Assembly: GCA_004431415.1 (NCBI GenBank) | Contig: QPMI01000484.1 | Span: forward strand, 124,001 to 188,000 | From: Cyanophora paradoxa CCMP329 | Taxonomy: Eukaryota; Plantae; Glaucophyta | DNA: 64,000 bases | Direction: 5' to 3' | In this document: positions 1 through 64,000 of the stretch, in pieces | How the letters are laid out: each line of letters begins with the position of its first letter | Numbering within the stretch: the stretch's first letter is position 1 | Program-made: the position numbers and the translations under genes | Notes under the pieces: model-generated | Seen by the model: the letters and a program-made list of their open reading frames with translations, nothing else | Databases searched by the model: none | What the model was told of the DNA's origin: nothing

Positions 1-656
1 AGTCCGGATGCATCATGGCATTGCGCGCAACGTAAACACAAATCCGCCGCGCACATGCTGAGCACTGGTTCGACCTGCAACGTAAACGAAACAACGATTA
101 GAATGAAGTCGACAGAAGTGCGACTCGACGTGCGATTGGAAGGGGCCGGCGAGCTTGAGATCGATATCTAGACGCACGTCCAGTTTTTGTCCGCGTTCGC
201 CGAAACGATCTTGAAGCCCGGAGCCTGCGTGGGCGCACGCGCAACGCCCTCACGCGCGCGCGCCTGATCGAGCCGAGGAAATAGATGCGGACCACCAGAT
301 CCGGCTGCGCGCATATGCATGATCAAAACTTTGGATTCGATGAAGACAAGGCCCGGGATCGGAATGGAAGGCTCGATCGTGTTCAATGAAATTGCGAACC
401 TTGATGCGCCCATCGTGAGCAGGACCGCGAGATGAGAATGCTGCACCGGAAAACTATCAGTGCCACAAGTACACCCACAAACAAGAACAATTTAATCCTA
501 GATCTTCATCCTGAGCAAATGCCAAGCTGCAGATTGTGCTGCAGGACATTTCGGCGACAGCGAGTTCGCGCACAGGCCATGTTGCTCTGGTTGTAAGCGC
601 TTGTGTCAATGCGATCCCCGCAACAGCGGGCTACCCGCCAGTGCGTAAGTTTCCAT

Positions 657-695
<39 letters not shown>

Positions 696-3280
696 CAAAT
701 GCATTGCACACCCTCTTGCCATCCCCTCGGAGTGAGGTCCGAACAGTCCACGCCCGAAGTTACGCATGCCGTGTCTGCTCAAACGTAGTAAGCTCAAAAG
801 GCTGAGAATCAACAAATTGGTGGGCAAGGATCAGAGGCCGTACAGTATTCTTCGTCGAACTTGCCGAGGGTCTTCCAAGCTTCCACGGAGTTGTGAGAAG
901 CGCCGACCGCGATGCAGTTCTTGCACGTTGCCGGCTGCCGGCACCACACAAAAGAAATTAGGCGTGCTCGTGTTCATTCGAATTCATACTATGATATTCC
1001 CGCTCGGCGCGGCGAGAGTGAACTCATTGTAATCTTAAGCTCGCGCATGCGCACGGCTGCGAGAGTGCCCTCGGCGGCGCCCCGTCTCCCTGCAGTGCGA
1101 GCGTAAATGAGCGAAAAGAGGTCGTACGCGTGTTTGGAGCAGGGTCGCACGTTGTTCCCGGCCGCGATGAGCACCAGGAAGTCCTGCAAGTACGCGGGAT
1201 TGAGCGCCCAGCGGGCCATCCAACGATAACGCTCCAGAACTTTCGCAGAAAGCTCAATCCAAGCAATGTCTAATGCACCTGCCTGCTGAACGAGAAAGCA
1301 TCGACATTCTTCGAATCGACGCTGTAGCGGTTACAGCTGTACACAGTTAGCGCGGTGTGAGATTGTATTGCTTGTACCAGCATCATCGCGAGGAGCAAAG
1401 CGTACGCACCTGGTTTGCTCGGGGAATGATGGGGCGCAACCATACTGCAATGAAAAATGTCAGACGAGAATTGAGAGGTTCGGTCCAAGACCTAAAATCG
1501 AGTCGGTCACCGAATTCGTGTGAACGCGTGCCCCGAGCTGCCGCGGCCGGTCAACGTTGCGGAATGTTATCACGGGCCGGAGATTCCTGCGAGCCCAGCT
1601 GCAGAGTTCGGTTTCACCTCGTATGCGGGCTGGAACAGGTCGAACAAGCTATCGGGGGTTGCCATGCCGCCAGCTTTAGAGAGAATGCCAAGGTGCTGCA
1701 ACAGACGGCGTCATCAGCCATAATCGATATCAGGCGTATACAAGGCAGCCCCAAACGGCAATGGCGATCCAAGATCGATATTTTTCTCGAAGCGCTGGCG
1801 ATCCATGATCGATCGCGAATTCAAGCGGATCGGACCTGGAAGAAGAGCTGCGCCTCGTACGCGATCCCGTTGTACTTGGACATCTGAGGGCGCGCGCGGA
1901 TCGCGCTCAGCACACCCGGCGTCCGCCGCTGGCCATGGCGCCCTGGACGGGCCCGCCGTGCACCTCCGCGGCCTCCGTCGCGTTCGCCCAGTCGGTCGGG
2001 ACTTTGCCCTAGACACATGCATATGCATACCAGTCATCAGCTCAAAGCACTCCGCATTTATAATTATGATTGAAAGTAAATATGAAAATTCACCAGAACC
2101 GTTCCTGCGACGTGAGTTCCGTGCTGCGAATCTGATTTGGTCTCGCTGAATGCCACGTCGGCCTCCGGTGAAATCCAGTACCGGAGCAGCTGACAATTTG
2201 CAATGTTAATGTTTCAGTTGCACGTCACATCCGATCATATTTTGGGGCCGTATACATAGGAGCACCTTTTTGCGGTTGGTCAACGGGATGGCATCTTTCG
2301 TATCCTTCAGAGTTATGTTTGCCAAGGCAGACGCGAAGGCACTGAGCACGCGCAAGCGATGGTTTGAAATTCAGTGCAAGTGAGCCGCCGCACCGCAGGG
2401 GCGCACCTGGCCGTGTCGCTTCCACTCTCGAGGAATGAGCAGTGATCGAAGTCGAGGGCGTCGTCTGCGACCTGATCGAAACAACCGATCATCGGATCTC
2501 GATCGCGCTCAAAATGCCTTCCGGATCCATGCAATAACTAACATGCAAAAAATTCTGCGATATATATCTAGCGATGCGTGCTCGAGCTCACCGCAACGAT
2601 CTGGTTCTCTCCGTGGATCCCGCGGGCCCAAAGGGGGTTGCTCGAGGGCAGGCCGTCTCCCGCTCCTGCGGATGCGGAGGAAAGAGCGCGCCAAAGGTGA
2701 GCCCCAGACGGCTGCCTCTGCAGCTGGCAGTCGAGGCGGCACCGGATGTCAGCAGAGTCGCGGCGTGTCTGTTGCGAAGCGTAGAGCGGGACACTCCGTC
2801 CACCCAGGACACGAGCGGCTGCTCGGCGATTCGAGCTCAACTGTGGACAGATTCCAACGATCCATGGAAAAGAAATCCGTGACCACCTCGTGCGCCAGGC
2901 GCTCGGCGACGCGACTGGGGTCGGCGTTCCCGCAGTTGACGCGAACCGCCTCGCGCGAGGAGCGGACGGAAATCGAGGATCCAGAAAACTCGTCCCGGAG
3001 CGCCTTCTCCAAAGCGGCTGCACGCGCGCGCGCGCGGATTCCGCAAAACTGTGAAGGCAGACTTCCGAACGCATGCGTCTATGGATGATCTCTAGATATG
3101 GTAAACGGAACTTCGAATTCGGACGCGCACCGGCGTACGCAGCGAGGTTGCCTTCGGCATGAATGTGCGCGTGGAGCTCGTTTGTCTGGGCGGCAAACGA
3201 GGCGACCGTGCGCGCAATCTGGGGCGGCCGCGGGGTTCAGCGTGGGGCGATCGATCGCGATATCCGGATCCTAGGCCTGC
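1..3280. repeat. 3356-bp tandem duplication, left unit (starts before the window)
   Basis: Sequence 1-3280 recurs at offset +3356 (agtccggatgcatc at 1 and 3357). Only homopolymer indels and a few substitutions were seen between the copies. Confidence 0.97.
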
Positions 3281-4013
3281 GACGTGCCGTGAATCGCCAG
3301 TAGAGCCGGCTTGACGCCTGGCGTGCCCGGGCCATCTGAAGCACGTTGCAAGAATGAGTCCGGATGCATCATGGCATTGCGCGCAACGTAAACACAAATC
3401 CGCCGCGCACATGCTGAGCACTGGTTCGACCTGCAACGTAAACGAAACAACGATTAGAATGAAGTCGACAGAAGTGCGACTCGACGTGCGATTGGAAGGG
3501 GCCGGCGAGCTTGAGATCGATATCTAGACGCACGTCCAGTTTTTGTCCGCGTTCGCCGAAACGATCTTGAAGCCCGGAGCCTGCGTGGGCGCACGCGCAA
3601 CGCCCTCACGCGCGCGCGCCTGATCGAGCCGAGGAAATAGATGCGGACCACCAGATCCGGCTGCGCGCATATGCATGATCAAAACTTTGGATTCGATGAA
3701 GACAAGGCCCGGGGATCGGAATGGAAGGCTCGATCGTGTTCAATGAAATTGCGAACCTTGATGCGCCCATCGTGAGCAGGACCGCGAGATGAGAATGCTG
3801 CACCGGAAAACTATCAGTGCCACAAGTACACCCACAAACAAGAACAATTTAATCCTAGATCTTCATCCTGAGCAAATGCCAAGCTGCAGATTGTGCTGCA
3901 GGACATTTCGGCGACAGCGAGTTCGCGCACAGGCCATGTTGCTCTGGTTGTAAGCGCTTGTGTCAATGCGATCCCCGCAACAGCGGGCTACCCGCCAGTG
4001 CGTAAGTTTCCAT

Positions 4014-4051
<38 letters not shown>

Positions 4052-7000
4052 CAAATGCATTGCACACCCTCTTGCCATCCCCTCGGAGTGAGGTCCGAAC
4101 AGTCCACGCCCGAAGTTACGCATGCCGTGTCTGCTCAAACGTAGTAAGCTCAAAAGGCTGAGAATCAACAAATTGGTGGGCAAGGATCAGAGGCCGTACA
4201 GTATTCTTCGTCGAACTTGCCGAGGGTCTTCCAAGCTTCCACGGAGTTGTGAGAAGCGCCGACCGCGATGCAGTTCTTGCACGTTGCCGGCTGCCGGCAC
4301 CACACAAAAGAAATTAGGCGTGCTCGTGTTCATTCGAATTCATACTATGATATTCCCGCTCGGCGCGGCGAGAGTGAACTCATTGTAATCTTAAGCTCGC
4401 GCATGCGCACGGCTGCGAGAGTGCCCTCGGCGGCGCCCCCGTCTCCCTGCAGTGCGAGCGTAAATGAGCGAAAAGAGGTCGTACGCGTGTTTGGAGCAGG
4501 GTCGCACGTTGTTCCCGGCCGCGATGAGCACCAGGAAGTCCTGCAAGTACGCGGGATTGAGCGCCCAGCGGGCCATCCAACGATAACGCTCCAGAACTTT
4601 CGCAGAAAGCTCAATCCAAGCAATGTCTAATGCACCTGCCTGCTGAACGAGAAAGCATCGACATTCTTCGAATCGACGCTGTAGCGGTTACAGCTGTACA
4701 CAGTTAGCGCGGTGTGAGATTGTATTGCTTGTACCAGCATCATCGCGAGGAGCAAAGCGTACGCACCTGGTTTGCTCGGGAATGATGGGGCGCAACCATA
4801 CTGCAATGAAAAATGTCAGACGAGAATTGAGAGGTTCGGTCCAAGACCTAAAATCGAGTCGGTCACCGAATTCGTGTGAACGCGTGCCCCGAGCTGCCGC
4901 GGCCGGTCAACGTTGCGGAATGTTATCACGGGCCGGAGATTCCTGCGAGCCCAGCTGCAGAGTTCGGTTTCACCTCGTATGCGGGCTGGAACAGGTCGAA
5001 CAAGCTATCGGGGGTTGCCATGCCGCCAGCTTTAGAGAGAATGCCAAGGTGCTGCAACAGACGGCGTCATCAGCCATAATCGATATCAGGCGTATACAAG
5101 GCAGCCCCAAACGGCAATGGCGATCCAAGATCGATATTTTTCTCGAAGCGCTGGCGATCCATGATCGATCGCGAATTCAAGCGGATCGGACCTGGAAGAA
5201 GAGCTGCGCCTCGTACGCGATCCCGTTGTACTTGGACATCTGAGGGCGCGCGCGGATCGCGCTCAGCACACCCGGCGTCCGCCGCTGGCCATGGCGCCCT
5301 GGACGGGCCCGCCGTGCACCTCCGCGGCCTCCGTCGCGTTCGCCCAGTCGGTCGGGACTTTGCCCTAGACACATGCATATGCATACCAGTCATCAGCTCA
5401 AAGCACTCCGCATTTATAATTATGATTGAAAGTAAATATGAAAATTCACCAGAACCGTTCCTGCGACGTGAGTTCCGTGCTGCGAATCTGATTTGGTCTC
5501 GCTGAATGCCACGTCGGCCTCCGGTGAAATCCAGTACCGGAGCAGCTGACAATTTGCAATGTTAATGTTTCAGTTGCACGTCACATCCGATCATATTTTG
5601 GGGCCGTATACATAGGAGCACCTTTTTGCGGTTGGTCAACGGGATGGCATCTTTCGTATCCTTCAGAGTTATGTTTGCCAAGGCAGACGCGAAGGCACTG
5701 AGCACGCGCAAGCGATGGTTTGAAATTCAGTGCAAGTGAGCCGCCGCACCGCAGGGGCGCACCTGGCCGTGTCGCTTCCACTCTCGAGGAATGAGCAGTG
5801 ATCGAAGTCGAGGGCGTCGTCTGCGACCTGATCGAAACAACCGATCATCGGATCTCGATCGCGCTCAAAATGCCTTCCGGATCCATGCAATAACTAACAT
5901 GCAAAAAATTCTGCGATATATATCTAGCGATGCGTGCTCGAGCTCACCGCAACGATCTGGTTCTCTCCGTGGATCCCGCGGGCCCAAAGGGGGTTGCTCG
6001 AGGGCAGGCCGTCTCCCGCTCCTGCGGATGCGGAGGAAAGAGCGCGCCAAAGGTGAGCCCCAGACGGCTGCCTCTGCAGCTGGCAGTCGAGGCGGCACCG
6101 GATGTCAGCAGAGTCGCGGCGTGTCTGTTGCGAAGCGTAGAGCGGGACACTCCGTCCACCCAGGACACGAGCGGCTGCTCGGCGATTCGAGCTCAACTGT
6201 GGACAGATTCCAACGATCCATGGAAAAGAAATCCGTGACCACCTCGTGCGCCAGGCGCTCGGCGACGCGACTGGGGTCGGCATTCCCGCAGTTGACGCGA
6301 ACCGCCTCGCGCGAGGAGCGGACGGAAATCGAGGATCCAGAAAACTCGTCCCGGAGCGCCTTCTCCAAAGCGGCTGCACGCGCGCGCGCGCGGATTCCGC
6401 AAAACTGTGCAGGCAGACTTCCGAACGCATGCGTCTATGGATGATCTCTAGATATGGTAAACGGAACTTCGAATTCGGACGCGCACCGGCGTACGCAGCG
6501 AGGTTGCCTTCGGCATGAATGTGCGCGTGGAGCTCGTTTGTCTGGGCGGCAAACGAGGCGACCGTGCGCGCAATCTGGGGCGGCCGCGGGGTTCAGCGTG
6601 GGGCGATCGATCGCGATATCCGGATCCTAGGCCTGCAGCTGGGCGAGGCCGCGCCTTGTGCTCGGGGCGGTGCGCGTCGATCCACTGCACGCCAGGGGCC
6701 GTTCTGCGTGCACACGCGCATGTAGAAAATTTTAAATTAAAGCTGGAATAATCATTCGACATTATAATTATCAAGATTCGAATTCGATTCGAAATCGAAA
6801 TAAGTATACGCATGATCATGAGCAGCACTAGTCGAGAAAGATCTAGACGTCGACGTCGACGTTTTCGAATTCATTTGAATTGACTGCGCACCGCAGGCGC
6901 TCGGCCTGGCTGGGCGTGGCGGTGACGAAGTAGGAGTGGTGCGGGATGTAACCGCCTAGAACGACCCCCGCGTGCGACTCGATCGCGGCCCGCGCCTGGA

Positions 7001-7558
7001 CCGTCAGCGGGGCCCCGACGTGGACCTGACCGGAGCATCGATAACCCCACATCAGTGCTTGCCGGGTGACGACTGGCTTTAAGCGGTGCGCACCAGGTAG
7101 ACACGCGGCTGGTCGTAGACGTCGTGCTGCGACTGGCCATGGCCGCGGTGACGGTCGTGGGGCCCTGGCGACGACTGGCGGGCCCGGAGCTTCGCGTGGT
7201 GCGCGAGGGCCGGCTGGGCGTGCGTGTCGACCGATCGGCCGTTCGCGAAGCAGATCTGCGCGAATACGGACGCCGACACTCGTGAGTAACAGTAAACATG
7301 CTGCACATCTCCAAACGGATGCATATATATGTATGCGTGTCGAGGCTGTGACGGGCTGTTTGTACGTATACATGCATGTGTGCAAGGATACGCGTACGTA
7401 TGCGTGATCGTGTGGGCGTAAACACGCACCGTGTGCGGGTTCTGGAGGCTCGCGCGGCATCCGTCGCTCGCCGAGGCGAGGACGACCGCGAGGAGGCCCA
7501 GAAGGGCAGCGACCGCCAGCGCGACCGGCGCGCCGTGCGAGCTCTGCGACCGCGCCAT
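1..7558 (-). CDS. KP-43-type S8 subtilisin-like serine protease, paralog A (multi-exon; runs off the left edge; internally duplicated, possibly non-functional)
   Basis: ATG at 7558 with signal peptide MARSQSSHGAPVALAVAALLGLLAVVLA. Spliced minus-strand exons give GGYIPHHSY (propeptide), LWARGIHGENQIVA/VADDALDFDHC (Asp), QHGTHVAGTVL (His, ~2095-2125 and ~5450-5480), LVLIAAGN (oxyanion Asn), PATCKNCIAVGAS, FSSRGPAHDGRIK/PDLV/APG and LAIHGTS (Ser, ending at the 3281 junction). Introns are short GT-AG. Confidence 0.9.
3281..6636. repeat. 3356-bp tandem duplication, right unit
   Basis: Junction ctaggcctgc|gacgtgccgtg at 3280/3281. The unduplicated contexts are visible at 6631-6640 (gcctgcagct) and in paralog B at ~43997-44010 (tcgacgtgccctga). 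Confidence 0.97.
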
Positions 7559-7797
7559 CGCTGTGCCACGGTGTCAACGTCAACGGCCTGTCCCACGCGT
7601 ACGGTCGGCTCCGAGGCTCGCCGAGGCGTCGCGTTATCGATAGGCGAAGGCAGCCTGGCAGTTACTACGTATACTGCGATAGTTACAAGAAACGTACTAC
7701 GGTATGCACCGTTGTACGCAGTACTACGCACGCACGCGTAGGCTGGCCTGCCAGGCTGTAGCCTGTAGGCCTAGGTACTACCGGTACCGTAGTAATA

Positions 7798-8049
7798 CCG
7801 TGTAATACTTAATTACCGCGCTGACATAACTACTGCGCTACCATATTACTGGCAATTTACTGCGCTCAAAAATTTTAGAAACGCAGTAAATTGGTAGCGC
7901 AGTAATACCCCCTTGGCCTATTACCCCAGTATAATATTTTCCGAGGCCGATGGAACGCAGTAATTTGGTGGCGCAGAAAAGCGCCTACGTACCGGCGCAG
8001 AAATTTTAGAACGCAGTAATTTGTGGCGCAGTAAATAAGTGTTACACGG
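7798..8049. mobile_element. MITE (252 bp), Tc1/mariner/pogo-type, TA target-site duplication
   Basis: TA at 7796-7797 and 8050-8051. ~24-bp imperfect TIRs: ccgtgtaatacttaattaccgcgc versus the reverse complement of gcgcagtaaataagtgttacacgg. AT-rich interior with multiple tactgcgc/gcgcagta motifs and no ORF. Confidence 0.8.
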
Positions 8050-8318
8050 TACTGTGACGGTAGCGGCGGGTATAGCTCAGCGGCCGCCGGGCCGCCGGGC
8101 TAGTACGTATCATCAATGATTCATCATACGTATACTATCATGCGTGCCACGGCCCACGGACCACGGTGCAAGTGCCTGCCGCCGCGGGCCGGGCCGGCCG
8201 GGCCTGGGCGCAGTACTCGAGCTCTCGAGTCTCGACTCTTGAGTAGCGCTCGAGTAGCTGCGGTACCTACTAGTAGGCTTTTAGTATCCTATTACTGTAG
8301 GAGGCGGAAAAGTACCAC

Positions 8319-10236
8319 ATGCACATCGCCCACATCGCCGCCCACCTCGCCTCCCCGTCCGCCCCGCCCCGCCCCGCCCCGCCCCCTGCCCCACTCCCCT
8401 CTAGATCTGCGACCCCGCGGGGGGCGGCAGGGAGCGGGCCCTCTCCCGCCCCGAGCTCCTCACCGCCCTCACCGCCTCCCGCCACGCCCGCTCCCGCCCC
8501 GCCACCCACGACGTCCGCCCCGCCCCCGGCCCCGCCCCCGCCCCCGCCCCCGCCCCCGCCCCGCCTGACGCCTCGCCGGGGGCAGGCGGCGCTGCTCCTC
8601 GCGAACCTCGCCCTCGCCCGTGCGCCCGCGCCGGGCCGGCGCCCCGCCCCGCGCCGCGTGGCCCTTATGACGGGAGGGCAGACCCGGCGGGGCTGGCGGC
8701 GGTGGAAGGGAACGCGCAGGCGGCCATCCTCGTCAACTAGGCCGCCTCCGACCCCGCGTGCGGCCCGCCCGCCCCGCCCGCCCCGCCCCGCGCCGGCGCC
8801 GCTCACGTGCACGGGGCGGGCGGACGGGCAGGGCGGAGGCGGGGACGGCGGCGCGGGCGGCGGCGGCGGCGCACGAGATGCGGGGCACGCTGCGGGCGCT
8901 GGGCTCTCGGCGGGGCCCCGCGGCGCGCGGCCACGGCGCCGGGCCCGGGGGCGGGAGCCCGAGGCGGCGGCGGAGCGCGCCACGGCGCTCTGGCGGCTCG
9001 GCGGCAAGCTCGCCGCCGTCGCCCGCCGGCCCCGGGCGGCCTCCTCCCAGGGCCCGGCGGGGCGGCGGGGGTCCGGAGCGGGGCCGGGGCCGGGCGGGGG
9101 CGCTGGTGCTCAAGGACCCGGCGCTGCTGCAGCTGGCGCAGGTCGTGGCGCTGAAGGAGGCGGCCTCGCCGCCGCCCGCCAGGGCCTCCTCGCCCGCCTG
9201 CCCCCCGCGGGGACCGCCGGCCCCGCCTCCCCTACGCCTCGGGCCGCCCCGCAAGCAAGCACCCCAAGGGCCTCTCCTGGGCACCGCACGGCCAGGGGCG
9301 CGAGGCCGGGGCCGGGGCCGGGGCGAGGAGGAGGGGGAGGGGGAGGGGGAGGGCGGGGAGGCGGGCGGCTCGCTGCACACGCCCTCGCCGGCGCCGTCCG
9401 CTTCCCCCGCCCCGCCCCGCCCCCCGCCCCGGGCGAGCCTCGGACAAGGTGCTGAACGGCCGGACACAAGCGGGGAGGCGGAGGCGAAGAGGCGCCCCCG
9501 CCGCACCATCGCCGCCGCCTCCCCCTCGCCCACGCCTCCCCCGCCTCCAGGCCTGCCCCGCCCCACCCCGCCCCGCCCCGGGGCGCCCCTGACGCCCCGC
9601 CAGGGGCGACGTCCTGCGCCGCGCCGCCAGCGGCCCCCCCGGCTCCGGCGAGGCGCGCGCCTTCCCGCTGCCCCCTCCGGCCACCGTGGCGGGGGCGCGG
9701 GCGTCGGCGGCGGGGCGCTGCTGCCGCGCGCGGGCCTCGCTGGGGGCCTCGTCGCTGCGGGACCGGGCGCCCCGGCGCGCCCCTTCCCCGCCCCGCCCCA
9801 CGCCCCGCCGGGGACGCCGGCAGCCTCCGCCGCGTCCCCCTCGCCCCCCCCTCCGCCCGCTCGCCTCGGCGGCCGCCCGCGGGCCCCCCGCCGCGTCGCC
9901 CCCGCCGCTCTCCTCGGCGGCCGCCGGGGGCCCTTGAGCTCGGCTGGGGCCGGGAGGGGCCGGGGCTGGCGGGCCGCTGGGGCGGTCCGGGAGCACGCGG
10001 AGCGTCGGCTCGCAGCGGGCGCCCTCCTCCGGCCTCTCCCTCGGCCCCGCCCCGCCATCACCCCCGCCCCGCCGCGCCTCTCGAGCCCCTCTCCCCGCAG
10101 GCCGGCCCCGTTCCCATACCCCCCGGGGCCTCGCCCCCTCCCCTCGCGATCGCGCCCCCGCAGCTCTCCCCGCCGCCCCCTGCAGCTGGCCCCTCCACAC
10201 CCTGCCGCCCCCGCCACACCCTCCAGAACGGAATAA
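8319..10236 (+). other. Probable very GC-rich intron-containing gene or pseudogene, unknown function
   Basis: Splicing at gtccgccccg...ggcag introns gives in-frame MHIAHIAAHLASP/ERALSRPELLTALTASRHARSRPATHD/AALLLANLALAH/PAGLAAVEGNAQAAILVN, then TAG. Later exon-like pieces occur (ALVLKDPALLQLAQVVALKEAA). No family recognised. Confidence 0.35.
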
Positions 10237-11455
10237 ATTATTTAACTTGAAAGTAGAAGTAATATTTTTTTAATGTTAATGCGTCAAGACTGGCATTGCG
10301 GGAAGCCTGACGCCGGCACAACACCGAAATGCGCACTGCGGCATCGTCTCCCTTCAGTTATCATGAGTCACCTTCAAGTTCGCCCGACGTCGACAGTACT
10401 AGTCCCCTCGGGCTTCCGGCCCCCGCCCGAGGCTCTGAATCCGCCTTCCAGTCCGCCCGCTTCAAAGGCTTCGTCTTTAGCTCGTTGTTCAACGGTTAGA
10501 CGTTCCGATCGCGAGGTCCTCTTCCATGCCTAGATCTGATCATGATTCCTGTGATTTCTCTTTCTCTGAGGCTCCGCCGGTTTCTGAGTCAGTCTGCTCA
10601 TCGCAATCGGCTGCAGTACTAGTGCTATAGCCAGCAGTGGTATCCTTGATCATGAGCTCGAGTGTCAATGGATGTTACTTTTACCTTAGCTCTTTTCGAA
10701 TTCGTGTCTCTCTCCTAGGCCTTGCCCCGTCGAGATCTCGCCGAGTCGAGCTCGGCCGTATGAATTTGATCGCGTGTCCGAGGCTGGATCTCGCACAGCC
10801 AGATCTAGATCTAGAATTTTCCGTCTTGAGCTCGCCGAGTCGATTGATCGATATCGCGTCGACGTCGTCCGATCGCGATGATCTTTAATTTCTCGATCTG
10901 TCTAGATCTAGATCTAGATCTAGATAGCTCGATCTCTCCTTCCGTCTTTTTGCAGTCGGCTCTTCGTCATCTTAAGCTTGCAATTGTCCTAGTTCGCGGC
11001 GTCACGCGGCGAGCTGGTGGAACCGTTGAACCGGTGCCCAGAGCTCGAAAATGTGCATGTCACAGTGTGGTACATGGTACATCACCGTACATGTTGTTGG
11101 AAGCTGTTGGTACATGTGCATGTGGCCGATTATGCATCAAAAACAAACAATTCGTACGGCCGGAATTCGGCCCTTTGAGAGCACATGTACAGCCGCCGCG
11201 CACATAGATTGCGATTGGCTGATTTATTGAAGTTCGAAACAAGAAATAAAAGACAATCAATGCGCAAGCTTAAGGTCGAATTTAATCATGCAACGAGTAC
11301 ATCACCCTCATTTACTGCCTGCAGCCGTCAACATTACATCTCTAAATATCCTGGGCCTGAATCCATGCATATGGCGGAATCGAAATCGAAATCGAAAGAT
11401 GTATTCGATCGGGGCGGGGTCGCGATCGCCACGTTTAAAGCGGAGTGCAGTCGGC

Positions 11456-13203
11456 TCACATTCCGAGCGTGAAGGCGGCGGCCGCGGCGAGGAACGCGGC
11501 GAGGGCGGCGAGGAGCGGGCTCGCCTGCTGCGCCGCCGCCGCTCCCGCGGGCCAGTACGACACGCCCGACCCCACCTTGGACGCTGGCGGGGAAGTTAGA
11601 GAGCGCGTTGCGGCCTCGCGATCGGGCCCCGGGGCGCGGGGGACGGGGAGGGAGGGGCCGGGGGTGGCCGCGGGCGCACGGGCGAGGGCGCGGGTGATGG
11701 TGGAGGCGGTGACGTTGAAGCCGGGGATGTTGAGGCCGCCCGAGGCCGCCAGCGTCCGCAGCTGCGCCTCAATCGCCGACAGCGACTTGGACGCTGCACC
11801 CGCCCCCGCCGCCGGGCCCCCGTGATCAGGCCCGGGCCCGAGACTCAGAATTCGAAGGGGAGATATCGATGGGAGGGGGAGGCGGGGCGGGGACCGGTGG
11901 TGCTCCCGCCGAGCGCCTCGACGATGAGCGTCGTGATCTCGAGGGAGGTCGCCCGCAGGCCGCGCCGCCGCGAGCTCTTCTCCTTGACGTCCGTCACGAA
12001 GATGCGGTCCTTGTCGACGGGCGGCGGCGGGTTGCTCAGCGCGGCCGCCACGCCCTTAATGTAGTTCTCCTGCGCGGCTCGCGATCGGTTGAGGCACTGC
12101 AGCCGCCGCAAGGGCGAGCGGCGCCTGCAGCTGGCGCCGCCCTGTCTGAAGACTCGCCTCGGTTTCCTCGTCGAAGTTGGCGGCGGTGGCATTCTTGCCG
12201 CCGGGGAGCTCGGAGAGGGTGACGACGAACTCGACGGCGTTGACGCCCGCTGTCACGTTCTGCGCCGGCGTTGCCTTTGGCTTCGACGCTGCCGCGCGCC
12301 GCGGGGATCAGCCGTGGCGCGCGCGCGGCGCTCGCTCGCGCCCAGCGGGGCGGGCGGCCGTGTGCGGGCTCACTCGGGGTCGGGGCCGCCGGGGTGGGAG
12401 CGGCGCCGCCGGCACTGGCGCCGGCGCCGCCCGGAGGCGAGGGCGAGGGGCTCGCGATCGGGCTCGGCGAGGGGGTCCCGCTGGGGGACGGCGAGGGGGA
12501 CGGCGAGGGGGACGGGGCGGCTTGGACGCAGTGGCCGGCCGTGGGCGTCGGGAAGTTGCCGGTGGCGAAGAGCGTGAAGAGGGCGGGGCCGAGGTCCGCG
12601 GCGGAGGCAAAGGTCGTCACGTTGACGGAGACGGTGTGCTTGCCCCGCGCCGACGCGGGGAGCGCGATCTGCTCCACGACGTTGAGGCTGTCAGGCCCCT
12701 GCGCGACGAACGCCCGCGGCCGGTCGACGTCGCGAAAGCTGTGAGCTCGAGAGAGAGACTGCATGCAGCTGCATGTGAATAAAAAACTCCACGATCCAAA
12801 TGCACCGTCAAGCCGTTGGGGTAGTACTTCTTGCCGGTGCCCAGTTCCTGATCGATGGAGGGAAGAGGGATTATATATATATATATTACGTGCAAGTTCG
12901 CGAAATTAAAGCTCAAGGGAGCTAGATGATGATTAGAGGGCGGACCACGACGGTGAGGTCCATGTTGTTGACGAGGGTCAGAGAGGCGCCGACCTCTGCG
13001 GCGGGGTCCAGGTAGACCTGCACCGCACATCCGTATACAACAGCGTCGGGGATTGATCGCGATCAGCACTCGCGCGCCGATGGCGACGAGCTCGAGCGCA
13101 CGAGGGTGGTGCGGAAGGGGGCGGCGCCTCCGTCCTGCCCCGTCAAGTCGACGCAGAACTCGAAGGCGGCCCCGAGGTTCGCCGCTGTCACGTTCTTTTC
13201 GTG
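11456..13203 (-). pseudogene. S8 subtilase paralog B, 3' exons: KP-43 C-terminal beta-barrel, (SP)n linker, GPI-signal-like tail; separated from the rest of the gene by the LINE
   Basis: Exons HEKNVTAANLGAAFEFCVD...PFRTTL, VYLDPAAEVGASLTLVNNMDLT (cf. KP-43 TLVNDLDL), ELGTGKKYYPNG, DSLNVVEQIALP (cf. NNVE), SPSPSPSPSPS, and terminal ...QQASPLLAALAAFLAAAAAFTLGM* (stop 11456-11458). Confidence 0.85.
13186..13203 (+). repeat. Left 18-bp target-site duplication of the giant LINE
   Basis: tgtcacgttcttttcgtg, identical to 43277-43294. Confidence 0.95.
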
Positions 13204-13210
13204 AAAAACG

Positions 13211-14941
13211 ATGTACCCAGGCCATCGCGAAGGCCTGCGCGTACGGGACACTGGCGATGCTAGCGCATCGTCCAGCAGCATAAACAGCCTTCCGGCACCA
13301 AACGGAGCTGGAGGACACCGCCCGAGCACACCGGAGCCGAAAACAAGGCTCGCGACGCAACGCCAACAACAAGATGCAATCCAAGCGGCGTCGCAGCTCA
13401 GCGGTGCAGAGGGAGTCGAACGATGTGGCGCCGCGCTCACTCTCGAGCCGAGCGACCACCAAGAAGTCAACGCCGCCCGCGACGGAATTCGAGCCGGGCG
13501 GCGACCGACCGAACTAGCTCCTTCTGCTTGCAGAAGCCCCCGTGCGATGCGCCCTTGCGAAGGGACATCACCCCGCCTCGCGCGTCGTTCGCGCCACCCG
13601 CCCGGGCCTCACGCCCGCCCCGCAGTTCTCAAATCACCCTTCTTTCACTGCGTGGCGGGCGCGGGCGGCCGACGCTCGAACGACGTGCCCCCCGCGTTCG
13701 CTGCCGACGCTAAAGGCATGCCTCGCTTTGGCCGATGTCATGGGGCCTTACACCGTCGTCGTGCGGTTTGGCTATCCATGAATAAGCCCCCCCTCAATCC
13801 ACACAGGAGCCGATGTAACGGGGCCTTACACCGTCGTCGTACGGTTTGGCTATCCGTCCGGTCTCCCCCGCTGCGCCGATGCCACGGGGCCACACGCCGT
13901 CGTCGAGCGGCCCGGCTCTCCGAGGATAGGCAACCCGCGCGTCGATCCCCCGGGGCCGCAAGGCTCACCGGGGTAAGATGCCCCCCCGCTGTTCGCTCTC
14001 CGCCGCGCGCGCCCTCCCGCCCGCCTGCACGCCGCCCGCCTCCCCACCTCGACCCTCTCATGCCACACCTTCCTCGCAGGAAACTGGGTCTCCGGCATGA
14101 TGTCTCCACCCTTGGTCTGTTCTCTTTTCTTTTCCTCGCCCTCCTCCCGCCGGCGGCCAGCCTCGCTCCGGTCCTCGGATCCCTAACTGCACCCACCACC
14201 TGGGCTCTCCCCTCCACCCCTATCCTCGAGACCCGCGAGTCTCCTCTCTCTAGCTTCACAGGGGCTCTTATAACCTCCCTCCTTCTCTCCATAGCCCTCC
14301 TCCTTTTCGATCTCCCCCACGTGCCCCCCAGCCCCGCATCATCTCGGGGCCCGCACCGTAACCCAGACTCCCGCCCATACCCCGCCCCATCCCCCTCCCC
14401 CCCCGCTCCACCCGGCCCTGGCTCAACCCGCCCCCGCCGACGTGTCTGGCGCCACCTCTCCAAGGCCGCTCGCCGCCGCCTGCGCCGTGCTCGTCCGCGC
14501 CGGCATCTCCAGACCACCCTCCCCCTCCCCCCTACCGCTACCTGGGTACCCAGATCCCCCTATTCCCCCTACACGTCCCGCCCTACACCTCGGTCCCCCC
14601 GCCGCCGTCACTCCCGTCGCTTTCGTCGCTTTCTGACTCCCTCCCTCCCACCTCCCCCGGCCCCCGCCTCATCCCCCGCCCCTCCGGATCCCACGACCTC
14701 TCTCTCTGCCCCTACAACCCAAACGCTTGCCCTACGCCCCTCCTCCTCCGCTCGCCAACGGACACGCACTGCCCGCCCGCCCCCCCCCCTCCCTATGCGC
14801 CCCTCTTTCTCCACGGCCCGCGCAAGCCGCAATTTCGCCGCCGCCGTTCTTCTTCGCTCTCACTGGTTGCCCGCCCTGCCACCTCCCCCACGCTTCCGAC
14901 CCGACCACCTCGCCCGCCCTTTCGGTCCGGCACTCGACTAA
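13211..14941 (+). CDS. LINE 5' ORF (576 aa), Pro/Arg-rich with two hydrophobic segments; function unknown
   Basis: ATG lies 7 nt inside the element end. Hydrophobic segments LGLFSFLFLALL and FTGALITSLLLSIALLLF. Low complexity, so it may be UTR. Confidence 0.3.
   Translation: MYPGHREGLRVRDTGDASASSSSINSLPAPNGAGGHRPSTPEPKTRLATQRQQQDAIQAASQLSGAEGVERCGAALTLEPSDHQEVNAARDGIRAGRRPTELAPSACRSPRAMRPCEGTSPRLARRSRHPPGPHARPAVLKSPFFHCVAGAGGRRSNDVPPAFAADAKGMPRFGRCHGALHRRRAVWLSMNKPPLNPHRSRCNGALHRRRTVWLSVRSPPLRRCHGATRRRRAARLSEDRQPARRSPGAARLTGVRCPPAVRSPPRAPSRPPARRPPPHLDPLMPHLPRRKLGLRHDVSTLGLFSFLFLALLPPAASLAPVLGSLTAPTTWALPSTPILETRESPLSSFTGALITSLLLSIALLLFDLPHVPPSPASSRGPHRNPDSRPYPAPSPSPPAPPGPGSTRPRRRVWRHLSKAARRRLRRARPRRHLQTTLPLPPTATWVPRSPYSPYTSRPTPRSPRRRHSRRFRRFLTPSLPPPPAPASSPAPPDPTTSLSAPTTQTLALRPSSSARQRTRTARPPPPLPMRPSFSTARASRNFAAAVLLRSHWLPALPPPPRFRPDHLARPFGPALD
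13735..13925 (+). repeat. Three diverged direct repeats near the LINE 5' end
   Basis: ggggccttacaccgtcgtcgt(g/a)cggtttggctatcc at ~13742 and ~13820; diverged ggggccacacgccgtcgtcgagcggcccggctctcc at ~13885. Confidence 0.75.
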
Positions 14942-14983
14942 CACGCACTATCCTCTTATCCCGCTGTCCCGAACCCAGCGGCC

Positions 14984-17900
14984 ATGGCCATGTACACTCC
15001 CCCGAACCCACCCCCACCCCTACTCCCCCCATGCCCCCAGCTCCTCGCACCCCCACCCTCCCCCGCCCTCTCTCCCGCCCTCCCCCCTCTCATCAGACGC
15101 CCCCTACAGCGCGGCCGCCCCATTATAACATCCCCAACAACCTCACCTACCCATGCCTTCTCCTCCTCTTTCTTCTCAACCAAATCTTCTTTCCCCTCCC
15201 GGTCTCCCCCTCAACCCCGCGCCCCCTACCCCACCTCTCCTTCCCCTGCCCCCACCCTCCCCCTCCCAGCCCCCCTCTCAGTCTGCCCCCAACACGCCCC
15301 CAGTCCACGGGCCCGCCCTATCCTGGATGTCCCGAGCTCTCACCCTGACATCAACCCAGCCCCCCCCCCCCCTAGCCGCATCCCGCCCTCCCTGGTCGCA
15401 CCTCCCGCCTCCCTTCTCCAACTTCCCTCCGCCTTTCTGCTCCCTCCCTGCCTTTTTCTCCTCCTCCTATTGCACCGCCTGACAACCCCCCTCTTCAACC
15501 CCACCCCTGCCCCACATGCTCTCCGGGATTTCCTTGCACAAGGACGCCACCGGTTCGGTTCGCCCCTCTCCCCAGCACGCACACCTCCCCCTCCATACCT
15601 CCCGTTAGCAGCCCTTCTTCTCCATCTTTACCTCGCGTCCCCGGCCCTCCCCACTATTCTTCAAATCGGCGCCTCCGCCCGCTTCCTGCTTGGCTCCCTC
15701 CCACTCCTCCCTCTCTCTCTCCTCGGGGACCCCCCGCCCTACTCCCCCCCCGCGCCTCCCCCCACTCCACCAGACTCCCCCCACCAAACCCCCCTTGCGG
15801 CGGGGTGCCTCCTCTGCACCCTCATTCTCGCACGCCGCCGCTTCCCCTCCTCGCCCTCTAACCACGCCTTACTTAGTCTTCTCACCCTCCCCCTCCACCC
15901 CCCGCCCCCACCGCTCCCCCGATACTCCCCCATCCTCCCTCCCTACGCTAGCCTCCTCGCCGCTCTCGCCTGGGCTCAGCTTACTGCAGCCATCCTCAAT
16001 TTCCCCCCTTTAGCATTCGAACTCCTCCTGACCACTCCGGCCTCCCTAGCGGCAGAATGGCACGTCCTTGTCTGCACAACCTTCCACTTCCTAGTAGACC
16101 TCCGGCGAGCCCTGTACGAGGCAGCAGACCCGGGCGGAACTCCCCTCTCTCTCTCCCTCATCGCCACCGCCCCACTCATCCTTCTCCACTTCTCCCGGCC
16201 CGAGCCCATTGAATTTGTCAGTCTTATCACTGCGGCATCCCTCGCGGGTTTTGCGCTCCAATCTCTCCTCGATAGTATCTCTCCCCGCGGCCCCCTCCTC
16301 CAAGCTCCGTACCCGAACGCCGTCCCCGTACCAGTGATTCGCTCCCTCCTCCTCCTTTCCCTATTTACACACACGGAGACGCGCACGGCCACACCAAGCC
16401 CTCCTCCCGCCCGGCCCAGCGCCTCCGCCCTGGCTGTACTCGCGTTCACGCTCGTGCTCGCCGGCTTGTTGTGGACCGTCTTAACAAAAATTTCCAGTCA
16501 CTGTACCTCCCCCCTACCCTGGGGGGTACGCACACGCGGCAATCCCCGATTCTCACCTGCACAACTCACAACCCGGCCCCTGCATCTCGCCGCCATGGGC
16601 CGGAAAAGTGGCAAATCCCCAGCTGACCCCAATATTCCCGAGTCTGATCTGGGAACAGCCCCACCCGACCCAACGGACTCCCTAGCGACCTCGCTCTCGA
16701 CGGCCGCGACCCTCCCTTCCGGATCCCAAGGGCAGTCCGAGCCACCCCTTCCGTCAGCAACTCCCCTCCCAGCCGCCGAGGGCATCCCGGAGGAAACCAC
16801 CCACCCTGCGATCTCGGCGGCCCGAACGCAATCAGAACAGCGTTTCGGTCCGGGCCCCACCTCTCTCATCCTCCCCATTATCGCTTTCATCACTCACTGG
16901 ACCACAGCGGCCGTCCAGCAGACAAAGAACAGTTTGTACGGAGCAGTGGCGATCCGGCGCCAGATCTTTTCCTCCCCCTCTGCTCTGCTAAAAGCCTCCC
17001 CGGAGAACACAGCCTCCGGCTGCCGACGCCCCCTCCCAGACCAAGCCCGTAACACCCTCGTCATCGTGGCTCCCTACACCTCATTCATGCCGGCCATGCC
17101 GCCCGGCTTCCTGGCCCTCGCAGAAGGCAAACTGACAGCCGCAAACCAAGACTACGTCAAAGCAAACCGTGGCTACGGCAACAATTTCCTTCGCGACCAC
17201 CCGACTCACCCAGCACACGGCAAGCTCAACCTGAACGGCGCAATCCCCACTGTCTTCAGCGGCACTGAGCGGGATAGCCGCCGTACCTACGCGACTCAGG
17301 CAGTGGGATTCCTGGTCAGCAACAGCCCCGCCCTGACTCTTTTCCACCAGCTCCCAACCCCACTCCCCAGGTTGATCCCATCGGCCACTGGACTCCTGAA
17401 TTCCAGAACAAAGTACTCGACTGGGCGGCCCAAGACCTCGCCCTCCCGGACCGCAAAGGTGCTCGCGGCGCACTCCTCGACGACTACCGCGCCCTCCTGG
17501 AACCCCAAGCTGACCGCGAACTCTACGAATACGTCGTACGCACTTCTCCTAGCTGCACACCGCACTTGCGCTCACTCCCAGCCTATGCAGATCCGCCACG
17601 CGGCCCCCGGCGGGCCCCTACGCGCAGAAGACGGATCCGCGGTCACTACCACGCTCGCCGAAGTTCTGACGGACTTCCAACGGTACCTTTTCAACGTTCT
17701 CCAGGCAGGCGGCACAGCACCGGACGTCGCCGGCCGCGCCGCAATCAACGCCATGCAAGCCCTCACGTACAACAGCAAACTCGACGGTCATGAGGCCTTC
17801 GTCCTCGTGGATAGCAGCACGCACCGCATCCTGTGCGCGGCAGACCCCGCCAACCAGCTCCCTCCGGCCGAGGCGGTCATGGCCAGCGCCTTCTTCCCCT

Positions 17901-18621
17901 CCCTCCTCGGATGCGCTCTCTGCCTCCCGCGCGGCCTCCACTCCGACGATCACCTCCGCAGCGCCTCCTTCTCCCTGTTTATCCCGGGCTCCACCGCTCC
18001 CTCGTTTCAAGCGGTATCTTACATCACGCGCGCCCTCTATCTCCAGGGGATCACGGTCCTGGGCACGATCCACTCCTCGCTCTCCGCCGGTAACCCAACC
18101 CTCGTGGTCGTATGCGCGCTTGACTCCTACGCTTCGCTCCCCCTCCCGTCGCGCCGCCTCTCCTTCTCCGATGACGGCCTCGCACTCCAAGCTTTCTTCC
18201 GCACTTTCAACATCGTCCGCCTCTTTCCTTTTTCTCACCCCATTCCTCGACGTAACGCTACCCTCAGGGAACTGAAGCTGCCCCGGTGCTGGTGGAAACC
18301 TATGAAATACTACTCACGCCTCCGGCCTCTGATCTCTCACTTGACCTCACCTACGGCGATTTCAACCTCGACCTCACGGTCGCGCTCTCCAAGTGCTGCA
18401 CTAAGTGCCGCACCGGGCCACACCCTACCGACTGGTTCCACGGGCCCATCACATGCCGGGTGCTCCCACTCCTGCTGCCCCCCACCCCACCCGCGGCCCC
18501 TCACCTCCTCGTAGGCCAAACGCCAGCGCACTTCCGATGTAATCATGCTGGCGGCTCCCCGACCCTTGCCTCCCCGCCTGTATCGTCGCCTTTGATCTCG
18601 CGCCGCAAGGCCCGCTTCTAG
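14984..18621 (+). CDS. LINE ORF1-like region: long hydrophobic N-terminal part, globular part from MGRKSGKS (~16594), C-terminal CCHC-like Zn knuckle (in a shifted frame)
   Basis: 1176-aa ORF 14984-18514 plus overlapping frame 18286-18621 with LTYGDFNLDLTVALSKCCTKCRTGPHPTDWFHGPITC (Cx2Cx4H...C). It lies upstream of the pol ORF. Confidence 0.5.
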
Positions 18622-21600
18622 CACTCATGTACTGGCCGCTGCACGTCCGTAAAAGGTTACAGTCTCACTTTACACCTCAGCCTGCCCGGCCCCCGCACCT
18701 GGCACATCCACTCCCACCCCTCACCCTCACTCCATTTGCACTTTCTGCACATGGCTCTGGGCGGAATAGCACACCCATGCCCCAATTTCAAATTCATAAT
18801 CGACAGACCCCACAGGCCCCGCGGCCCCCCCAGACAGCACTCGCCGCCTCCGTACCGAGCACATACTCTCACTCCAACAGCCCTTGCCAGCCGCCGTCCA
18901 GACCCCACTCACCGCCTACCTCCCCCCCCCCGCACACATCGGCCCAGTGTGATCTGCAGGACACCGTCAGCCCCCCCAACGCCCGCCGCCGCGCTAGGGT
19001 CGGCGGACCTGAGCCCGGGGCGGGATCGCCGACGCACCCCTACGCGCCGCCCGCCCTGCCCCCGCCTACGCCGGCTCTGCACGCCTACAAGACAGCCTCA
19101 GCCCCCCGACGCCCGCCGCCGCACTACGACCGATGCCCGACGCTATGCTCAGGCCAACGACCTGATCCTGAAGCGCGAACGCCGCCGAGCCCCCACGCGC
19201 CGCCCGCCTCGCCCTCGCCCGCGACAGCTCCGCGCGACCTGCAAGAACCTATCAGCCCCCCCGCTGCCCGACGAAATACTCAGGCTGCCGAACCTGGGCC
19301 TACAACGACGCCACCACCCGACCCTCGCGCGCCGCCCGGTCGCCCCGCCGCCCGACACCATGCTAGGCCTGACGGACCAGAGACTGAGACGCCGTCTCCG
19401 ATAGCCTCTCCCACGCTGTCCGCCTCGCCTCCGCGGGCGACGGCTGCGCACGGCCGGCAGGAAATGCCGGGGCCCCGCGCGCCGCCCGTCTTCCTCCCGC
19501 CTGCACCGACGATCCCGCGGGACCCTACTACACCGGCTCTCTTGCCCGCACTCGCGCTGGAGCTCCGCGGCCTGCCGGCGGCTGCCCTACAAGATTCGAT
19601 CCAATGCCCGAGGCTTAGCGCTTGGGCCGAGGAGCCCGCGCCAACTCCACAGGACTCATCCCAGGTACATCCCGCCGAATCCGGGCGCGATATGCAGCTG
19701 CTGCTGGACCCCAGTGTGCCGTCCGCCTCTCTCCTGCCCGCAACGCTATGCGACTCGCGCGCTGGCCCGGAACGGCCGACTGCGCCGGACACCAGAATGA
19801 CTACCATCGCATCCTGCACAGCGCTCATCCTACGACACCCGGCTTCCCCCCCCCCATAGGGGTACATACCACCTCAGCTCCGCCCAGCCCAACCATGAAT
19901 CCGCTTGCCGCGGTTCACAACCTGATGGACCTCTCTCGGCAAACACTACGTAAGTGGCTCGACAGCACCCCCACTCACCGATCCCACTCGCCTGAAGCAC
20001 CCGCAGAAGATATCCACCGAGAGCTCACACACGTCAACATCCCCGACGACCAGGCGGATGAAGACGAGCGGGACGAGAACGCTCAAGCCCTTTCCGCCCG
20101 TCTTCGCCAGCTGCTCACCGGACTAGGCGGCTCTCCGACAGTAGAAACTTACTCTGATACTCTCCCAGCATCATCGGGTGCAATCCTTGCTACAGCGTCG
20201 CTGGTGAAACAGTAGCGGAAGCCTCAGCCACCACCCAGCTCGCCAACCCGGTAGTAGTCGTTCTCAACTGTGAGCCAGCCGGCGATTACTCCAGCTCAGC
20301 TAGCACCCTCAGCTACGCATCGGCATCCCCGCACTCGCCATCCCCGGACCACATCCAGCGTACCACCCTCGAAGCGGCGGAAGACTGGCGAGCTCACGTA
20401 GGATCTGAGCTAGCACGACGCGGCATCTTCCTGGTGCCAGCCACACCCACTTTCTTCACCTAGCGTGTACTGGCCCTCTCGAATGCGGCCTGCAGTCCGA
20501 ACGCTCCCTCCCCGCTTTCAGGGTCCGTCCCACTGCCAACCTCTTCACCCCCCTATACTCATACTCGCCAGCTCGATCCTCTCCTTCCTCCCGGCCCCGT
20601 AGCGCACGGGCGCCGGACCGCAACCGCCCAAATCCTGGCGGGACAACTGCGCAACCTCCTCCACGGCTACTGCGACCCGGACCGCACTTACGGCGTCCTC
20701 GCGGCCCACACGTCCGCACTCCTTCGGGGAGGCGACCCCGTTCTCATCCGCCTCGCTGCCTTAGGCCAAGTCCCTCTCACGGACCTTCTCTTGGGCGCCC
20801 TTATCCTTCTCATAGAAACCAATTCCCCCGATGCCTTCGAGACCTCCTCCCTCGACGCCTTTATCGAGGCCATCCTCTCCATCCGCCAATTTGGTATAAC
20901 CTTCGACCCCGACCTCAACATCTCCGAACTCACCCTTTTCCTCCCCCCGAAAACCGCTACCTCCCTTCTTCTCTGCCTCCCTGACTTCCCCTTCATCCCC
21001 TCCACCCTCTGGGCAGCCATCACCCACTCCCGGACACCCTCCCGCCGCTCCTTACTGCTCCTCCATCACCCGTTCCGCACTCACCACGACCGGGGCGACT
21101 TTGTTCTTCTTCTGGCCCGCTCTCCCGATCTCTTCCCCGACCCCCACCCACTCTAAACGAGAGCCCTTTCACGATAGGAAATTCCGCACCGAGAATTTTT
21201 CCGCCAAACTGGACGCTCTCACAACGCCTCTCCCCCTGCCCCTCTTTGGACTTCTCGCCGACCCCGAGTCCCTACCATACATTCTCCTTCTTTTCCCAAG
21301 GCCGCGTACTCCATGCTCCACCTCAAACTTCCCTCCCACTCACCACCTTCCCCACCCCTTCCACTCCTGCGAATCCACCTCCCCTCTCCGCACCCGTCCC
21401 ATATCACGGCCCGCCCCCGCCTTCTGTCCAACCCTAAAGCAAAGGACGACTACGATGACTTTCGGGCACCCGCTCTGGGACTCTTCGGTAGCGAAGGCGA
21501 CCAATACCTCCCGCTATCCCCCGGCTCCTCGCCGCCATCATCTGCCCCACTGCCTCGCCTCCGACTTCTTCTATCGGGATACCTCCTGGATCCACCCCGC

Positions 21601-21949
21601 TCACCGGTGCCCGGTACGCCGACATCACTCTCCCACTCGGTGCCGCCCCACGCTTACCCCCCCCGCAGGCGGCGTGACCCTCCTCCCCCCTCCTCCCTCC
21701 TCCCCCCCTCCCCCCCCTACCATCCCCTTCGACACCCCCGCCTGCTCCCCTCCCCGCGCCGACGTTTGCGCCGCGTTTATGAATACGACAAGTGGCCTCC
21801 CCTGCCTCACATACACACCCGGGCTACCCCCTCGAGCTCGAAGCCGCGATAGGGCTATCGCACCTGGGCCCGTACCGCGAACGTCATCGGGCCCCCGCAC
21901 GGCGCCCGATTTACCCTTGCCCGCGTCAGCTCCGCTTGTACCGGCAGAC

Positions 21950-24540
21950 CCCCGCGCGCCGCCCGCCCTGCCCCCGCCCGCGCCGGCCCCTCGCGACCTG
22001 CCGACAGACCTTAGCCTCCCCGACGCCCGCCGCCGCGCTCGGTCCAACGGACCTGAACCTGAAACGAGACCGCAGCCGAACCCCCGCGCGCCGCCCGCCT
22101 CTCCCCCGCCTCAGCCGTACCAGCGCGACGGACCAACGCCTGCAACGTTCCCACCGTCGTGCGCGTCGCCCGCCTCATCCTCGCCCAAGCCGACCCCGCG
22201 CGACCGGCCGGAGGCCCTTAGCCTCCCCGACGCCCACCGCCGCGCTCGGGCTGCCAGACCTGAGCCTGCAGCAAGGTTGCCGCCGACCTATCACGCGCTG
22301 CCCGCCTCGCTCCCACCCACGCCGACTTTGCGGGACCTGCCGGCAGACCTCAGCCCCCCCGGCGCCCGCCGCCGCGCTAGGGCTGACGGACCTGAGCCTA
22401 AGGCGAGACCCCTGCCGGCCTCCCACGCGTCGCCCGCCTCGCCCCCGCCCCAGCCGGACCCGCGCGACCTGCAGGGAGCTCTCAGCCTCCACGACGCCCG
22501 ACGTCGGGCCGACGGACCAGCGCCCGAGGCGATACCACCTTTGAGCCTCCGAACGCCGCCCACCTCACCCTCGCCCAAGCCGACCCCGCGCGACCGGCCG
22601 GCAGACCCTAACCCCCCCAACACCCGCCGCCACGCTCGGGCCGACGGACCTGAACCTGAAGCGAGACCGCCGCCGACCCCCCACGCTCCGCCCGCCTCGC
22701 TCCCGCCCCAGCCGGCCCAGCGCGACCGGCAGGAAGACCTCAGCCTCCCCGACGCCCGAAGCTGCGCCTGGGCCGACAGCTCCGAGCCTGCAACGAGACC
22801 ACCGCCGAGCTCCCACGCTCAGCCTGCCTCGCCCCCGCCCACGCCGGCCCCGTGCGCCCTGCCGGACGCCCTCAGCCTCCCCGCGGCCCAACGCCGCGCT
22901 CGGGCTGACAGACCTGAGCCTGCAGCCAGCTCGCCTCCGAGCTCTCACGCACAGTCCGCCTCGCCCCCGTCCACTCTGACTTCGCGGCCCCCCCGCGACC
23001 TGCACTACACTGTCCGCCCCTCCGATGCCCGGCTCTGCGCCCAGGCTGACGGACCTGGATTAGCCGCGAAACCGCCGACGGGCCCCAGCACGCCGCCCGT
23101 CCCGCCTCCGCTCCGGGCGCAGCACGATCTACAAGACGCTGTCAGCCTCTCCGCTGCCCGACTCCGCGCTCGCGCTGACGGACCTGGATCTGCAGTGCAG
23201 CCGCCGCCGGGCCCCGGCGCGCCGCCCGCCCTGCCTCCGCTCGAGCCGGCGCCACCGGGCCCCTGCGCGCCTCCGGTTCCGCCCCCGCCCTCGCCGGCGC
23301 GGTGCGCCCTGCAGGACGCTGTCGGTTTCCCCGCTGCCCGGCGCCGCGCCCGCGCTGACGGACCTGGACCCGACGTGCAGCCACCGCCGAGCCCCAGCGC
23401 GCCTCGCGCCTCGCCTCCGCCCGCGCCGCGCGACCTGCAGAACACTGTCGGCCGCCCCGCTGCCCGGCGCCGCGTCCGCACTGACGGACCTGGACCTGAA
23501 GAGAAGCCGCCACCGAACCCCAGCGCGAGCCGCGCCTCGCCTCCGCCCGCGCCGTGTGACCTGCAGGATGCTGTCGGCCGCCCCGCTGCCCGGCGCCGCG
23601 CCCACACTGACGGACCTGGACCTGAAGAGAAGCCGGCGACGGGCTCCAGCGCGAGCCAAGCCTCGCCCCCGCCCGCGCCGCGCGACCTGCAGGATGCTGT
23701 CGGCCGCCCTGCTCCCCGGCGCCGCGCCCGGACTGACGGACCTGGACCTGAAGAGAACCCGCTGACGGGCCCCAGCGCGCCACCTGTCTCGTCTCCGCCC
23801 ACCCCGCGCGACCTGCAGGGCGCTGTCGGCCGCCCCGCTGCCCGACGCCGCGCCCGGGCCAAAGGACCTGAACCTGAAGAGAATCCGCCGACGGACCCCA
23901 GCGCGCCGCCTGTCTCGCCCCCGCCCGTCCCGTGCGACCTGCAGGACGCTGTCGGCCGCCCCACTGCCCGGCGCCGCGCCCGCGCTGATGGACCTGGACC
24001 CGACGAGAAACCGCCGCCGAGCCCCAACGCACCGCCTGGGTCGCCCCCGCCCGCGCCGCGCGACCTTCAGGACGCTGCCGGCCGCCCCGCTGCCCCGCGC
24101 CGCGCCCGCGCTGACGGACCTGGATTTGAAGAGAAGCCGCCGCAGAGCCCCAGCGCGCCTCGCCCCTCGCCTCCGCCCGCGCCGCGCGACCTGCAGGACG
24201 CTGCCGGCCGCCCAGCTGCCCGGCACAGCGCCCGCGCTGACGGACCTGGACCTAATGTGAAGCCGCCGCCGGCCCCAGCACGCCGCCCGTCTCGCCTCCG
24301 CCCGCGCCGGCGCCGCGCGACCTGCAGGACGCTGTCGGCTTCCCTGCTGCCGGCGCCGCGCCCGCGCTGACGGACCTGGACCTAAAGTGAAGCCGCCGCC
24401 GGGCCCCAGCGAGCCGCCCGTCTCGCCTCCGCCCGCGCCGGCGCTGCGCGACCTGCGGGATGCCGTCGGCCTCCCTGCTGCCCGGCGCCATGCCCGTGCT
24501 GACGGACCTGCGGCGCCGAGCGCCCTGCAGGACGCGGTCG
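21950..24540 (+). repeat. Array of ~20 units of a ~126-132-bp GC-rich repeat (42-44 aa, RDLQDAVGRPAARRRARADGPGPEEKPPP...)
   Basis: gacctgcag(g/a)a core recurs with a 126-bp period (~23431, 23557, 23683, 23810, 23936, 24061, 24187). Mostly in frame within ORF 21101-24370. Confidence 0.9.
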
Positions 24541-27500
24541 ACCTCCTTAAGGAACAGTCCGCCTCGCCTAACTTGGCGCCCCTAACCACGCACCGGCCCC
24601 ATCCTGCGCAGCCCCCGCCCTCAATTAATCGCGGATTCACCAACTCGCGGGCACTAGCTAAACATCGGACCTACTCCCACCAACGCTCTGAAAATGCGCA
24701 CGAAAGCACGTCTACCCCCGCCTGCCCGTACCCCCCCCTCGGCCCCGCCGAACCCGCGATGGCGACGCCGTCGAACCCCATTCCTTCTCTCGGACAGCTC
24801 CCTCCGCAAGCGCTGGCGCTCCGAGTACGGATGCTCTCCGAACTTGGTCTGTACGCCGCCGCAACCGGTTCATGCAAACCCGCACCTCACTATCTCTCCC
24901 ACTCTATCGCAGCGCGCATCACGGACCGTCTGTATCCTCTCCTTCCTAGTCGCCCCTGGAGCCCGACTACAAACACGCTCTCGGTCCCCCACTGGTCATC
25001 CTTCGAGGAATGGACGGCCTGCTACTTCACCATTTTCCATTCCTTCCACGCCAGCCCGGGCCCGATCAGCGCGGCTACGTGGGACTCCATCGCCGACTGC
25101 GCCCGCTGTCGGTCGCTCCAGGCTCCCGCGACGAGCGCCACTTTACAGCTTCTCAACCCGGACATCTGCATAGTCTCTGCACGCCCGTATCAAGCGACCC
25201 GCGCGCTCCGTGCCGGGGCCGAGGCGACGGCACAACGACTCCTCGAACTCGCATGTGGCAGCGGAGTGGATTCCTTCGACAACCTTGACATTGACTTCGT
25301 ACGCCCCCACAGCCACCATGGCCCGTGTTTCGGCCGCCGCCGCTCCCCCCGCGAGGCTGCGGAGACTAGCTCCTTCGTCCTCGAAGTACGCACTGCTCAG
25401 GCCTTCTTCCGCGCTGCTCTCCTACCACGCCCGCCTTTGCTCATGTGCTCTCTCCTCCGGCAGAACGCCACGGCACTCACTGACGAACTGGAGGTGGGCG
25501 CCCGCCTGACACGCTGGGCCCGGGCGGCGAGCTCCCACCTCTTCAGCGACGACCTCTTCTGGGGCGACTTCGCCGACCCCGCCGATGTTCCTGAACCCGA
25601 CATCGCCCTCCCTCTCTCCCCCCTTTCGGCCCTTCTCTCCAGCCCCGCTCACCCCTACGCCATAATCCGCCTTTATACCGTTGGAGAACCAGCCCCCATC
25701 GACGCGCTTGCCGGCTTGCTCCGGATTTTAGCCGACCGTCGTGCTCCCCTCGACCAGCCGCCCAGCCCTGGCTACCACACCATACTAGAAGAAGCTAGGA
25801 CGGCGGCTTTCCTAGAACTACGACAATGGTCTGGCCGCTACCTCCCTGAACTGGGAGTTTCCGAAATCGCGGCCCTTGTCCCTCTTGAGACCGCCCGCTC
25901 CCTCTTCCATGCTTCTCTTCCTCTCTCATACCAGGCTACCAAGGCGGCGATCCTCGCGAGCTCCGCGGGTCAGCCGGCCCTCCTCCTCCACCACCCCCTC
26001 TCGACCCACATTGAACGCCACGACCTTATCTTCCTGGTCCTCCGCCTCTCTGACCTAGACCTCCCCGCCCCCGACCCCGAAACTCTTCGCCGCACTCTTC
26101 AAGCCCTCCTCGTCGGCCCCCCGGGCACCCTCGCTGCTCTCCGTCCCTCGGCCTCCTCTGTACCTCGTCCCTGGCCATCCTCGCCGTCCCATCCATTCTC
26201 TACGACCAGCTCCCTCCTCCCGCGCCCTACGCAGACCACCCCCCGACCCCGATCACCGCTCTCCTCCGCCCCATCCCCCGCGCCGCCCCCTACTATCAGA
26301 CTCCCAGCCCGTCTCTCGCCGCCTGGGAACTCTTCCGCAGCGACCGCCCCACCTATACCCCCCTCTCTCCCGCTGCTATCCAGCAGACAACGTGCCAACG
26401 CTGCGTTTCGACACCTGCTTTCCTCGCCAGCGCGGCCTGGCTCCACTCCACACGGCAGTGCCCGGTACGCCCCCCAGACCCCTCCCCCTCCTCCCGTGCT
26501 TACCCCGCCCCCAGCTACACCCCTGACGACCCCCTTCCCCCCCCTTCCTCCCCTCCCCCGCCCCGGAGTTACCCCCCCGAGCGTGTCCCCCCCTCACGCT
26601 CCTCCCTACCCGCTACACGCTGGGAACTGTACATAATGTTTCATACCCTTTTCGTCTCTTCCGTGACCAATCGCACCCGCACCACCACCTCCCGGCCGTC
26701 GTTGCATCCTCCTCGCCCCCCTGCCCCCCCAGCGCCCCCTAGCGCCCAAACTCCCACGCACATCGAGCCCCACCAGACCAGCAGCATCGTAATGCAAAAT
26801 TCCAAATTGCGTGGTTACAGCCGGCCGTGCCCCATCTCCTCCTGGCACAACGGGGACCGGACCCCTCCTTTAGTGAGAGTCCAGCAGCTCCACCAATACT
26901 CGAGCCGCGGCCCGCAGAGCCGCCCGTCGGGTGGGAAAGACCATCTGAGCAACGGAAGCGCTAGCGTTGAGGCGGCCCACGGCACACAGCCGCCAAGGAC
27001 ACCGCTCAGATCCACCCCCGCGCAGAACGGGCACTATCCCCTCGAAGCCTGCCACCTCCACAGCCTCCACGGTCACCTCGGTCGCCACCCGCAACAACGC
27101 CTGCACATCGCCCAGGTCCAACAACAACCTGCCGTGCGTAGCCGCGAAGCAGCGCAGCTCCACATCCACGAAATCACTGCTCAATTGCACGATGTAGTCG
27201 CTCTGCAGATACTCCTTAGCCCGATGCGCCACGTCGCCCACAACGGACATGTACTCGAGGCGACGCAGCACTTCAGCGTCCGGCTGCAGCCCGCCCTGCG
27301 CACGCGAACTCAGCCACGAACGCCGCTCTCACAGATTCCCGGCACGCACATGCCGGCACCTCCCAGGAAACGCTCTCCAGAGAACTGCCCCGATGTCCCG
27401 CCTCACGATCACAGGCCCAACAAAGCGCTCTTCCTCGTCCGACCCGCTCCCACTACCACGCTCCTCTACAACCCCGGCAGCCGGGACGGCTCTCACACCG

Positions 27501-29189
27501 GGGACTGCCATTCCTGGGGGAACCGGTACCCCTGCTCCCCTTACCCCCCCTGCTCCCTCCGTAGACTCAGCGAATCCGCATCCACACACCCAGCCCCGTG
27601 CAACCAGATGGGGGACTTTATCGATATCTATTACGAGCTCCAGCTCATTCTCCCGTCGGAGCATGCCGCCATGACCCGCCTACAGAAGCACGCGACAGAC
27701 CTGGCGAAGGACCCGGAGGCTGCTAGACATCTCACCAGCCTTTCCGTACAGCAGCCACGCCACCGCTCGTCCGCCACCACTACTCGCTTTCTTGGCCCGG
27801 TCGACAGCGCCCCCGTCACGCGTGGCACGCTGGGCTCCGCCACTTCGGCCTCCAGGAATTTGCACCGGCTCACGCCCAATACATAGCCGCAGCCATGGCA
27901 GCCGTGATAGAAACAGCGGAACGCCCGCTCACTACACTAGCCCCGTCTCCCGAGCCAGGCCTACAGCTAAACAGCCTGATCCTGTCGGCCCTCAGCGATC
28001 TCTTGGATCTCGCAGCGCTCACAGGCGATGTCTTCGCCTACGATGTCCCCTGGAAGCACCTCACAGCCCGTCCTTTCGCCTCACAGGACGCGATCCAAAC
28101 CTTCAAGAACGCGGCGTTCCGCCAAGGCTACATCAAGGTCGCAATCACCAAAGCCTTCATCGACCATGAGACCACTCTCCACGCGCTTCACCCGACCGGC
28201 ACGATCACGTCCAGCACGTACATCCATGCGGATCACCCGGGCACCGCCCGCACCGGCCGGTCGGAACGCGCCTCAATCACATTGGCCCTCGCCTTCCTCG
28301 ATGCGGCACTATCCCGTGCCCACCATCTTGAGAAATTCCTCCGCCGCGCCTTTTCCCTCCTTAACTGCCGTCAATTTCCCTACGCGGTCAGCTGCACCCC
28401 CTCCCCCGGCCCCTCACACCCGGTACTAATCCCCGCCTCAGACCGCTACCCTGGCTCCCTGGCTCTTTGGTCCGACCCAATCGACACCCTCACCCCCACT
28501 CCCAGCACGAGCTGACCCCGGCCCGCACAGGCTTCCCGCGCACCATCAACACCTTTTCCGGAGCACTGCGAGACCTCCGCCGCCACTTCGTCCCGGGCCA
28601 GGGCACCACTGCAGAATACCGCCAGGCTATCTTTGCCTCGGATCTCGCCCCTGCGACCCACACCCTCATTTTGGAAACGTGGCTGACCCTAGTCCTCCGC
28701 TATGGTATTAGCGCTGCAATCCAGAGCCGACCCCTCCCCGCCATCTTCCTCGCATCCATCCCTACCCAACTTGGGGACCTCCACCGCGGGTTTGCCCCAC
28801 CCGATTTCCCCAACACCACGTACTCCCTCTCACCCCCACCCACAGATGGACCCGTGTGTCCCCCCGCACGAAGGAATGGATCCGTCTTCTCTCAGGCGAA
28901 AGTCCCGGGGCCCGTCCCGCTCCCTCGCATCTCCCTCTAACCGACCCAGACCCCTTCACCCTCCCCTCCCCCCCTCGACTGTCCCACACTCTGCTCTTCC
29001 AATCCCCTGTCATGTTCGGAAACAATATGGCAATCCGAGCAGACACTGCCCTTTCGCTACTCCTCCGCGCCGTACCCGCCGGAATGAGCCCTGCACCCTA
29101 CCCGCCCCCGACACCCCGCACGATAGAGCCCCCACACGCCGGAAAGCCGCCGTCGCGCCTCTGCAAGCCGCCCGCCCCGCTTCCGATCG

Positions 29190-30460
29190 TGTCAGCCCCA
29201 GACGCCCTGCAGACGGCGGCCGGTCTCCCCGCCGCCCGCCACCGCACTAGGGCCGAAGCACCAGGGCCCCAATGGACGTCGGCGTCGGACCCCCGAACAC
29301 CACTCGCCCCGCCCCCGCCCGCGCCAGCCCCGCGCGACCTGCAGGACACCCTCAACCTCTCCGACGTGCAAAGCCGAGCGCGGGCCGACGGACCTTTGCC
29401 TGAAGCGAAACCGCCGTCGGGCCCTCGAGCGCCGCCCGCCCCACCCCCGCCCGCGCCAGCCCTGCGCGACCCACAGGACGCCCTCAGCCTCCCCGACGCG
29501 CAAAGCCGAGCGCGGGCCGACGGACCGGCACCTGAAGCGAGACCGCCGTCGGGCCCTCGAGTTCTGCCCGCCCCGCCCCCGCCCGCGCCAGTCCTGCGCG
29601 ACCCGCAGGACGCCCCAGCCTCCCTGACGCCCACAGCCGCGCGAGGGCCGATGGCCCTGCGCCTGAGGCGAGACTGTCGTCGGCGCCCGTGCTGACGGAC
29701 CTGGACCTGAAGTGAAGCCGCCGCCGGGCCCCCGCGCGCCGCCCGTCTCGCCCCCGCTCGCGCCGGCGCCGCGCGACCTACAGACCGTTGTCGGCCTCCC
29801 CGCGGCCCGGCGCCACACTCGTGCCGACGGACCAGGACCTGCGGTGAAGCCGCAGCCGAGCCCCAGCGCGTCGCCCGTCTCGCCTTCGCCCGCGCCGGCG
29901 CAGCGCGACCTGCAGGACGCGGTCGGCTCCCCCGCTGCCCCGCCCGCGCCCGTGCTGACGGACCTGGACCTGCAGTGAAACCACCGCCGGGCCCCGCGCG
30001 CCGCCCGCCTCGCCCCCGCTCGCGCCGGCGCCGCGCGACCTGCAGACCGCTGTCGGCCTCCCCGCTGCCCGCGCTGCGCTCGTGCCAACGGACCTGGACC
30101 TGAGGGACGCCGCCGCCGAGCCCCAGCGCGTCACCCGTCTCGCCTCCGCCCACGCCGGCGCCGCGCGACCTGCAGGACGCTGCCGGCTTCCCTGCTGCCC
30201 GGCGCCGCGCCCGCGCTGACGGACCTGGACCTAAAGTGAAGCCGCCGCCGGGCCCCAGCGCGCCGCCCGTCTCGCCTCCGCCCGCGCCGGCGCCGCGCGA
30301 CCTGCAGGACGCGGTCGGCCTCCCCGCCGCCCGGCGCCGCGCCCGCGCTGACGGACCTGGACCTGAAGAGAAGCCGCCACCGGGACTCAGAGCGCCGCCC
30401 GCCTCGCCTCCGCCCACGCCGCGCGACCTGCAGGACGCTGTTGGCCCGGCGGCTCGGTGC
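29190..30460 (+). repeat. Second array (~10 units) of the same ~130-bp repeat
   Basis: Same RDLQDA..PAARRRARADGPGP unit. Further diverged copies at ~18950-19600. Confidence 0.88.
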
Positions 30461-31659
30461 CGCGCCCGAGACGACTGTCCGATCCCTAGAGCAAACCTAG
30501 GGTTGCAGAAGTGTCCCGGAGGCCCGTCTGCAACGCCTCGCCCGTCGAACGCGTCGCCAGGCACGCCGCAAGAAGTCAATCCCCGTCGTGCTACTGTTGT
30601 CGCTGCCGCGCCACGCCGCGCTGCCCGCCTCGGCATTCAGCAGGCCGCGCAAGTACTCTCGCAGCTCAGTCGCCGTGTCTGCACCTGGAGCACCGTATGG
30701 ACCACTGTCGCTAGACCGCGCTACGGCATGCTCCAGAACTTGATCGCTGGACCGGAGCACGGAAGCCCCATCAGAGCCGTCGCATACCGCAGTGGCCGGT
30801 GGAGCATCCCTCCCCGGTCGGACCGTCCCAGGGCCCCGGACGAAACTGCGCCTACCGGTACCCCCACCGCGTGCCGTCAAAAAACTCCAACGCGAACAGA
30901 CTTTTTTATTCATTCGATTTGTGAGTCGGACAATGATTCGAAGCGGCCCAGTGCCTCCGCACTCCGCGATTGGGGCTGGAATAACTGCACTATAGCTAGT
31001 ACCACTAACCCCGCGTACGGCCACGTGCCAGGGCCTAGCTGCACCACCGATACTACCATTGCAGGTTACGCAGCTAGCACTGGCGCCCACGCTAGTGCTG
31101 GCCCCACCCACGCCGGCGCCTCAAGCTCAGACGCTGCGTTGCATGACGCCGAGAGCTGTCGTACGAACCACGCGTACGGATCAGGACGTGTACTAGCCAT
31201 GTGTACGGCTGCGTACCTCGCAGTCAGCCCCCGCGCTAGTGCCCACGTGCACGCTAGCGCTGGCCCCGCCGGCGCAGGCGACACGGACTCTGCGCCGCTT
31301 GACGTCGACGCCGGTCTCGAACCCCTGGGCCGGCGCCGGACTGCGCGCCGCGCCCCACAAGCCCAACGGTCCTTCAGCCGCCCGGCCCCTCTCCCCACAC
31401 GCCTCCTCCTCTGTGTTCTCCTCGCCGCCCTTGTCCCCGTCGCCCTTGCGGACATCGAGCCCAGCACAGCAACGGCCGCCGCAGTCGCTACCGCCACCGC
31501 CGCCCTCTCCTCTCCGACACTAGTCACGGCGGCCTCGTCCCTTCTAACATTATACCCGCCCTCTCTGTACACCGCTGACCGAATTGACGCCCGCCACCAC
31601 CGAGATGCGCTCCAGATCCCTGTCCTAGCACACCCCCCGGACGCGGCAAATGCGAAGCT

Positions 31660-32520
31660 GAACCTCCGCGCCCTCACGTGGAATATTCGCCGCTTGGAGG
31701 GGAAGGCGAGCGGCAACAATATTGCAACTAAATTTATCAGCGCAATTGACTATGGCCGCCGTGACTGGGACTGCCACTTTGTTGCTCTTCAAGAGGTCGA
31801 CATGGTCCCTACCGACCGCCCCCCCTCGAAGCCCTTTCCGCCCAATATCCGCGATCACCTGATTAAGACAGCAGTCCGCCGCCATAAATCTAGCTACCTT
31901 GTCTACTCTCCTCCATCCGCGGCCCGTCCTGGCACCGCCGGCTCCGCGCTGTGGATCTCAGCAAGCTATGCAGCGCACCGCCAGGCGGATTACGCGTTTG
32001 ACGGCCGAGTAGCCGGCGCTCGCTTTGACTTCCCGCGCACGCGCGAGCGCCTCATTGTCCTCTCACTCTACGTGCCGGACTGCGGGCACGACAATTTGCA
32101 AAAAGAGCTCCACGACCTCACCGAATACCTGACCGAGAAGGTCGCACCCGACATCCACGAACCTGACTGGCAGACGCATCTCCTGGTACTCGGCGATATG
32201 AATAGCACATACTCTCCGCGCAACGACCGGATCACCGGGGGCAACCGGCGCACTGAAACTACCCCCCCGAACTCCTACGCAGAAATATGGACCCTTTTCC
32301 GCGAGACCTGGGGTCTTTGTGATACCGGAACCCCGGGCGATTTCACACACGTGTCCCGCCACGCCGACTTTCTTGACGACCAGGGCCACCGCCCCCTCCT
32401 GGACGCCGCCCGCATCGACTACGCCCTTGCCTCCCCACTCTCGCGGCCCGATCACTAGGACTCGCACACTCTATGTCCCTGGCCGACCGTCCCCTTTACT
32501 CACAGCCGACCATCTCCCGT
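31660..32520 (+). CDS. APE (exonuclease/endonuclease/phosphatase family) endonuclease domain of LINE ORF2
   Basis: LTWNIRRL, ALQEVD, GSALWIS, LSLYVP, VLGDMNS, DFTH, ARIDYAL and (shifted frame) TADHLP: the full ordered set of APE motifs. Confidence 0.92.
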
Positions 32521-33010
32521 ACTTGCGACCTTCAAAACCGAAGGCGTGCTCTCTGCCCCCCTACGGAGCCCGCCAGCCCCGACCCCAACCTCTCCCTCCT
32601 CTCTTCAACTATGCCGCCAACCTGCACCCATCCGGCTTGCTTTCAAGCTCGCTGTCGAAACCTTTCTCAATAAACACGGCCAGCGGTATATCCAGCTCCT
32701 TCTCACTCCCGAGAGCAGCCCGACTACGCCCAACGCGCCACGAAATCCACCGCTCCCTCCTCTGTGCTATCGCCCAAAGTATCAAGTCCGTCGCCCACTC
32801 TCAAGAATTCTCTACTGCTAAAGTCCTCCAACACCGCGTCGCTGCCCAGGGAGATATGGCTAAGTTCAACCATCTATCTGCACTGGACGCTGACGACGAA
32901 CAACTCGTTGGCCGCGTTGGACAGGCCTTACACGACTGGGCGCACCAAGGCTCCACAGACCACCCGCCTGACGAAACTATCCGGGCTGTCCTCCGGGACC
33001 TTCCCAAGAC

Positions 33011-35050
33011 GTGACGGACATCCGAAAAGCTGCGGGCTCGGACACCACACTGGCTTTCTGCCCCTCCCTCCTCGCTTTCCCCGACCCTCCTAATTACCCT
33101 GAATTCGAGAATGGTACCATTACAGGCTCTGAAATCGCCGAGTACCATACTCAACTAAGTACATGGCACTTACAGGCGCGGGCCGCCCTGGACAATCATC
33201 GCCGTGCATATACCGAAGCCGACATTGCTCGCAATATTGACACCCGCCGCCACCTCCTGTCCCACTGTCGAAGTATGGGCCGGGCTATTCAACTCCTCCT
33301 CTCCCGTTTCCGATCCGCCCCCCGCCTATACCTCACCCGCACGGCAGCGGGACTACCCGAAGTGCTCACCGATCCCAATGAAATTAAACGCGCACATCTG
33401 GATCACTTCAAAAATTTCTGGCGACTCCGCAAGGCTGCTCCAAACCTGGATGCCATAGCTACGAAATTCGCGGACATAGAAAACGGCGCCTGGTTGGGCA
33501 GATTTTGGAAACGCCAGTACCGACCCCTTTCCCACTTCACCCCCGCCGTCTGGGACGGACTAATGGCCATGCCAGAGGACCCCGAACTCGATCGCCTCAT
33601 CTCGTCCCTGTCCAATGGCGCAGGCGGTCCTCCGGCCTCACGAACGGAATGATTAAAATGCTCTGGTCCCCCTCCGCCTCTCCAAGACGGAACGCCAGGC
33701 CTTAGCCGCCTCACACTCTACAGACGAGATCAACAGCTTCGAGTCCGCGGCTCACTGGACCACCTCGCGCGACGCCATCCGAGCTCTAGTTCAATCCACT
33801 CTTCTCGGCCACGTGCCCGACCACGCACTTCGCGGTCAAGTCTACGCTATCCCGAAACGTGATAATTCAGCAGATCTTGCCGATCTCCGCCCATCACCTT
33901 CAAGAAGTCACCTGGAAGCTGGTCACGGGCCTCCTGACCCACCGCATGGAAGACCGTATTGATACACATAACATTCTACGCGGCCGCAACTATGGCTTTT
34001 GTCGCGCGAATCTACCGACCCTGTTCTCTACGCCCTCCGATCCTCCCTCGAGGACGCGCACCAGTTCAAAAAGCCAATCTTCGGCGGCCTGGGGATATTG
34101 CCAGCGCCTACGACAGTGTCTCCTGGCATAGCCAAGAGCTCAGCCTTAATCGTATCCAACTCCACCTCCATCCTGAAGGGAACGATACATAGCCTCCACA
34201 AAAAAGCAGCTCAGCACCGCACGGCGTGCATCCTTACCCCCACGGCCGCACGGAATATTTTCAAGTCCCCTGCGGCCTCCCCAAGGAGGCATCGAAGCCC
34301 CTCTCACTGGCGCATTTTCTTCGACGCCGCTCTCACCGCCATCGAAGAACGAGCGACTCAGTCCAATTTCGGATACCAACTCGGGCCGCACCGATCTGAC
34401 CCTACCCGCCCCCGTTCCCCCGCCCACCATGCCCTGGCGAACCCCTCTACTTCCCCTCCGGTCCTGCCCACAGTCTCTGTGCTCGCATACGCCGATGACA
34501 CCACCATGCTTGCCAGCTCGGCTCAGGGTCTCCAACATATGCTTGACTGGCTGTCCGAATTTCTCCATATCCATGGCATGAACTTGAACGCCAAAAGACG
34601 GAAATTTTCCACTGGAAACCCCCCCGATCCGAAGCGCCAGTCAAGAGCAAATACTATGTCGGCGTCGGCGATTCCAGAGCTGAGGTTGGCCACATCCTCT
34701 CCCCCACAACACCATTCCGCGTCCTCGGCGTCCAGTTTACTGCGAACCTGTCTTGGACCCACCAAGTCCGTCTACTCAAGTCCCAGCTCCAGTCCGCAAT
34801 CTCCGTTCTAGCCACAAAGAAGATTACCGTTCACGAATTCCAAGTGATACTACACCGGGTTCTCTTCCCTAAACTGGCATACCCTCTCCGCATCATGACC
34901 TTAACGTCATCCCAATGCCAATCCCTCGACGCTGTCTGGCTCACCGCGGCCAAACACACGGCCAACCTGGCCCAGTCCGTATCCACGGCTGCCTTCTCTT
35001 CCATCTATCGCCTTCCCTCACTAGCCGTCATCCAACGTCAACAGCAGTGC
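33011..35050 (+). CDS. Non-LTR reverse transcriptase domain (frameshifted as assembled)
   Basis: GAGGPSGLTNGMIK, VYAIPK, QEVTWKL..RNYGF, DIASAYDSV, GLPQGG..PLHWRIFFD (after restoring single C), LAYADDTTML, GMNLNAK, FRVLGV, LFPKLAYPL. Confidence 0.92.
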
Positions 35051-36504
35051 GTCGACGAGCGCCTCCGCCAGGAACTAGCCTCTCACACATCATCACTCTA
35101 CGGCCAAATATACCGACAACGTGTCCTCGACACCCAGGCCCGATACGGGCTTCCCCTTCTCCCACACGAATATCCGAACCTCCCCTCGGGCCCTCACACT
35201 ACAGAAAAATATTACGCTTGCCATCACGGCAGACCTGACCTCCACTCCATCACATCCTCACAACGTGCGACTCCTGGACACATGGCCTCCCCTCCCGCCG
35301 ATCCCATCTTCGACGAGAATATATTATATCAACGCAATTGTCGCCCCTCACCCTCCAACAAGCCGGTCAGCGACTCTATCGCTGCGGCCTCCTCACAATC
35401 CGCGACATCACGGCCCTGACGGCTCCCTTGCCGAATGGTCCCTCCTCTGAGTCACGGCCGTGTCCCGGCATACTACAAACGTGCCCCCTCCTGGTGGACG
35501 CTGTCCGCGAAGAACTCTCTCTTCCCGCCCCTCCACCCGGTCCCCTTTCCTCCCCGCCACCCTATGCCTCCACCGCCCTCTATCCAGACATTCGTCGCTC
35601 TCTCCAAGCTAACGCCGTCCTTGCGGGACTAAACCTTGGCGATTTTGTATGGACATCCCAAGGCCTAGTTGGCCGCGTCGTTGGGAAACCCCGATCCGGA
35701 CGAACACCTGGACGAACCGGCCTCCGAGGACCCTGACGCGGACCCCAACTGCCCCGGGATTCAGAGTATAACTATGGGTGGAACTTGTCCATTACTGCCT
35801 CACCCCATATGATGGCCTCTCCACGCGCGACCCCGGTCTTTCGGCGCTTGAGCTCGACCCCGCTGGCGTGAACGCAGACTGGAATTCCAATTTGCCCTCA
35901 CCCAAAATACTGCGGCTCTGAACAGCTTCATCGCGAGCTGGGCCTTTCTACGACTGCTTGCCGATGGTCGAGTACGCATCCCACGTCCGCCGAATCCCGG
36001 CAGGCTCGTCGTGCGAATCGAAGGGCTGGTCTCCGAGCCTCTCCAATCTCAATAGGCCGGTGCCCACCCGCTCCCGGCAGCTGCCCGATTCCACCTCCGC
36101 CTTCACATGCTCCCACTCTAGAGGGCAGCATCCCCCCCGTGCTCAACCCACACGCGCAGCTAAAAAAGCCCGCCTTGACCCCTCCTCAGCTCCCCTCCTG
36201 CTCAATATGACCCGAACTCCCCCTTCCAACCTCCCCCGCGAAATCACACACATTGGCTTCATCGATCTCTGGCTCCGGGAAACTGACTGGTGGGACTCTT
36301 TCCGAGCGGAGGCCCAAGCTACCAATGTTGCCCTCGAGAGACGCCCACGCCTTACGACCCCCACATCACAAGCCGACCGCGCCTTCTATGAATCCACGGC
36401 CGGGCTCGACTTCCTTTTCATTACCTCCCGAGCCCTTTTCGCAGAGCTCTGCCCTACACTCCGCGCACTAAACTCCCCGCCCCTTCCCTCCGGAACTACT
36501 CCCC

Positions 36505-39500
36505 GGGTAATATACACGGACGCCAGCACACAAAAACAGGGCTCCGCCTCTGTCCGAACCACTTACGCCGGCCTGCACCCCTCGAAAATAATCCCGACCT
36601 GCCTGACAAAATCGAGTTCGCCCACCGCCTCCCGGCGTCCACATAACGTGAACCTGGAGAGCTAGCAGGCACAATCTCCGCAGCATTCACGTATTTCGGG
36701 CCCACGGGCGGGAAAATTATCACGGACAGTCAGAACACTATCCGAGCCCTGACAGCCTTCGCCTTTCAAGACCCTTCATCTTTCTCCCATCCCATCAACT
36801 TCCGCACCCTGCTCCGCCGAGAAGACGGGCCCTTCTCCTCAACGCTCGAACGCAATACGCCATTCGTATCGCCCAAGACCCGAACTTCCAAGTCACGCTT
36901 CAGTGGGTCCCCTCTCACCAACCAAAGACCATCCCGCGGCCACCTGCAACGGCTCCGACACCAACGACGACCCGCCGCCCGGCCCCTCTTCCCCCGCCGA
37001 CCCCGTGTCCCCGCAGCGGACCAGCTGCCCCCTTCCTACCGCCCCGCAGACATTCCCTGCCTCGGCTCCTTACCACTATATTGGTGGAATGGACATCCCC
37101 GACGCCCGACTCCTCTTTTCGGACGACTCCTCCCCGCCCTCCCTCCGTCACTATTCTCGTCCTCCTCCCGCCTCGCCGGCACATTCGCACATATATCCTA
37201 GCTGACAGCCCCGCCGACTACCATTTCCTCCGCTGCCAAGCGGACCTTGTTGACTATGTAGATGCCTCCGAGACTACCAACACCCATCTGGTCCTTGACC
37301 TTGTCCCCCTCGCGTCCGCCAGACTTGAACGCGCCTTCATGGCGGAGGACACCGTCATCTGGAACCGCTGCATCCGACTTCCCAAAGCTCATACTCTCTT
37401 TCTTTCCGACGAACACCTGACTATCGTCTCGGACTGTGACATCCTCCGCGCCTACTCCGCTTTCCTTGCAGCCTTAGGACGCAGAGACATCACTCACAAC
37501 ATCTCCTTCCAGTGCTGCTCCCTCCCAACCCAATCTTCCTTCAACCACTCCCGAGGACGCCCCTGATGTTGACCACCCTGATCCTGGGCCTACAAGGAAA
37601 CTCGCCCTCGACTATTACTTAGCCCACCCTAGGGGCTCCGGCCCCACCTGGCACTTCTACCCACTTCCCTCTGCAAACCCGCTGTCCCCGCCGACCGTGA
37701 CACGCCTCTCCCGCCTGGTACTGGGACGAGGACCTTACACTCGCCCCCACCTCCCAGACCGAGGCTGGCACCCCTCTGGTCGCGTACCACCGTTGCGACC
37801 CTGGCATGTGGGGCACCCCTATTTCCTCCCTGATCGCAGAACAATGGGCACGGGGACCCGCCCTCTCCTGCCCGCACTGCCACCCACCCCGCCCCGCCTG
37901 GCCCCCACCCACGTTCCCTCTCCGCGACCAAACCGGCGCCCTTCCTGTTTTATTCGAACGCTATGGACGCCGAGCCATCCCTACTCAGCTGCCATCGACC
38001 CCGACGGCCCCAGGTATGATCGCCGAGTACTTCCCCTCCTCGACGCATAAAATCTCGCCTGGCTGCCCTTAAAGCGGCCCCCTCTCCCTCATCGACCCCA
38101 ACCCTCGGTCTGGGGCCCACCTGGCCACACCGTTCTCCTCGCACAACCCATACCTGCAGAACCCGTCGACGCTTTCTTCAGACTTCTCCAAAACCGCCAA
38201 GTCTCCTTCCGCCTGCATGCCCCGACCACCCCAAGTGCCTCTTCCTCTCGTCCTCCCACGCAACCTCGATCCTCATGGGCACAGCCCCCACTGCCCTTCT
38301 ATCAAAGCCCGCGCAGGCCAGCCACAACTGGACCGACCCTACGTCCCGCACCCTTTCTCCCCAACGGAATACGATTATATTCTCCTCCCCCTGCCCCCTC
38401 TGGTCCCGACCCTGGCGACTAGCAATCATCTCGGCCCGCCTCCGCGAAATCCGCATCCTGGACGTCACCCGCAAACCCGCCTCCGACGTCACGGCCCCTC
38501 TTAAAGACTGGGTCATCAACTGGTGGACGGCGACTCTCCGCCCCGGCGACTCCTCCCCACGCTCGGCCTGGAAGTACGACACCAGCACCTTCCCCACACA
38601 AGCCTGGAAAAACGCTCACACGGGTGAAGACGCTCTCTTCGTCATGACCGCTGCTGAGTTCATTGGCCGCGGTGAGGAAGTCCACCTGTACGGCAAAGGA
38701 CGGGGCCGCCCCATCCCCTTCCACGCCCCCATCTACCGGGAGCGTTGGGCGGCCGCTCTCCTTCTCCGGGACCCTGAGATTCTCCTGGGGACAGTCCAGG
38801 CCAACGACCCGGCATTCACAACAAAACGACAGCGCATGACCCCGCGCACCAGCTCCCGCCTTTCCCAGCACACGGCAGCCAAAGCCCGCCGTCCGGTTAG
38901 ACGCAAGCGAGACCCCACCCCTCCTCCCTTCCGTCCTCCCCTCCCCCCCCCGTCCCTTACACCGGTAACCGCCCGGTCCCCCAATTCCCCTCCCTCCTCC
39001 CCGCAGCTCCCCACCCCCCCCCCACCCTGCCCTTCCCACCCCCACGCCCCCGGCGCCCGAGGCCCGACCAACTGCTTCCCAGGCCGAACCCCCGCTCACT
39101 CGACTGAATTTCCCCTCCCTCGCCCCCTGACGCTGGCGGAGAAAAGTTGGCTGGGGAATGCCTTCCGGTTTGCAGACAATGATTACTGCGCGGAGCAAAC
39201 TCTCATGTCGAAACCCCCCTCCCACCCGCCCCCCGACCTGATCCTCACCGCCACTCCCTCATTCGACGAGGCGACCTTATCCACCTCCGGCCGAATGCAG
39301 CCTCAGCCTCCCCTCGTGGAAGCCTTCCTTGACATGCTCTCCTCCCGCGAAGCCGCCCTGGCCTCGCCTCACCCTACCTACTTCCTGTCGTCCAGCTCTT
39401 ACCCCGCTAGTGCAGCCTCCCAATTTGACTCTCGGGCTCTGCCCCCTCCCCTGCACCACTACCTTCCCCCGGACGCCTTCTCGATGCCCGCCTTGTCCTC

Positions 39501-40505
39501 GTCCCCATCCTTACCTATCGCCCCACTCATCATGCCCCACCAGCCCCCTCGCCGACCCCTCCCTCAGGCAGATCCCGGCACCCTCAGGGCCCCCCGGGAC
39601 ACTGGCACCTACTTGCTTTATTTCCTCAGACGCGCTCGTTCTACATTCACAACGGCTCCCTCGACGTCCCTGATCACCTTGTCTCCTTTGCACAAGACTT
39701 GGCGGCCACTTGGAGTCAACGCGACTCTGGCTCTCCCCTCCCCCTCACTCCATTCTGCAGATGGACCTACCTACGCCCGGAGACATCCCTCTCCGTTCTC
39801 CAGCCTCCCAACAGCACGGCCTGCGGCCCTCTCCTCCTCCTCACAGCTGACCTACTCAGTCGCTCCTCAGCACTTGCCCCGTCGGACCTGCCCCGCCCCC
39901 CAGCCTACATTCAGGTCGACAATGCTGCGCTCCGCAGATACCGTGAATATATTGCCCTCAGCCTCTGCTACGGGTCCGTCACCCTCGACCCTATATGCTG
40001 TGGCCCTGCCCTCCCGGCCCTCAGGCCCCCCCCGACCTTCCCGGGGCGCCCCCGACCGCCACGCCGCCCCCCAGTCTCCACCGGCGGCACCCTCCCTACC
40101 CTCGACTCCCCACCACCCTCCCCCGACCGCCCAGCCCTCCCGCGCTCCCAACTGTGCTTGAGTCTACCCCGCCTCGCCCTGCAGGGCCCGCACCCCCTCC
40201 CTCCCGGTGCTCGCTACGCCCAAGAACTCGCCTCTCAGCTCGCCGACCTGGCCCGCAACGAAGCCTCCGCAACAGCACGCCGTCTCTTCCGGCCGTCCCA
40301 CGTGACCCCGCTCGAGGCGGCGACCATCCTAGCTGAAGCCGCTCACCGCGACGCCGCCCAGCCGCCACCACGGTCCGCCAAAGCATCTAAAACGGCCGCA
40401 AAGAAAGAGGCGGCCAGGACCCCGGCCAAGAGCCGTATCCCGAACCCAGCCTATACTCCTGACAACTGCCACAATGACGCCGTTGACAAGCTCGCCAAAA
40501 CGGCC
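36505..40505 (+). CDS. RNase H domain split by a large insertion
   Basis: VIYTDAS (D 36519), GELAG (~36656), IITDSQNTIRAL (~36722), LQWVPSH (36898-36918). The terminal helix motif HNDAVDKLAK appears only at ~40470-40500. Confidence 0.75.
38330..38790 (+). CDS. Degenerate Ulp1/SENP-like (peptidase C48) domain, copy 1
   Basis: EYDYILLP..PWRLAIISARLREIRILD..WKYDTSTFPTQ..GEDALFVMTAAEFI..PIYRERWAAALL parallels SENP ILLVPI..HWCLAVV..YYDS..PQQ.NGSDCGMF..YFRKRMVWEIL. The His and Cys positions are not conserved. Confidence 0.55.
39120..39975 (+). CDS. Ulp1/SENP-like (peptidase C48) cysteine protease domain, copy 2, catalytic His and Cys retained
   Basis: PLTLAEKSWLGNAF..LVEAFLDMLSSRE..TYFLSSSSY, then (one frameshift) LLDARLVLVPI..GHWHLLALFPQTRSFYIHNGS (His 39600-39602)..LQPPNSTACGPLLL (Cys 39822-39824)..RRYREYIALSL. 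Confidence 0.75.
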
Positions 40506-40929
40506 CCAGACGCCCCCCTCTCAGCCCTTCTCTTCATTCCTCACAGTTTCAAATGCTTCCTCATCCGCGTCGGCCTCCCGCCCCCGTCATCCCAAGGCCC
40601 AGTTCCAGGAGCCGAGCCTTACAGAGGCAGACTCCATGCATACCGCGTTGAGGGGGACCCCCGCTCTCACTTCCTAGCCGAAGCCTCCCTCTCCCAATAC
40701 CTCGACTGGCGCCAGCTTCGCAACGCGGGGGCCGTCCTCAGCAATCCTCACGTTACCCTCGCCCCAGCCCTCTCCCTCGTGTCCGACAAGCCACCGGACC
40801 GCCGTACCCCCACAGGCGATCACCTCCGCAAAGTCAGATTCCAGTGCATTCTGGGAGGCCTCCCCTCCCTCACCGTCCGCCTCCTCCACGACCCCGACCT
40901 ATACGGCCCCCTCTTTCCTGACGGTATCG

Positions 40930-41630
40930 CCCACTGCCCCTTCTGCCACCTCCCCCCCACCCCTGCCCCAGTCCCCGAGGACCCTACTTCCCCACCCCCA
41001 CCCTCCCCGCCCCCTGCCACGTGCACCCCCCCGGGCTCCCCCCCGCCCTCTTCCCCACCGAGGGCCGCAGACCCCAGACAGCCCGACCCTACAACCCACC
41101 CCCCCGAAGACTTCATTCACATATTTACTTGCCCCGCCGCTCGCCTCCTCCTCCAAGCTTTCCAGGATGCACTCGTGACCTTCCTCCGCACCCGGGTTCT
41201 CCGCCACTCGCCCAAACCCTTAGGACACGACGACACTATTTTTCAACTCTTTCCCTTCCTCCGCCTCGTCTCCCCTGACCCCGCCTCTCCCCTCCATTCC
41301 GCCCTCCTCTCCCCCACCGAAAACCCGGCCCTTTTCCGCCCCCCAGGTCTTACCGATACCCTATGGACAAAGCTTAGCCCGGCCTTGGCTGACATACTCC
41401 CCTTCCCCGCCCCTGCCCTCCTGCGCCTCGGTACCCCGGCAGGATTGCCCGCCCTCTGCGCAGCCCTGGGCATCAACAAGACCATCACAATGTCAATCCA
41501 AAAAGATTTAGCGCTACTCCTCGACCAACACCTCCGTGCGATCTGGAGGGACCGCTGCGCCCGCAACCACGCCTGGGAGCTCCGACAAGGCATCACTGAC
41601 AGAACCAAACGTCGATACCGCAAACATGCC
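40930..41630 (+). CDS. LINE ORF2 C-terminal Zn knuckle and IWxxR(C) region
   Basis: HCPFCH...(Pro-rich insert)...EDFIHIFTCP; AIWRDRCARNHAWELRQGITDRTKR. Confidence 0.75.
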
Positions 41631-42551
41631 GACACCAAACCCTCCCGCTCGCCGCCAGTACAGCCGCCTAGTCCCCCCCTCCCCCCCCCCCCCCCGCCCC
41701 CTCCCTCCATGATACCATCTCCATCACTGACTTCTGCTGCGGATTGGACTCGGAAGGCCAACCCTGGGTTCTCCTGGAAAATATCCGCCAAGCAATAGCA
41801 CGACTCCCTGCCGCCCCCTCACCCCAGGCCGCCCCTCCCTCAGGCCCTCCCTCCCCCAACCGCCCGATGCAGGACCCACCGCCGGGACATCTGACTTCTC
41901 TTGCACCTGTGGCACCCAATTTTCCTCCGCAGCTGCCCTCCAGGCCCACTCCGACGCCAGACGGGGAAAGTGCCCCGCTCGCCCAGAGACCACCTCATAC
42001 TCTCGACCTGCCTCCCAACCTGCTGCACCCCCAACGCAGCCTTCCCACAAGAACCCCGACAATAGCACCCTGCCCGCTCGGCCCGCGGGCCCTACGTCCG
42101 CTACTCAACCTTCCAAGCGCCCCGCCCCAACGCCCCCCTGGCCCTCCCTCGAAACGAACTCGCCCGTCGCCTGCCTCACGCAAACGGACAACCGCTACTC
42201 CCCCCGCCCCGGCACCCAAACGCCCGCGCCCCATGACCCCTCCCCTTCCCGCCTCTGCACCCGCCCCACCCGTACCTACGGCAAAAAGAAAGGCAACCGG
42301 TCGCAAGACCCCCAAGCGCGGGACCAAAAAAGCGCGAACGGTGTCGATACCTGCTGGACAACCCACAATCACGTCCCTCTTCGCACCTGGAGTGTACAAA
42401 CCACTAACGACGCTTCAAGTAGCCGACCCTCCCCCCCCCTCCTCGCTTCAGCCGGCCCCCCCGACCGGGACCCCGCACGGTGCCGCCCCGCGGCCCCCTA
42501 CGGTTCCTCCCCAGCCCCAACCGACTCACAAGTGCCGAACCCCTCGTTGAC

Positions 42552-42692
42552 TCCGGCCACCCCTATGGCTTCGGCCCTCCCCTCGGCTTCGGCCCCCCCC
42601 TCGGCTTCGGCCACCCCATCGGCTTCGGCCCCCCCCCCGGCTTCGGCCACCCCATCGGCCTCGGCCACCCCTCTGGCTTCGGCCACCCCCCC
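42552..42692 (+). repeat. 18-bp minisatellite (~7.5 copies) near the LINE 3' end
   Basis: cggccaccccatcggctt-like unit repeated, translating as GHPIGF/GPPLGF. Confidence 0.85.
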
Positions 42693-43276
42693 TACTCAGA
42701 CCGACCCCTCCCGACCCCTCGCGACCCGCCTCGCCTCCGCACTCCCCGCTCTCTGCGCCGCCTGTCAGTGCCCACGCTTACTCCACTCTGCCGTCCCGGC
42801 ACCGCTCCCTGCCCTGCCCCGCATCCGCTGCCCACCCCCTACCGCTGCCTCCGCCCACTCCCTCTCCTTCCTCATATCCTCCTCCTACCACCTTCTTCAC
42901 CTTGACAGAACGGGACACCGATTAATCGGGGTCCTGGGGCGCAGGTGAGGAGGAGGGAGGAGGCAGAGTGAGGAGGAGGAGGGGTGGCGGAGCGGCGACA
43001 AGGGAGGGCGGCGGACTGCGAGACATTTCACTTCCAGGGCTCATGAGGGATGGAGGAGTTGATCAAGGGGTGGGCGCGCGGGTCTGGTTACGGCTATCAC
43101 CGAAAACCATGGCTCCCCCACTCAGGCGAACCTCCCATATTGAGCGACCCATGGCCGGCACCTCGCTAGCATCTTCGACTAGATAGATGACCGGTCGGAA
43201 GGGCGCGTCACGTAGAACATTGATACATGTGCCGTGGTGTATCAATGCGACGTCCACTTTTGCAAAAAAAAAAAAA

Positions 43277-43294
43277 TGTCACGTTCTTTTCGTG
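43277..43294 (+). repeat. Right 18-bp target-site duplication of the giant LINE
   Basis: tgtcacgttcttttcgtg immediately after A13. Confidence 0.95.
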
Positions 43295-46200
43295 GAACCA
43301 CATCCTGCGGTCGAGGGTGTAACCGTGCCATTAATATTGACGCACGACAGCTCGTAATCACAACTCGCGATCGCGAGTTCGAACGCACGAGAAGTTGGAG
43401 TCGGCGAAGCGCAGCGAGTGCGCCACGGTGGGCTGCCCCCATCCCTGATACCTGGTGCGCTGCACTTCAGCTCGCCCCCTCGCAGAGCCCGATGCGCGCC
43501 GGGCGCACTTGTCGGGCTTCTCGGTCTGCAGCGGGATTTTCACGAAGTTCGGCTCGCCGTCGGTGACAGCGCCGCCGAGCATGCGCGCCCCGTTCGTCAG
43601 GACCGCGCGGATCAGCGTGCTCGAAGGCGAAAATCCGTTCGAGGCCGTCTGCAGAGGTCATAACATGTACAAGCAGGCTTTGGTTAACGTTGTATGTACA
43701 TCGAAGCTGGGCCGAACATATGCTCGAAGATGGTTCTAAAACTCGAACCTTGGAGCCCGTTGGGTAATATCTGATGCGGTGCGAGATCATGATCATGATC
43801 ATGATCATAAATATGATGTTTTTTAAACGCATGCGCATCACGCACCCCTCAACGAAATACTGGCGAACAAGAGTGGCAAGCCCCGCCATCTGCAATAAAT
43901 TCCAAGGCGGTTCGATTATGATCACGCCCAGCGACCCCAAACTACCGTAGTACGCGCGCCATGTCTATCCGAAAATGCTCACCGCCGGGGTTGCCATCGA
44001 CGTGCCCTGAATCGCCAGTAGAGCCGGCTTGACGCCTGGCGTGCCCGGGCCATCTGAAGCACGTTGCAAGAATGAGTCCAGATGCATCATGGCATTGCGC
44101 GCAACGTAAACACAAGTCCGCCGCGCACATGCTGAGCACTGGTTCGATCTGCAACGTAAACGAAACGACGATTAGAATGAAGTCGACAGAAGTGCGACTC
44201 GAAGTGCGATTGGAAGGGGTACGCGAGCTCGAGATCGACATCTAGACGCACGTCCAGTTTTTGTCCGCGTACGCCGAAACGATCTTGAAGCCCGGCGCCT
44301 GCGCACGCGCACGCGCACCGCGCTCACACGCGCGCGCCTGATCGAGCCGAGGAAGTAGCTGCGGACCACCAGATCCGGCTGCGCGCATATGCATGATCAA
44401 AACGTTGGATTCGATAAAGACAAGGCCCGGGGATCGGAATGGAAGGCTCGATCATGTTCAATGAGATTGCGAACCTTGATGCGCCCATCGTGAGCAGGAC
44501 CGCGAGATGAGAATGCTGCACCGGAAAACTATCAGTGCCACAAGTACACCCACAAACAAGAACAATTTAATCCTAGGTCTTTATCCTGAGCAAATGCCAA
44601 GCTGCAGATTGTGCTGCAGGACATTTCGGCGACATTGAGTTCGCGCACAGGCCATGTTGCTCTGGTTGTAAGCGCTTGTGTCAATGCGATCCCCGCAACA
44701 GCGGGCTGCCCGCCAGCGCGTGGGTCACTGAGTTTCCAAGGGGGGCGCCGCAAATGCACTGCACACCGTCTTCCCATCCCCCCGAAGTGGCGGCCGAACA
44801 GTCCACGCCCGAAGTTACGCATGCCGTGTCTGCTCAAACGTAGTAAGCTCAAAAGGCTGAGAATCAACAAATTGGTGGGCAAGGATCGGATCTAGAAGCC
44901 GTACAGTATTCTTCGTCGAACTTGCCGAGGGTCTTCCAAGCCTCCACGGAGTTGTGAGAAGCGCCGACAGCGATGCAGTTCTTGCACGTGGCGGGCTGCC
45001 GGCACCACACAAAAGAAATTACGCGCGCTCGTGTTCATTCGAATTCATACTATGATATTCCCGCGCGCACGGCGCGGCGAGATCTAGAGTGAACTCATTG
45101 TAGTCTTAAGCTCGCGCATGCGCGTGCACGTCTCCGAGAGTGCCCTCGTAATACGGGGGGGGCAAGTGTTATTCATCATGATTGGGCGTAAAGGGCATAT
45201 ATATATGGAACTTGAACTGAGTTTATGGTATGGAAAATGGTATTATATTATTATGTTATAGTGTTGAACTTGAGTTTTTATGTGGGCTATTAGTATTTTT
45301 CAAGGAGCGATAAAATGCGCATGCGCACGTCTCCAAGAGTGCCCTCGGCGGCGCCCCCGTGTCCCTGCAGCGCACGCGCAAGTGAGCTATAGCTGAGAGG
45401 GGTGCACGTGTGTGTTTAGAGCGGGGTCGCACGTCGTTCCCGGCCGCGATGAGCACCAGGAAGTCCTGCAAGTACGCGGGATTGAGCGCCCAGCGGGCCA
45501 TCCAACGAAAACGCTCCAGATCTTTCGCAGAAAGCTCAATCCAAGCGATGTCTGATGCACCTGCCTGCTGAACGAGAAAGCATCGACATCCTTTGCTTGG
45601 GTTTTGTACAGGTTACAGCTGTACACAGTTCGCGCGGTGTGAGATTGCATTGCTTGTTCCTGCATCATCGCGAGGAGCAAAGCGTAAGTACCTGGTTAGG
45701 TTGGGTTCTGCTGGGGAGCAACCCCACTGCAATGAAAAATGTCAGACGAGAATTGAGAGGTTCGGTCCAAGACCTAAAATCGAGTCGGTCACCGAGTTTG
45801 TGTGAACGCGAGCCCCGAGCTGCCGCGCGCGGCCGGTCAACGTTGCGGAATGTCAGCACGGGCCGGGCCGGGGATTCCTGCGAGCTCGAGCCCAGCTGCA
45901 GAGTTCGGGTTCACCTCGTATGCGGGCTGGAACAGGTCGAACAAGCTATCGGGGAGTGACATTGAGTCATTGAGATTGCCAATGTGCTGCATGCAACAGA
46001 CGGTGTCATCAGCCATATACAATCGATATCAGGCGCGCGCGCGTTTACAAGGCAGCCTCAAATTAAACGGCAACGGCGATCCAAGATCGATATTTTTCTC
46101 GAAGCGCTGGCGATCGCGATCCATGATCGATCGCGAATTCAAGCGGATCGGACCTGGAAGAAAAGCTTCGCCTCGTACGCGAGCCCGTTGTACTTCGACA

Positions 46201-48360
46201 TCTGAGGGCGCGCGCTCAGCAGAGTCGTCGGCGACTTCGACGGGAGAGCGAAACAGCGGTGCACCTCTGCGGCCTCGGTGGCGTTCGCCCAGTCCGTCGG
46301 GACTTTGCCCTAGACACATGCATACCAGTCATCAGCTCAAAGCACTCCGCATTAATATTTATGATTGAAGTAAATCTGACAATTCACCAGAACCGTTCCT
46401 GCGACGTGAGTTCCGTGCTGCGAATTTGATTTGGTCTCGTTGAAGACCGCGTCGGCATTCGGTGAAATCCAGTAACGGAGCAGCTGACAATTTGCAATAT
46501 TAATGTTTCAGTTGCACGTCGACGTCACATCCGATCATATTTTGGGGCCATATACATAGGATCCCGGAGCACCTTTTTGCGGTTGGTCAACGGGATGGCA
46601 TCTTTCGTATCCTTCAGAGTTATGTTTGCCAAGGCAGACGCGAAGGCACTGAGCACGCGCAAGCGATGGTTTGAAATTCAGTGCAAGTGAGCCGCCGCAC
46701 CGCAGGGGCGCACCTGGCCGTGTCGCTTCCACTCTCGAGGAATGAGCAGTGATCGAAGTCGAGGGCGTCGTCTGCGACCTGATCGAAACAACCGATCATC
46801 GGATCTCGATCGCGCTCAAAATGCCTTCCGGATCCATGCAATAACTAACATGCAAAAAATTCTGCGATATATATCTAGCGATGCGTGCTCGAGCTCACCG
46901 CAACGATCTGGTTCTCTCCGTGGATCCCGCGGGCCCAAATGGGGTTGCTCGCGATCGAGGTCAGGCCGTCTCCCGCTCCTGCGGATGCGGAGGAAAGAGC
47001 GCGCCAAAGGTGAGCCCCAGACGGCTGCCTCTGCAGCTGGCAGTCGAGGCGGCACCGGATGTCAGCAAAGTCGCGGCGTGTCTGTTGCGAAGCGTAGAGC
47101 GGGACACTCCGTCCACCCAGGACACGAGCGGCTGCTCGGCGATTCGAGCTCAACTGTGGACAATTCCAACGATCCATGGAAAAGAAATCCATGACCACCT
47201 CGTGCGCCAGACGCTCGGCGACGCGACTGGGGTCGGCGTTCCCGCAGAGGACGCGGACCGCCTCGCGCGAGGGGCGGACGGAAATCGCGAATCCAGAATA
47301 CTCGTCCCGGAGCGCCTTCTCCAAAGCGGCTGCACGCGCGCGCGCGCGCGCGGATTCAGCAAAACTGTGAAGGCAGACTTCCGAACTCATGCGTCTAGAT
47401 ATGGTAAACGGAACTTCGGACGCGCACCGGCGTACGCAGCGAGGTCGCCTTCGGCCTGAATGTGCGCGTGCAGCTCGTTTGTCTGGGCGGCAAACGAGGC
47501 GACCGTACGCGCAATCTGGGGCGGCCGCGGGGTTCAGCGTGGGGCGATCGATATCCGGATCCTAGGCCTGCAGCTGGGCGAGGCCGCGCCTTGTGCTCGG
47601 GGCGGTGCACGTCGATCCACTGCACGCCGGGGGCCGTTCTGCGTGCACATGTACACGCGCATGTAAGAAATTAAAGCTGGAATGGTCATTCGACATTATA
47701 ATTATCAAGATTCGAATTCGATTCGAAATCGAAATAAGTATACGCATGATCATGAGCAGCACTAGTCGAGAAAGATCTAGACGTCGACGTCGACGTTTTC
47801 GAATTCATTTGAATTGACTGCGCACCGCAGGCGCTCGGCCTGGCTGGGCGTGGCGGTGACGAGGTAGGAGTGGTGCGGGATGTAACCGCCCAGAGCGACG
47901 CCGGCGTGCGACTCGATCGCGGCCCGTGCCTGGACCGTCAGCGGGGCCCCGACGTGGACCTGATCATGACCGGAGCATCGATAACCCCACATGTACATCA
48001 GTGCTTGCCGGGTGATCATGACGACTGGCTTTGAGCGGTGCGCACCAGGTAGACACGCGGCTGGTCGTAGACGTCGTGCTGCGACTGGCCGCGGTAACGG
48101 TCGTGGGGCCCTGGCGACGACTGGCGGGCCCGGAGCTTCGCGTGGTGCGCGAGGGCCGGCTGGGCGTGCGTGTCGACCGATCGGCCGTTCGCGAAGCAGA
48201 TCTGCGCGAATACGGACGCCGAGACTCGTGAGTAACAGTAAACATGCTGCACATCTCCAAACGGATGCATATGTATGCGTGTCGAGGCTGTGACGGGCTG
48301 TTTGTACGTATACATGCATGTGTGCACGGAAGCGGGATGGTACGGATACGTATGCGTGAT
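43295..48360 (-). pseudogene. S8 subtilase paralog B, propeptide and catalytic-domain exons (gene disrupted downstream by the LINE)
   Basis: VADDALD (46758-46778), HGTHVAGT (46394-46417), LIAAGND, FSSRGP, QGTSMATP (43986-44009), MAGLATLVRQYFVEG, FSPSSTLIRAVLTNGA, YQGWGQPTV. Colinear with paralog A. Confidence 0.9.
45148..45319 (+). other. NUMT: fragment of mitochondrial-type SSU rRNA (V4 region) inserted in an intron
   Basis: gtaatacgggggggg caagtgttattcatcatgattgggcgtaaagggca matches the conserved sequence after the 515F site, in its mitochondrial GGGGGGGGCAAGTGTT form. It ends in ggagcgataaaatgcg (cf. GTAGCGGTGAAATGCG). AT-rich and absent from paralog A. Confidence 0.75.
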
Positions 48361-48366
48361 CGTGCG

Positions 48367-48794
48367 AAAAAATGAGAGAGGACCTGATTCTGTGGCCCAC
48401 CCCTCTTCACCACCCTCACCTCTCCGAACCCACCCCAACCCACCCAATCCAGCGTCTTCCCAGCCATCACTCTCGCCAACCCTTCCGCTACGTCTACCGC
48501 CCTTCTCTCCCTCTGGTCTACCTCCCCTTCCATCCAGCAACCACTAGGTAGTATCTAACGTCTACTCCAATCGATCTTGCAAAAGATATAGCAGTGATTT
48601 GAGACGGGCCCCCAACGCGACGGTCTGCAGAGATAGCTTAATCAGCAGCTAGGCGTTAATACTGTGTTCTTCCTATCTAAATAGCGGAGAGGTTTCCAGG
48701 TTCTAGCTAGACGATAAAACTATATAATCGAAGCTGATTGCATATGCGAGTTTAGGTTCTAGTTAGTCAATAATACTGTGTGGATGATAGCGCC
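48367..48794 (+). repeat. Left terminal inverted repeat (428 bp)
   Basis: Reverse complement of 59102-59529; runs from aaaaaatgagagagg to tggatgatagcgcc. Confidence 0.95.
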
Positions 48795-48870
48795 AGTAGC
48801 AATGTTGAAGATTTGGACAGGAAGTCCTAAAAACGAAAAGATCGAGAGATGTTGAAGATTTGGACAGAAA

Positions 48871-49110
48871 GTATAGTAATGTAGACGAGCTTCTATGCGC
48901 TGGCATAAAAGTATAGTAATGTAGACGAGCTTCTATGCGCTGGCATAAAAGTATAGTAATGTAGACGAGCTTCTATGCGCTGGCATAAAAGTATAGTAAT
49001 GTAGACGAGCTTCTATGCGCTGGCATAAAAGTATAGTAATGTAGACGAGCTTCTATGCGCTGGCATAAAAGTATAGTAATGTAGACGAGCTTCTATGCGC
49101 TGGCATAAAA
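48871..49110 (+). repeat. Six perfect tandem copies of a 40-bp unit, followed by 11-bp microarrays to ~49200
   Basis: gtatagtaatgtagacgagcttctatgcgctggcataaaa at 48871, 48911, 48951, 48991, 49031 and 49071; then (tgatagtgcgc)n and (gccggagacaa)n. Confidence 0.95.
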
Positions 49111-49277
49111 GTGATAGTGCGCTGATAGTGCGCTGATAGTGCGCTGATAGTGCGCTGATAGCTAGCCGGAGACAAGCCGGAGACAAGCCCGAGACAAGCC
49201 CTGTGCCAAGCCGGATCCCGGAGACCAAGCCCGAGCCAAGCCGTCAAGCCAATCGTTACAGGCATCGTTACAGGCAT

Positions 49278-49934
49278 TCACTCCCAGCGATGCCGGAGCC
49301 CTAGCTTAGTGAAGCCGCTCAGCATTGGCTTGTACTCGATCGCCGGCCCGACAGGATCAGCACTGCTAGAGGCGATGCGCAGGATCGATGCGTTAGCTAC
49401 AGGCAGCTCGCTAGCATTCTCATCGACCTCGGGGATCGCAACAATCGTCTTAGCAGGAACAGCAGATGCAGGAGGGGCAACCTTCTTATCGACCTTTGTC
49501 TTCGTGATCGGTTCATTTAAAATCTTGTTCTCCATCTTAGTCTCAGCCGCGATGCCAGCTATAAGATCACTAGCTCGCTTCTTTGAAACTGTTTTAAGAC
49601 CGGTCACAGTTTTAATGAAATACCTGCTACGATTAGCCGTCTCTGAGATGTACAGCGGCCCATCGTCGGTATCCCTTAGCTTGCTAGTCTTGGTCTTCTT
49701 AGTCCGAGAATTCGGGATCTTATCAAGAATAGCGTTCTCATCGGCGGTAAGAGCATAGTCGTTGGATGCACCCTCACCGCCACCAGCGCGACGGGCTAGC
49801 GGGTAAGCATCAGTATCACCACTCAAGAACTCGATGTGATTCTTCTTAGTAGGGCTGGAAGTGCGCAGCCAAGACTGCATGTCTGTCGACTTCTTTCGCG
49901 GAGTGCGCAGCCGAGACTGCTTGTCTGTCGACAT
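49278..49934 (-). CDS. Viral hypothetical protein (218 aa, Lys/Thr-rich)
   Basis: Intact ORF with AAAGATG start context; internal repeat STDKQSRLRT/STDMQSWLRT. Confidence 0.65.
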   Translation of the reverse strand: MSTDKQSRLRTPRKKSTDMQSWLRTSSPTKKNHIEFLSGDTDAYPLARRAGGGEGASNDYALTADENAILDKIPNSRTKKTKTSKLRDTDDGPLYISETANRSRYFIKTVTGLKTVSKKRASDLIAGIAAETKMENKILNEPITKTKVDKKVAPPASAVPAKTIVAIPEVDENASELPVANASILRIASSSADPVGPAIEYKPMLSGFTKLGLRHRWE

Positions 49935-49959
49935 CTTTTAACTAGTAGTGGGAAAAAAC

Positions 49960-50838
49960 TTATGCGAACGATCTGTCGAAGGGGACGTACTCGCTGGCTG
50001 CATTCTTGATTGCGGATTTAGCAGCAGCAGACGTGTAAGAGACATCCTCGATATCGAACTCTAGCACGAACGAGAACTCCGTGTTTGTGACAGCGTCTGT
50101 TCCATTATGATAGCGCAGCGATATGTCAAGTTCAGACAGCTCAGCGTTTCGATCGAAGCCTGTGACGGGAACACGATCCTCAGATGTGAACTTGATGAGC
50201 TCCCCGAATTTTGAGTCGATGTGAATCTTTGCGATCGAGCCCGTTGTATAGGGGTTAAGTGTCAAGATCGAGCCTTTGATCTGCTGAATGTACAGGAACA
50301 AATACGTGTGATAAAGTAGATCAACTGGCATATCGCTGAACAGCTCGTACGAATATTGTACGCCATCGATTGTCTCAGGTGTGTCAAGCTCACTGGAAAG
50401 GTCACTGAGAGTCTTCGCAAACCCGAGCAGGTTCGCTAGTTCGGCCGATGTGAAGCTCAAAATAAAGTCCGCTTCACACAGGAACCTAAGCCGCATTGAG
50501 ATCTCTTCGAACTGAACGACGAACTTGCGCTGATAAGTAGTTCCACCGTAACTATACTGCTGGGTTTTAAGAAGCGTGCTTAGATAGTTTGCAAGGGAGG
50601 TTGGCGTATAGACTCCGGGCTTGAAAGTGTTGGCACGTGTTTTCTCAACGCCAGAGGGATCAAGGGTGCCGGTGATAATTGCGGCTTGTGTGGACAGGTT
50701 GAACATGTTATGAAACAGTTCTAGCGAATCAACTCGCACCGACTTTACATTAACGAGGGGCCTTGGGAGATTGATCTTGAAATTCGAGGACGTGCCTTCG
50801 AACCGGTCCCTAGAATCGACATTTACGCGGAGCTTCAT
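49960..50838 (-). CDS. Minor capsid (penton-like) protein
   Basis: N-terminal VNVDSRDR..SSNFKINLPRPLVNVKSVRV.SLE and C-terminal LSELDISLRYHNG..EFSFVLEF are typical of PLV/NCLDV minor capsid proteins. Adjacent to the MCP. Likely start MKLRVNV at 50838. Confidence 0.75.
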   Translation of the reverse strand: MKLRVNVDSRDRFEGTSSNFKINLPRPLVNVKSVRVDSLELFHNMFNLSTQAAIITGTLDPSGVEKTRANTFKPGVYTPTSLANYLSTLLKTQQYSYGGTTYQRKFVVQFEEISMRLRFLCEADFILSFTSAELANLLGFAKTLSDLSSELDTPETIDGVQYSYELFSDMPVDLLYHTYLFLYIQQIKGSILTLNPYTTGSIAKIHIDSKFGELIKFTSEDRVPVTGFDRNAELSELDISLRYHNGTDAVTNTEFSFVLEFDIEDVSYTSAAAKSAIKNAASEYVPFDRSFA

Positions 50839-50882
50839 CTTTACAACAATATGCATGAAAATTTTCTGGTCTATAATAGCAA

Positions 50883-52112
50883 ATGGCGCAAGCAGGAACA
50901 ACTCTAAAGGAGCTCCTCACTACCAAAGGTTCAAGCGAGCTTTATCTATCCCCGGGTCTCACTGTCGGTGTCAGCCCCAAGTTCAAGCCTTTCCTTGAAA
51001 CGATCCGTCCGCGAGGCAACTCGTACGGCTTCGCGCAGACTGCCGCTTTCGACCTTCCGCGCAAGCAACTTCTAAACGGTGTCTCGCTATACTTTAAGGT
51101 CAGCGTCGCTGGCGGAGCGGCCGCCTCAGTGCTGCCGAATGGCGCAGGTGCATTTATTGAAAACGTGCGCTTTGTTCATGGATCCTTCAAGATGGTGATC
51201 CCAGGAGACTGGCTTACTGTGAACGCGCTCATCGATAATAGCGTTGCATCCGCCCAGGCTTTTGCTAGCAGCTACGGCTTTGGAAAGGACGCTGCTCTTG
51301 AGATTCTCGATGCCAGTCGCGAGTATGTGCTAAAGATCCCCTCCCAGCTCTGGGACAATTCATACTTCCCGCTCCTCGCACTGGCTGACATGCCCACCGT
51401 CGAGATTGACTTCCGTTCGGCTTCGGTGGTTGGAACTGTCGCTAGTGCTGTTGCAACTCTAACGGATTGTGCCCTGGTTTGCCAGTTCGTGAATATCCCT
51501 AGCGAAGAGGCTGAGTCTATGCTTAAATCTGCAAACGAGAGCGGTGGTATTCGAATTCCTTTCACCGAGATTATTTCAAAGCGCTCGAGGCAGTTAAAGA
51601 CTGACGACGCGGGGAATGCAGTCGAAATCTCCCTTGCCAACGTCAGCGGCCTTGTGCACGCGATCCTGATGACAGTGCGTAATGCGAATCACCTGGGCAC
51701 TCGCAATCACAATTCATTTGCTGGCAACGGAAATGCGCTGAAAATCGATTCGTTTGAGATCATGCACAACAACCGAACTCTCGACATCAGCAATAAGCCA
51801 ATCTCTGGGTTTGTATCATCGTGCTATCACATTCCAACTCAATACCGCGGTGCAACCACTGGCAATTCAGCTCTTGGCTTCGAGGACGGAAATGTCTATG
51901 GGATTGTGCTTTCGAAATCTGGCAAAGACTCACTGCATAACGCTGTCCTCGGCTACACAGACTTCTTTAATTCCAGCAGCAGCTACTGCTCGCTAACTGT
52001 GACCGGCTGCACAAACGCAGCGCCAGCAGTTGTTGACTTCCACGTCCTGCGCCACAATGTTCTCGTAATTAACTCGTATCAAATGTCAACTCTAAAGGTA
52101 AGTAACTTCTAG
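50883..52112 (+). CDS. Major capsid protein (double jelly-roll)
   Basis: 409 aa, beta-rich. YGFAQTAAFDLPRKQLLNGVSLYF, GAFIENVRF, YFPLLAL..VEIDFR and C-terminal HNVLVI resemble DJR capsid motifs. Located between the mCP and the packaging ATPase. Confidence 0.8.
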   Translation: MAQAGTTLKELLTTKGSSELYLSPGLTVGVSPKFKPFLETIRPRGNSYGFAQTAAFDLPRKQLLNGVSLYFKVSVAGGAAASVLPNGAGAFIENVRFVHGSFKMVIPGDWLTVNALIDNSVASAQAFASSYGFGKDAALEILDASREYVLKIPSQLWDNSYFPLLALADMPTVEIDFRSASVVGTVASAVATLTDCALVCQFVNIPSEEAESMLKSANESGGIRIPFTEIISKRSRQLKTDDAGNAVEISLANVSGLVHAILMTVRNANHLGTRNHNSFAGNGNALKIDSFEIMHNNRTLDISNKPISGFVSSCYHIPTQYRGATTGNSALGFEDGNVYGIVLSKSGKDSLHNAVLGYTDFFNSSSSYCSLTVTGCTNAAPAVVDFHVLRHNVLVINSYQMSTLKVSNF

Positions 52113-52817
52113 ATGGATATCAAACTGTTTGATCCTACAGAAATAAAACTGCCTAAACGGTTCTTGTTTGTCGGTCCAACAAACTCGGGCAAGAGCACCT
52201 ACGTAAAACACGTGCTAAATGCTGTAGCGCCACAGTTAGACGATATTTACGTCTTCAGTACGACCGCATTTACTGGGCAATGGAATGATACAACACGACC
52301 AAGTAATATCCAGGAAGAATGGGATCCAGTTTTGGTTGAAGCGCTGCTAGAACGACAAAAAGAAAGAAGACGCAAAAATGATGATCGCAAGATTGCAATT
52401 GTTTTAGACGATTTACTTGACAATGACCTAGTAAATGTCCACAGTGACAGACTCATGCAAAAGCTATTTACTTCTGGCCGTCATTACAACACCACCCTTT
52501 TCATAACGACTCAACGTCTTTGTGGCATCAGTCCGACGATTCGGCGGAACTGTGAGTACGTTTGCTTTTCGTCGATTTTGAGCAATGTTAAAGAGTTCAA
52601 CACTTGCTTCGACGAATATAATGCCGGAGCGAGTCGAGCAAATCTAATGCGTCTTTTCGTTGAATGGGGTCATTCGTTTCAGGTTTTGATATATGAAGGC
52701 GTGAGCGCGGACCGCGTTTATGCTGTTGACAAAGCCTCTGGAACGACTTCGGCTCTATTGCGCTTTGTGCGCGTAAAAAAGCAGCGCGATCGAAAGTCGG
52801 TAGCCAGGACTGTTTGA
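52113..52817 (+). CDS. A32-like (FtsK/HerA) genome-packaging ATPase
   Basis: Walker A GPTNSGKS, Walker B IVLDD, SGRHYNTTLFITTQ, SPTIRRN. Confidence 0.92.
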   Translation: MDIKLFDPTEIKLPKRFLFVGPTNSGKSTYVKHVLNAVAPQLDDIYVFSTTAFTGQWNDTTRPSNIQEEWDPVLVEALLERQKERRRKNDDRKIAIVLDDLLDNDLVNVHSDRLMQKLFTSGRHYNTTLFITTQRLCGISPTIRRNCEYVCFSSILSNVKEFNTCFDEYNAGASRANLMRLFVEWGHSFQVLIYEGVSADRVYAVDKASGTTSALLRFVRVKKQRDRKSVARTV

Positions 52818-52980
52818 GCAACCAACTTGTATATTCTGGACGTGATGTCGCGATCCACAGGTAGGAGGCTCCTTTAAAAATACCAAAGCTGATGCAGTGA
52901 CTTGGGGTGAGTTGACTCCTGCCTGGCCAACAGTCTTCTAGATTTAACTCTTCCTCTGCCGTTTCGAGTTCGAGTTCCAT
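52597..52980 (-). CDS. Small protein with an FGxxKG..P.Y..WL motif (DUF3820-like)
   Basis: ISFGIFKGASYLWIATSRPEYTSWLLKQ; ATG preceded by an AT-rich tract. The 3' part overlaps the ATPase antisense. Confidence 0.5.
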   Translation of the reverse strand: MELELETAEEELNLEDCWPGRSQLTPSHCISFGIFKGASYLWIATSRPEYTSWLLKQSWLPTFDRAAFLRAQSAIEPKSFQRLCQQHKRGPRSRLHISKPETNDPIQRKDALDLLDSLRHYIRRSKC

Positions 52981-53011
52981 TAAAAAGATAAAGGGGTGTT
53001 ATTCCCTTCAT

Positions 53012-53542
53012 TCAAACCTGTGGGAAGTTCAGCCGCAGAAACGGCTTGTCCTCTTCGCTGGTATGTTCTATAACGTAAGCATCACGAGCTTGAGCTGCTG
53101 CTTCGGCGGTTGCAAAGTAGCCGATGTTCTTTAGACGGCCATTGATCCTGTAATTTGCTTTCCATTTACAAAGTCGCTCATAGAAGCTGACGCCAATGAA
53201 TCCTGATGTGTTTGTGAGCCGACGGTTTTGGTTCAACATCTGCTGACGCTTTGTCGCCAAACGTAGATTCTCGCGACGATTATCGAGTTTGTTATTATTA
53301 ATGTGATCTACAGTAAGGTCATTCTCAAGTCTCCCAACAATGAACGTATGCAAATACATATTCTTTCCATTGATCTTGCTCGAGGTATAACCATTGTTCA
53401 AACACCATCGTTTCTCCAGCACTCGATCAGCATCATCCTGTGATACAAAAGCGTAGGCGACGATTACTTTGCGCCGATTGCGAATACCGCCTAACGGAAT
53501 CAAAGCAGCTCCCTCTGGAACATCTGGAACGATGACCTCCAT
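53012..53542 (-). CDS. HNH endonuclease with C-terminal AP2 DNA-binding domain
   Basis: VDHINNNKLDNRRENLR (HNH); NTSGFIGVSF..KWKANYRING..IGYFATAEAAAQARD (AP2). Confidence 0.9.
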   Translation of the reverse strand: MEVIVPDVPEGAALIPLGGIRNRRKVIVAYAFVSQDDADRVLEKRWCLNNGYTSSKINGKNMYLHTFIVGRLENDLTVDHINNNKLDNRRENLRLATKRQQMLNQNRRLTNTSGFIGVSFYERLCKWKANYRINGRLKNIGYFATAEAAAQARDAYVIEHTSEEDKPFLRLNFPQV

Positions 53543-53673
53543 CTGCGCAGCGAGCTGCTTGTCTGCGACTTTTTCGTTACATTTACAGTTTGCATTATCT
53601 TTAAGACTTAAAAGTCGCGCTAATTTGTCTTAAAAGGATTTATGTCTCTTATTATTGAGAGACAAACCGAACA

Positions 53674-54018
53674 ATGACTTCTGCAATTACTGCGGATTGC
53701 GTTGCGGTTAAACGTGGCCGTGGGCGACCCCCTAAGGTTCGTCTTTTAACAATGGAGCCTTATCAGCCGAAGAAGAAGGGGCCTAAACCGATGGAGGTCA
53801 CCCCGGAGATTTTAGCAGAGCGACGCAGAAAGAATGCTGAACGCAATCGCAAACTGCGCCACACGAACGAAACATACCGTTTGAAACAGCTTGCCATCAC
53901 AGCGAAGTATCGAGCTGAGAATCCTGATAGGATCCGGGAGTACCACAGGAATGCTATTGCGCGTAGATGCCTCGCGAAGAGCGGAGCTTCTGTAGAGCTC
54001 GAGGTGATGCAGCTTTAG
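53674..54018 (+). CDS. Small basic AT-hook protein
   Basis: KRGRGRPPK AT-hook; Arg/Lys-rich helical C-terminus. Confidence 0.65.
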   Translation: MTSAITADCVAVKRGRGRPPKVRLLTMEPYQPKKKGPKPMEVTPEILAERRRKNAERNRKLRHTNETYRLKQLAITAKYRAENPDRIREYHRNAIARRCLAKSGASVELEVMQL

Positions 54019-54904
54019 CACCTGCTCGTAGCTTTGGCTCCCCTGCAATCTCAAGCTTCTTGAGCTCTCGATACTGCCGGCTTTGACCGCTGTATTTTTT
54101 TGTTTCGATCAAACCCTCACGTCTCAATCGTCTCTGCTGTCGCATTTGCACTTCTTCTTTTTCGATTCGTGTTTGAGGTGCAAGCTCACGCGGTTGACGT
54201 ATTTCCGATGGTTTAACACGTCTAGAAATTTCCACACCCTGTTTTGTAACGAGTCGAACACGGTTCTTGTCTGCGCCAGCAACTATGTACGTCTCCTTGC
54301 TTGGCTTTGTGGTTCCCTTCGCAAAAACGCTTGGCTTCGGCTCCAGGACTTGCACTTCGGTCCCTGTGCGCGGTATGTTCGAATTGTCTCGTTCAATATC
54401 GTTCTGTCGCTGTCTAACTTGATGCAGCTGCTCGGCTACCTGTGTATTTTCCCGCATCCACTTTGGTGAGTGCTCCCCGCCGAAAGAGCTGTGGGCTGTT
54501 TCATTGTACGCCTTGACAATTGCCGGCAAACGTGAGAGGAAATGCGGGGAGCCACGAGCTTCTGTATCAGTCTGAATCAGTGCTCGCAATGTCCTCGCGA
54601 ACCTGTCGATAATTCCCAGCTTGGAGCCTTTTGAAATGTGATCATCCTTAGCCACATCAGTGTGCATTTTCAACGAGTTCTCTTCAGCCATTTCCCGAAT
54701 TGCTGCTGTGTTGAAGCCGTTGTCTCCTGAAAAGCCCCATATTCCAGGTAGCTGCTCGATCATTTTTGGAAGCTGCTTAAAAGTCTCGAGCTTACGGACC
54801 ACAGCGAAACGGGTTGCAATCTCGACCGCTGCGAACAGGCGAAATCTCCCAATGAACAGCACGTCAATTTGCCACGCACCGGGTGGCGCAGTAATCTGGT
54901 ACAT
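53954..54904 (-). CDS. Retroviral-type (rve) integrase
   Basis: PGAWQIDV (D1), FSGDNGF (D2), LGIIDRFARTLR (third acidic position), YNETAHSS. Consistent with the 6-bp TSD. Confidence 0.88.
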   Translation of the reverse strand: MYQITAPPGAWQIDVLFIGRFRLFAAVEIATRFAVVRKLETFKQLPKMIEQLPGIWGFSGDNGFNTAAIREMAEENSLKMHTDVAKDDHISKGSKLGIIDRFARTLRALIQTDTEARGSPHFLSRLPAIVKAYNETAHSSFGGEHSPKWMRENTQVAEQLHQVRQRQNDIERDNSNIPRTGTEVQVLEPKPSVFAKGTTKPSKETYIVAGADKNRVRLVTKQGVEISRRVKPSEIRQPRELAPQTRIEKEEVQMRQQRRLRREGLIETKKYSGQSRQYRELKKLEIAGEPKLRAGAKAASPRALQKLRSSRGIYAQ

Positions 54905-54913
54905 CTTTGTAAA

Positions 54914-57900
54914 TCAGGCGCGATTTTTATAATGTCCAATCGCTCGGGTGTTGATCCCGTCAGTCTCGAGGAAGCGTTTGGTATCAAGGGGATGTAGAGC
55001 CTGACGCGAGGTTCGTTGTAAATAAATCTCATGTAGTTTCGAGCGGAAACCGAGAATTCCTTTGATGTCATACGATTGCTTTTCTCCCTCTTTAGGGCAG
55101 ACGCACCGGAAGAATACATCCCTTGTGAGTCTGTTGTAGTACGTCTTTTGAATACCCTTGCATACCTGCTTGTCCGTGGAATCTTCACGCGAATAATAGT
55201 AAGATTTCGGCCGGTTAGCGATCCACTCTGTCATTTGCAGACCATGGAGCTCATCCTTGAATAATCCCGGAGTTTTCCCCATCGATCGTAGAGCTCGAAC
55301 CTCATCGGCTGTCATGCCATCGAAGAATCGATGTGTCTCTGGGTAGTCGCTAACATCCAGCTCATGCTTGATTGAGCGTAAATCAGCATAGATATCTTTG
55401 GTGCGAACCTCGATGATGAGACTGTCAGTATCCGTACCTAATAGTGTCAGCCGCTGGCCCCAAAGCAGCTTGAGCACCTGGTAGTAAAAGCGGTACATGT
55501 GCAGCTTGGAAAGTTCGAGGATGACGAACCCGCAGTAGATAGGTTTGTTCAGATTGTACTCACTTTTGCGCTTGGAAACGAATACAAGGTTCTCTTCGTA
55601 CATCACCACCTGCTTCAACCGATTTGGTTCGCTGTTGATCTTCACCAGACGGTCTCCCGAAGTCACAAGCTCTGAAAAGCAGTGCTTTCTCACGTTCTCC
55701 ATTGTTTTGCCAAAGACACTGTTGTTCATCAACTTGTAAAGGTCCTTCTGGTATGTGAACTGCGATTCTTTACGTTTTTGAGTATTGAGATCTATGAAAC
55801 GCCCTAGCCATGCGCTTTGTTCGTACGATAGGATCCGATGGATGTTGGTTACTATCATTCCCAGTGACGTATAGAGCTGAAGCAAGCGTCCATCAACAAC
55901 ATAATTCTTTTTTGGAAGCAGATTTGGAACGAGCTTTGGAGTTCGTTCAACTGAGGTAAGCTTCTCGTCGTTAATCATATCCTGTTGTCGCTTTGATAGG
56001 TGTTCCTTGGACACACACATCCGTTCAGGGGCCAGCGGATAGTCTGAGAACTCGTCATGGAGATGCTCAGGCATGTACATATCGACTTCGAGAGCATAGC
56101 CACGAGCTCCATCCGCGTCAAGGCTTGCAACGTACTGCATTACATCAACGTCTTGATCTAGTTTATCCCAGCGGAAATCTCCTGTGGGTAGCTTGCGCTT
56201 CATTGCGACGCCGTACAAGTTGTTTGCATCGAGGTACATGAGCCACGATTCCTTGTGTGTTCGGTAGTAGTTAGAAATGCATGTAGACTGTGAGACTGTA
56301 GGCTCAACAGCGTGGGTGTACTTGTTGAACTTTATGCTCAAATATTTGTTCTCAGCTCGTGCGTAGCGTTTTGAGATCATTGAGATTCCGCCCCTGATCC
56401 CGGATTCTATAAATCTGTGCATATCCTGCTGCCCCTCGTGAAAGAGCTCGAGCTTCACTCCAGTGTGCTTAAGTGCTGCCTGCCAAGCAAATCCCGGCGA
56501 TGACATAAAATAGCTAGGATCTAGGCCATACGTTTCAATACACGTATCACGATAGTTTTCAAACACGTCAGCTAGTAACGCGATATCTGTCATCATATAC
56601 TCCATTGTATAGCCTGATAGCGTTCTGCAGCCGAGCTCTCGCCAAACAGCCTTCGCATGTGCGTACTCATCTTTCGTGCATTTCTTCTGTTTAAGCTGAT
56701 TTTTGAAATAACGACGTGCAGGCAGTTTAGACTCCTGAAAGCGAGCCCAGCTCGTCATGTAGTCATAAGGGTAAATCCCTTTGCTAGTCATCAGCTTGAA
56801 CCGAGTCTCGTCCAGATACAGCGAGCGCGTGATCTTCTTCTTCTCCGCGGGCAGAGCCTTTGCAAGGTCGTCCAAGCTCGCATTCAAGTGCTGAGCCGAG
56901 TCCCGTAGAACGTAAATTCCATACTTGAACTGCGAAATTCGCTCGCTATTCTGGAAGACCTGATCGAATTTTATCGAAAGGAGACTCTGCGGGCGGAGCC
57001 GGCGTTCGAGCCCCTTCTTCGCCTTCTTTTTCTGCTCTGGGGTCATCTCACGCCCACCGTACTTGCTTTCAAACTCGCTTTCGACATGCGCTTGAAACTC
57101 CTTCCAAGCTGCTAAACGACGGTTATAGCCAGATGCTAGAGCACGTACGAGCAGGTGGAAGTCAAATCCTCGACCGTTGTGCCAGAATAATGGAACAGCA
57201 GCTGATTTCGCGCGGCGTCGATTGCAAGCTCTGCAGGCAGCCCCGAAATATCGGCCAGATTCGTGGCAGTGATCACGGTGCTTGTCTTTCGCATCCTTGA
57301 ACGTGTTCTTGCACATGTAGCACTCGGTCGTCGTTTGAAAACGCTGCTCCTCTTCCTGAGTAATCTGGATTGGTGCAGTCTCTCGCAAAAGCTCTCGGAA
57401 TTGTGGTTCCATTTCGTCCAACCATTGCACGAACTTCTCAGTGCAGTCCTCGCTCTCCGAACCCATGTATTTGAAACAAAACTGTTCACCTTTTGAAGAT
57501 ACAACCAGACAGCCGACTGAAGCAATCACATGCACACCTTTCTTTTCGGTCTTTCCACTAATGCAGGGAATTGGCATTGTAATCGTCTCTGAATCAGCAT
57601 ATCCGACCAGACGTTGCCGGATTGAGTACTCAAAGTTAATAAACTTCTGGATATGTGCTCCTTTCTCCGGCAGAACATCTCTTGCGTGTTCATCCCGATC
57701 AAGGCAACGGTCATATTTCAGATGATTTTCAAATGCTTGATCTGAGCTAAAACCGACCTGGCAGGCTAAGCAATAGTGCTTTGCATTTGATTCGTTCTTT
57801 CGGAACAGTCGTGAGACGCTCTTAATCCAGAGGTAATGCCCGACATCGTTTCCCTCCCCAGCCGGCACATACAGTATTGGGATTGCGTCTCTCGCAGCAC

Positions 57901-58972
57901 TGATATGGATTGGTATGATATCCTGCTTATCTAGAGCAGTTGTATAAACGCAGAGCTTGACGTTATTTGCTTGCTCGAATTTGGTGAACATCCTCGAGTC
58001 AAGCGGGGTCGGATATGTAAGCATTGAGCAGTCCAGCGATGTCTCGTGCTGGCGGTAGTTCCCTGCATGCCGAGAATCAACACCTTCGCCCAATGGATTG
58101 CGAGCAGCAAGGACTGCGTATTTAAAGCACTCGTTGTTCGGTGCATTTATATTGATAAGCGCGTGCTTGTCTGAGAGCCACTTTGGCAGTACAAAGCCTC
58201 GGCCACGGCCACCAATCCTGCGGAAATAGCGCACAGTTTTAAAGACCAGATACACCCACGTGTCAAATACTGAGGAATCCCTGCTTTTCTCTGCCGAGAT
58301 CATGTCTAATTCTTCGAGCTGTGAACGCAAGGCCGCCTCAATGCTTGTCCCTGGCTCGATGCGATCGAAACGACGATGTTCAATAACGATAGCGATCGTA
58401 GAATCTGTCTCTGGCTTTCTGTAGACACCCAATCCAGAGATTTGTAGTGCAATGCCCATTCTTACCGCCTCTGCAAGATTTACCTGGGCGCTTACGAATG
58501 ATATAGCATTCTGTTTGAACTGCTCAGAATTCTCGAAGCGAGCTTGCATTGATGTTACGCGGCCAGAACCGCGAGGCAATTGGTATTTCCACTCCGCATA
58601 TCGCCCGTCAAGCGCTGTTGTAGTATTTCCGTCATTGATTTGAACATCATTTCCACCGTCATCCTCAGGCAGCTCGGCAAAGCCACGGACGATCTCTGCC
58701 TGCACCTCTGCGATCGCCAGCTCTAGTCGACGACCTGACACAGGACGCGCTGGCCTAGGAAGTCTTGCAAGTTCGTTCAAAAGTGAAGCGTACTTTTCCA
58801 AAGTTGCAAACCGTGTTCTCGACCCTTGTGCTGAAATTCTAATCAATTTATTTTTGAAAGCTCCATGTATGACGCGTCGATTATACAATGAAATCGCGAG
58901 CGCTTCGATCTGGTCTTTGATTCTGGCCAACCGGAAGCGCCGAGTCGCTGCATTATTTTGGGTAACGTCCAT
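54914..58972 (-). CDS. Protein-primed family B DNA polymerase (1352 aa), Polinton/adintovirus type
   Basis: ExoI YADSET, ExoII HNGRGFD, KGIYPYDY, ExoIII YMMTD, GIRGG, YLDANNLYG, KLMNNSVFGK, GTDTDS. Also a C2H2-like finger and an endonuclease-VII-like CYMC..RDHCH..CRACN insert. Confidence 0.96.
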   Translation of the reverse strand: MDVTQNNAATRRFRLARIKDQIEALAISLYNRRVIHGAFKNKLIRISAQGSRTRFATLEKYASLLNELARLPRPARPVSGRRLELAIAEVQAEIVRGFAELPEDDGGNDVQINDGNTTTALDGRYAEWKYQLPRGSGRVTSMQARFENSEQFKQNAISFVSAQVNLAEAVRMGIALQISGLGVYRKPETDSTIAIVIEHRRFDRIEPGTSIEAALRSQLEELDMISAEKSRDSSVFDTWVYLVFKTVRYFRRIGGRGRGFVLPKWLSDKHALININAPNNECFKYAVLAARNPLGEGVDSRHAGNYRQHETSLDCSMLTYPTPLDSRMFTKFEQANNVKLCVYTTALDKQDIIPIHISAARDAIPILYVPAGEGNDVGHYLWIKSVSRLFRKNESNAKHYCLACQVGFSSDQAFENHLKYDRCLDRDEHARDVLPEKGAHIQKFINFEYSIRQRLVGYADSETITMPIPCISGKTEKKGVHVIASVGCLVVSSKGEQFCFKYMGSESEDCTEKFVQWLDEMEPQFRELLRETAPIQITQEEEQRFQTTTECYMCKNTFKDAKDKHRDHCHESGRYFGAACRACNRRRAKSAAVPLFWHNGRGFDFHLLVRALASGYNRRLAAWKEFQAHVESEFESKYGGREMTPEQKKKAKKGLERRLRPQSLLSIKFDQVFQNSERISQFKYGIYVLRDSAQHLNASLDDLAKALPAEKKKITRSLYLDETRFKLMTSKGIYPYDYMTSWARFQESKLPARRYFKNQLKQKKCTKDEYAHAKAVWRELGCRTLSGYTMEYMMTDIALLADVFENYRDTCIETYGLDPSYFMSSPGFAWQAALKHTGVKLELFHEGQQDMHRFIESGIRGGISMISKRYARAENKYLSIKFNKYTHAVEPTVSQSTCISNYYRTHKESWLMYLDANNLYGVAMKRKLPTGDFRWDKLDQDVDVMQYVASLDADGARGYALEVDMYMPEHLHDEFSDYPLAPERMCVSKEHLSKRQQDMINDEKLTSVERTPKLVPNLLPKKNYVVDGRLLQLYTSLGMIVTNIHRILSYEQSAWLGRFIDLNTQKRKESQFTYQKDLYKLMNNSVFGKTMENVRKHCFSELVTSGDRLVKINSEPNRLKQVVMYEENLVFVSKRKSEYNLNKPIYCGFVILELSKLHMYRFYYQVLKLLWGQRLTLLGTDTDSLIIEVRTKDIYADLRSIKHELDVSDYPETHRFFDGMTADEVRALRSMGKTPGLFKDELHGLQMTEWIANRPKSYYYSREDSTDKQVCKGIQKTYYNRLTRDVFFRCVCPKEGEKQSYDIKGILGFRSKLHEIYLQRTSRQALHPLDTKRFLETDGINTRAIGHYKNRA

Positions 58973-59101
58973 TGGAAGTATATATCACAATTTTTTTGCT
59001 TGTTCCAAACGCAACTTCACATAGCAATATTGGAAAGGGATCTCTTTAAGACAAAATAAGAGAAACCTCAATTGCGGTGACCCTTTGGTGATTCAAAGAC
59101 C

Positions 59102-59529
59102 GGCGCTATCATCCACACAGTATTATTGACTAACTAGAACCTAAACTCGCATATGCAATCAGCTTCGATTATATAGTTTTATCGTCTAGCTAGAACCTGG
59201 AAACCTCTCCGCTATTTAGATAGGAAGAACACAGTATTAACGCCTAGCTGCTGATTAAGCTATCTCTGCAGACCGTCGCGTTGGGGGCCCGTCTCAAATC
59301 ACTGCTATATCTTTTGCAAGATCGATTGGAGTAGACGTTAGATACTACCTAGTGGTTGCTGGATGGAAGGGGAGGTAGACCAGAGGGAGAGAAGGGCGGT
59401 AGACGTAGCGGAAGGGTTGGCGAGAGTGATGGCTGGGAAGACGCTGGATTGGGTGGGTTGGGGTGGGTTCGGAGAGGTGAGGGTGGTGAAGAGGGGTGGG
59501 CCACAGAATCAGGTCCTCTCTCATTTTTT
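59102..59529 (-). repeat. Right terminal inverted repeat (428 bp)
   Basis: Reverse complement of 48367-48794. Confidence 0.95.
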
Positions 59530-59556
59530 CGTGCGGGCGTAAACACGTGCACGCAC

Positions 59557-59691
59557 CGTGTGCGGGTTCTGGAGGCTCGCGCGGCATCCGTCGACGTCGC
59601 TCGCCGAGGCGAGGGCGACCGCGAGGAGGCCCAGAAGGGCGGCGACCGCCAGCGCGACCGGCGCGCCGTGCGAGCTCTGTGACCGCGCCAT
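59557..59691 (-). pseudogene. S8 subtilase paralog B, exon 1 (signal peptide)
   Basis: MARSQSSHGAPVALAVAALLGLLAVALASASDVDGCRASLQNPHT followed by GT donor; homologous to ~7430-7558. Confidence 0.88.
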
Positions 59692-61726
59692 CGCTGTGCC
59701 ACGGTGTCGACGTCAACGGCCTGTCCCACGCGTACGGTCAGCTCGCCGAGGCGTCGCGTTATCGATAGGCGAAGGCAGCCTGGCACTGCGGCAGTTATAA
59801 TTACTACTGCGGCAGTTACCGGTACAAGAAACGTATACGGACCGGGTATACCGTAGGTCCGTAGTACGCACGCACGCGTATAGGGCGCCGTAGGCTAGTC
59901 CCCTGCAGCCTGCAGGCTGCAGGCCGCAGCCTGCAGCTGCAGGCTAGCCTACTAGGCTATAGCTAGCTGCAGGCTGCAGCCTGCAGCCTGCAGGCTGCAG
60001 GCTGAGCCTGCAGCTGATAGCAGTTGCGGGAACTTGCGGCTGATCATGAATCATGATGAGTTGCCACGTTTTAAAACCCGGCCGGCGCCCGCCATCATGG
60101 CATAAAGCAAAATACCGCGGTACCAAATTACCGCGTTATAAAAGTTTGCAATTGAGGCTTGTATAGGACGATAATTCTGGGGGGTACGTACTGTATGGGA
60201 CGACTACGCTGCCAGGCTGCACGGCCCAGCACGGGCCGCGTGACGGGCGGAATTACCGCGGTACCAAATTACCGCGTTTTAACAAATTCTCGACATGCGG
60301 AATCCCGGAGTCCGGATGATGGATCCGGACCGCATCCGCGGCGATTCCGCGCGCGCGCGTGTACATGTCGCGGAGTCGCGGACTCGCGCCGAGTCGCGCG
60401 CGGCGCGCGCCGCGGTCCGATCGACTCGCGGTCGCGTGATCATGATTCATGAGTCGCGGAGCGACGGCCGAGGGGGGTACTCTCGAACAACGATGGCAAA
60501 AAACCTGCAGCTGCAGCGCTAGCTGCGGCCCTGCGGCCCTAGGCGGCTAGGCGCCGTAGGCGGCCTAGGCCTGGCGGGCCTGGCTGCAGCCTGCGGGAGC
60601 CTGCGGGCCTGGCAGGCCCTGGCTGCCGCGGGCCGGCCTGCGGCTGAGCTGCCACGTGCACGTTGCAGCAGCACGTACCGGCCCGCGGTAGTAGCGGACT
60701 ACTAGCGGTACGCGTGCAGCCGTCGTGCACGCGGCATGGTCATGCGGCTCATGCCCGGTAGTAGTTTCCTTGTACCGCACGCGTATATATAGCCCGCCTG
60801 GGCTCGGGGCCTAGGCCTCGGGCTCGGGGGCCGGGGGCCGGGGCCTCGAGGCTCGAGAGCCGAGGCTCGGGCTCGGGGCCTCGGGCGTGCCGGGCCGGGG
60901 CGCCCGGCCCGGATGACTCGACGTTGCCAAGTTGCGTCGACGTCGAGTCGGCGTCGACTCGGCGAGCTCTCAGACTCGGCGCGACTGGTTCGGCCTCCCG
61001 GCCCTCAGACTCGGCGCTCTCAGACGCAGAGCTCTTCAGCTGGTTCGGCCCCCCGGCCCCCCGCCCCCACCTTCGGCCCCCCGGCCTCCCCGCCCCACCC
61101 TCAGCCTCCGCCCCTCCCCGAAGGTCCGTCGGAGCCTTCGGCCCATCGATATCGCGGTCCCCAGCGTCCCGGCTTCTTCCCCATCCCCGCCCGCCCCCCC
61201 CCCCCCCCCCCCCCCCCCTCCCCCCCGCGGTCCACCGACCGCGGTCCACCCCGCGTGCCGCCTCGGTTCGGGGAGCCTCAGCTTCAGGGCGACCCCTCCC
61301 CCGCCCGGCCCGCGCCCCCGGCTCCGGATCCGCGCAGACTCCTCCAACTTCGACCTCGATCTAGCTCCTGATGTCACAGATCTAGAAAACCTGTACAAAT
61401 TCACAGTATACGTATTGGCGAAAACGACGCAGTCACAAGCAGATTCGACTGTCCGACAGAAGCCCTATCTATAGCTAGATCTGTACATTGGCTGATCATT
61501 GTCTCCTATCATGATATCGATCATGGATCACGAATGCCGAACTGCCACTGATTATGCGAGTCACTGTACATGCGGGCTACGATAAGAAAAATCGAACTGA
61601 CAATGAACAATATCTGTGCGCAGGCGAAGATTGAAAGTCAAGACTGATTATACGGGGGGCGCCATCGATATCGTCCCGTATTCGAACTCGGCTGGCCCAA
61701 TCGAATGCTCAAACGCCCCGAAGCGC

Positions 61727-63753
61727 TCAGAGGGCCGCCGCGGCGGCCCCCGCCCCCGCCGCCGCCTCCTGCTTGGGCGCCCGCGCCGCCTCCTCACGAT
61801 CGCCCAAGGGCTTGCCATGCATGAACAGCCACGCCTTGACCCACCCCGTCGTCAATAATAAATGAATGCACAGTAAATGGATAGAAAGCTTAAGCCCAGA
61901 TAGGAGGCTTAAGTGATTAATTAATATCAAAAGAGCCTATTAAATTGATTAATTAAGGCGAGCCGCACCTTGACCCACTCCGTCGTCACACTCTTCGGCC
62001 GCTCCAGCGGGAACCTTAAATTATAAATTAAACATATAAAATAAATAGTAAATGGAAGGATCAGAACAGATAGGAGGCTTAGGTGATTTAATATTAAAAT
62101 TACCCGAGGGCGTGGTCCCAGACGAGCTGAGCCAGCGTCCCCACCGCCCGCGAGAGCCCGAAGAGGACCGTGAAGTAGTTCTGCGGAAACGGATCCGATT
62201 AAATCAGTTAGGGCCTTGATCGCTTTTTAGTTAGAATAAATTAGAGCGAATAAGGAGCCTTGATGAGAAGTTAAATCAGATAGAGACTTGATTGCTTTGA
62301 TTAGGACAGATTATCGATCGAGCCTTAAGCTTGATTGTATTGCCAGGCTAGATAGCTGGCAAGGTGGTGTATTAGGGGTACAGGTGGACTGACTATATGG
62401 GTACAGGGCTACAGGGACTTGGGAAGGTATATGCCTACTGCAACAATTGCAAAGAAATCCAATGAAATCAGATAGCTATAGGGCCTTGATTGATTCTAAG
62501 TTAGATTCAAATAGAGCGGATAAGGACCTGCTGGGTGAGGCCGTAGTGGACGAGGTTGACGCCGCCTGCGGAGGAACATCGATGTGAATTGGAAAAGCCG
62601 AAGGAAGACACTTCGAAGACTCGAAGATCACTTCTAAGATTCAGCGAGCCAGTGGGTACGGTTCTGTTTAGCCTAGTAGGAGGATTCGAAGCTCGGACCC
62701 GGGCCGGGGCGAAGCGCACTGTGGGCGTCGACGTTGGGCCAGGGATTCTTAGACAGTAAATCTTAAATTTAAATTAAGCGGACCGTCGGACCCCTAGGGA
62801 CAGCTAGCCCCTGACCCCGAGGGATATATTTCGAGGGCGAAGCCCGAGCCCGAGCCCGAGGGACAGATAGCCCTAAAAAGTAAATAGAAGAAAATAGAGG
62901 GATCAGATCAGATAGGAGGCTTAGGTGATTCAATCTTAAATTTAAATAAGCGGACCCCGATCATGATCATGAGGGACAGCTAGCTAGCCCTGGCCATATG
63001 CATGGGCTAGCCCCGAAGGCGGGGCGGGGCGGGGCGGGACGCACTGTGGGCGTCGACGTTGGGCCAGGGGTTCTTGACCTTGCCCTGCTCCATCAGCACC
63101 CGCGGCACCACCTACGCCCGCGGAGCGTGGGTCAAGAATCGAAGTAGGGCGGGGCCGGTTCGAGCACGCGCAGAGTGCGGTTAGGGGCCGGAAGTAGAGT
63201 ATACATAGGGCCGGATAGAGCACGCGCAGCACTAGCTGCAGCCTGGCAGTAACGTACCTCGTACATGGCGGAGCAGAGCTTGAAGAGGGGGTCGTGGGGG
63301 AGGTGCCTCAGGGCGAACTCCCGCAGGCACTTGTACCGCGGGTCCGTCCTGCTGACGAGATGATGTGTGAGATTTGATCAAGCTCTTTAATCATGATCAT
63401 GACATTCTGTAAGCGTTTTCAAGATTTGATCTCGAGCATCGGCTTTAATTTCCTCCATCTTAGAGGGGCGGGCGCGCCTGCGGAGGACGGCGTGGCCGTA
63501 GCCCGGGATGACGCGCCCCGCCCGCAGCTGCTCCCAGCACAGCGCCTCCAGCCGTTCCGCCGTCGGCTCCTGCAGAGATGAGTCAGAATTTAAGCTCGAG
63601 CTCCATTAAACTTTTAAAATTTAGCTTGTCGGATCAAAATAATATGTATGTGTGATCGAATCTCGCACCTGGCCGGCGAGCTGCTTTTGGACGGCGTGGA
63701 GGTGCGCGAGGACCTCCTGGTTCGCCAGCCCGTGCAGCGGGCCCGCCAGGCCG
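61727..63753 (-). CDS. CS: Citrate synthase (eukaryotic mitochondrial type), 3' exons; gene continues beyond the right edge
   Basis: Exons [102 protein letters not shown]; stop at 61727. Confidence 0.95.
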
Positions 63754-64000
63754 CTGCGCGCGGGGCGGGCGCGGGAGGGGCGGGCGTCAGAGCGAGACGG
63801 TGGAGGGGGGAGGGAGGGCGGGGCCGGTCGCTCTGGGATCTAGATCTAGGCTCTGGGGAGACGGGCGGGCGGGGCGGGATCCGGAGGGCGGCGCCAGCCG
63901 CTCTGAAATTGAGAGGGGCGCGCGGAGGCCTAGAATCTCCGATCTATATTTAGGCTCTGAGGAGCGGGCCGGGGGGGGCGGGGAGGGAAGCGGTAGGGCG

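Follow-up and report, generated by a model that had tools for sequence, protein, structure and literature searches.

LINEs are normally 4-8 kb long, and most of their new copies are 5'-truncated, as reverse transcription at the target seldom reaches the end. Elements of the L1/Tx1 type end in poly(A), lie between TSDs of about 7-20 bp and encode an APE-RT protein with a C-terminal Cys/His knuckle, all of which are features also seen at the locus described here. They differ from it in their length (4-8 kb) and in having a recognisable ORF1, whereas the 5' ORFs of our locus carry no ORF1 domains. Among larger retroelements, the Terminons of bdelloid rotifers, giant Penelope-like (Athena) elements that Arkhipova and co-workers reportedly described in 2017, are said to resemble our element in encoding an RT, in spanning tens of kb and in carrying many extra ORFs. 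They are also said to differ from it, having a Penelope-type RT and a telomeric location, and no APE, poly(A) tail or TSD of this kind.

Judged from its domains, the element appears to resemble Dualen/RandI. The shared features are an APE upstream of the RT, RNase H-like motifs and a CCHC knuckle after the RT, a protease of the C48 type (weakly matched here), an ORF that is very long and includes additional domains, and protist or algal hosts. Dualen-1_GCr, a cryptophyte LINE, has a 5,287-aa ORF with added domains (Lescot et al. 2016, PMC5029228), which implies a length of at least 16 kb, compared with 30 kb here. In Dualen-1_GCr the C48 domain lies before the APE (PMC5029228), while here it lies after the RT, inside the RNase H-like region; a SET domain, another point of difference from Dualen-1_GCr, was not found in the window element. 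The second endonuclease that defines Dualen/RandI, RLE, was not detected in our element by Pfam, and an AlphaFold2 model of the candidate region was unusable. In the active Dualen-4b of Chlamydomonas, more than half of the insertions have flanking duplications of >50 bp (median about 900 bp; PMC9977147), in contrast to the 18-bp TSD beside a pure A tail here.

A preliminary description of the 64-kb window (the whole stretch of DNA analysed here) had proposed that a 30-kb unit within it arose by target-primed reverse transcription (TPRT) of a giant LINE of an undescribed lineage. Our best reading is that 13204-43276 is a one-piece TPRT insertion of a giant APE-type LINE, and we consider this probable. 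The TSD, the A13 tail, the APE and RT, and the composition of the 5' part favour it, although no second copy of the element was found, either within the window or in the metagenome scans. The lineage is an extreme of a known trend and is not wholly unprecedented, because a very long LINE ORF with added domains is already on record for Dualen-1_GCr (PMC5029228).

Results

We re-found by exact matching in the window the perfect 18-bp TSD that had been reported around 30,073 bp ending in A13 (Table 1). Its sequence, TGTCACGTTCTTTTCGTG, occurs in exactly two copies in the 64-kb window, even with 3 mismatches allowed; the chance expectation for such a match is 0.02. The match stops at 18 bp, where the adjoining sequence differs. 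The A13 tail is the sole run of A or T of at least 7 within the element. The TSD had also been placed within a host exon whose frame is restored on excision. When joined over a single TSD copy, the two halves do read through on the minus strand as one open frame of 58 codons. When taken separately, however, they gave nothing useful in Pfam at relaxed thresholds; the exon is putative, and the element is possibly antisense to a host gene.

The 3' poly(A) and flanking TSD without LTR or TIR, and the APE lying N-terminal to the RT on the same strand with a (Y/F)ADD palm motif in the RT, are features of APE-type LINEs. The TSD, the pure A13 tail, the APE and the RT together support a single insertion that bears the signature of a LINE.

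Table 1. Features of the element and its boundaries (positions in the window; P0002 and L001 are the metagenomic ORF and its locus described in the text)
Feature	Position	Strand	Evidence or remark
TSD, left copy, 18 bp	13186-13203	.	exact match to 43277-43294
Whole element, 30,073 bp	13204-43276	+ (sense)	TSD-bracketed, A13 end, GC skew
5' terminal region, near-zero skew	13204-13710	+	first ATG at 13211, 7 nt from 5' end
One phase, open except for a single in-frame stop (14939-14941)	13205-18511	+	ORFs 13211-14941 and 14984-18514
Three ~78-bp (78/66-bp) direct repeats	13721-13956	+	family D12; 94% and 79% identity to reference copy
Tandem array 1, diverged units of ~130-bp family	18889-19354	+	repeat search
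Domain X, copy 1	20740-21153	+	protein comparison with 25659-26087
Tandem array 2, about 20 units	21941-24546	+	42-44-aa Pro/Arg-rich repeats in open frame 20900-24367
791-codon open frame	24261-26633	+	strong coding signal 24.6-25.8 kb; domain X copy 2 at 25659-26087
Three overlapping open frames (26054-27883, 27727-28512, 28365-28937)	26054-28937	+	ORF2-like codon signal, peak 27.6-28.2 kb
Tandem array 3, same family as arrays 1 and 2	29144-30468	+	last units share the APE open frame
784-codon open frame	30104-32455	+	end of array 3, coding-like N-terminal extension (30.6-31.6 kb), then APE
ORF2-equivalent	31637-42948	+	colinear with 3,720-aa P0002; stop codon 42946-42948
APE endonuclease domain	31637-32520	+	41% identity to P0002; motifs LTWNIRRL, LVLGDMNS
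RT fingers, palm, thumb	33630-35190	+	AYADD at 34485-34499; about 10 frameshifts
RNase H-like motifs YTDAST, ITDSQ, QWVPSHQ	36513-36921	+	motif level, conserved with P0002
C48/Ulp1-like cysteine protease motifs GHWHLLALFP ... STACGP	39597-39830	+	motifs compared with P0002 counterpart
NDAVDKLAK motif	40473-40499	+	same arrangement in P0002
CX2C...HX3C zinc knuckle with Pro-rich insert	40932-41135	+	conserved in P0002
Conserved C-terminal domain	41136-41650	+	45% identity to P0002, no frame break
18-bp (6-aa) tandem repeats, C-terminal tail	42554-42692	+	repeat search (D9)
3' UTR, purine-rich GGAGG tract	42949-43263	+	similar tract in L001
A13 tail	43264-43276	+	directly abuts right TSD copy
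TSD, right copy, 18 bp	43277-43294	.	exact match to 13186-13203

The closest counterpart of the 3' part was P0002, an unannotated 3,720-aa ORF on the ENA metagenome contig ERZ27275054 k141_121716 (locus L001). It is colinear with the window ORF2 over its whole length, with identities of 41% in the APE, 54% in the RT thumb and 45-49% in the C-terminal domain, and it differs in that its frame is intact. The giant ORF2 is therefore real in this lineage, and the comparison supports the view that ORF2 by itself is giant, at about 3,700 aa, and conserved.

Along ORF2, the APE is followed by the RT and the RNase H-like motifs, then by a weakly matched C48-like protease, and finally by the CCHC knuckle and the conserved C-terminal domain. 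An APE, RT, RNase H and zinc knuckle had been noted earlier in the 3' ~11 kb, and Pfam bore out the first two. Exo_endo_phos was matched in the window at E 1.6e-5 (about 31.6-32.4 kb; aa 480-734 of the 784-codon frame) and in P0002 at E 8e-8. For RVT_1, P0002 gave E 6e-18, while the window's own match, around AYADD, was weak and below cut-off because of the frame breaks; it becomes clear once aligned to the relatives. The RNase H and the knuckle are recognised by motif and by conservation with P0002: no Pfam match to RNase H was seen in P0002:1200-1800, and none accompanies the knuckle. The NDAVDKLAK motif resembles, and may represent, the last helix of RNase H, about 3.5 kb past the other RNase H-like motifs. 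Peptidase_C48 was matched in the P0002 counterpart at E 0.0064, below the family cut-off. The C-terminal domain and knuckle region form the best conserved stretch of ORF2 in comparison with P0002. The domain itself gave no Pfam match and no obvious PD-(D/E)xK by eye, and its AlphaFold2 model (two-sequence alignment) had a pLDDT of 35.

This copy has about 40-50 frame breaks in ORF2. The ORF2 alignment contained about 49 frame changes, of which 38 were well flanked, and all of these lay between 32445 and 40135. There were none in 31637-32443 and 40206-41774. The breaks are deletion-biased, single-base and dense in 32.4-40.2 kb, with a mild enrichment near homopolymers (27/38, compared with 21 expected). 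The breaks may be genuine or may stem from the assembly. Ordinary neutral decay was rejected, since it fits poorly with 38 well-flanked indels, with the lack of in-frame stops where the alignment is good, and with TSDs and a tail that are perfect. Uniform assembly error was rejected, since the breaks are confined to 32.4-40.2 kb. A Polinton-like neighbour of the element, in which long ORFs (one of 1,352 aa) are intact, shows that the assembly is accurate nearby. As assembled, the copy is unable to make RT, and with this many breaks in its APE-RT gene it tells nothing directly of its own RT.

Locus L001 shares with the window element the negative GC skew and the purine-rich tract in the 3' UTR. 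The ORF2 of L001 starts with an ATG at the APE, 176 nt past the end of an upstream ORF, whereas at this point the window lacks an ATG, and its upstream sequence differs. The L001 contig ends 296 nt upstream of ORF2, which limits the comparison of the 5' part to that stretch, and its 5' 330 nt gave no significant match to the window by tblastx or blastn. LINE models of Cyanophora paradoxa (EukProt EP00741, e.g. P0009, 1,408 aa) have the same APE, ~440-aa linker, RT and thumb, and map colinearly on the window. They are much shorter and only 26-33% identical to it over the longer aligned stretches; their identity to P0002 was 30% over 872 aa (E 8e-111). EukProt also contains a 218-aa model from the window itself, and the nearest relatives with a name are those of C. 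paradoxa. Word-index searches with the APE ORF and the 1,176-aa ORF gave no further relatives, and the P0002 RT region retrieved P0002 itself only. Exact-protein look-ups of the window ORFs and P0009 gave no record, and two JGI metagenome scans with APE and RT-thumb alignments gave neither relatives nor copies.

When the P0002 RT was compared with the PDB by phmmer, R2-type RTs were matched (E 8e-10) and not L1. The PDB presumably holds human L1 ORF2p structures, and neither the window pieces nor P0002 matched human L1 ORF2p in these phmmer searches. The window pieces and the C-terminal 2,271 aa of P0002 found nothing in the PDB. The R2 match, as a set of PDB matches and not a phylogeny, would fit a placement outside L1; the 5' ORFs contain no recognisable ORF1 type, and similarity to L1 ORF2p was not seen.

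The C-rich strand bias noted earlier through the interior was confirmed by GC skew in 1-kb windows, which was -0.335 +/- 0.10 inside the element (n=30) and +0.011 +/- 0.084 outside (n=33) and changed abruptly at the edges. The sense-strand excess of C over G coincides exactly with the TSD-bracketed interval, and it is a trait of the lineage, since L001 has it too. Outside its repeats, the 5' part has a strand-specific 4-mer profile that correlates with those of ORF2 (r = 0.89) and the L001 ORF (r = 0.88), compared with 0.34-0.37 for the flanks. By block, r was 0.83-0.86 in each of the three large non-repeat blocks and 0.60 in the short block at 30.5-31.6 kb. Both the 5' part and ORF2 favour C-ending codons, and a codon model trained on ORF2 gave clear phases in the 5' part that coincide with open frames. 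On the + strand, 15 frame changes or stops suffice for the 5' 18.4 kb, compared with 48.8 +/- 3.6 in composition-matched shuffles; the - strand needs 71. In ORF2, the same test gave 16 compared with 39.7 +/- 3.5 in shuffles. The element looks protein-coding nearly end to end, and composition, codon usage, strand, stop depletion and the repeat family support the conclusion that the 5' 18 kb acts as part of the same retroelement lineage.

The first 0.5 kb, where skew is near zero, may be a 5' UTR or promoter. The region at 15-18.6 kb had been called 'ORF1-like', a label that proved to be positional only: the 1,176-aa ORF there (14984-18514) had no Pfam family and no homologue in the word-index search, and AlphaFold2 on its 3' half gave an unusable model (pLDDT 34). 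The ORF2-trained codon model strongly preferred the phase of this ORF at 15.6-18.0 kb. The repeat family said to run through the interior was recovered as a single ~126-132-bp tandem family in three same-strand arrays (18.9-19.35, 21.9-24.5 and 29.1-30.5 kb). In array 2, whose repeat motif is PRDLQDAVG...ARRRARADGPGPE, 17 successive anchors hold one phase, with spacings of 207, 132, 126, 141, 129 and 180, all multiples of 3. The two copies of domain X are 33% identical over 147 aa (E 2e-13), and represent an old protein-level internal duplication; this pair was the only one found by all-against-all blastp of the 5' segments. A short DNA match joins 21585-21620 and 26436-26471 (D15). There was no Pfam match in 27727-28512, and for no 5' ORF could a function or fold be assigned (Pfam, including relaxed thresholds; AlphaFold2 on one ORF half). 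The 'extensive cargo' proposed earlier thus corresponds to sequence without recognisable function, and the database and metagenome searches found no relative covering the 5' 18 kb.

Inside the element, we looked for an internal TIR, LTR or TSD-like pair and found none; nor did we find a transposase or nested tail. These computed repeat and TIR searches agree with the earlier inspection by eye. Self-tblastx, and tblastn with the relatives, showed no second APE or RT in the element, and an Rfam scan of the whole window gave no match.

Discussion

In the reading that we favour, a ~30-kb RNA, presumably a single molecule, would have been copied by TPRT from the target nick, leaving the A13 tail and the 18-bp TSD with the element antisense to the possible host gene. 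The 3' 11.3 kb encodes the ORF2 polyprotein, in which APE, a long linker, RT and RNase H-like motifs are followed by a ~3.5-kb insert with the C48-like protease, the CCHC knuckle and the conserved C-terminal domain. The 5' 18.4 kb would be upstream coding sequence of the same element, built of three modules, each closed by an array of 42-44-aa Pro/Arg-rich repeats, the last of which would run in frame into the APE. As for the source of RT, either the breaks are indel errors in the assembly, or a defective copy may have been mobilised by a functional relative.

The 30 kb could instead be a chimeric cDNA, in which a LINE of ~12-13 kb (roughly 30.5-43.3 kb) acquired 17-18 kb of foreign 5' sequence, either by 5' transduction, with read-through from a far-upstream promoter at the source locus, or by template switching to other RNAs while the cDNA was being made. 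In favour of this, no relative found covers the 5' part, that part is built of three modules, each closed by a repeat array, and in L001 ORF2 begins at the APE after a separate upstream ORF. We regard it as unlikely, however, because the strand-specific composition and codon bias of the 5' part are those of the element and not of the host, its same-strand stop depletion equals that of ORF2, the repeat family runs on into the APE open frame, and there is no internal A-run at the junction where a would-be mRNA 3' end should lie. Transduction would require the 5' sequence to be itself old sequence of the same retroelement lineage.

It is very improbable that a much shorter element was inserted and was later lengthened at the site, through nested insertions or expansion of the tandem arrays. 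Unequal exchange could alter the length of the arrays, which total about 4.4 kb. However, the perfect TSDs and A13 mark the insertion as young, while the array units are only 60-86% alike, so that the arrays predate it; the composition is uniform, and the searches for a nested TSD, TIR, LTR, tail or transposase were negative. We give just as little credence to an assembly artefact, in which long-read misjoins or collapsed repeats would have linked genuine LINE ends through a spurious 30-kb interior. The dense, deletion-biased, single-base breaks in 32.4-40.2 kb do partly resemble consensus errors, and a PacBio RSII assembly is the source of the closest relatives with annotation. A misjoin, though, would not give matching TSDs, one orientation, one composition and frame continuity over 30 kb, and the Polinton-like neighbour keeps its long ORFs intact.

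A stronger form of the giant-LINE reading is possible, although we hold it to be doubtful. It would make the locus a full-length autonomous LINE of an uncharacterised glaucophyte/protist clade, with a ~30-kb RNA reverse-transcribed in one pass, essentially one CDS of ~9,900 codons that begins 7 nt after the 5' end, an RNase H split by a ~1,150-aa C48 insert, and frame breaks that are assembly errors. If true, the element would exceed in length every non-LTR retrotransposon, and its insertion every TPRT product, known to us.

A TSD-bracketed copy of 30 kb would roughly double the longest LINE coding length that we found on record (at least 16 kb, in Dualen-1_GCr). It would set a new mark for the in vivo reach of a retrotransposon RT, which bears on RT enzymology and on tools for long cDNA. 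The comparison also exposes a LINE clade with an 11-kb ORF2, represented to date only by gene models that lack annotation and by a single metagenome contig. The 30-kb copy would further show that LINEs can gain about 18 kb of extra coding sequence, as some LTR and Penelope-like elements do.

Boundaries and composition of the element

The window contains exactly two copies of the 18-mer TGTCACGTTCTTTTCGTG (13186-13203 and 43277-43294), against a chance expectation of just 0.02 matches even with 3 mismatches tolerated. The similarity of the two copies stops at their ends, with no match further out, and the pair is therefore a target-site duplication (TSD) and not a piece of a larger duplication. 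The interval between the copies is 30,073 bp, and the A13 tail is the sole A or T run of at least 7 bases inside it. GC skew in 1-kb windows was -0.335 ± 0.10 inside (n=30) as against +0.011 ± 0.084 outside (n=33), the shift being located no more than a few hundred bases from either boundary. By the 18-mer count, the skew and the A-run scan, the preliminary description of the insertion (TSD bracket, length, A13 and C-rich strand bias) was accurate. It had also reported no internal TSD, TIR or LTR, which was borne out: a search inside the element for TIRs, LTRs, an internal TSD-like pair, a second APE or RT, an integrase and a transposase found none.

The TSD had further been placed within a host exon. 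A 58-codon frame is indeed continuous across one TSD copy, but the exon (its halves translated and searched separately) is putative. On the minus strand of the left flank, 12036-13062 carries an ORF rich in (SP)n together with a segment reading '...SLTLVNNMDLTVVVRP'; by eye, this resembles C-terminal parts of subtilisin-like proteases, a likeness for which no Pfam support was found.

ORF2 and its relatives

When the APE piece was searched exhaustively with phmmer against 1.84 billion representative proteins, only five matches were obtained: the window's own 218-aa EukProt gene model, P0002 (3,720 aa, 43% identity) and three distant ones. P0002 is one unbroken ORF; the ENA metagenome contig that carries it (locus L001) is 11.9 kb long. 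Using tblastn and frameshift-aware protein-to-DNA alignment, we observed that 31637-42948 (the ORF2 region) is colinear with the entire P0002. The next-closest relatives were Cyanophora paradoxa LINE gene models, colinear with the window's APE, linker and RT, one of which matched P0002 at 30% identity over 872 aa (E 8e-111). From the full-length colinearity and the Cyanophora models it follows that a ~3,700-aa ORF2 is conserved within a LINE lineage that is little known.

Features of the element and of the neighbouring Polinton-like element
Feature	Position	Strand	Basis or remark
140-aa protein domain, two copies	20740-21153 and 25659-26087	+	33% identity, E 2e-13
APE (exo-endo-phosphatase) domain	~31.6-32.4 kb	+	Pfam
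Linker, ~440 aa	between APE and RT	+	P0002 colinearity
RT	around AYADD	+	weak Pfam match
RT + thumb	after linker	+	P0002 colinearity
RNase H-like motifs YTDAST, ITDSQ, QWVPSHQ	36.5-36.9 kb (36513-36921)	+	motif level
~3.5-kb stretch with several conserved blocks	after RNase H-like motifs	+	P0002 alignment
C48/Ulp1-like protease motifs	39.6-39.8 kb	+	in ~3.5-kb stretch
NDAVDKLAK motif	40.47 kb (40473-40499)	+	resembles last RNase H helix
CX2C...HX3C knuckle	40.93-41.14 kb	+	after NDAVDKLAK
Conserved C-terminal domain	3' of knuckle	+	45% identity to P0002, zero frame breaks
Low-complexity tail, stop codon at 42946, 315-nt 3' UTR, A13	3' end	+	sequence
A13 tail	43264-43276	+	right TSD copy directly 3'
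1,352-aa ORF, Polinton-like element			putative protein-primed family-B polymerase, by eye
A32-like packaging ATPase, Polinton-like element			Pfam Pox_A32 match
Capsid-like ORF, Polinton-like element			no Pfam match
Integrase-like ORF, Polinton-like element			no Pfam match

The RNase H-like motifs appear to be split, the last-helix motif ND.VDKLAK lying ~1,150-1,200 aa past SHQ (~1630-1762 and ~2920 in P0002), and the insert holds the C48-like protease motifs. This layout is common to the window and its metagenomic relative. The Pfam Peptidase_C48 match in P0002 (E 0.0064) was under the cut-off.

The 5' 18.4 kb

Protein homologue and metagenome searches, and comparison with the 5' end of L001, found no database relatives of the 5' 18.4 kb. 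It showed no Pfam domains, and a structure model from it was unusable. The 'ORF1-like' label given earlier fits by position, and since relatives, a Pfam domain and a usable model are all lacking, it is purely positional.

Six independent properties nevertheless tie this part to the element. With the repeat arrays left out, its strand-specific tetranucleotide profile correlated with that of ORF2 (r = 0.89) and of the L001 ORF (0.88), the value against the host flanks being only 0.34-0.37; by block, the three large non-repeat blocks gave 0.83-0.86 each and the short 30.5-31.6 kb block 0.60. A codon model built from the conserved parts of ORF2, in which third positions are 52% C and 17% G, gave clear phases at 15.6-18.0, 20.1-21.0, 24.6-25.8, 27.6-28.2 and 30.6-32.4 kb, and these are the open frames of the same segments. 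To cross the 18.4 kb, 15 frame changes or stops were needed on the plus strand and 71 on the minus strand, against 48.8 ± 3.6 in shuffles with matched local composition (for ORF2, 16 against 39.7 ± 3.5).

The single repeat family earlier seen running through the interior was confirmed. Its ~130-bp units encode Pro/Arg-rich repeats of 42-44 aa. Array 2 (21.9-24.5 kb) keeps one phase over 17 successive units (spacings 207, 132, 126, 141, 129 and 180, all multiples of 3) within an open frame of 1,156 codons, and array 3 (29.1-30.5 kb) runs into the APE frame, a 784-codon open frame containing both its end and the APE. The 140-aa domain pair, which has a short additional match downstream, is an old internal duplication, diverged at the protein level.

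Three ~78-bp direct repeats are present at 13721-13956, 0.5 kb from the 5' end and within the first open frame. In this placement they are reminiscent of the tandem promoter monomers seen in certain L1 families.

Frame breaks in ORF2

Relative to P0002, ORF2 in the window has ~49 frame changes, and frame changes were also seen independently against the Cyanophora proteins. All 38 that have good flanking alignment fall within 32445-40135, the middle 7.7 kb; the APE part (31637-32443) and the C-terminal 1.6 kb (40206-41774) have zero. About three-quarters behave as single-base deletions, breaks near homopolymers are mildly enriched (27 of 38 as against 21 expected, P ~0.04), and no in-frame stops were found in the well-aligned parts. 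Ordinary neutral decay fits poorly, with too few stops and with perfect TSDs and tail, as does uniform consensus error, given the clustering. The genome of the Cyanophora relatives (67.6% GC) was assembled from PacBio RSII data (PMC6704402). Should the window derive from this or a similar assembly, leftover indel errors within a repeat would be plausible; otherwise, this would be a defective copy mobilised in trans. Read as assembled, the copy could not make its own RT. The 218-aa EukProt model is identical to 31802-32455 and ends at the stop that the first frame break (32444) introduces; this break is therefore also in EukProt's source.

Neighbouring elements and duplications

A Polinton/Maverick-like element (~11.2 kb, ~48% GC) is integrated at 48367-59529. 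Its terminal inverted repeats are 433 bp long and 99.8% identical, and its TSD is the 6-bp CGTGCG. Its ORFs are intact; among its four labels only the ATPase is Pfam-supported, the rest being by eye or position. The Pfam matches in the 1,352-aa ORF were limited to an Endonuclease VII segment and a C2H2 zinc finger, with no polymerase domain. Inside the element, a 176-aa ORF (53012-53542, minus strand) that contains HNH_3 (E 1.3e-11) and, weakly, AP2 resembles a passenger of the homing-endonuclease type. A paralogous empty site, 90% identical, lies near 7403-7412 (CGTGTG).

A ~3.36-kb unit is duplicated in tandem (1-3280 and 3357-6636, 99.8% identity), and a third copy (~90% identical) at 43998-48364 lies to the immediate right of the LINE, extending as far as the point where the Polinton inserted. 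Thus, the LINE and the Polinton lie within a segmentally duplicated region. Between the duplicated unit and the left flank of the LINE is a stretch of ~80% GC (~8000-10250) with long Gly/Ala/Arg/Pro-rich open frames on both strands.

Origin of the insertion

The simplest account, which we consider probable, is that one target-primed reverse transcription event copied a ~30-kb RNA of a giant LINE. In such an element, coding sequence on the sense strand would start close to the first ATG, which is at 13211 and 7 nt from the 5' end, and extend as far as 42948. The main rival, a chimeric cDNA in which a ~12-13-kb LINE was joined to 5'-transduced or template-switched sequence, appears rather improbable. 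Two points speak for it: the 5' part is not covered by any relative, and the ORF2 of L001 begins with an ATG at the APE, 176 nt past a separate upstream ORF; the window has no ATG at the matching position. Against it, the added sequence would need to be old, of the same retroelement lineage and in the same orientation, and joined without any internal tail.

Growth of the element after insertion is unlikely, as the TSDs and tail are perfect, yet the repeat units are just 60-86% alike. Misassembly is also unlikely because the TSDs match and orientation, composition and frame are continuous; the long ORFs of the nearby Polinton-like element are intact as well.

Relation to known families

The element has both features that define APE-type LINEs, the integration signature and the APE-RT core, and is thereby one of them. 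Neither an ORF1 type nor similarity to L1 ORF2p, the features of L1 membership, was found; a search of the P0002 RT against PDB (a search result and not a phylogeny) matched R2 proteins and not L1. The extra domains are reminiscent of Dualen/RandI, where Dualen-1_GCr has a 5,287-aa ORF with SET, C48, APE, RT, RNase H, CCHC and RLE (Lescot et al., PMC5029228). However, Pfam gave no match to the defining RLE in the conserved domain after the knuckle, and hence we have not filed the element as Dualen. Giant many-ORF retroelements are also represented by the Terminons, among Penelope-like elements. Among the described LINEs that we found, none equals this element in its 30-kb length or its ~18 kb of additional coding sequence.

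Follow-up and report, generated by a model that had tools for sequence, protein, structure and literature searches.

A probable 30-kb retroelement with putative Ulp1-like proteases set into a split RNase H domain

Ulp1-like domains recur in many transposons, with a function described, for Vandal elements, as unknown (PMC13317346). Several described elements share parts of the arrangement that we report here. In NeSL and Utopia-1_TSP, as at our locus, an Ulp1-like cysteine protease belongs to a non-LTR reverse transcriptase polyprotein, but there the protease is N-terminal and the endonuclease is of the RLE type, as outlined in PMC4640811, whereas our element encodes an APE endonuclease and has a protease pair inside RNase H. 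It lacks the NeSL combination of an N-terminal Ulp1 domain and RLE without APE. The Dualen/RandI elements of green algae are, like ours, algal LINEs that combine APE, reverse transcriptase (RT) and RNase H with a cysteine protease of the ubiquitin type; theirs is Josephin-like and accompanied by an additional RLE, whereas ours is of the CE clan. The accounts of Dualen/RandI that we found contain no split RNase H (PMC9977147, PMC8557442, PMC4640811). Pfam detected neither Josephin nor RLE in P0001, the intact homolog of our ORF2 described below, and literature searches found no protease inside an RNase H. In plant L1, Proto1 and I group elements RNase H is contiguous, and the elements are far shorter than the one described here. 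These groups, the RNase H-bearing APE elements listed in PMC4640811, share with it the order APE, RT, RNase H and zinc knuckle, a poly(A) tail and a short target-site duplication (TSD).

Extent and gene content of the element

The element was found in a window, by which we mean the whole 64,000-nucleotide stretch of DNA analysed; coordinates are window positions, on the + strand unless stated. It occupies 30,073 bp (13204..43276) and ends in a poly(A) tail, A13 (43264..43276), the sole A run of at least 7 in the whole window. An 18-nt TSD on the left (13186..13203) is copied exactly on the right (43277..43294), and this sequence is the sole string of at least 9 nt common to the two flanking regions compared. 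The insertion interrupts a host exon on the minus strand at the TSD, and excision restores that exon. No long terminal inverted repeat was present among the 25 longest of 71 repeat pairs, and the + strand is C-rich (C 0.44 versus G 0.22 over 14001–43263). A 3′ poly(A) with a short TSD and no terminal repeats is typical of APE-type non-LTR elements, as is an APE domain followed by a non-LTR RT within one ORF; judged by its sequence, ORF2 belongs to an APE-type non-LTR retrotransposon. Cyanophora paradoxa is the species behind near-identical protein records, and the source of the element is likely a glaucophyte alga.

The ORF2 polyprotein (31640..42948, ∼3,770 codons) is frameshifted in the window copy. 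P0001, the sole intact homolog found in protein searches, has 3,720 aa in a single open frame, with the same domain order and the same RNase H split; the two are collinear and 43% identical over 3,550 aligned positions. Word-index protein searches yielded nothing, P0001 itself or, with the RT as query, 2 matches (one Cyanophora-style record and one distant RT), and viral and metagenome contigs scanned for relatives of the locus gave none. The APE endonuclease lies at 31640..32536 (Pfam Exo_endo_phos, E 1.3e-4; 8.1e-8 for P0001) and the RT at 33845..34744, with YADD at 34488 (RVT_1, E 2.2e-5; 6.2e-18 for P0001). PDB matches of the RT are R2 RTs, and a profile search of PDB with the whole of P0001 likewise matched R2 RTs only. 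Further downstream is a zinc knuckle, CPFC...HIFTC, with a Pro-rich spacer (40935..41132; CPHC...HVFTC in P0001). Relative to P0001, 55 frameshifts were counted in the window ORF2, a number inflated by false compensating ones, three of which, for example, fall inside the open frame 39429–41798; the frameshifts look like assembly errors.

Upstream of ORF2 are four or five spliced genes, with introns retained in DNA copies. Splice joints came from runs X15 and X17, which we treated as RNA since their contigs are spliced, the run search having listed none recorded as RNA; all 11 intron joints listed were at depth 0 in runs X1 and X14. Gene 1 (16595..18595) has five GT-AG introns supported by X15 and X17, forms one frame once spliced (573 aa from the chosen ATG) and ends with a CX2CX4H knuckle. 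Zinc knuckles are often carried by ORF1 proteins, and gene 1, for which Pfam gave no match, is likely ORF1/gag-like. Splice joints also delimit gene 2 (19895..21900, two introns, frameshifted) and gene 4 (27608..29100, three introns), both with approximate ends, and gene 3 (24759..26636, one 78-nt intron); an antisense gene (26870..27679, − strand) with a 251-aa open frame has one 54-nt intron, seen as a CT..AC joint in X15 and X17. Repeat searching located three arrays of a 126–132-bp repeat, at 18905..19511, at 21949..24510, where the units are Pro-rich and 42–44 codons long, and at 29158..30468, upstream of ORF2. The upstream genes, searched as 17 pieces, matched no Pfam family below E 0.01 and resemble neither one another nor P0001. 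The original prediction, which concerned RNase H and its insert, did not see the 30-kb element with its spliced upstream genes around ORF2.

The ends of the element, and the architecture of ORF2 with its conservation between two families, can be seen directly. We think it fairly probable that the entire 30-kb span would move as one unit from unspliced RNA, with spliced transcripts making the upstream proteins. If so, the usual LINE size is tripled, a very processive reverse transcriptase is implied, and the full-length RNA must be protected from splicing. Literature searches found no APE LINE of comparable length, and 30 kb is far above the ∼10 kb usual for retrotransposon RNA, according to a review of giant retroelements (PMC6431247).

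A rather less probable alternative, which concerns extent only, is that the span is a composite, in which host-like spliced genes were inserted into an ordinary LINE of ∼13 kb that was then amplified at the DNA level. The retained introns and the lack of any homolog found for the upstream genes would fit, as would contig depth in X14, which is ∼40–110 over 16–29 kb, compared with 290–350 at 13–14.3 kb and 400–1,800 over most of ORF2, with loose ends near 14.1–14.2 kb and 30.6–31.0 kb; this unevenness suggests many copies without the middle, or with a different middle. However, a single TSD pair and a single poly(A) enclose everything, no repeat > 13 nt is common to 13.9–14.6 kb and 30.3–31.7 kb, and variants private to X1 are at full depth in ORF2 and gene 1 alike. 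Long-contig depth, which is not copy number, climbs steadily towards the 3′ end, from ∼1,600 at 16 kb to ∼4,000 at 38 kb, and the zinc knuckle that ends gene 1 also argues for a single unit. Among the pieces listed, the 3′ junction is bridged by X14 contigs only, not by those of X15 or X18, and X18 has a different flank at 43275. This second flank and the rising depth may reflect dispersed, 5′-truncated copies. The family, whether or not the span moves whole, has signs of recent amplification.

The split RNase H and its insert

The N-terminal part of RNase H (36497..36918), with D, E, D and WVxSH motifs that are kept in P0001, is separated from the last helix (PNPAYT..N.HNDAVDKLAK, 40436..40508), which is 64% identical to its P0001 counterpart, the best-conserved region scored, and is the only domain that the RNase HI HMM reported on P0001. 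All the RNase H and C48 motifs of the original prediction lie where it had placed them: for RNase H, YTDAS at 36513, GELAG at 36656, ITDSQ at 36719, WVPSH at 36904–36918 and HNDAVDKLAK at 40470–40499. The first four, described there as contiguous, span three reading frames, and the motif block begins upstream of the start given, 36898. The distance of ∼3.55 kb to the last motif is borne out; from His to Asn the gap is 3,557 nt (1,186 codons), as against 6 residues in Escherichia coli RNase HI (H124 to N130). We rejected a nearer N-x3-D helix as the true partner: with all three + frames scanned up to 42950, the only N-x3-D-x2-A past WVxSH is at 40473 (2929 in P0001), and the closer NxxAD helix that would have refuted the prediction did not turn up.

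Five RNase H residues (D-E-D-H-D) are in order and conserved in both the window ORF2 and P0001, as are both junction motifs that flank the insert. When the insert was left out, the N-terminal part and distal helix aligned to the RNase HI profile with a score of 31.9 (probability 58%), E48, D70, H124, N130 and D134 being in register and the first Asp placed by motif only. In a control with 92 tiles of 21 residues, only the tile that overlaps this helix came near (30.5), the next scoring 20.5. By itself, the N-terminal part scored about as its shuffles did (19.0 versus ≤ 19.3; z 1.6). Pfam, NCBIfam and PHROGs gave no RNase H family match, a complex prediction of the N-terminal part with the distal helix reached no verdict (score 0.00), and a literature search retrieved no paper on helix complementation in RNase H.

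The insert comprises ∼1,170 residues, which are 39% identical to P0001, compared with 47% elsewhere in ORF2, and it is also present in sister copies ∼10–14% diverged. Its ends have no repeat > 7 nt, no TSD and no terminal repeat, and the 62 nt past His contain no GT splice donor. Both junctions are spanned by contigs, and the 15 joints listed (23 more being outside the listing) include none that skips the insert. Because intact P0001 has the same split in one frame, with a conserved insert, we conclude from these alignments that the insert is an old in-frame part of ORF2. An intron was rejected on the strength of that homolog and the missing donor, and a nested transposon on the strength of the same homolog and the bare insert ends. 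We therefore read RNase H as split in a domain-insertion architecture, as originally proposed, since the diverged homolog is intact, sister copies carry the insert and the distal helix completes the profile alignment. The insert would probably loop out at the His loop that follows strand 5, with the distal helix docking back in cis and RNase H staying active. Insertions after strand 5 of an RNase H fold are described for Tn5, Hermes and RAG1 (PMC6941560), where, as here, they precede the helix that bears the final acidic residue; those insertions are ∼100–300 residues long and part of the transposase, without a second enzyme. A type 1 RNase H can, it appears, retain its catalytic residues despite a 1,170-residue insertion, and such split domains would escape profile searches.

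Two regions precede the proteases in the insert. Domain A (37113..37630, ∼170 aa) is 30% identical to P0001, with no Pfam match and no usable match in the ESM Atlas; domain B (37630..38126), which contains WYWDEDL, YHRC and CxxCH, is 45% identical, has no family match and possibly binds zinc. NCBIfam and PHROGs gave nothing on the insert.

The protease pair and its possible roles

The second protease-like domain, C48b (39249..39974), resembles Ulp1/SENP proteases, with His 39600 in GHW, Asn 39651 in HNGS (39648), and Gln 39801 and Cys 39822 in QPPNSTACG (39801–39827). The catalytic order is H-N-Q-C in the window, where Gln and Cys are spaced one residue further apart, and H-D-Q-C in P0001; Asn is among the second triad residues accepted in the CE clan by one account (PMC1847702). 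Pfam gave no match on 14 window fragments, although matches to C48 were obtained by other routes. On C48b, Pfam C48 (PF02902) scored 18.4 bits (E 0.0021), under the gathering cut-off of 20.7; 24 of 30 ESM Atlas matches were in C48 clusters at 0.95; and all six PDB profile matches were SENP1/2, with H, D, Q and C aligned, at E-values of 0.1–0.4. A structure model of the P0001 domain, built from an alignment without any known C48, is weak (pLDDT 48, pTM 0.53), and a fold search with it ranked CE-clan proteases first (9 matches at E ≤ 0.001; Z 8.4, rmsd 5.0 and 140 aligned against an Ulp1-like fold). The best matches were SUMO and NEDD8 proteases, with adenovirus protease and I7L lower. Single-sequence folding of window 39585–40580 reached a pLDDT of only 39.7, and phmmer against PDB with the window C48b piece gave no C48 and 2 weak unrelated matches. 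By these four methods (Pfam below cut-off, ESM Atlas, PDB profile and fold search), C48b is C48/Ulp1-like, and it is probably an active isopeptidase.

Of the two C48-like domains originally proposed, the first has fared differently. C48a (38128..38790) matches the C48b profile over 180 columns (28% identity, score 31.9 versus ≤ 17.4 in 60 shuffles), but the catalytic His and Cys are missing in both homologs as read, the window copy having a frameshift right beside the His position. On this reading, C48a is a catalytically dead paralog of C48b.

Our preferred account, held with somewhat more confidence than doubt, is of an APE-type ORF2 in which RNase H has an old in-frame insertion of ∼1,170 residues carrying two Ulp1-like proteases, one predicted to be active and the other to be dead, likely removing SUMO or ubiquitin-like tags from host proteins, with RNase H likely still folding around the insert. 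C48b may target host proteins that sit on the ribonucleoprotein of the element or on target chromatin, with C48a a tag-binding module, so that SUMO-dependent silencing or degradation would be countered; we put this at even odds. Reports that SUMO represses R1/R2 in flies (PMC7676866) and that Ulp1-bearing VANC genes have an anti-silencing role (PMC13317346) supply the analogy, and an anti-silencing role drawn thus from other hosts may equally prove right or wrong. Taken furthest, and only tentatively, this would be a still-active glaucophyte APE-type LINE of 30 kb, longer than any that our searches turned up, copying from unspliced RNA with four to five intron-containing cargo genes, and its RNase H, by folding around a live and a dead SUMO protease, would bring an enzyme for anti-silencing or self-cleavage to the RNA:DNA hybrid as insertion proceeds.

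Viral CE-clan proteases cleave polyproteins at Gly-Gly-type sites. C48b could similarly be a maturation protease cutting ORF2p past a linker Gly-Gly, leaving a two-chain RNase H with its last helix from the C-terminal product, whose activity cleavage would gate or localise. The candidate site, (S/T)GGT at 40080..40091, is aligned in both homologs within an otherwise poorly conserved Pro-rich linker, and viral enzymes do appear among the fold matches. We regard this as unlikely, however: the site is one brief motif within a low-complexity stretch, no Gly-Gly is aligned at the insert's 5′ end, and the top fold matches are SUMO/NEDD8 proteases rather than viral processing enzymes. More improbable again is a reading in which the architecture stands but at least one of the two enzymes has lost catalysis, so that the RNase H fold and the pair of C48 domains act as binding scaffolds. 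In its favour, RNase H has diverged greatly, one of the pair, C48a, is dead in any case, and C48b scores modestly and differs between homologs in the second residue of its triad; yet all five catalytic positions of RNase H, together with His, Gln and Cys of C48b, are conserved across ∼57% divergence, and no region scored is better conserved than the distal helix. The reading in which an independent mobile element, an intron or an assembly chimera landed in an ordinary RNase H to give the insert, as the heavy frameshifting of the window copy and the frequency of Ulp1 domains in DNA transposons (as reported in PMC13317346) might suggest, is largely refuted by the in-frame homolog, the bridged junctions, skipped by none of the joints listed, and the featureless ends, and we give it hardly any weight.

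Giant and protease-bearing elements compared

Returning to our preferred account, the protease lies inside RNase H, and the family has both a reference protein that is intact and marks of recent amplification, so that the substrate of the protease and its effect on RNase H are directly open to test. In size, the closest parallels are Burro, Ogre and Terminons, which like our element reach 25–30 kb or more and have extra ORFs (PMC6431247), and Penelope-like elements similarly retain introns (PMC8557442). All of these are LTR or Penelope-like elements, whereas ours is an APE LINE, and the section list of the review of giant retroelements includes no giant APE LINE (PMC6431247). For the protease, the closest parallel is KAONASHI/VANC of Vandal MULEs, likewise a transposon-borne Ulp1 domain, and one linked to anti-silencing; there it is encoded by a separate gene of a DNA transposon (as described in PMC13317346), whereas here it lies within the ORF2 of a LINE.

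A divided RNase H in ORF2

On the plus strand, the ORF2 polyprotein has an APE domain at 31640, followed by the RT (YADD at 34488) and by RNase H motifs at 36513–36918. Some 3.55 kb of other coding sequence then precedes HNDAVDKLAK at 40470, beyond which lie a CCHC-type knuckle (40935–41132) and a long Pro-rich tail that ends at the stop at 42948. Many one-base shifts interrupt this copy. In four public runs, most or all of the depth carries the missing bases (12 rows listed, 122 further), often at C or G runs; 37519, 38228 and 38401, within the insert, are among these sites. The shifts are most likely assembly errors.

The original prediction, that a large insertion divides RNase H, holds in P0001, an ENA record of 3,720 aa that has the same division in one open frame. 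A full HMMER run against 1.84 billion representatives (query window 39585–41651) gave two matches. P0001 aligns over the entire ORF at 43% identity (insert 39%, remainder 47%), with HDAS at 1628, GEVAA at 1676, LDSK at 1697, WVASH at 1753 and YNDQVDKLAK at 2928, a His-to-Asn distance of 1,172 residues. P0002 is a Cyanophora paradoxa record from EukProt, and P0003, of the same source and similar name, is 97% identical to an RT piece from the window, which makes this glaucophyte, or a near relative of it, the likely host. Unlike P0001, which begins at APE, the window has an open frame extending upstream (31202–31640), with a hydrophobic, signal-like segment (LLLCVLLAALVPVALA). An 18-bp tandem array lies at the end of ORF2 (42567–42690), near which a CxxCxC..H motif is common to both sequences.

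A closer NxxAD helix after WVPSH was found in neither sequence, the distal helix holding the sole N-x3-D-x2-A downstream of WVxSH in the window and in P0001. An RNase HI HMM built from 68 sequences gave one weak domain on P0001, residues 2926–2940 against the last helix of the model (E 0.9). The N-terminal part alone scored 19.0 against the RNase HI profile, no different from shuffles; with the distal helix it scored 31.9, catalytic columns in register, whereas unrelated control tiles (n = 92 tiles in all) reached at most 20.5. These scores support a split domain, and bear on neither fold nor activity.

The insert belongs to the element. Its 5′ junction is spanned by contigs of runs X15 (36267–37378) and X18 (36508–37301), and its 3′ junction (40238–40568) by X14 contigs ∼10–12% diverged. 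None of the 15 joints listed (23 further lie beyond these) skips the insert, whose ends show neither a TSD nor an inverted repeat nor a splice donor.

Protease-like domains of the insert

Two C48-like domains had been predicted, of which the second, C48b (39249–39974), stands as such: 24 of 30 ESM Atlas matches support C48, all six PDB profile matches are SENP1/2 (E 0.1–0.4), Pfam gives E 0.0021, below its cut-off, and fold searches agree, with a model built solely from own-family sequences. The first, C48a (38128–38790), aligns to C48b end to end and probably arose by tandem duplication; since it has neither His nor Cys in either homolog, we take it to be a retained pseudo-enzyme. Domains A (37113–37630) and B (37630–38126) are conserved, and no family was found for them.

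Most likely, the insert would loop out of RNase H, which would close in cis, while C48b would strip SUMO or related tags off host proteins near the RNP or target of the element and C48a would bind the tag. The main rival is self-cleavage at the linker Gly-Gly; a single (S/T)GGT, aligned in both homologs, lies in the linker 3′ of C48b.

Extent and probable unity of the element

An exact 18-nt repeat at 13186 and 43277, the right copy directly 3′ of A13, bounds 30,073 bp. When the flanks are joined, an exon on the minus strand reappears (MWF-HEKNVT-AANLGAAFEFC) with intron-like ends on both sides. One X14 contig continues from 13203 directly into right-flank-like sequence (13 of 15 letters). The insertion divides a minus-strand host gene (12900–13203 and 43277–43700); its coverage, together with a variant acceptor in X14, suggests that this gene belongs to a multi-copy family.

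X15 and X17 reveal 12 short introns within 16.8–28.8 kb (11 plus-strand, one minus-strand); X1 and X14 give zero depth for the 11 that appear among the listed joints. Spliced gene 1 forms a single frame with a zinc knuckle at its end. Three arrays of a 126–132-bp unit lie 5′ of gene 2, gene 3 and ORF2, and may act as internal promoters or code for repeats. Long, hydrophobic frames rich in Leu and Pro at 14033–16594, 5′ of gene 1 and covered by X15 contigs, may be an N-terminal extension or a further gene.

A variant marked by private changes accounts for the full X1 depth at sites in gene 1 as well as in ORF2. Toward the 3′ end of the element depth climbs, the pattern expected from 5′ truncation. 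Because contig depth is only a hint, and many older copies in X14 have in common only the 5′ end and ORF2, the 30-kb span may be of composite origin. A single X1 variant with private substitutions at 16–29 and 31–34 kb, its depth far above that of X14 over the upstream genes, hints at recent amplification in that culture. At the 3′ end (42736–43276), depth exceeds that of the body several-fold, which may stem from truncated, short copies or from a SINE-like partner.

Elsewhere in the window, a 3,356-bp unit (1–6636 and 43998–48364) forms near-identical tandem copies, with a ∼90% alike copy to the right of the LINE. A Polinton-like or virophage-like element of lower GC (48365–59531) has 433-nt terminal inverted repeats, an A32-type ATPase (E 6e-9) and HNH-AP2, endonuclease VII/C2H2 and weak integrase-like ORFs. 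Sequence 4399–7412 resumes as 7408–7740, matching 59529–59880, so the element appears to have inserted into a copy of that repeat. Very GC-rich (∼80%) Pro-rich open frames at 8000–10270, outside the element, had no Pfam match.

Comparison with known systems

Overall, the original observation is confirmed. Full-text literature, which leaves Repbase and subscription journals as places that may hold the family, yielded no protease inside a retrotransposon RNase H, no Cyanophora non-LTR elements and no APE LINE near 30 kb; as far as searched, the architecture is new. Both the size of the element and its set of genes are unusual; it is still a non-LTR retrotransposon with an accessory protease of known type. 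According to PMC6941560, the insertion domains of Tn5, Hermes and RAG1 sit after strand 5 of the RNase H fold, the predicted site of the ORF2 insert.
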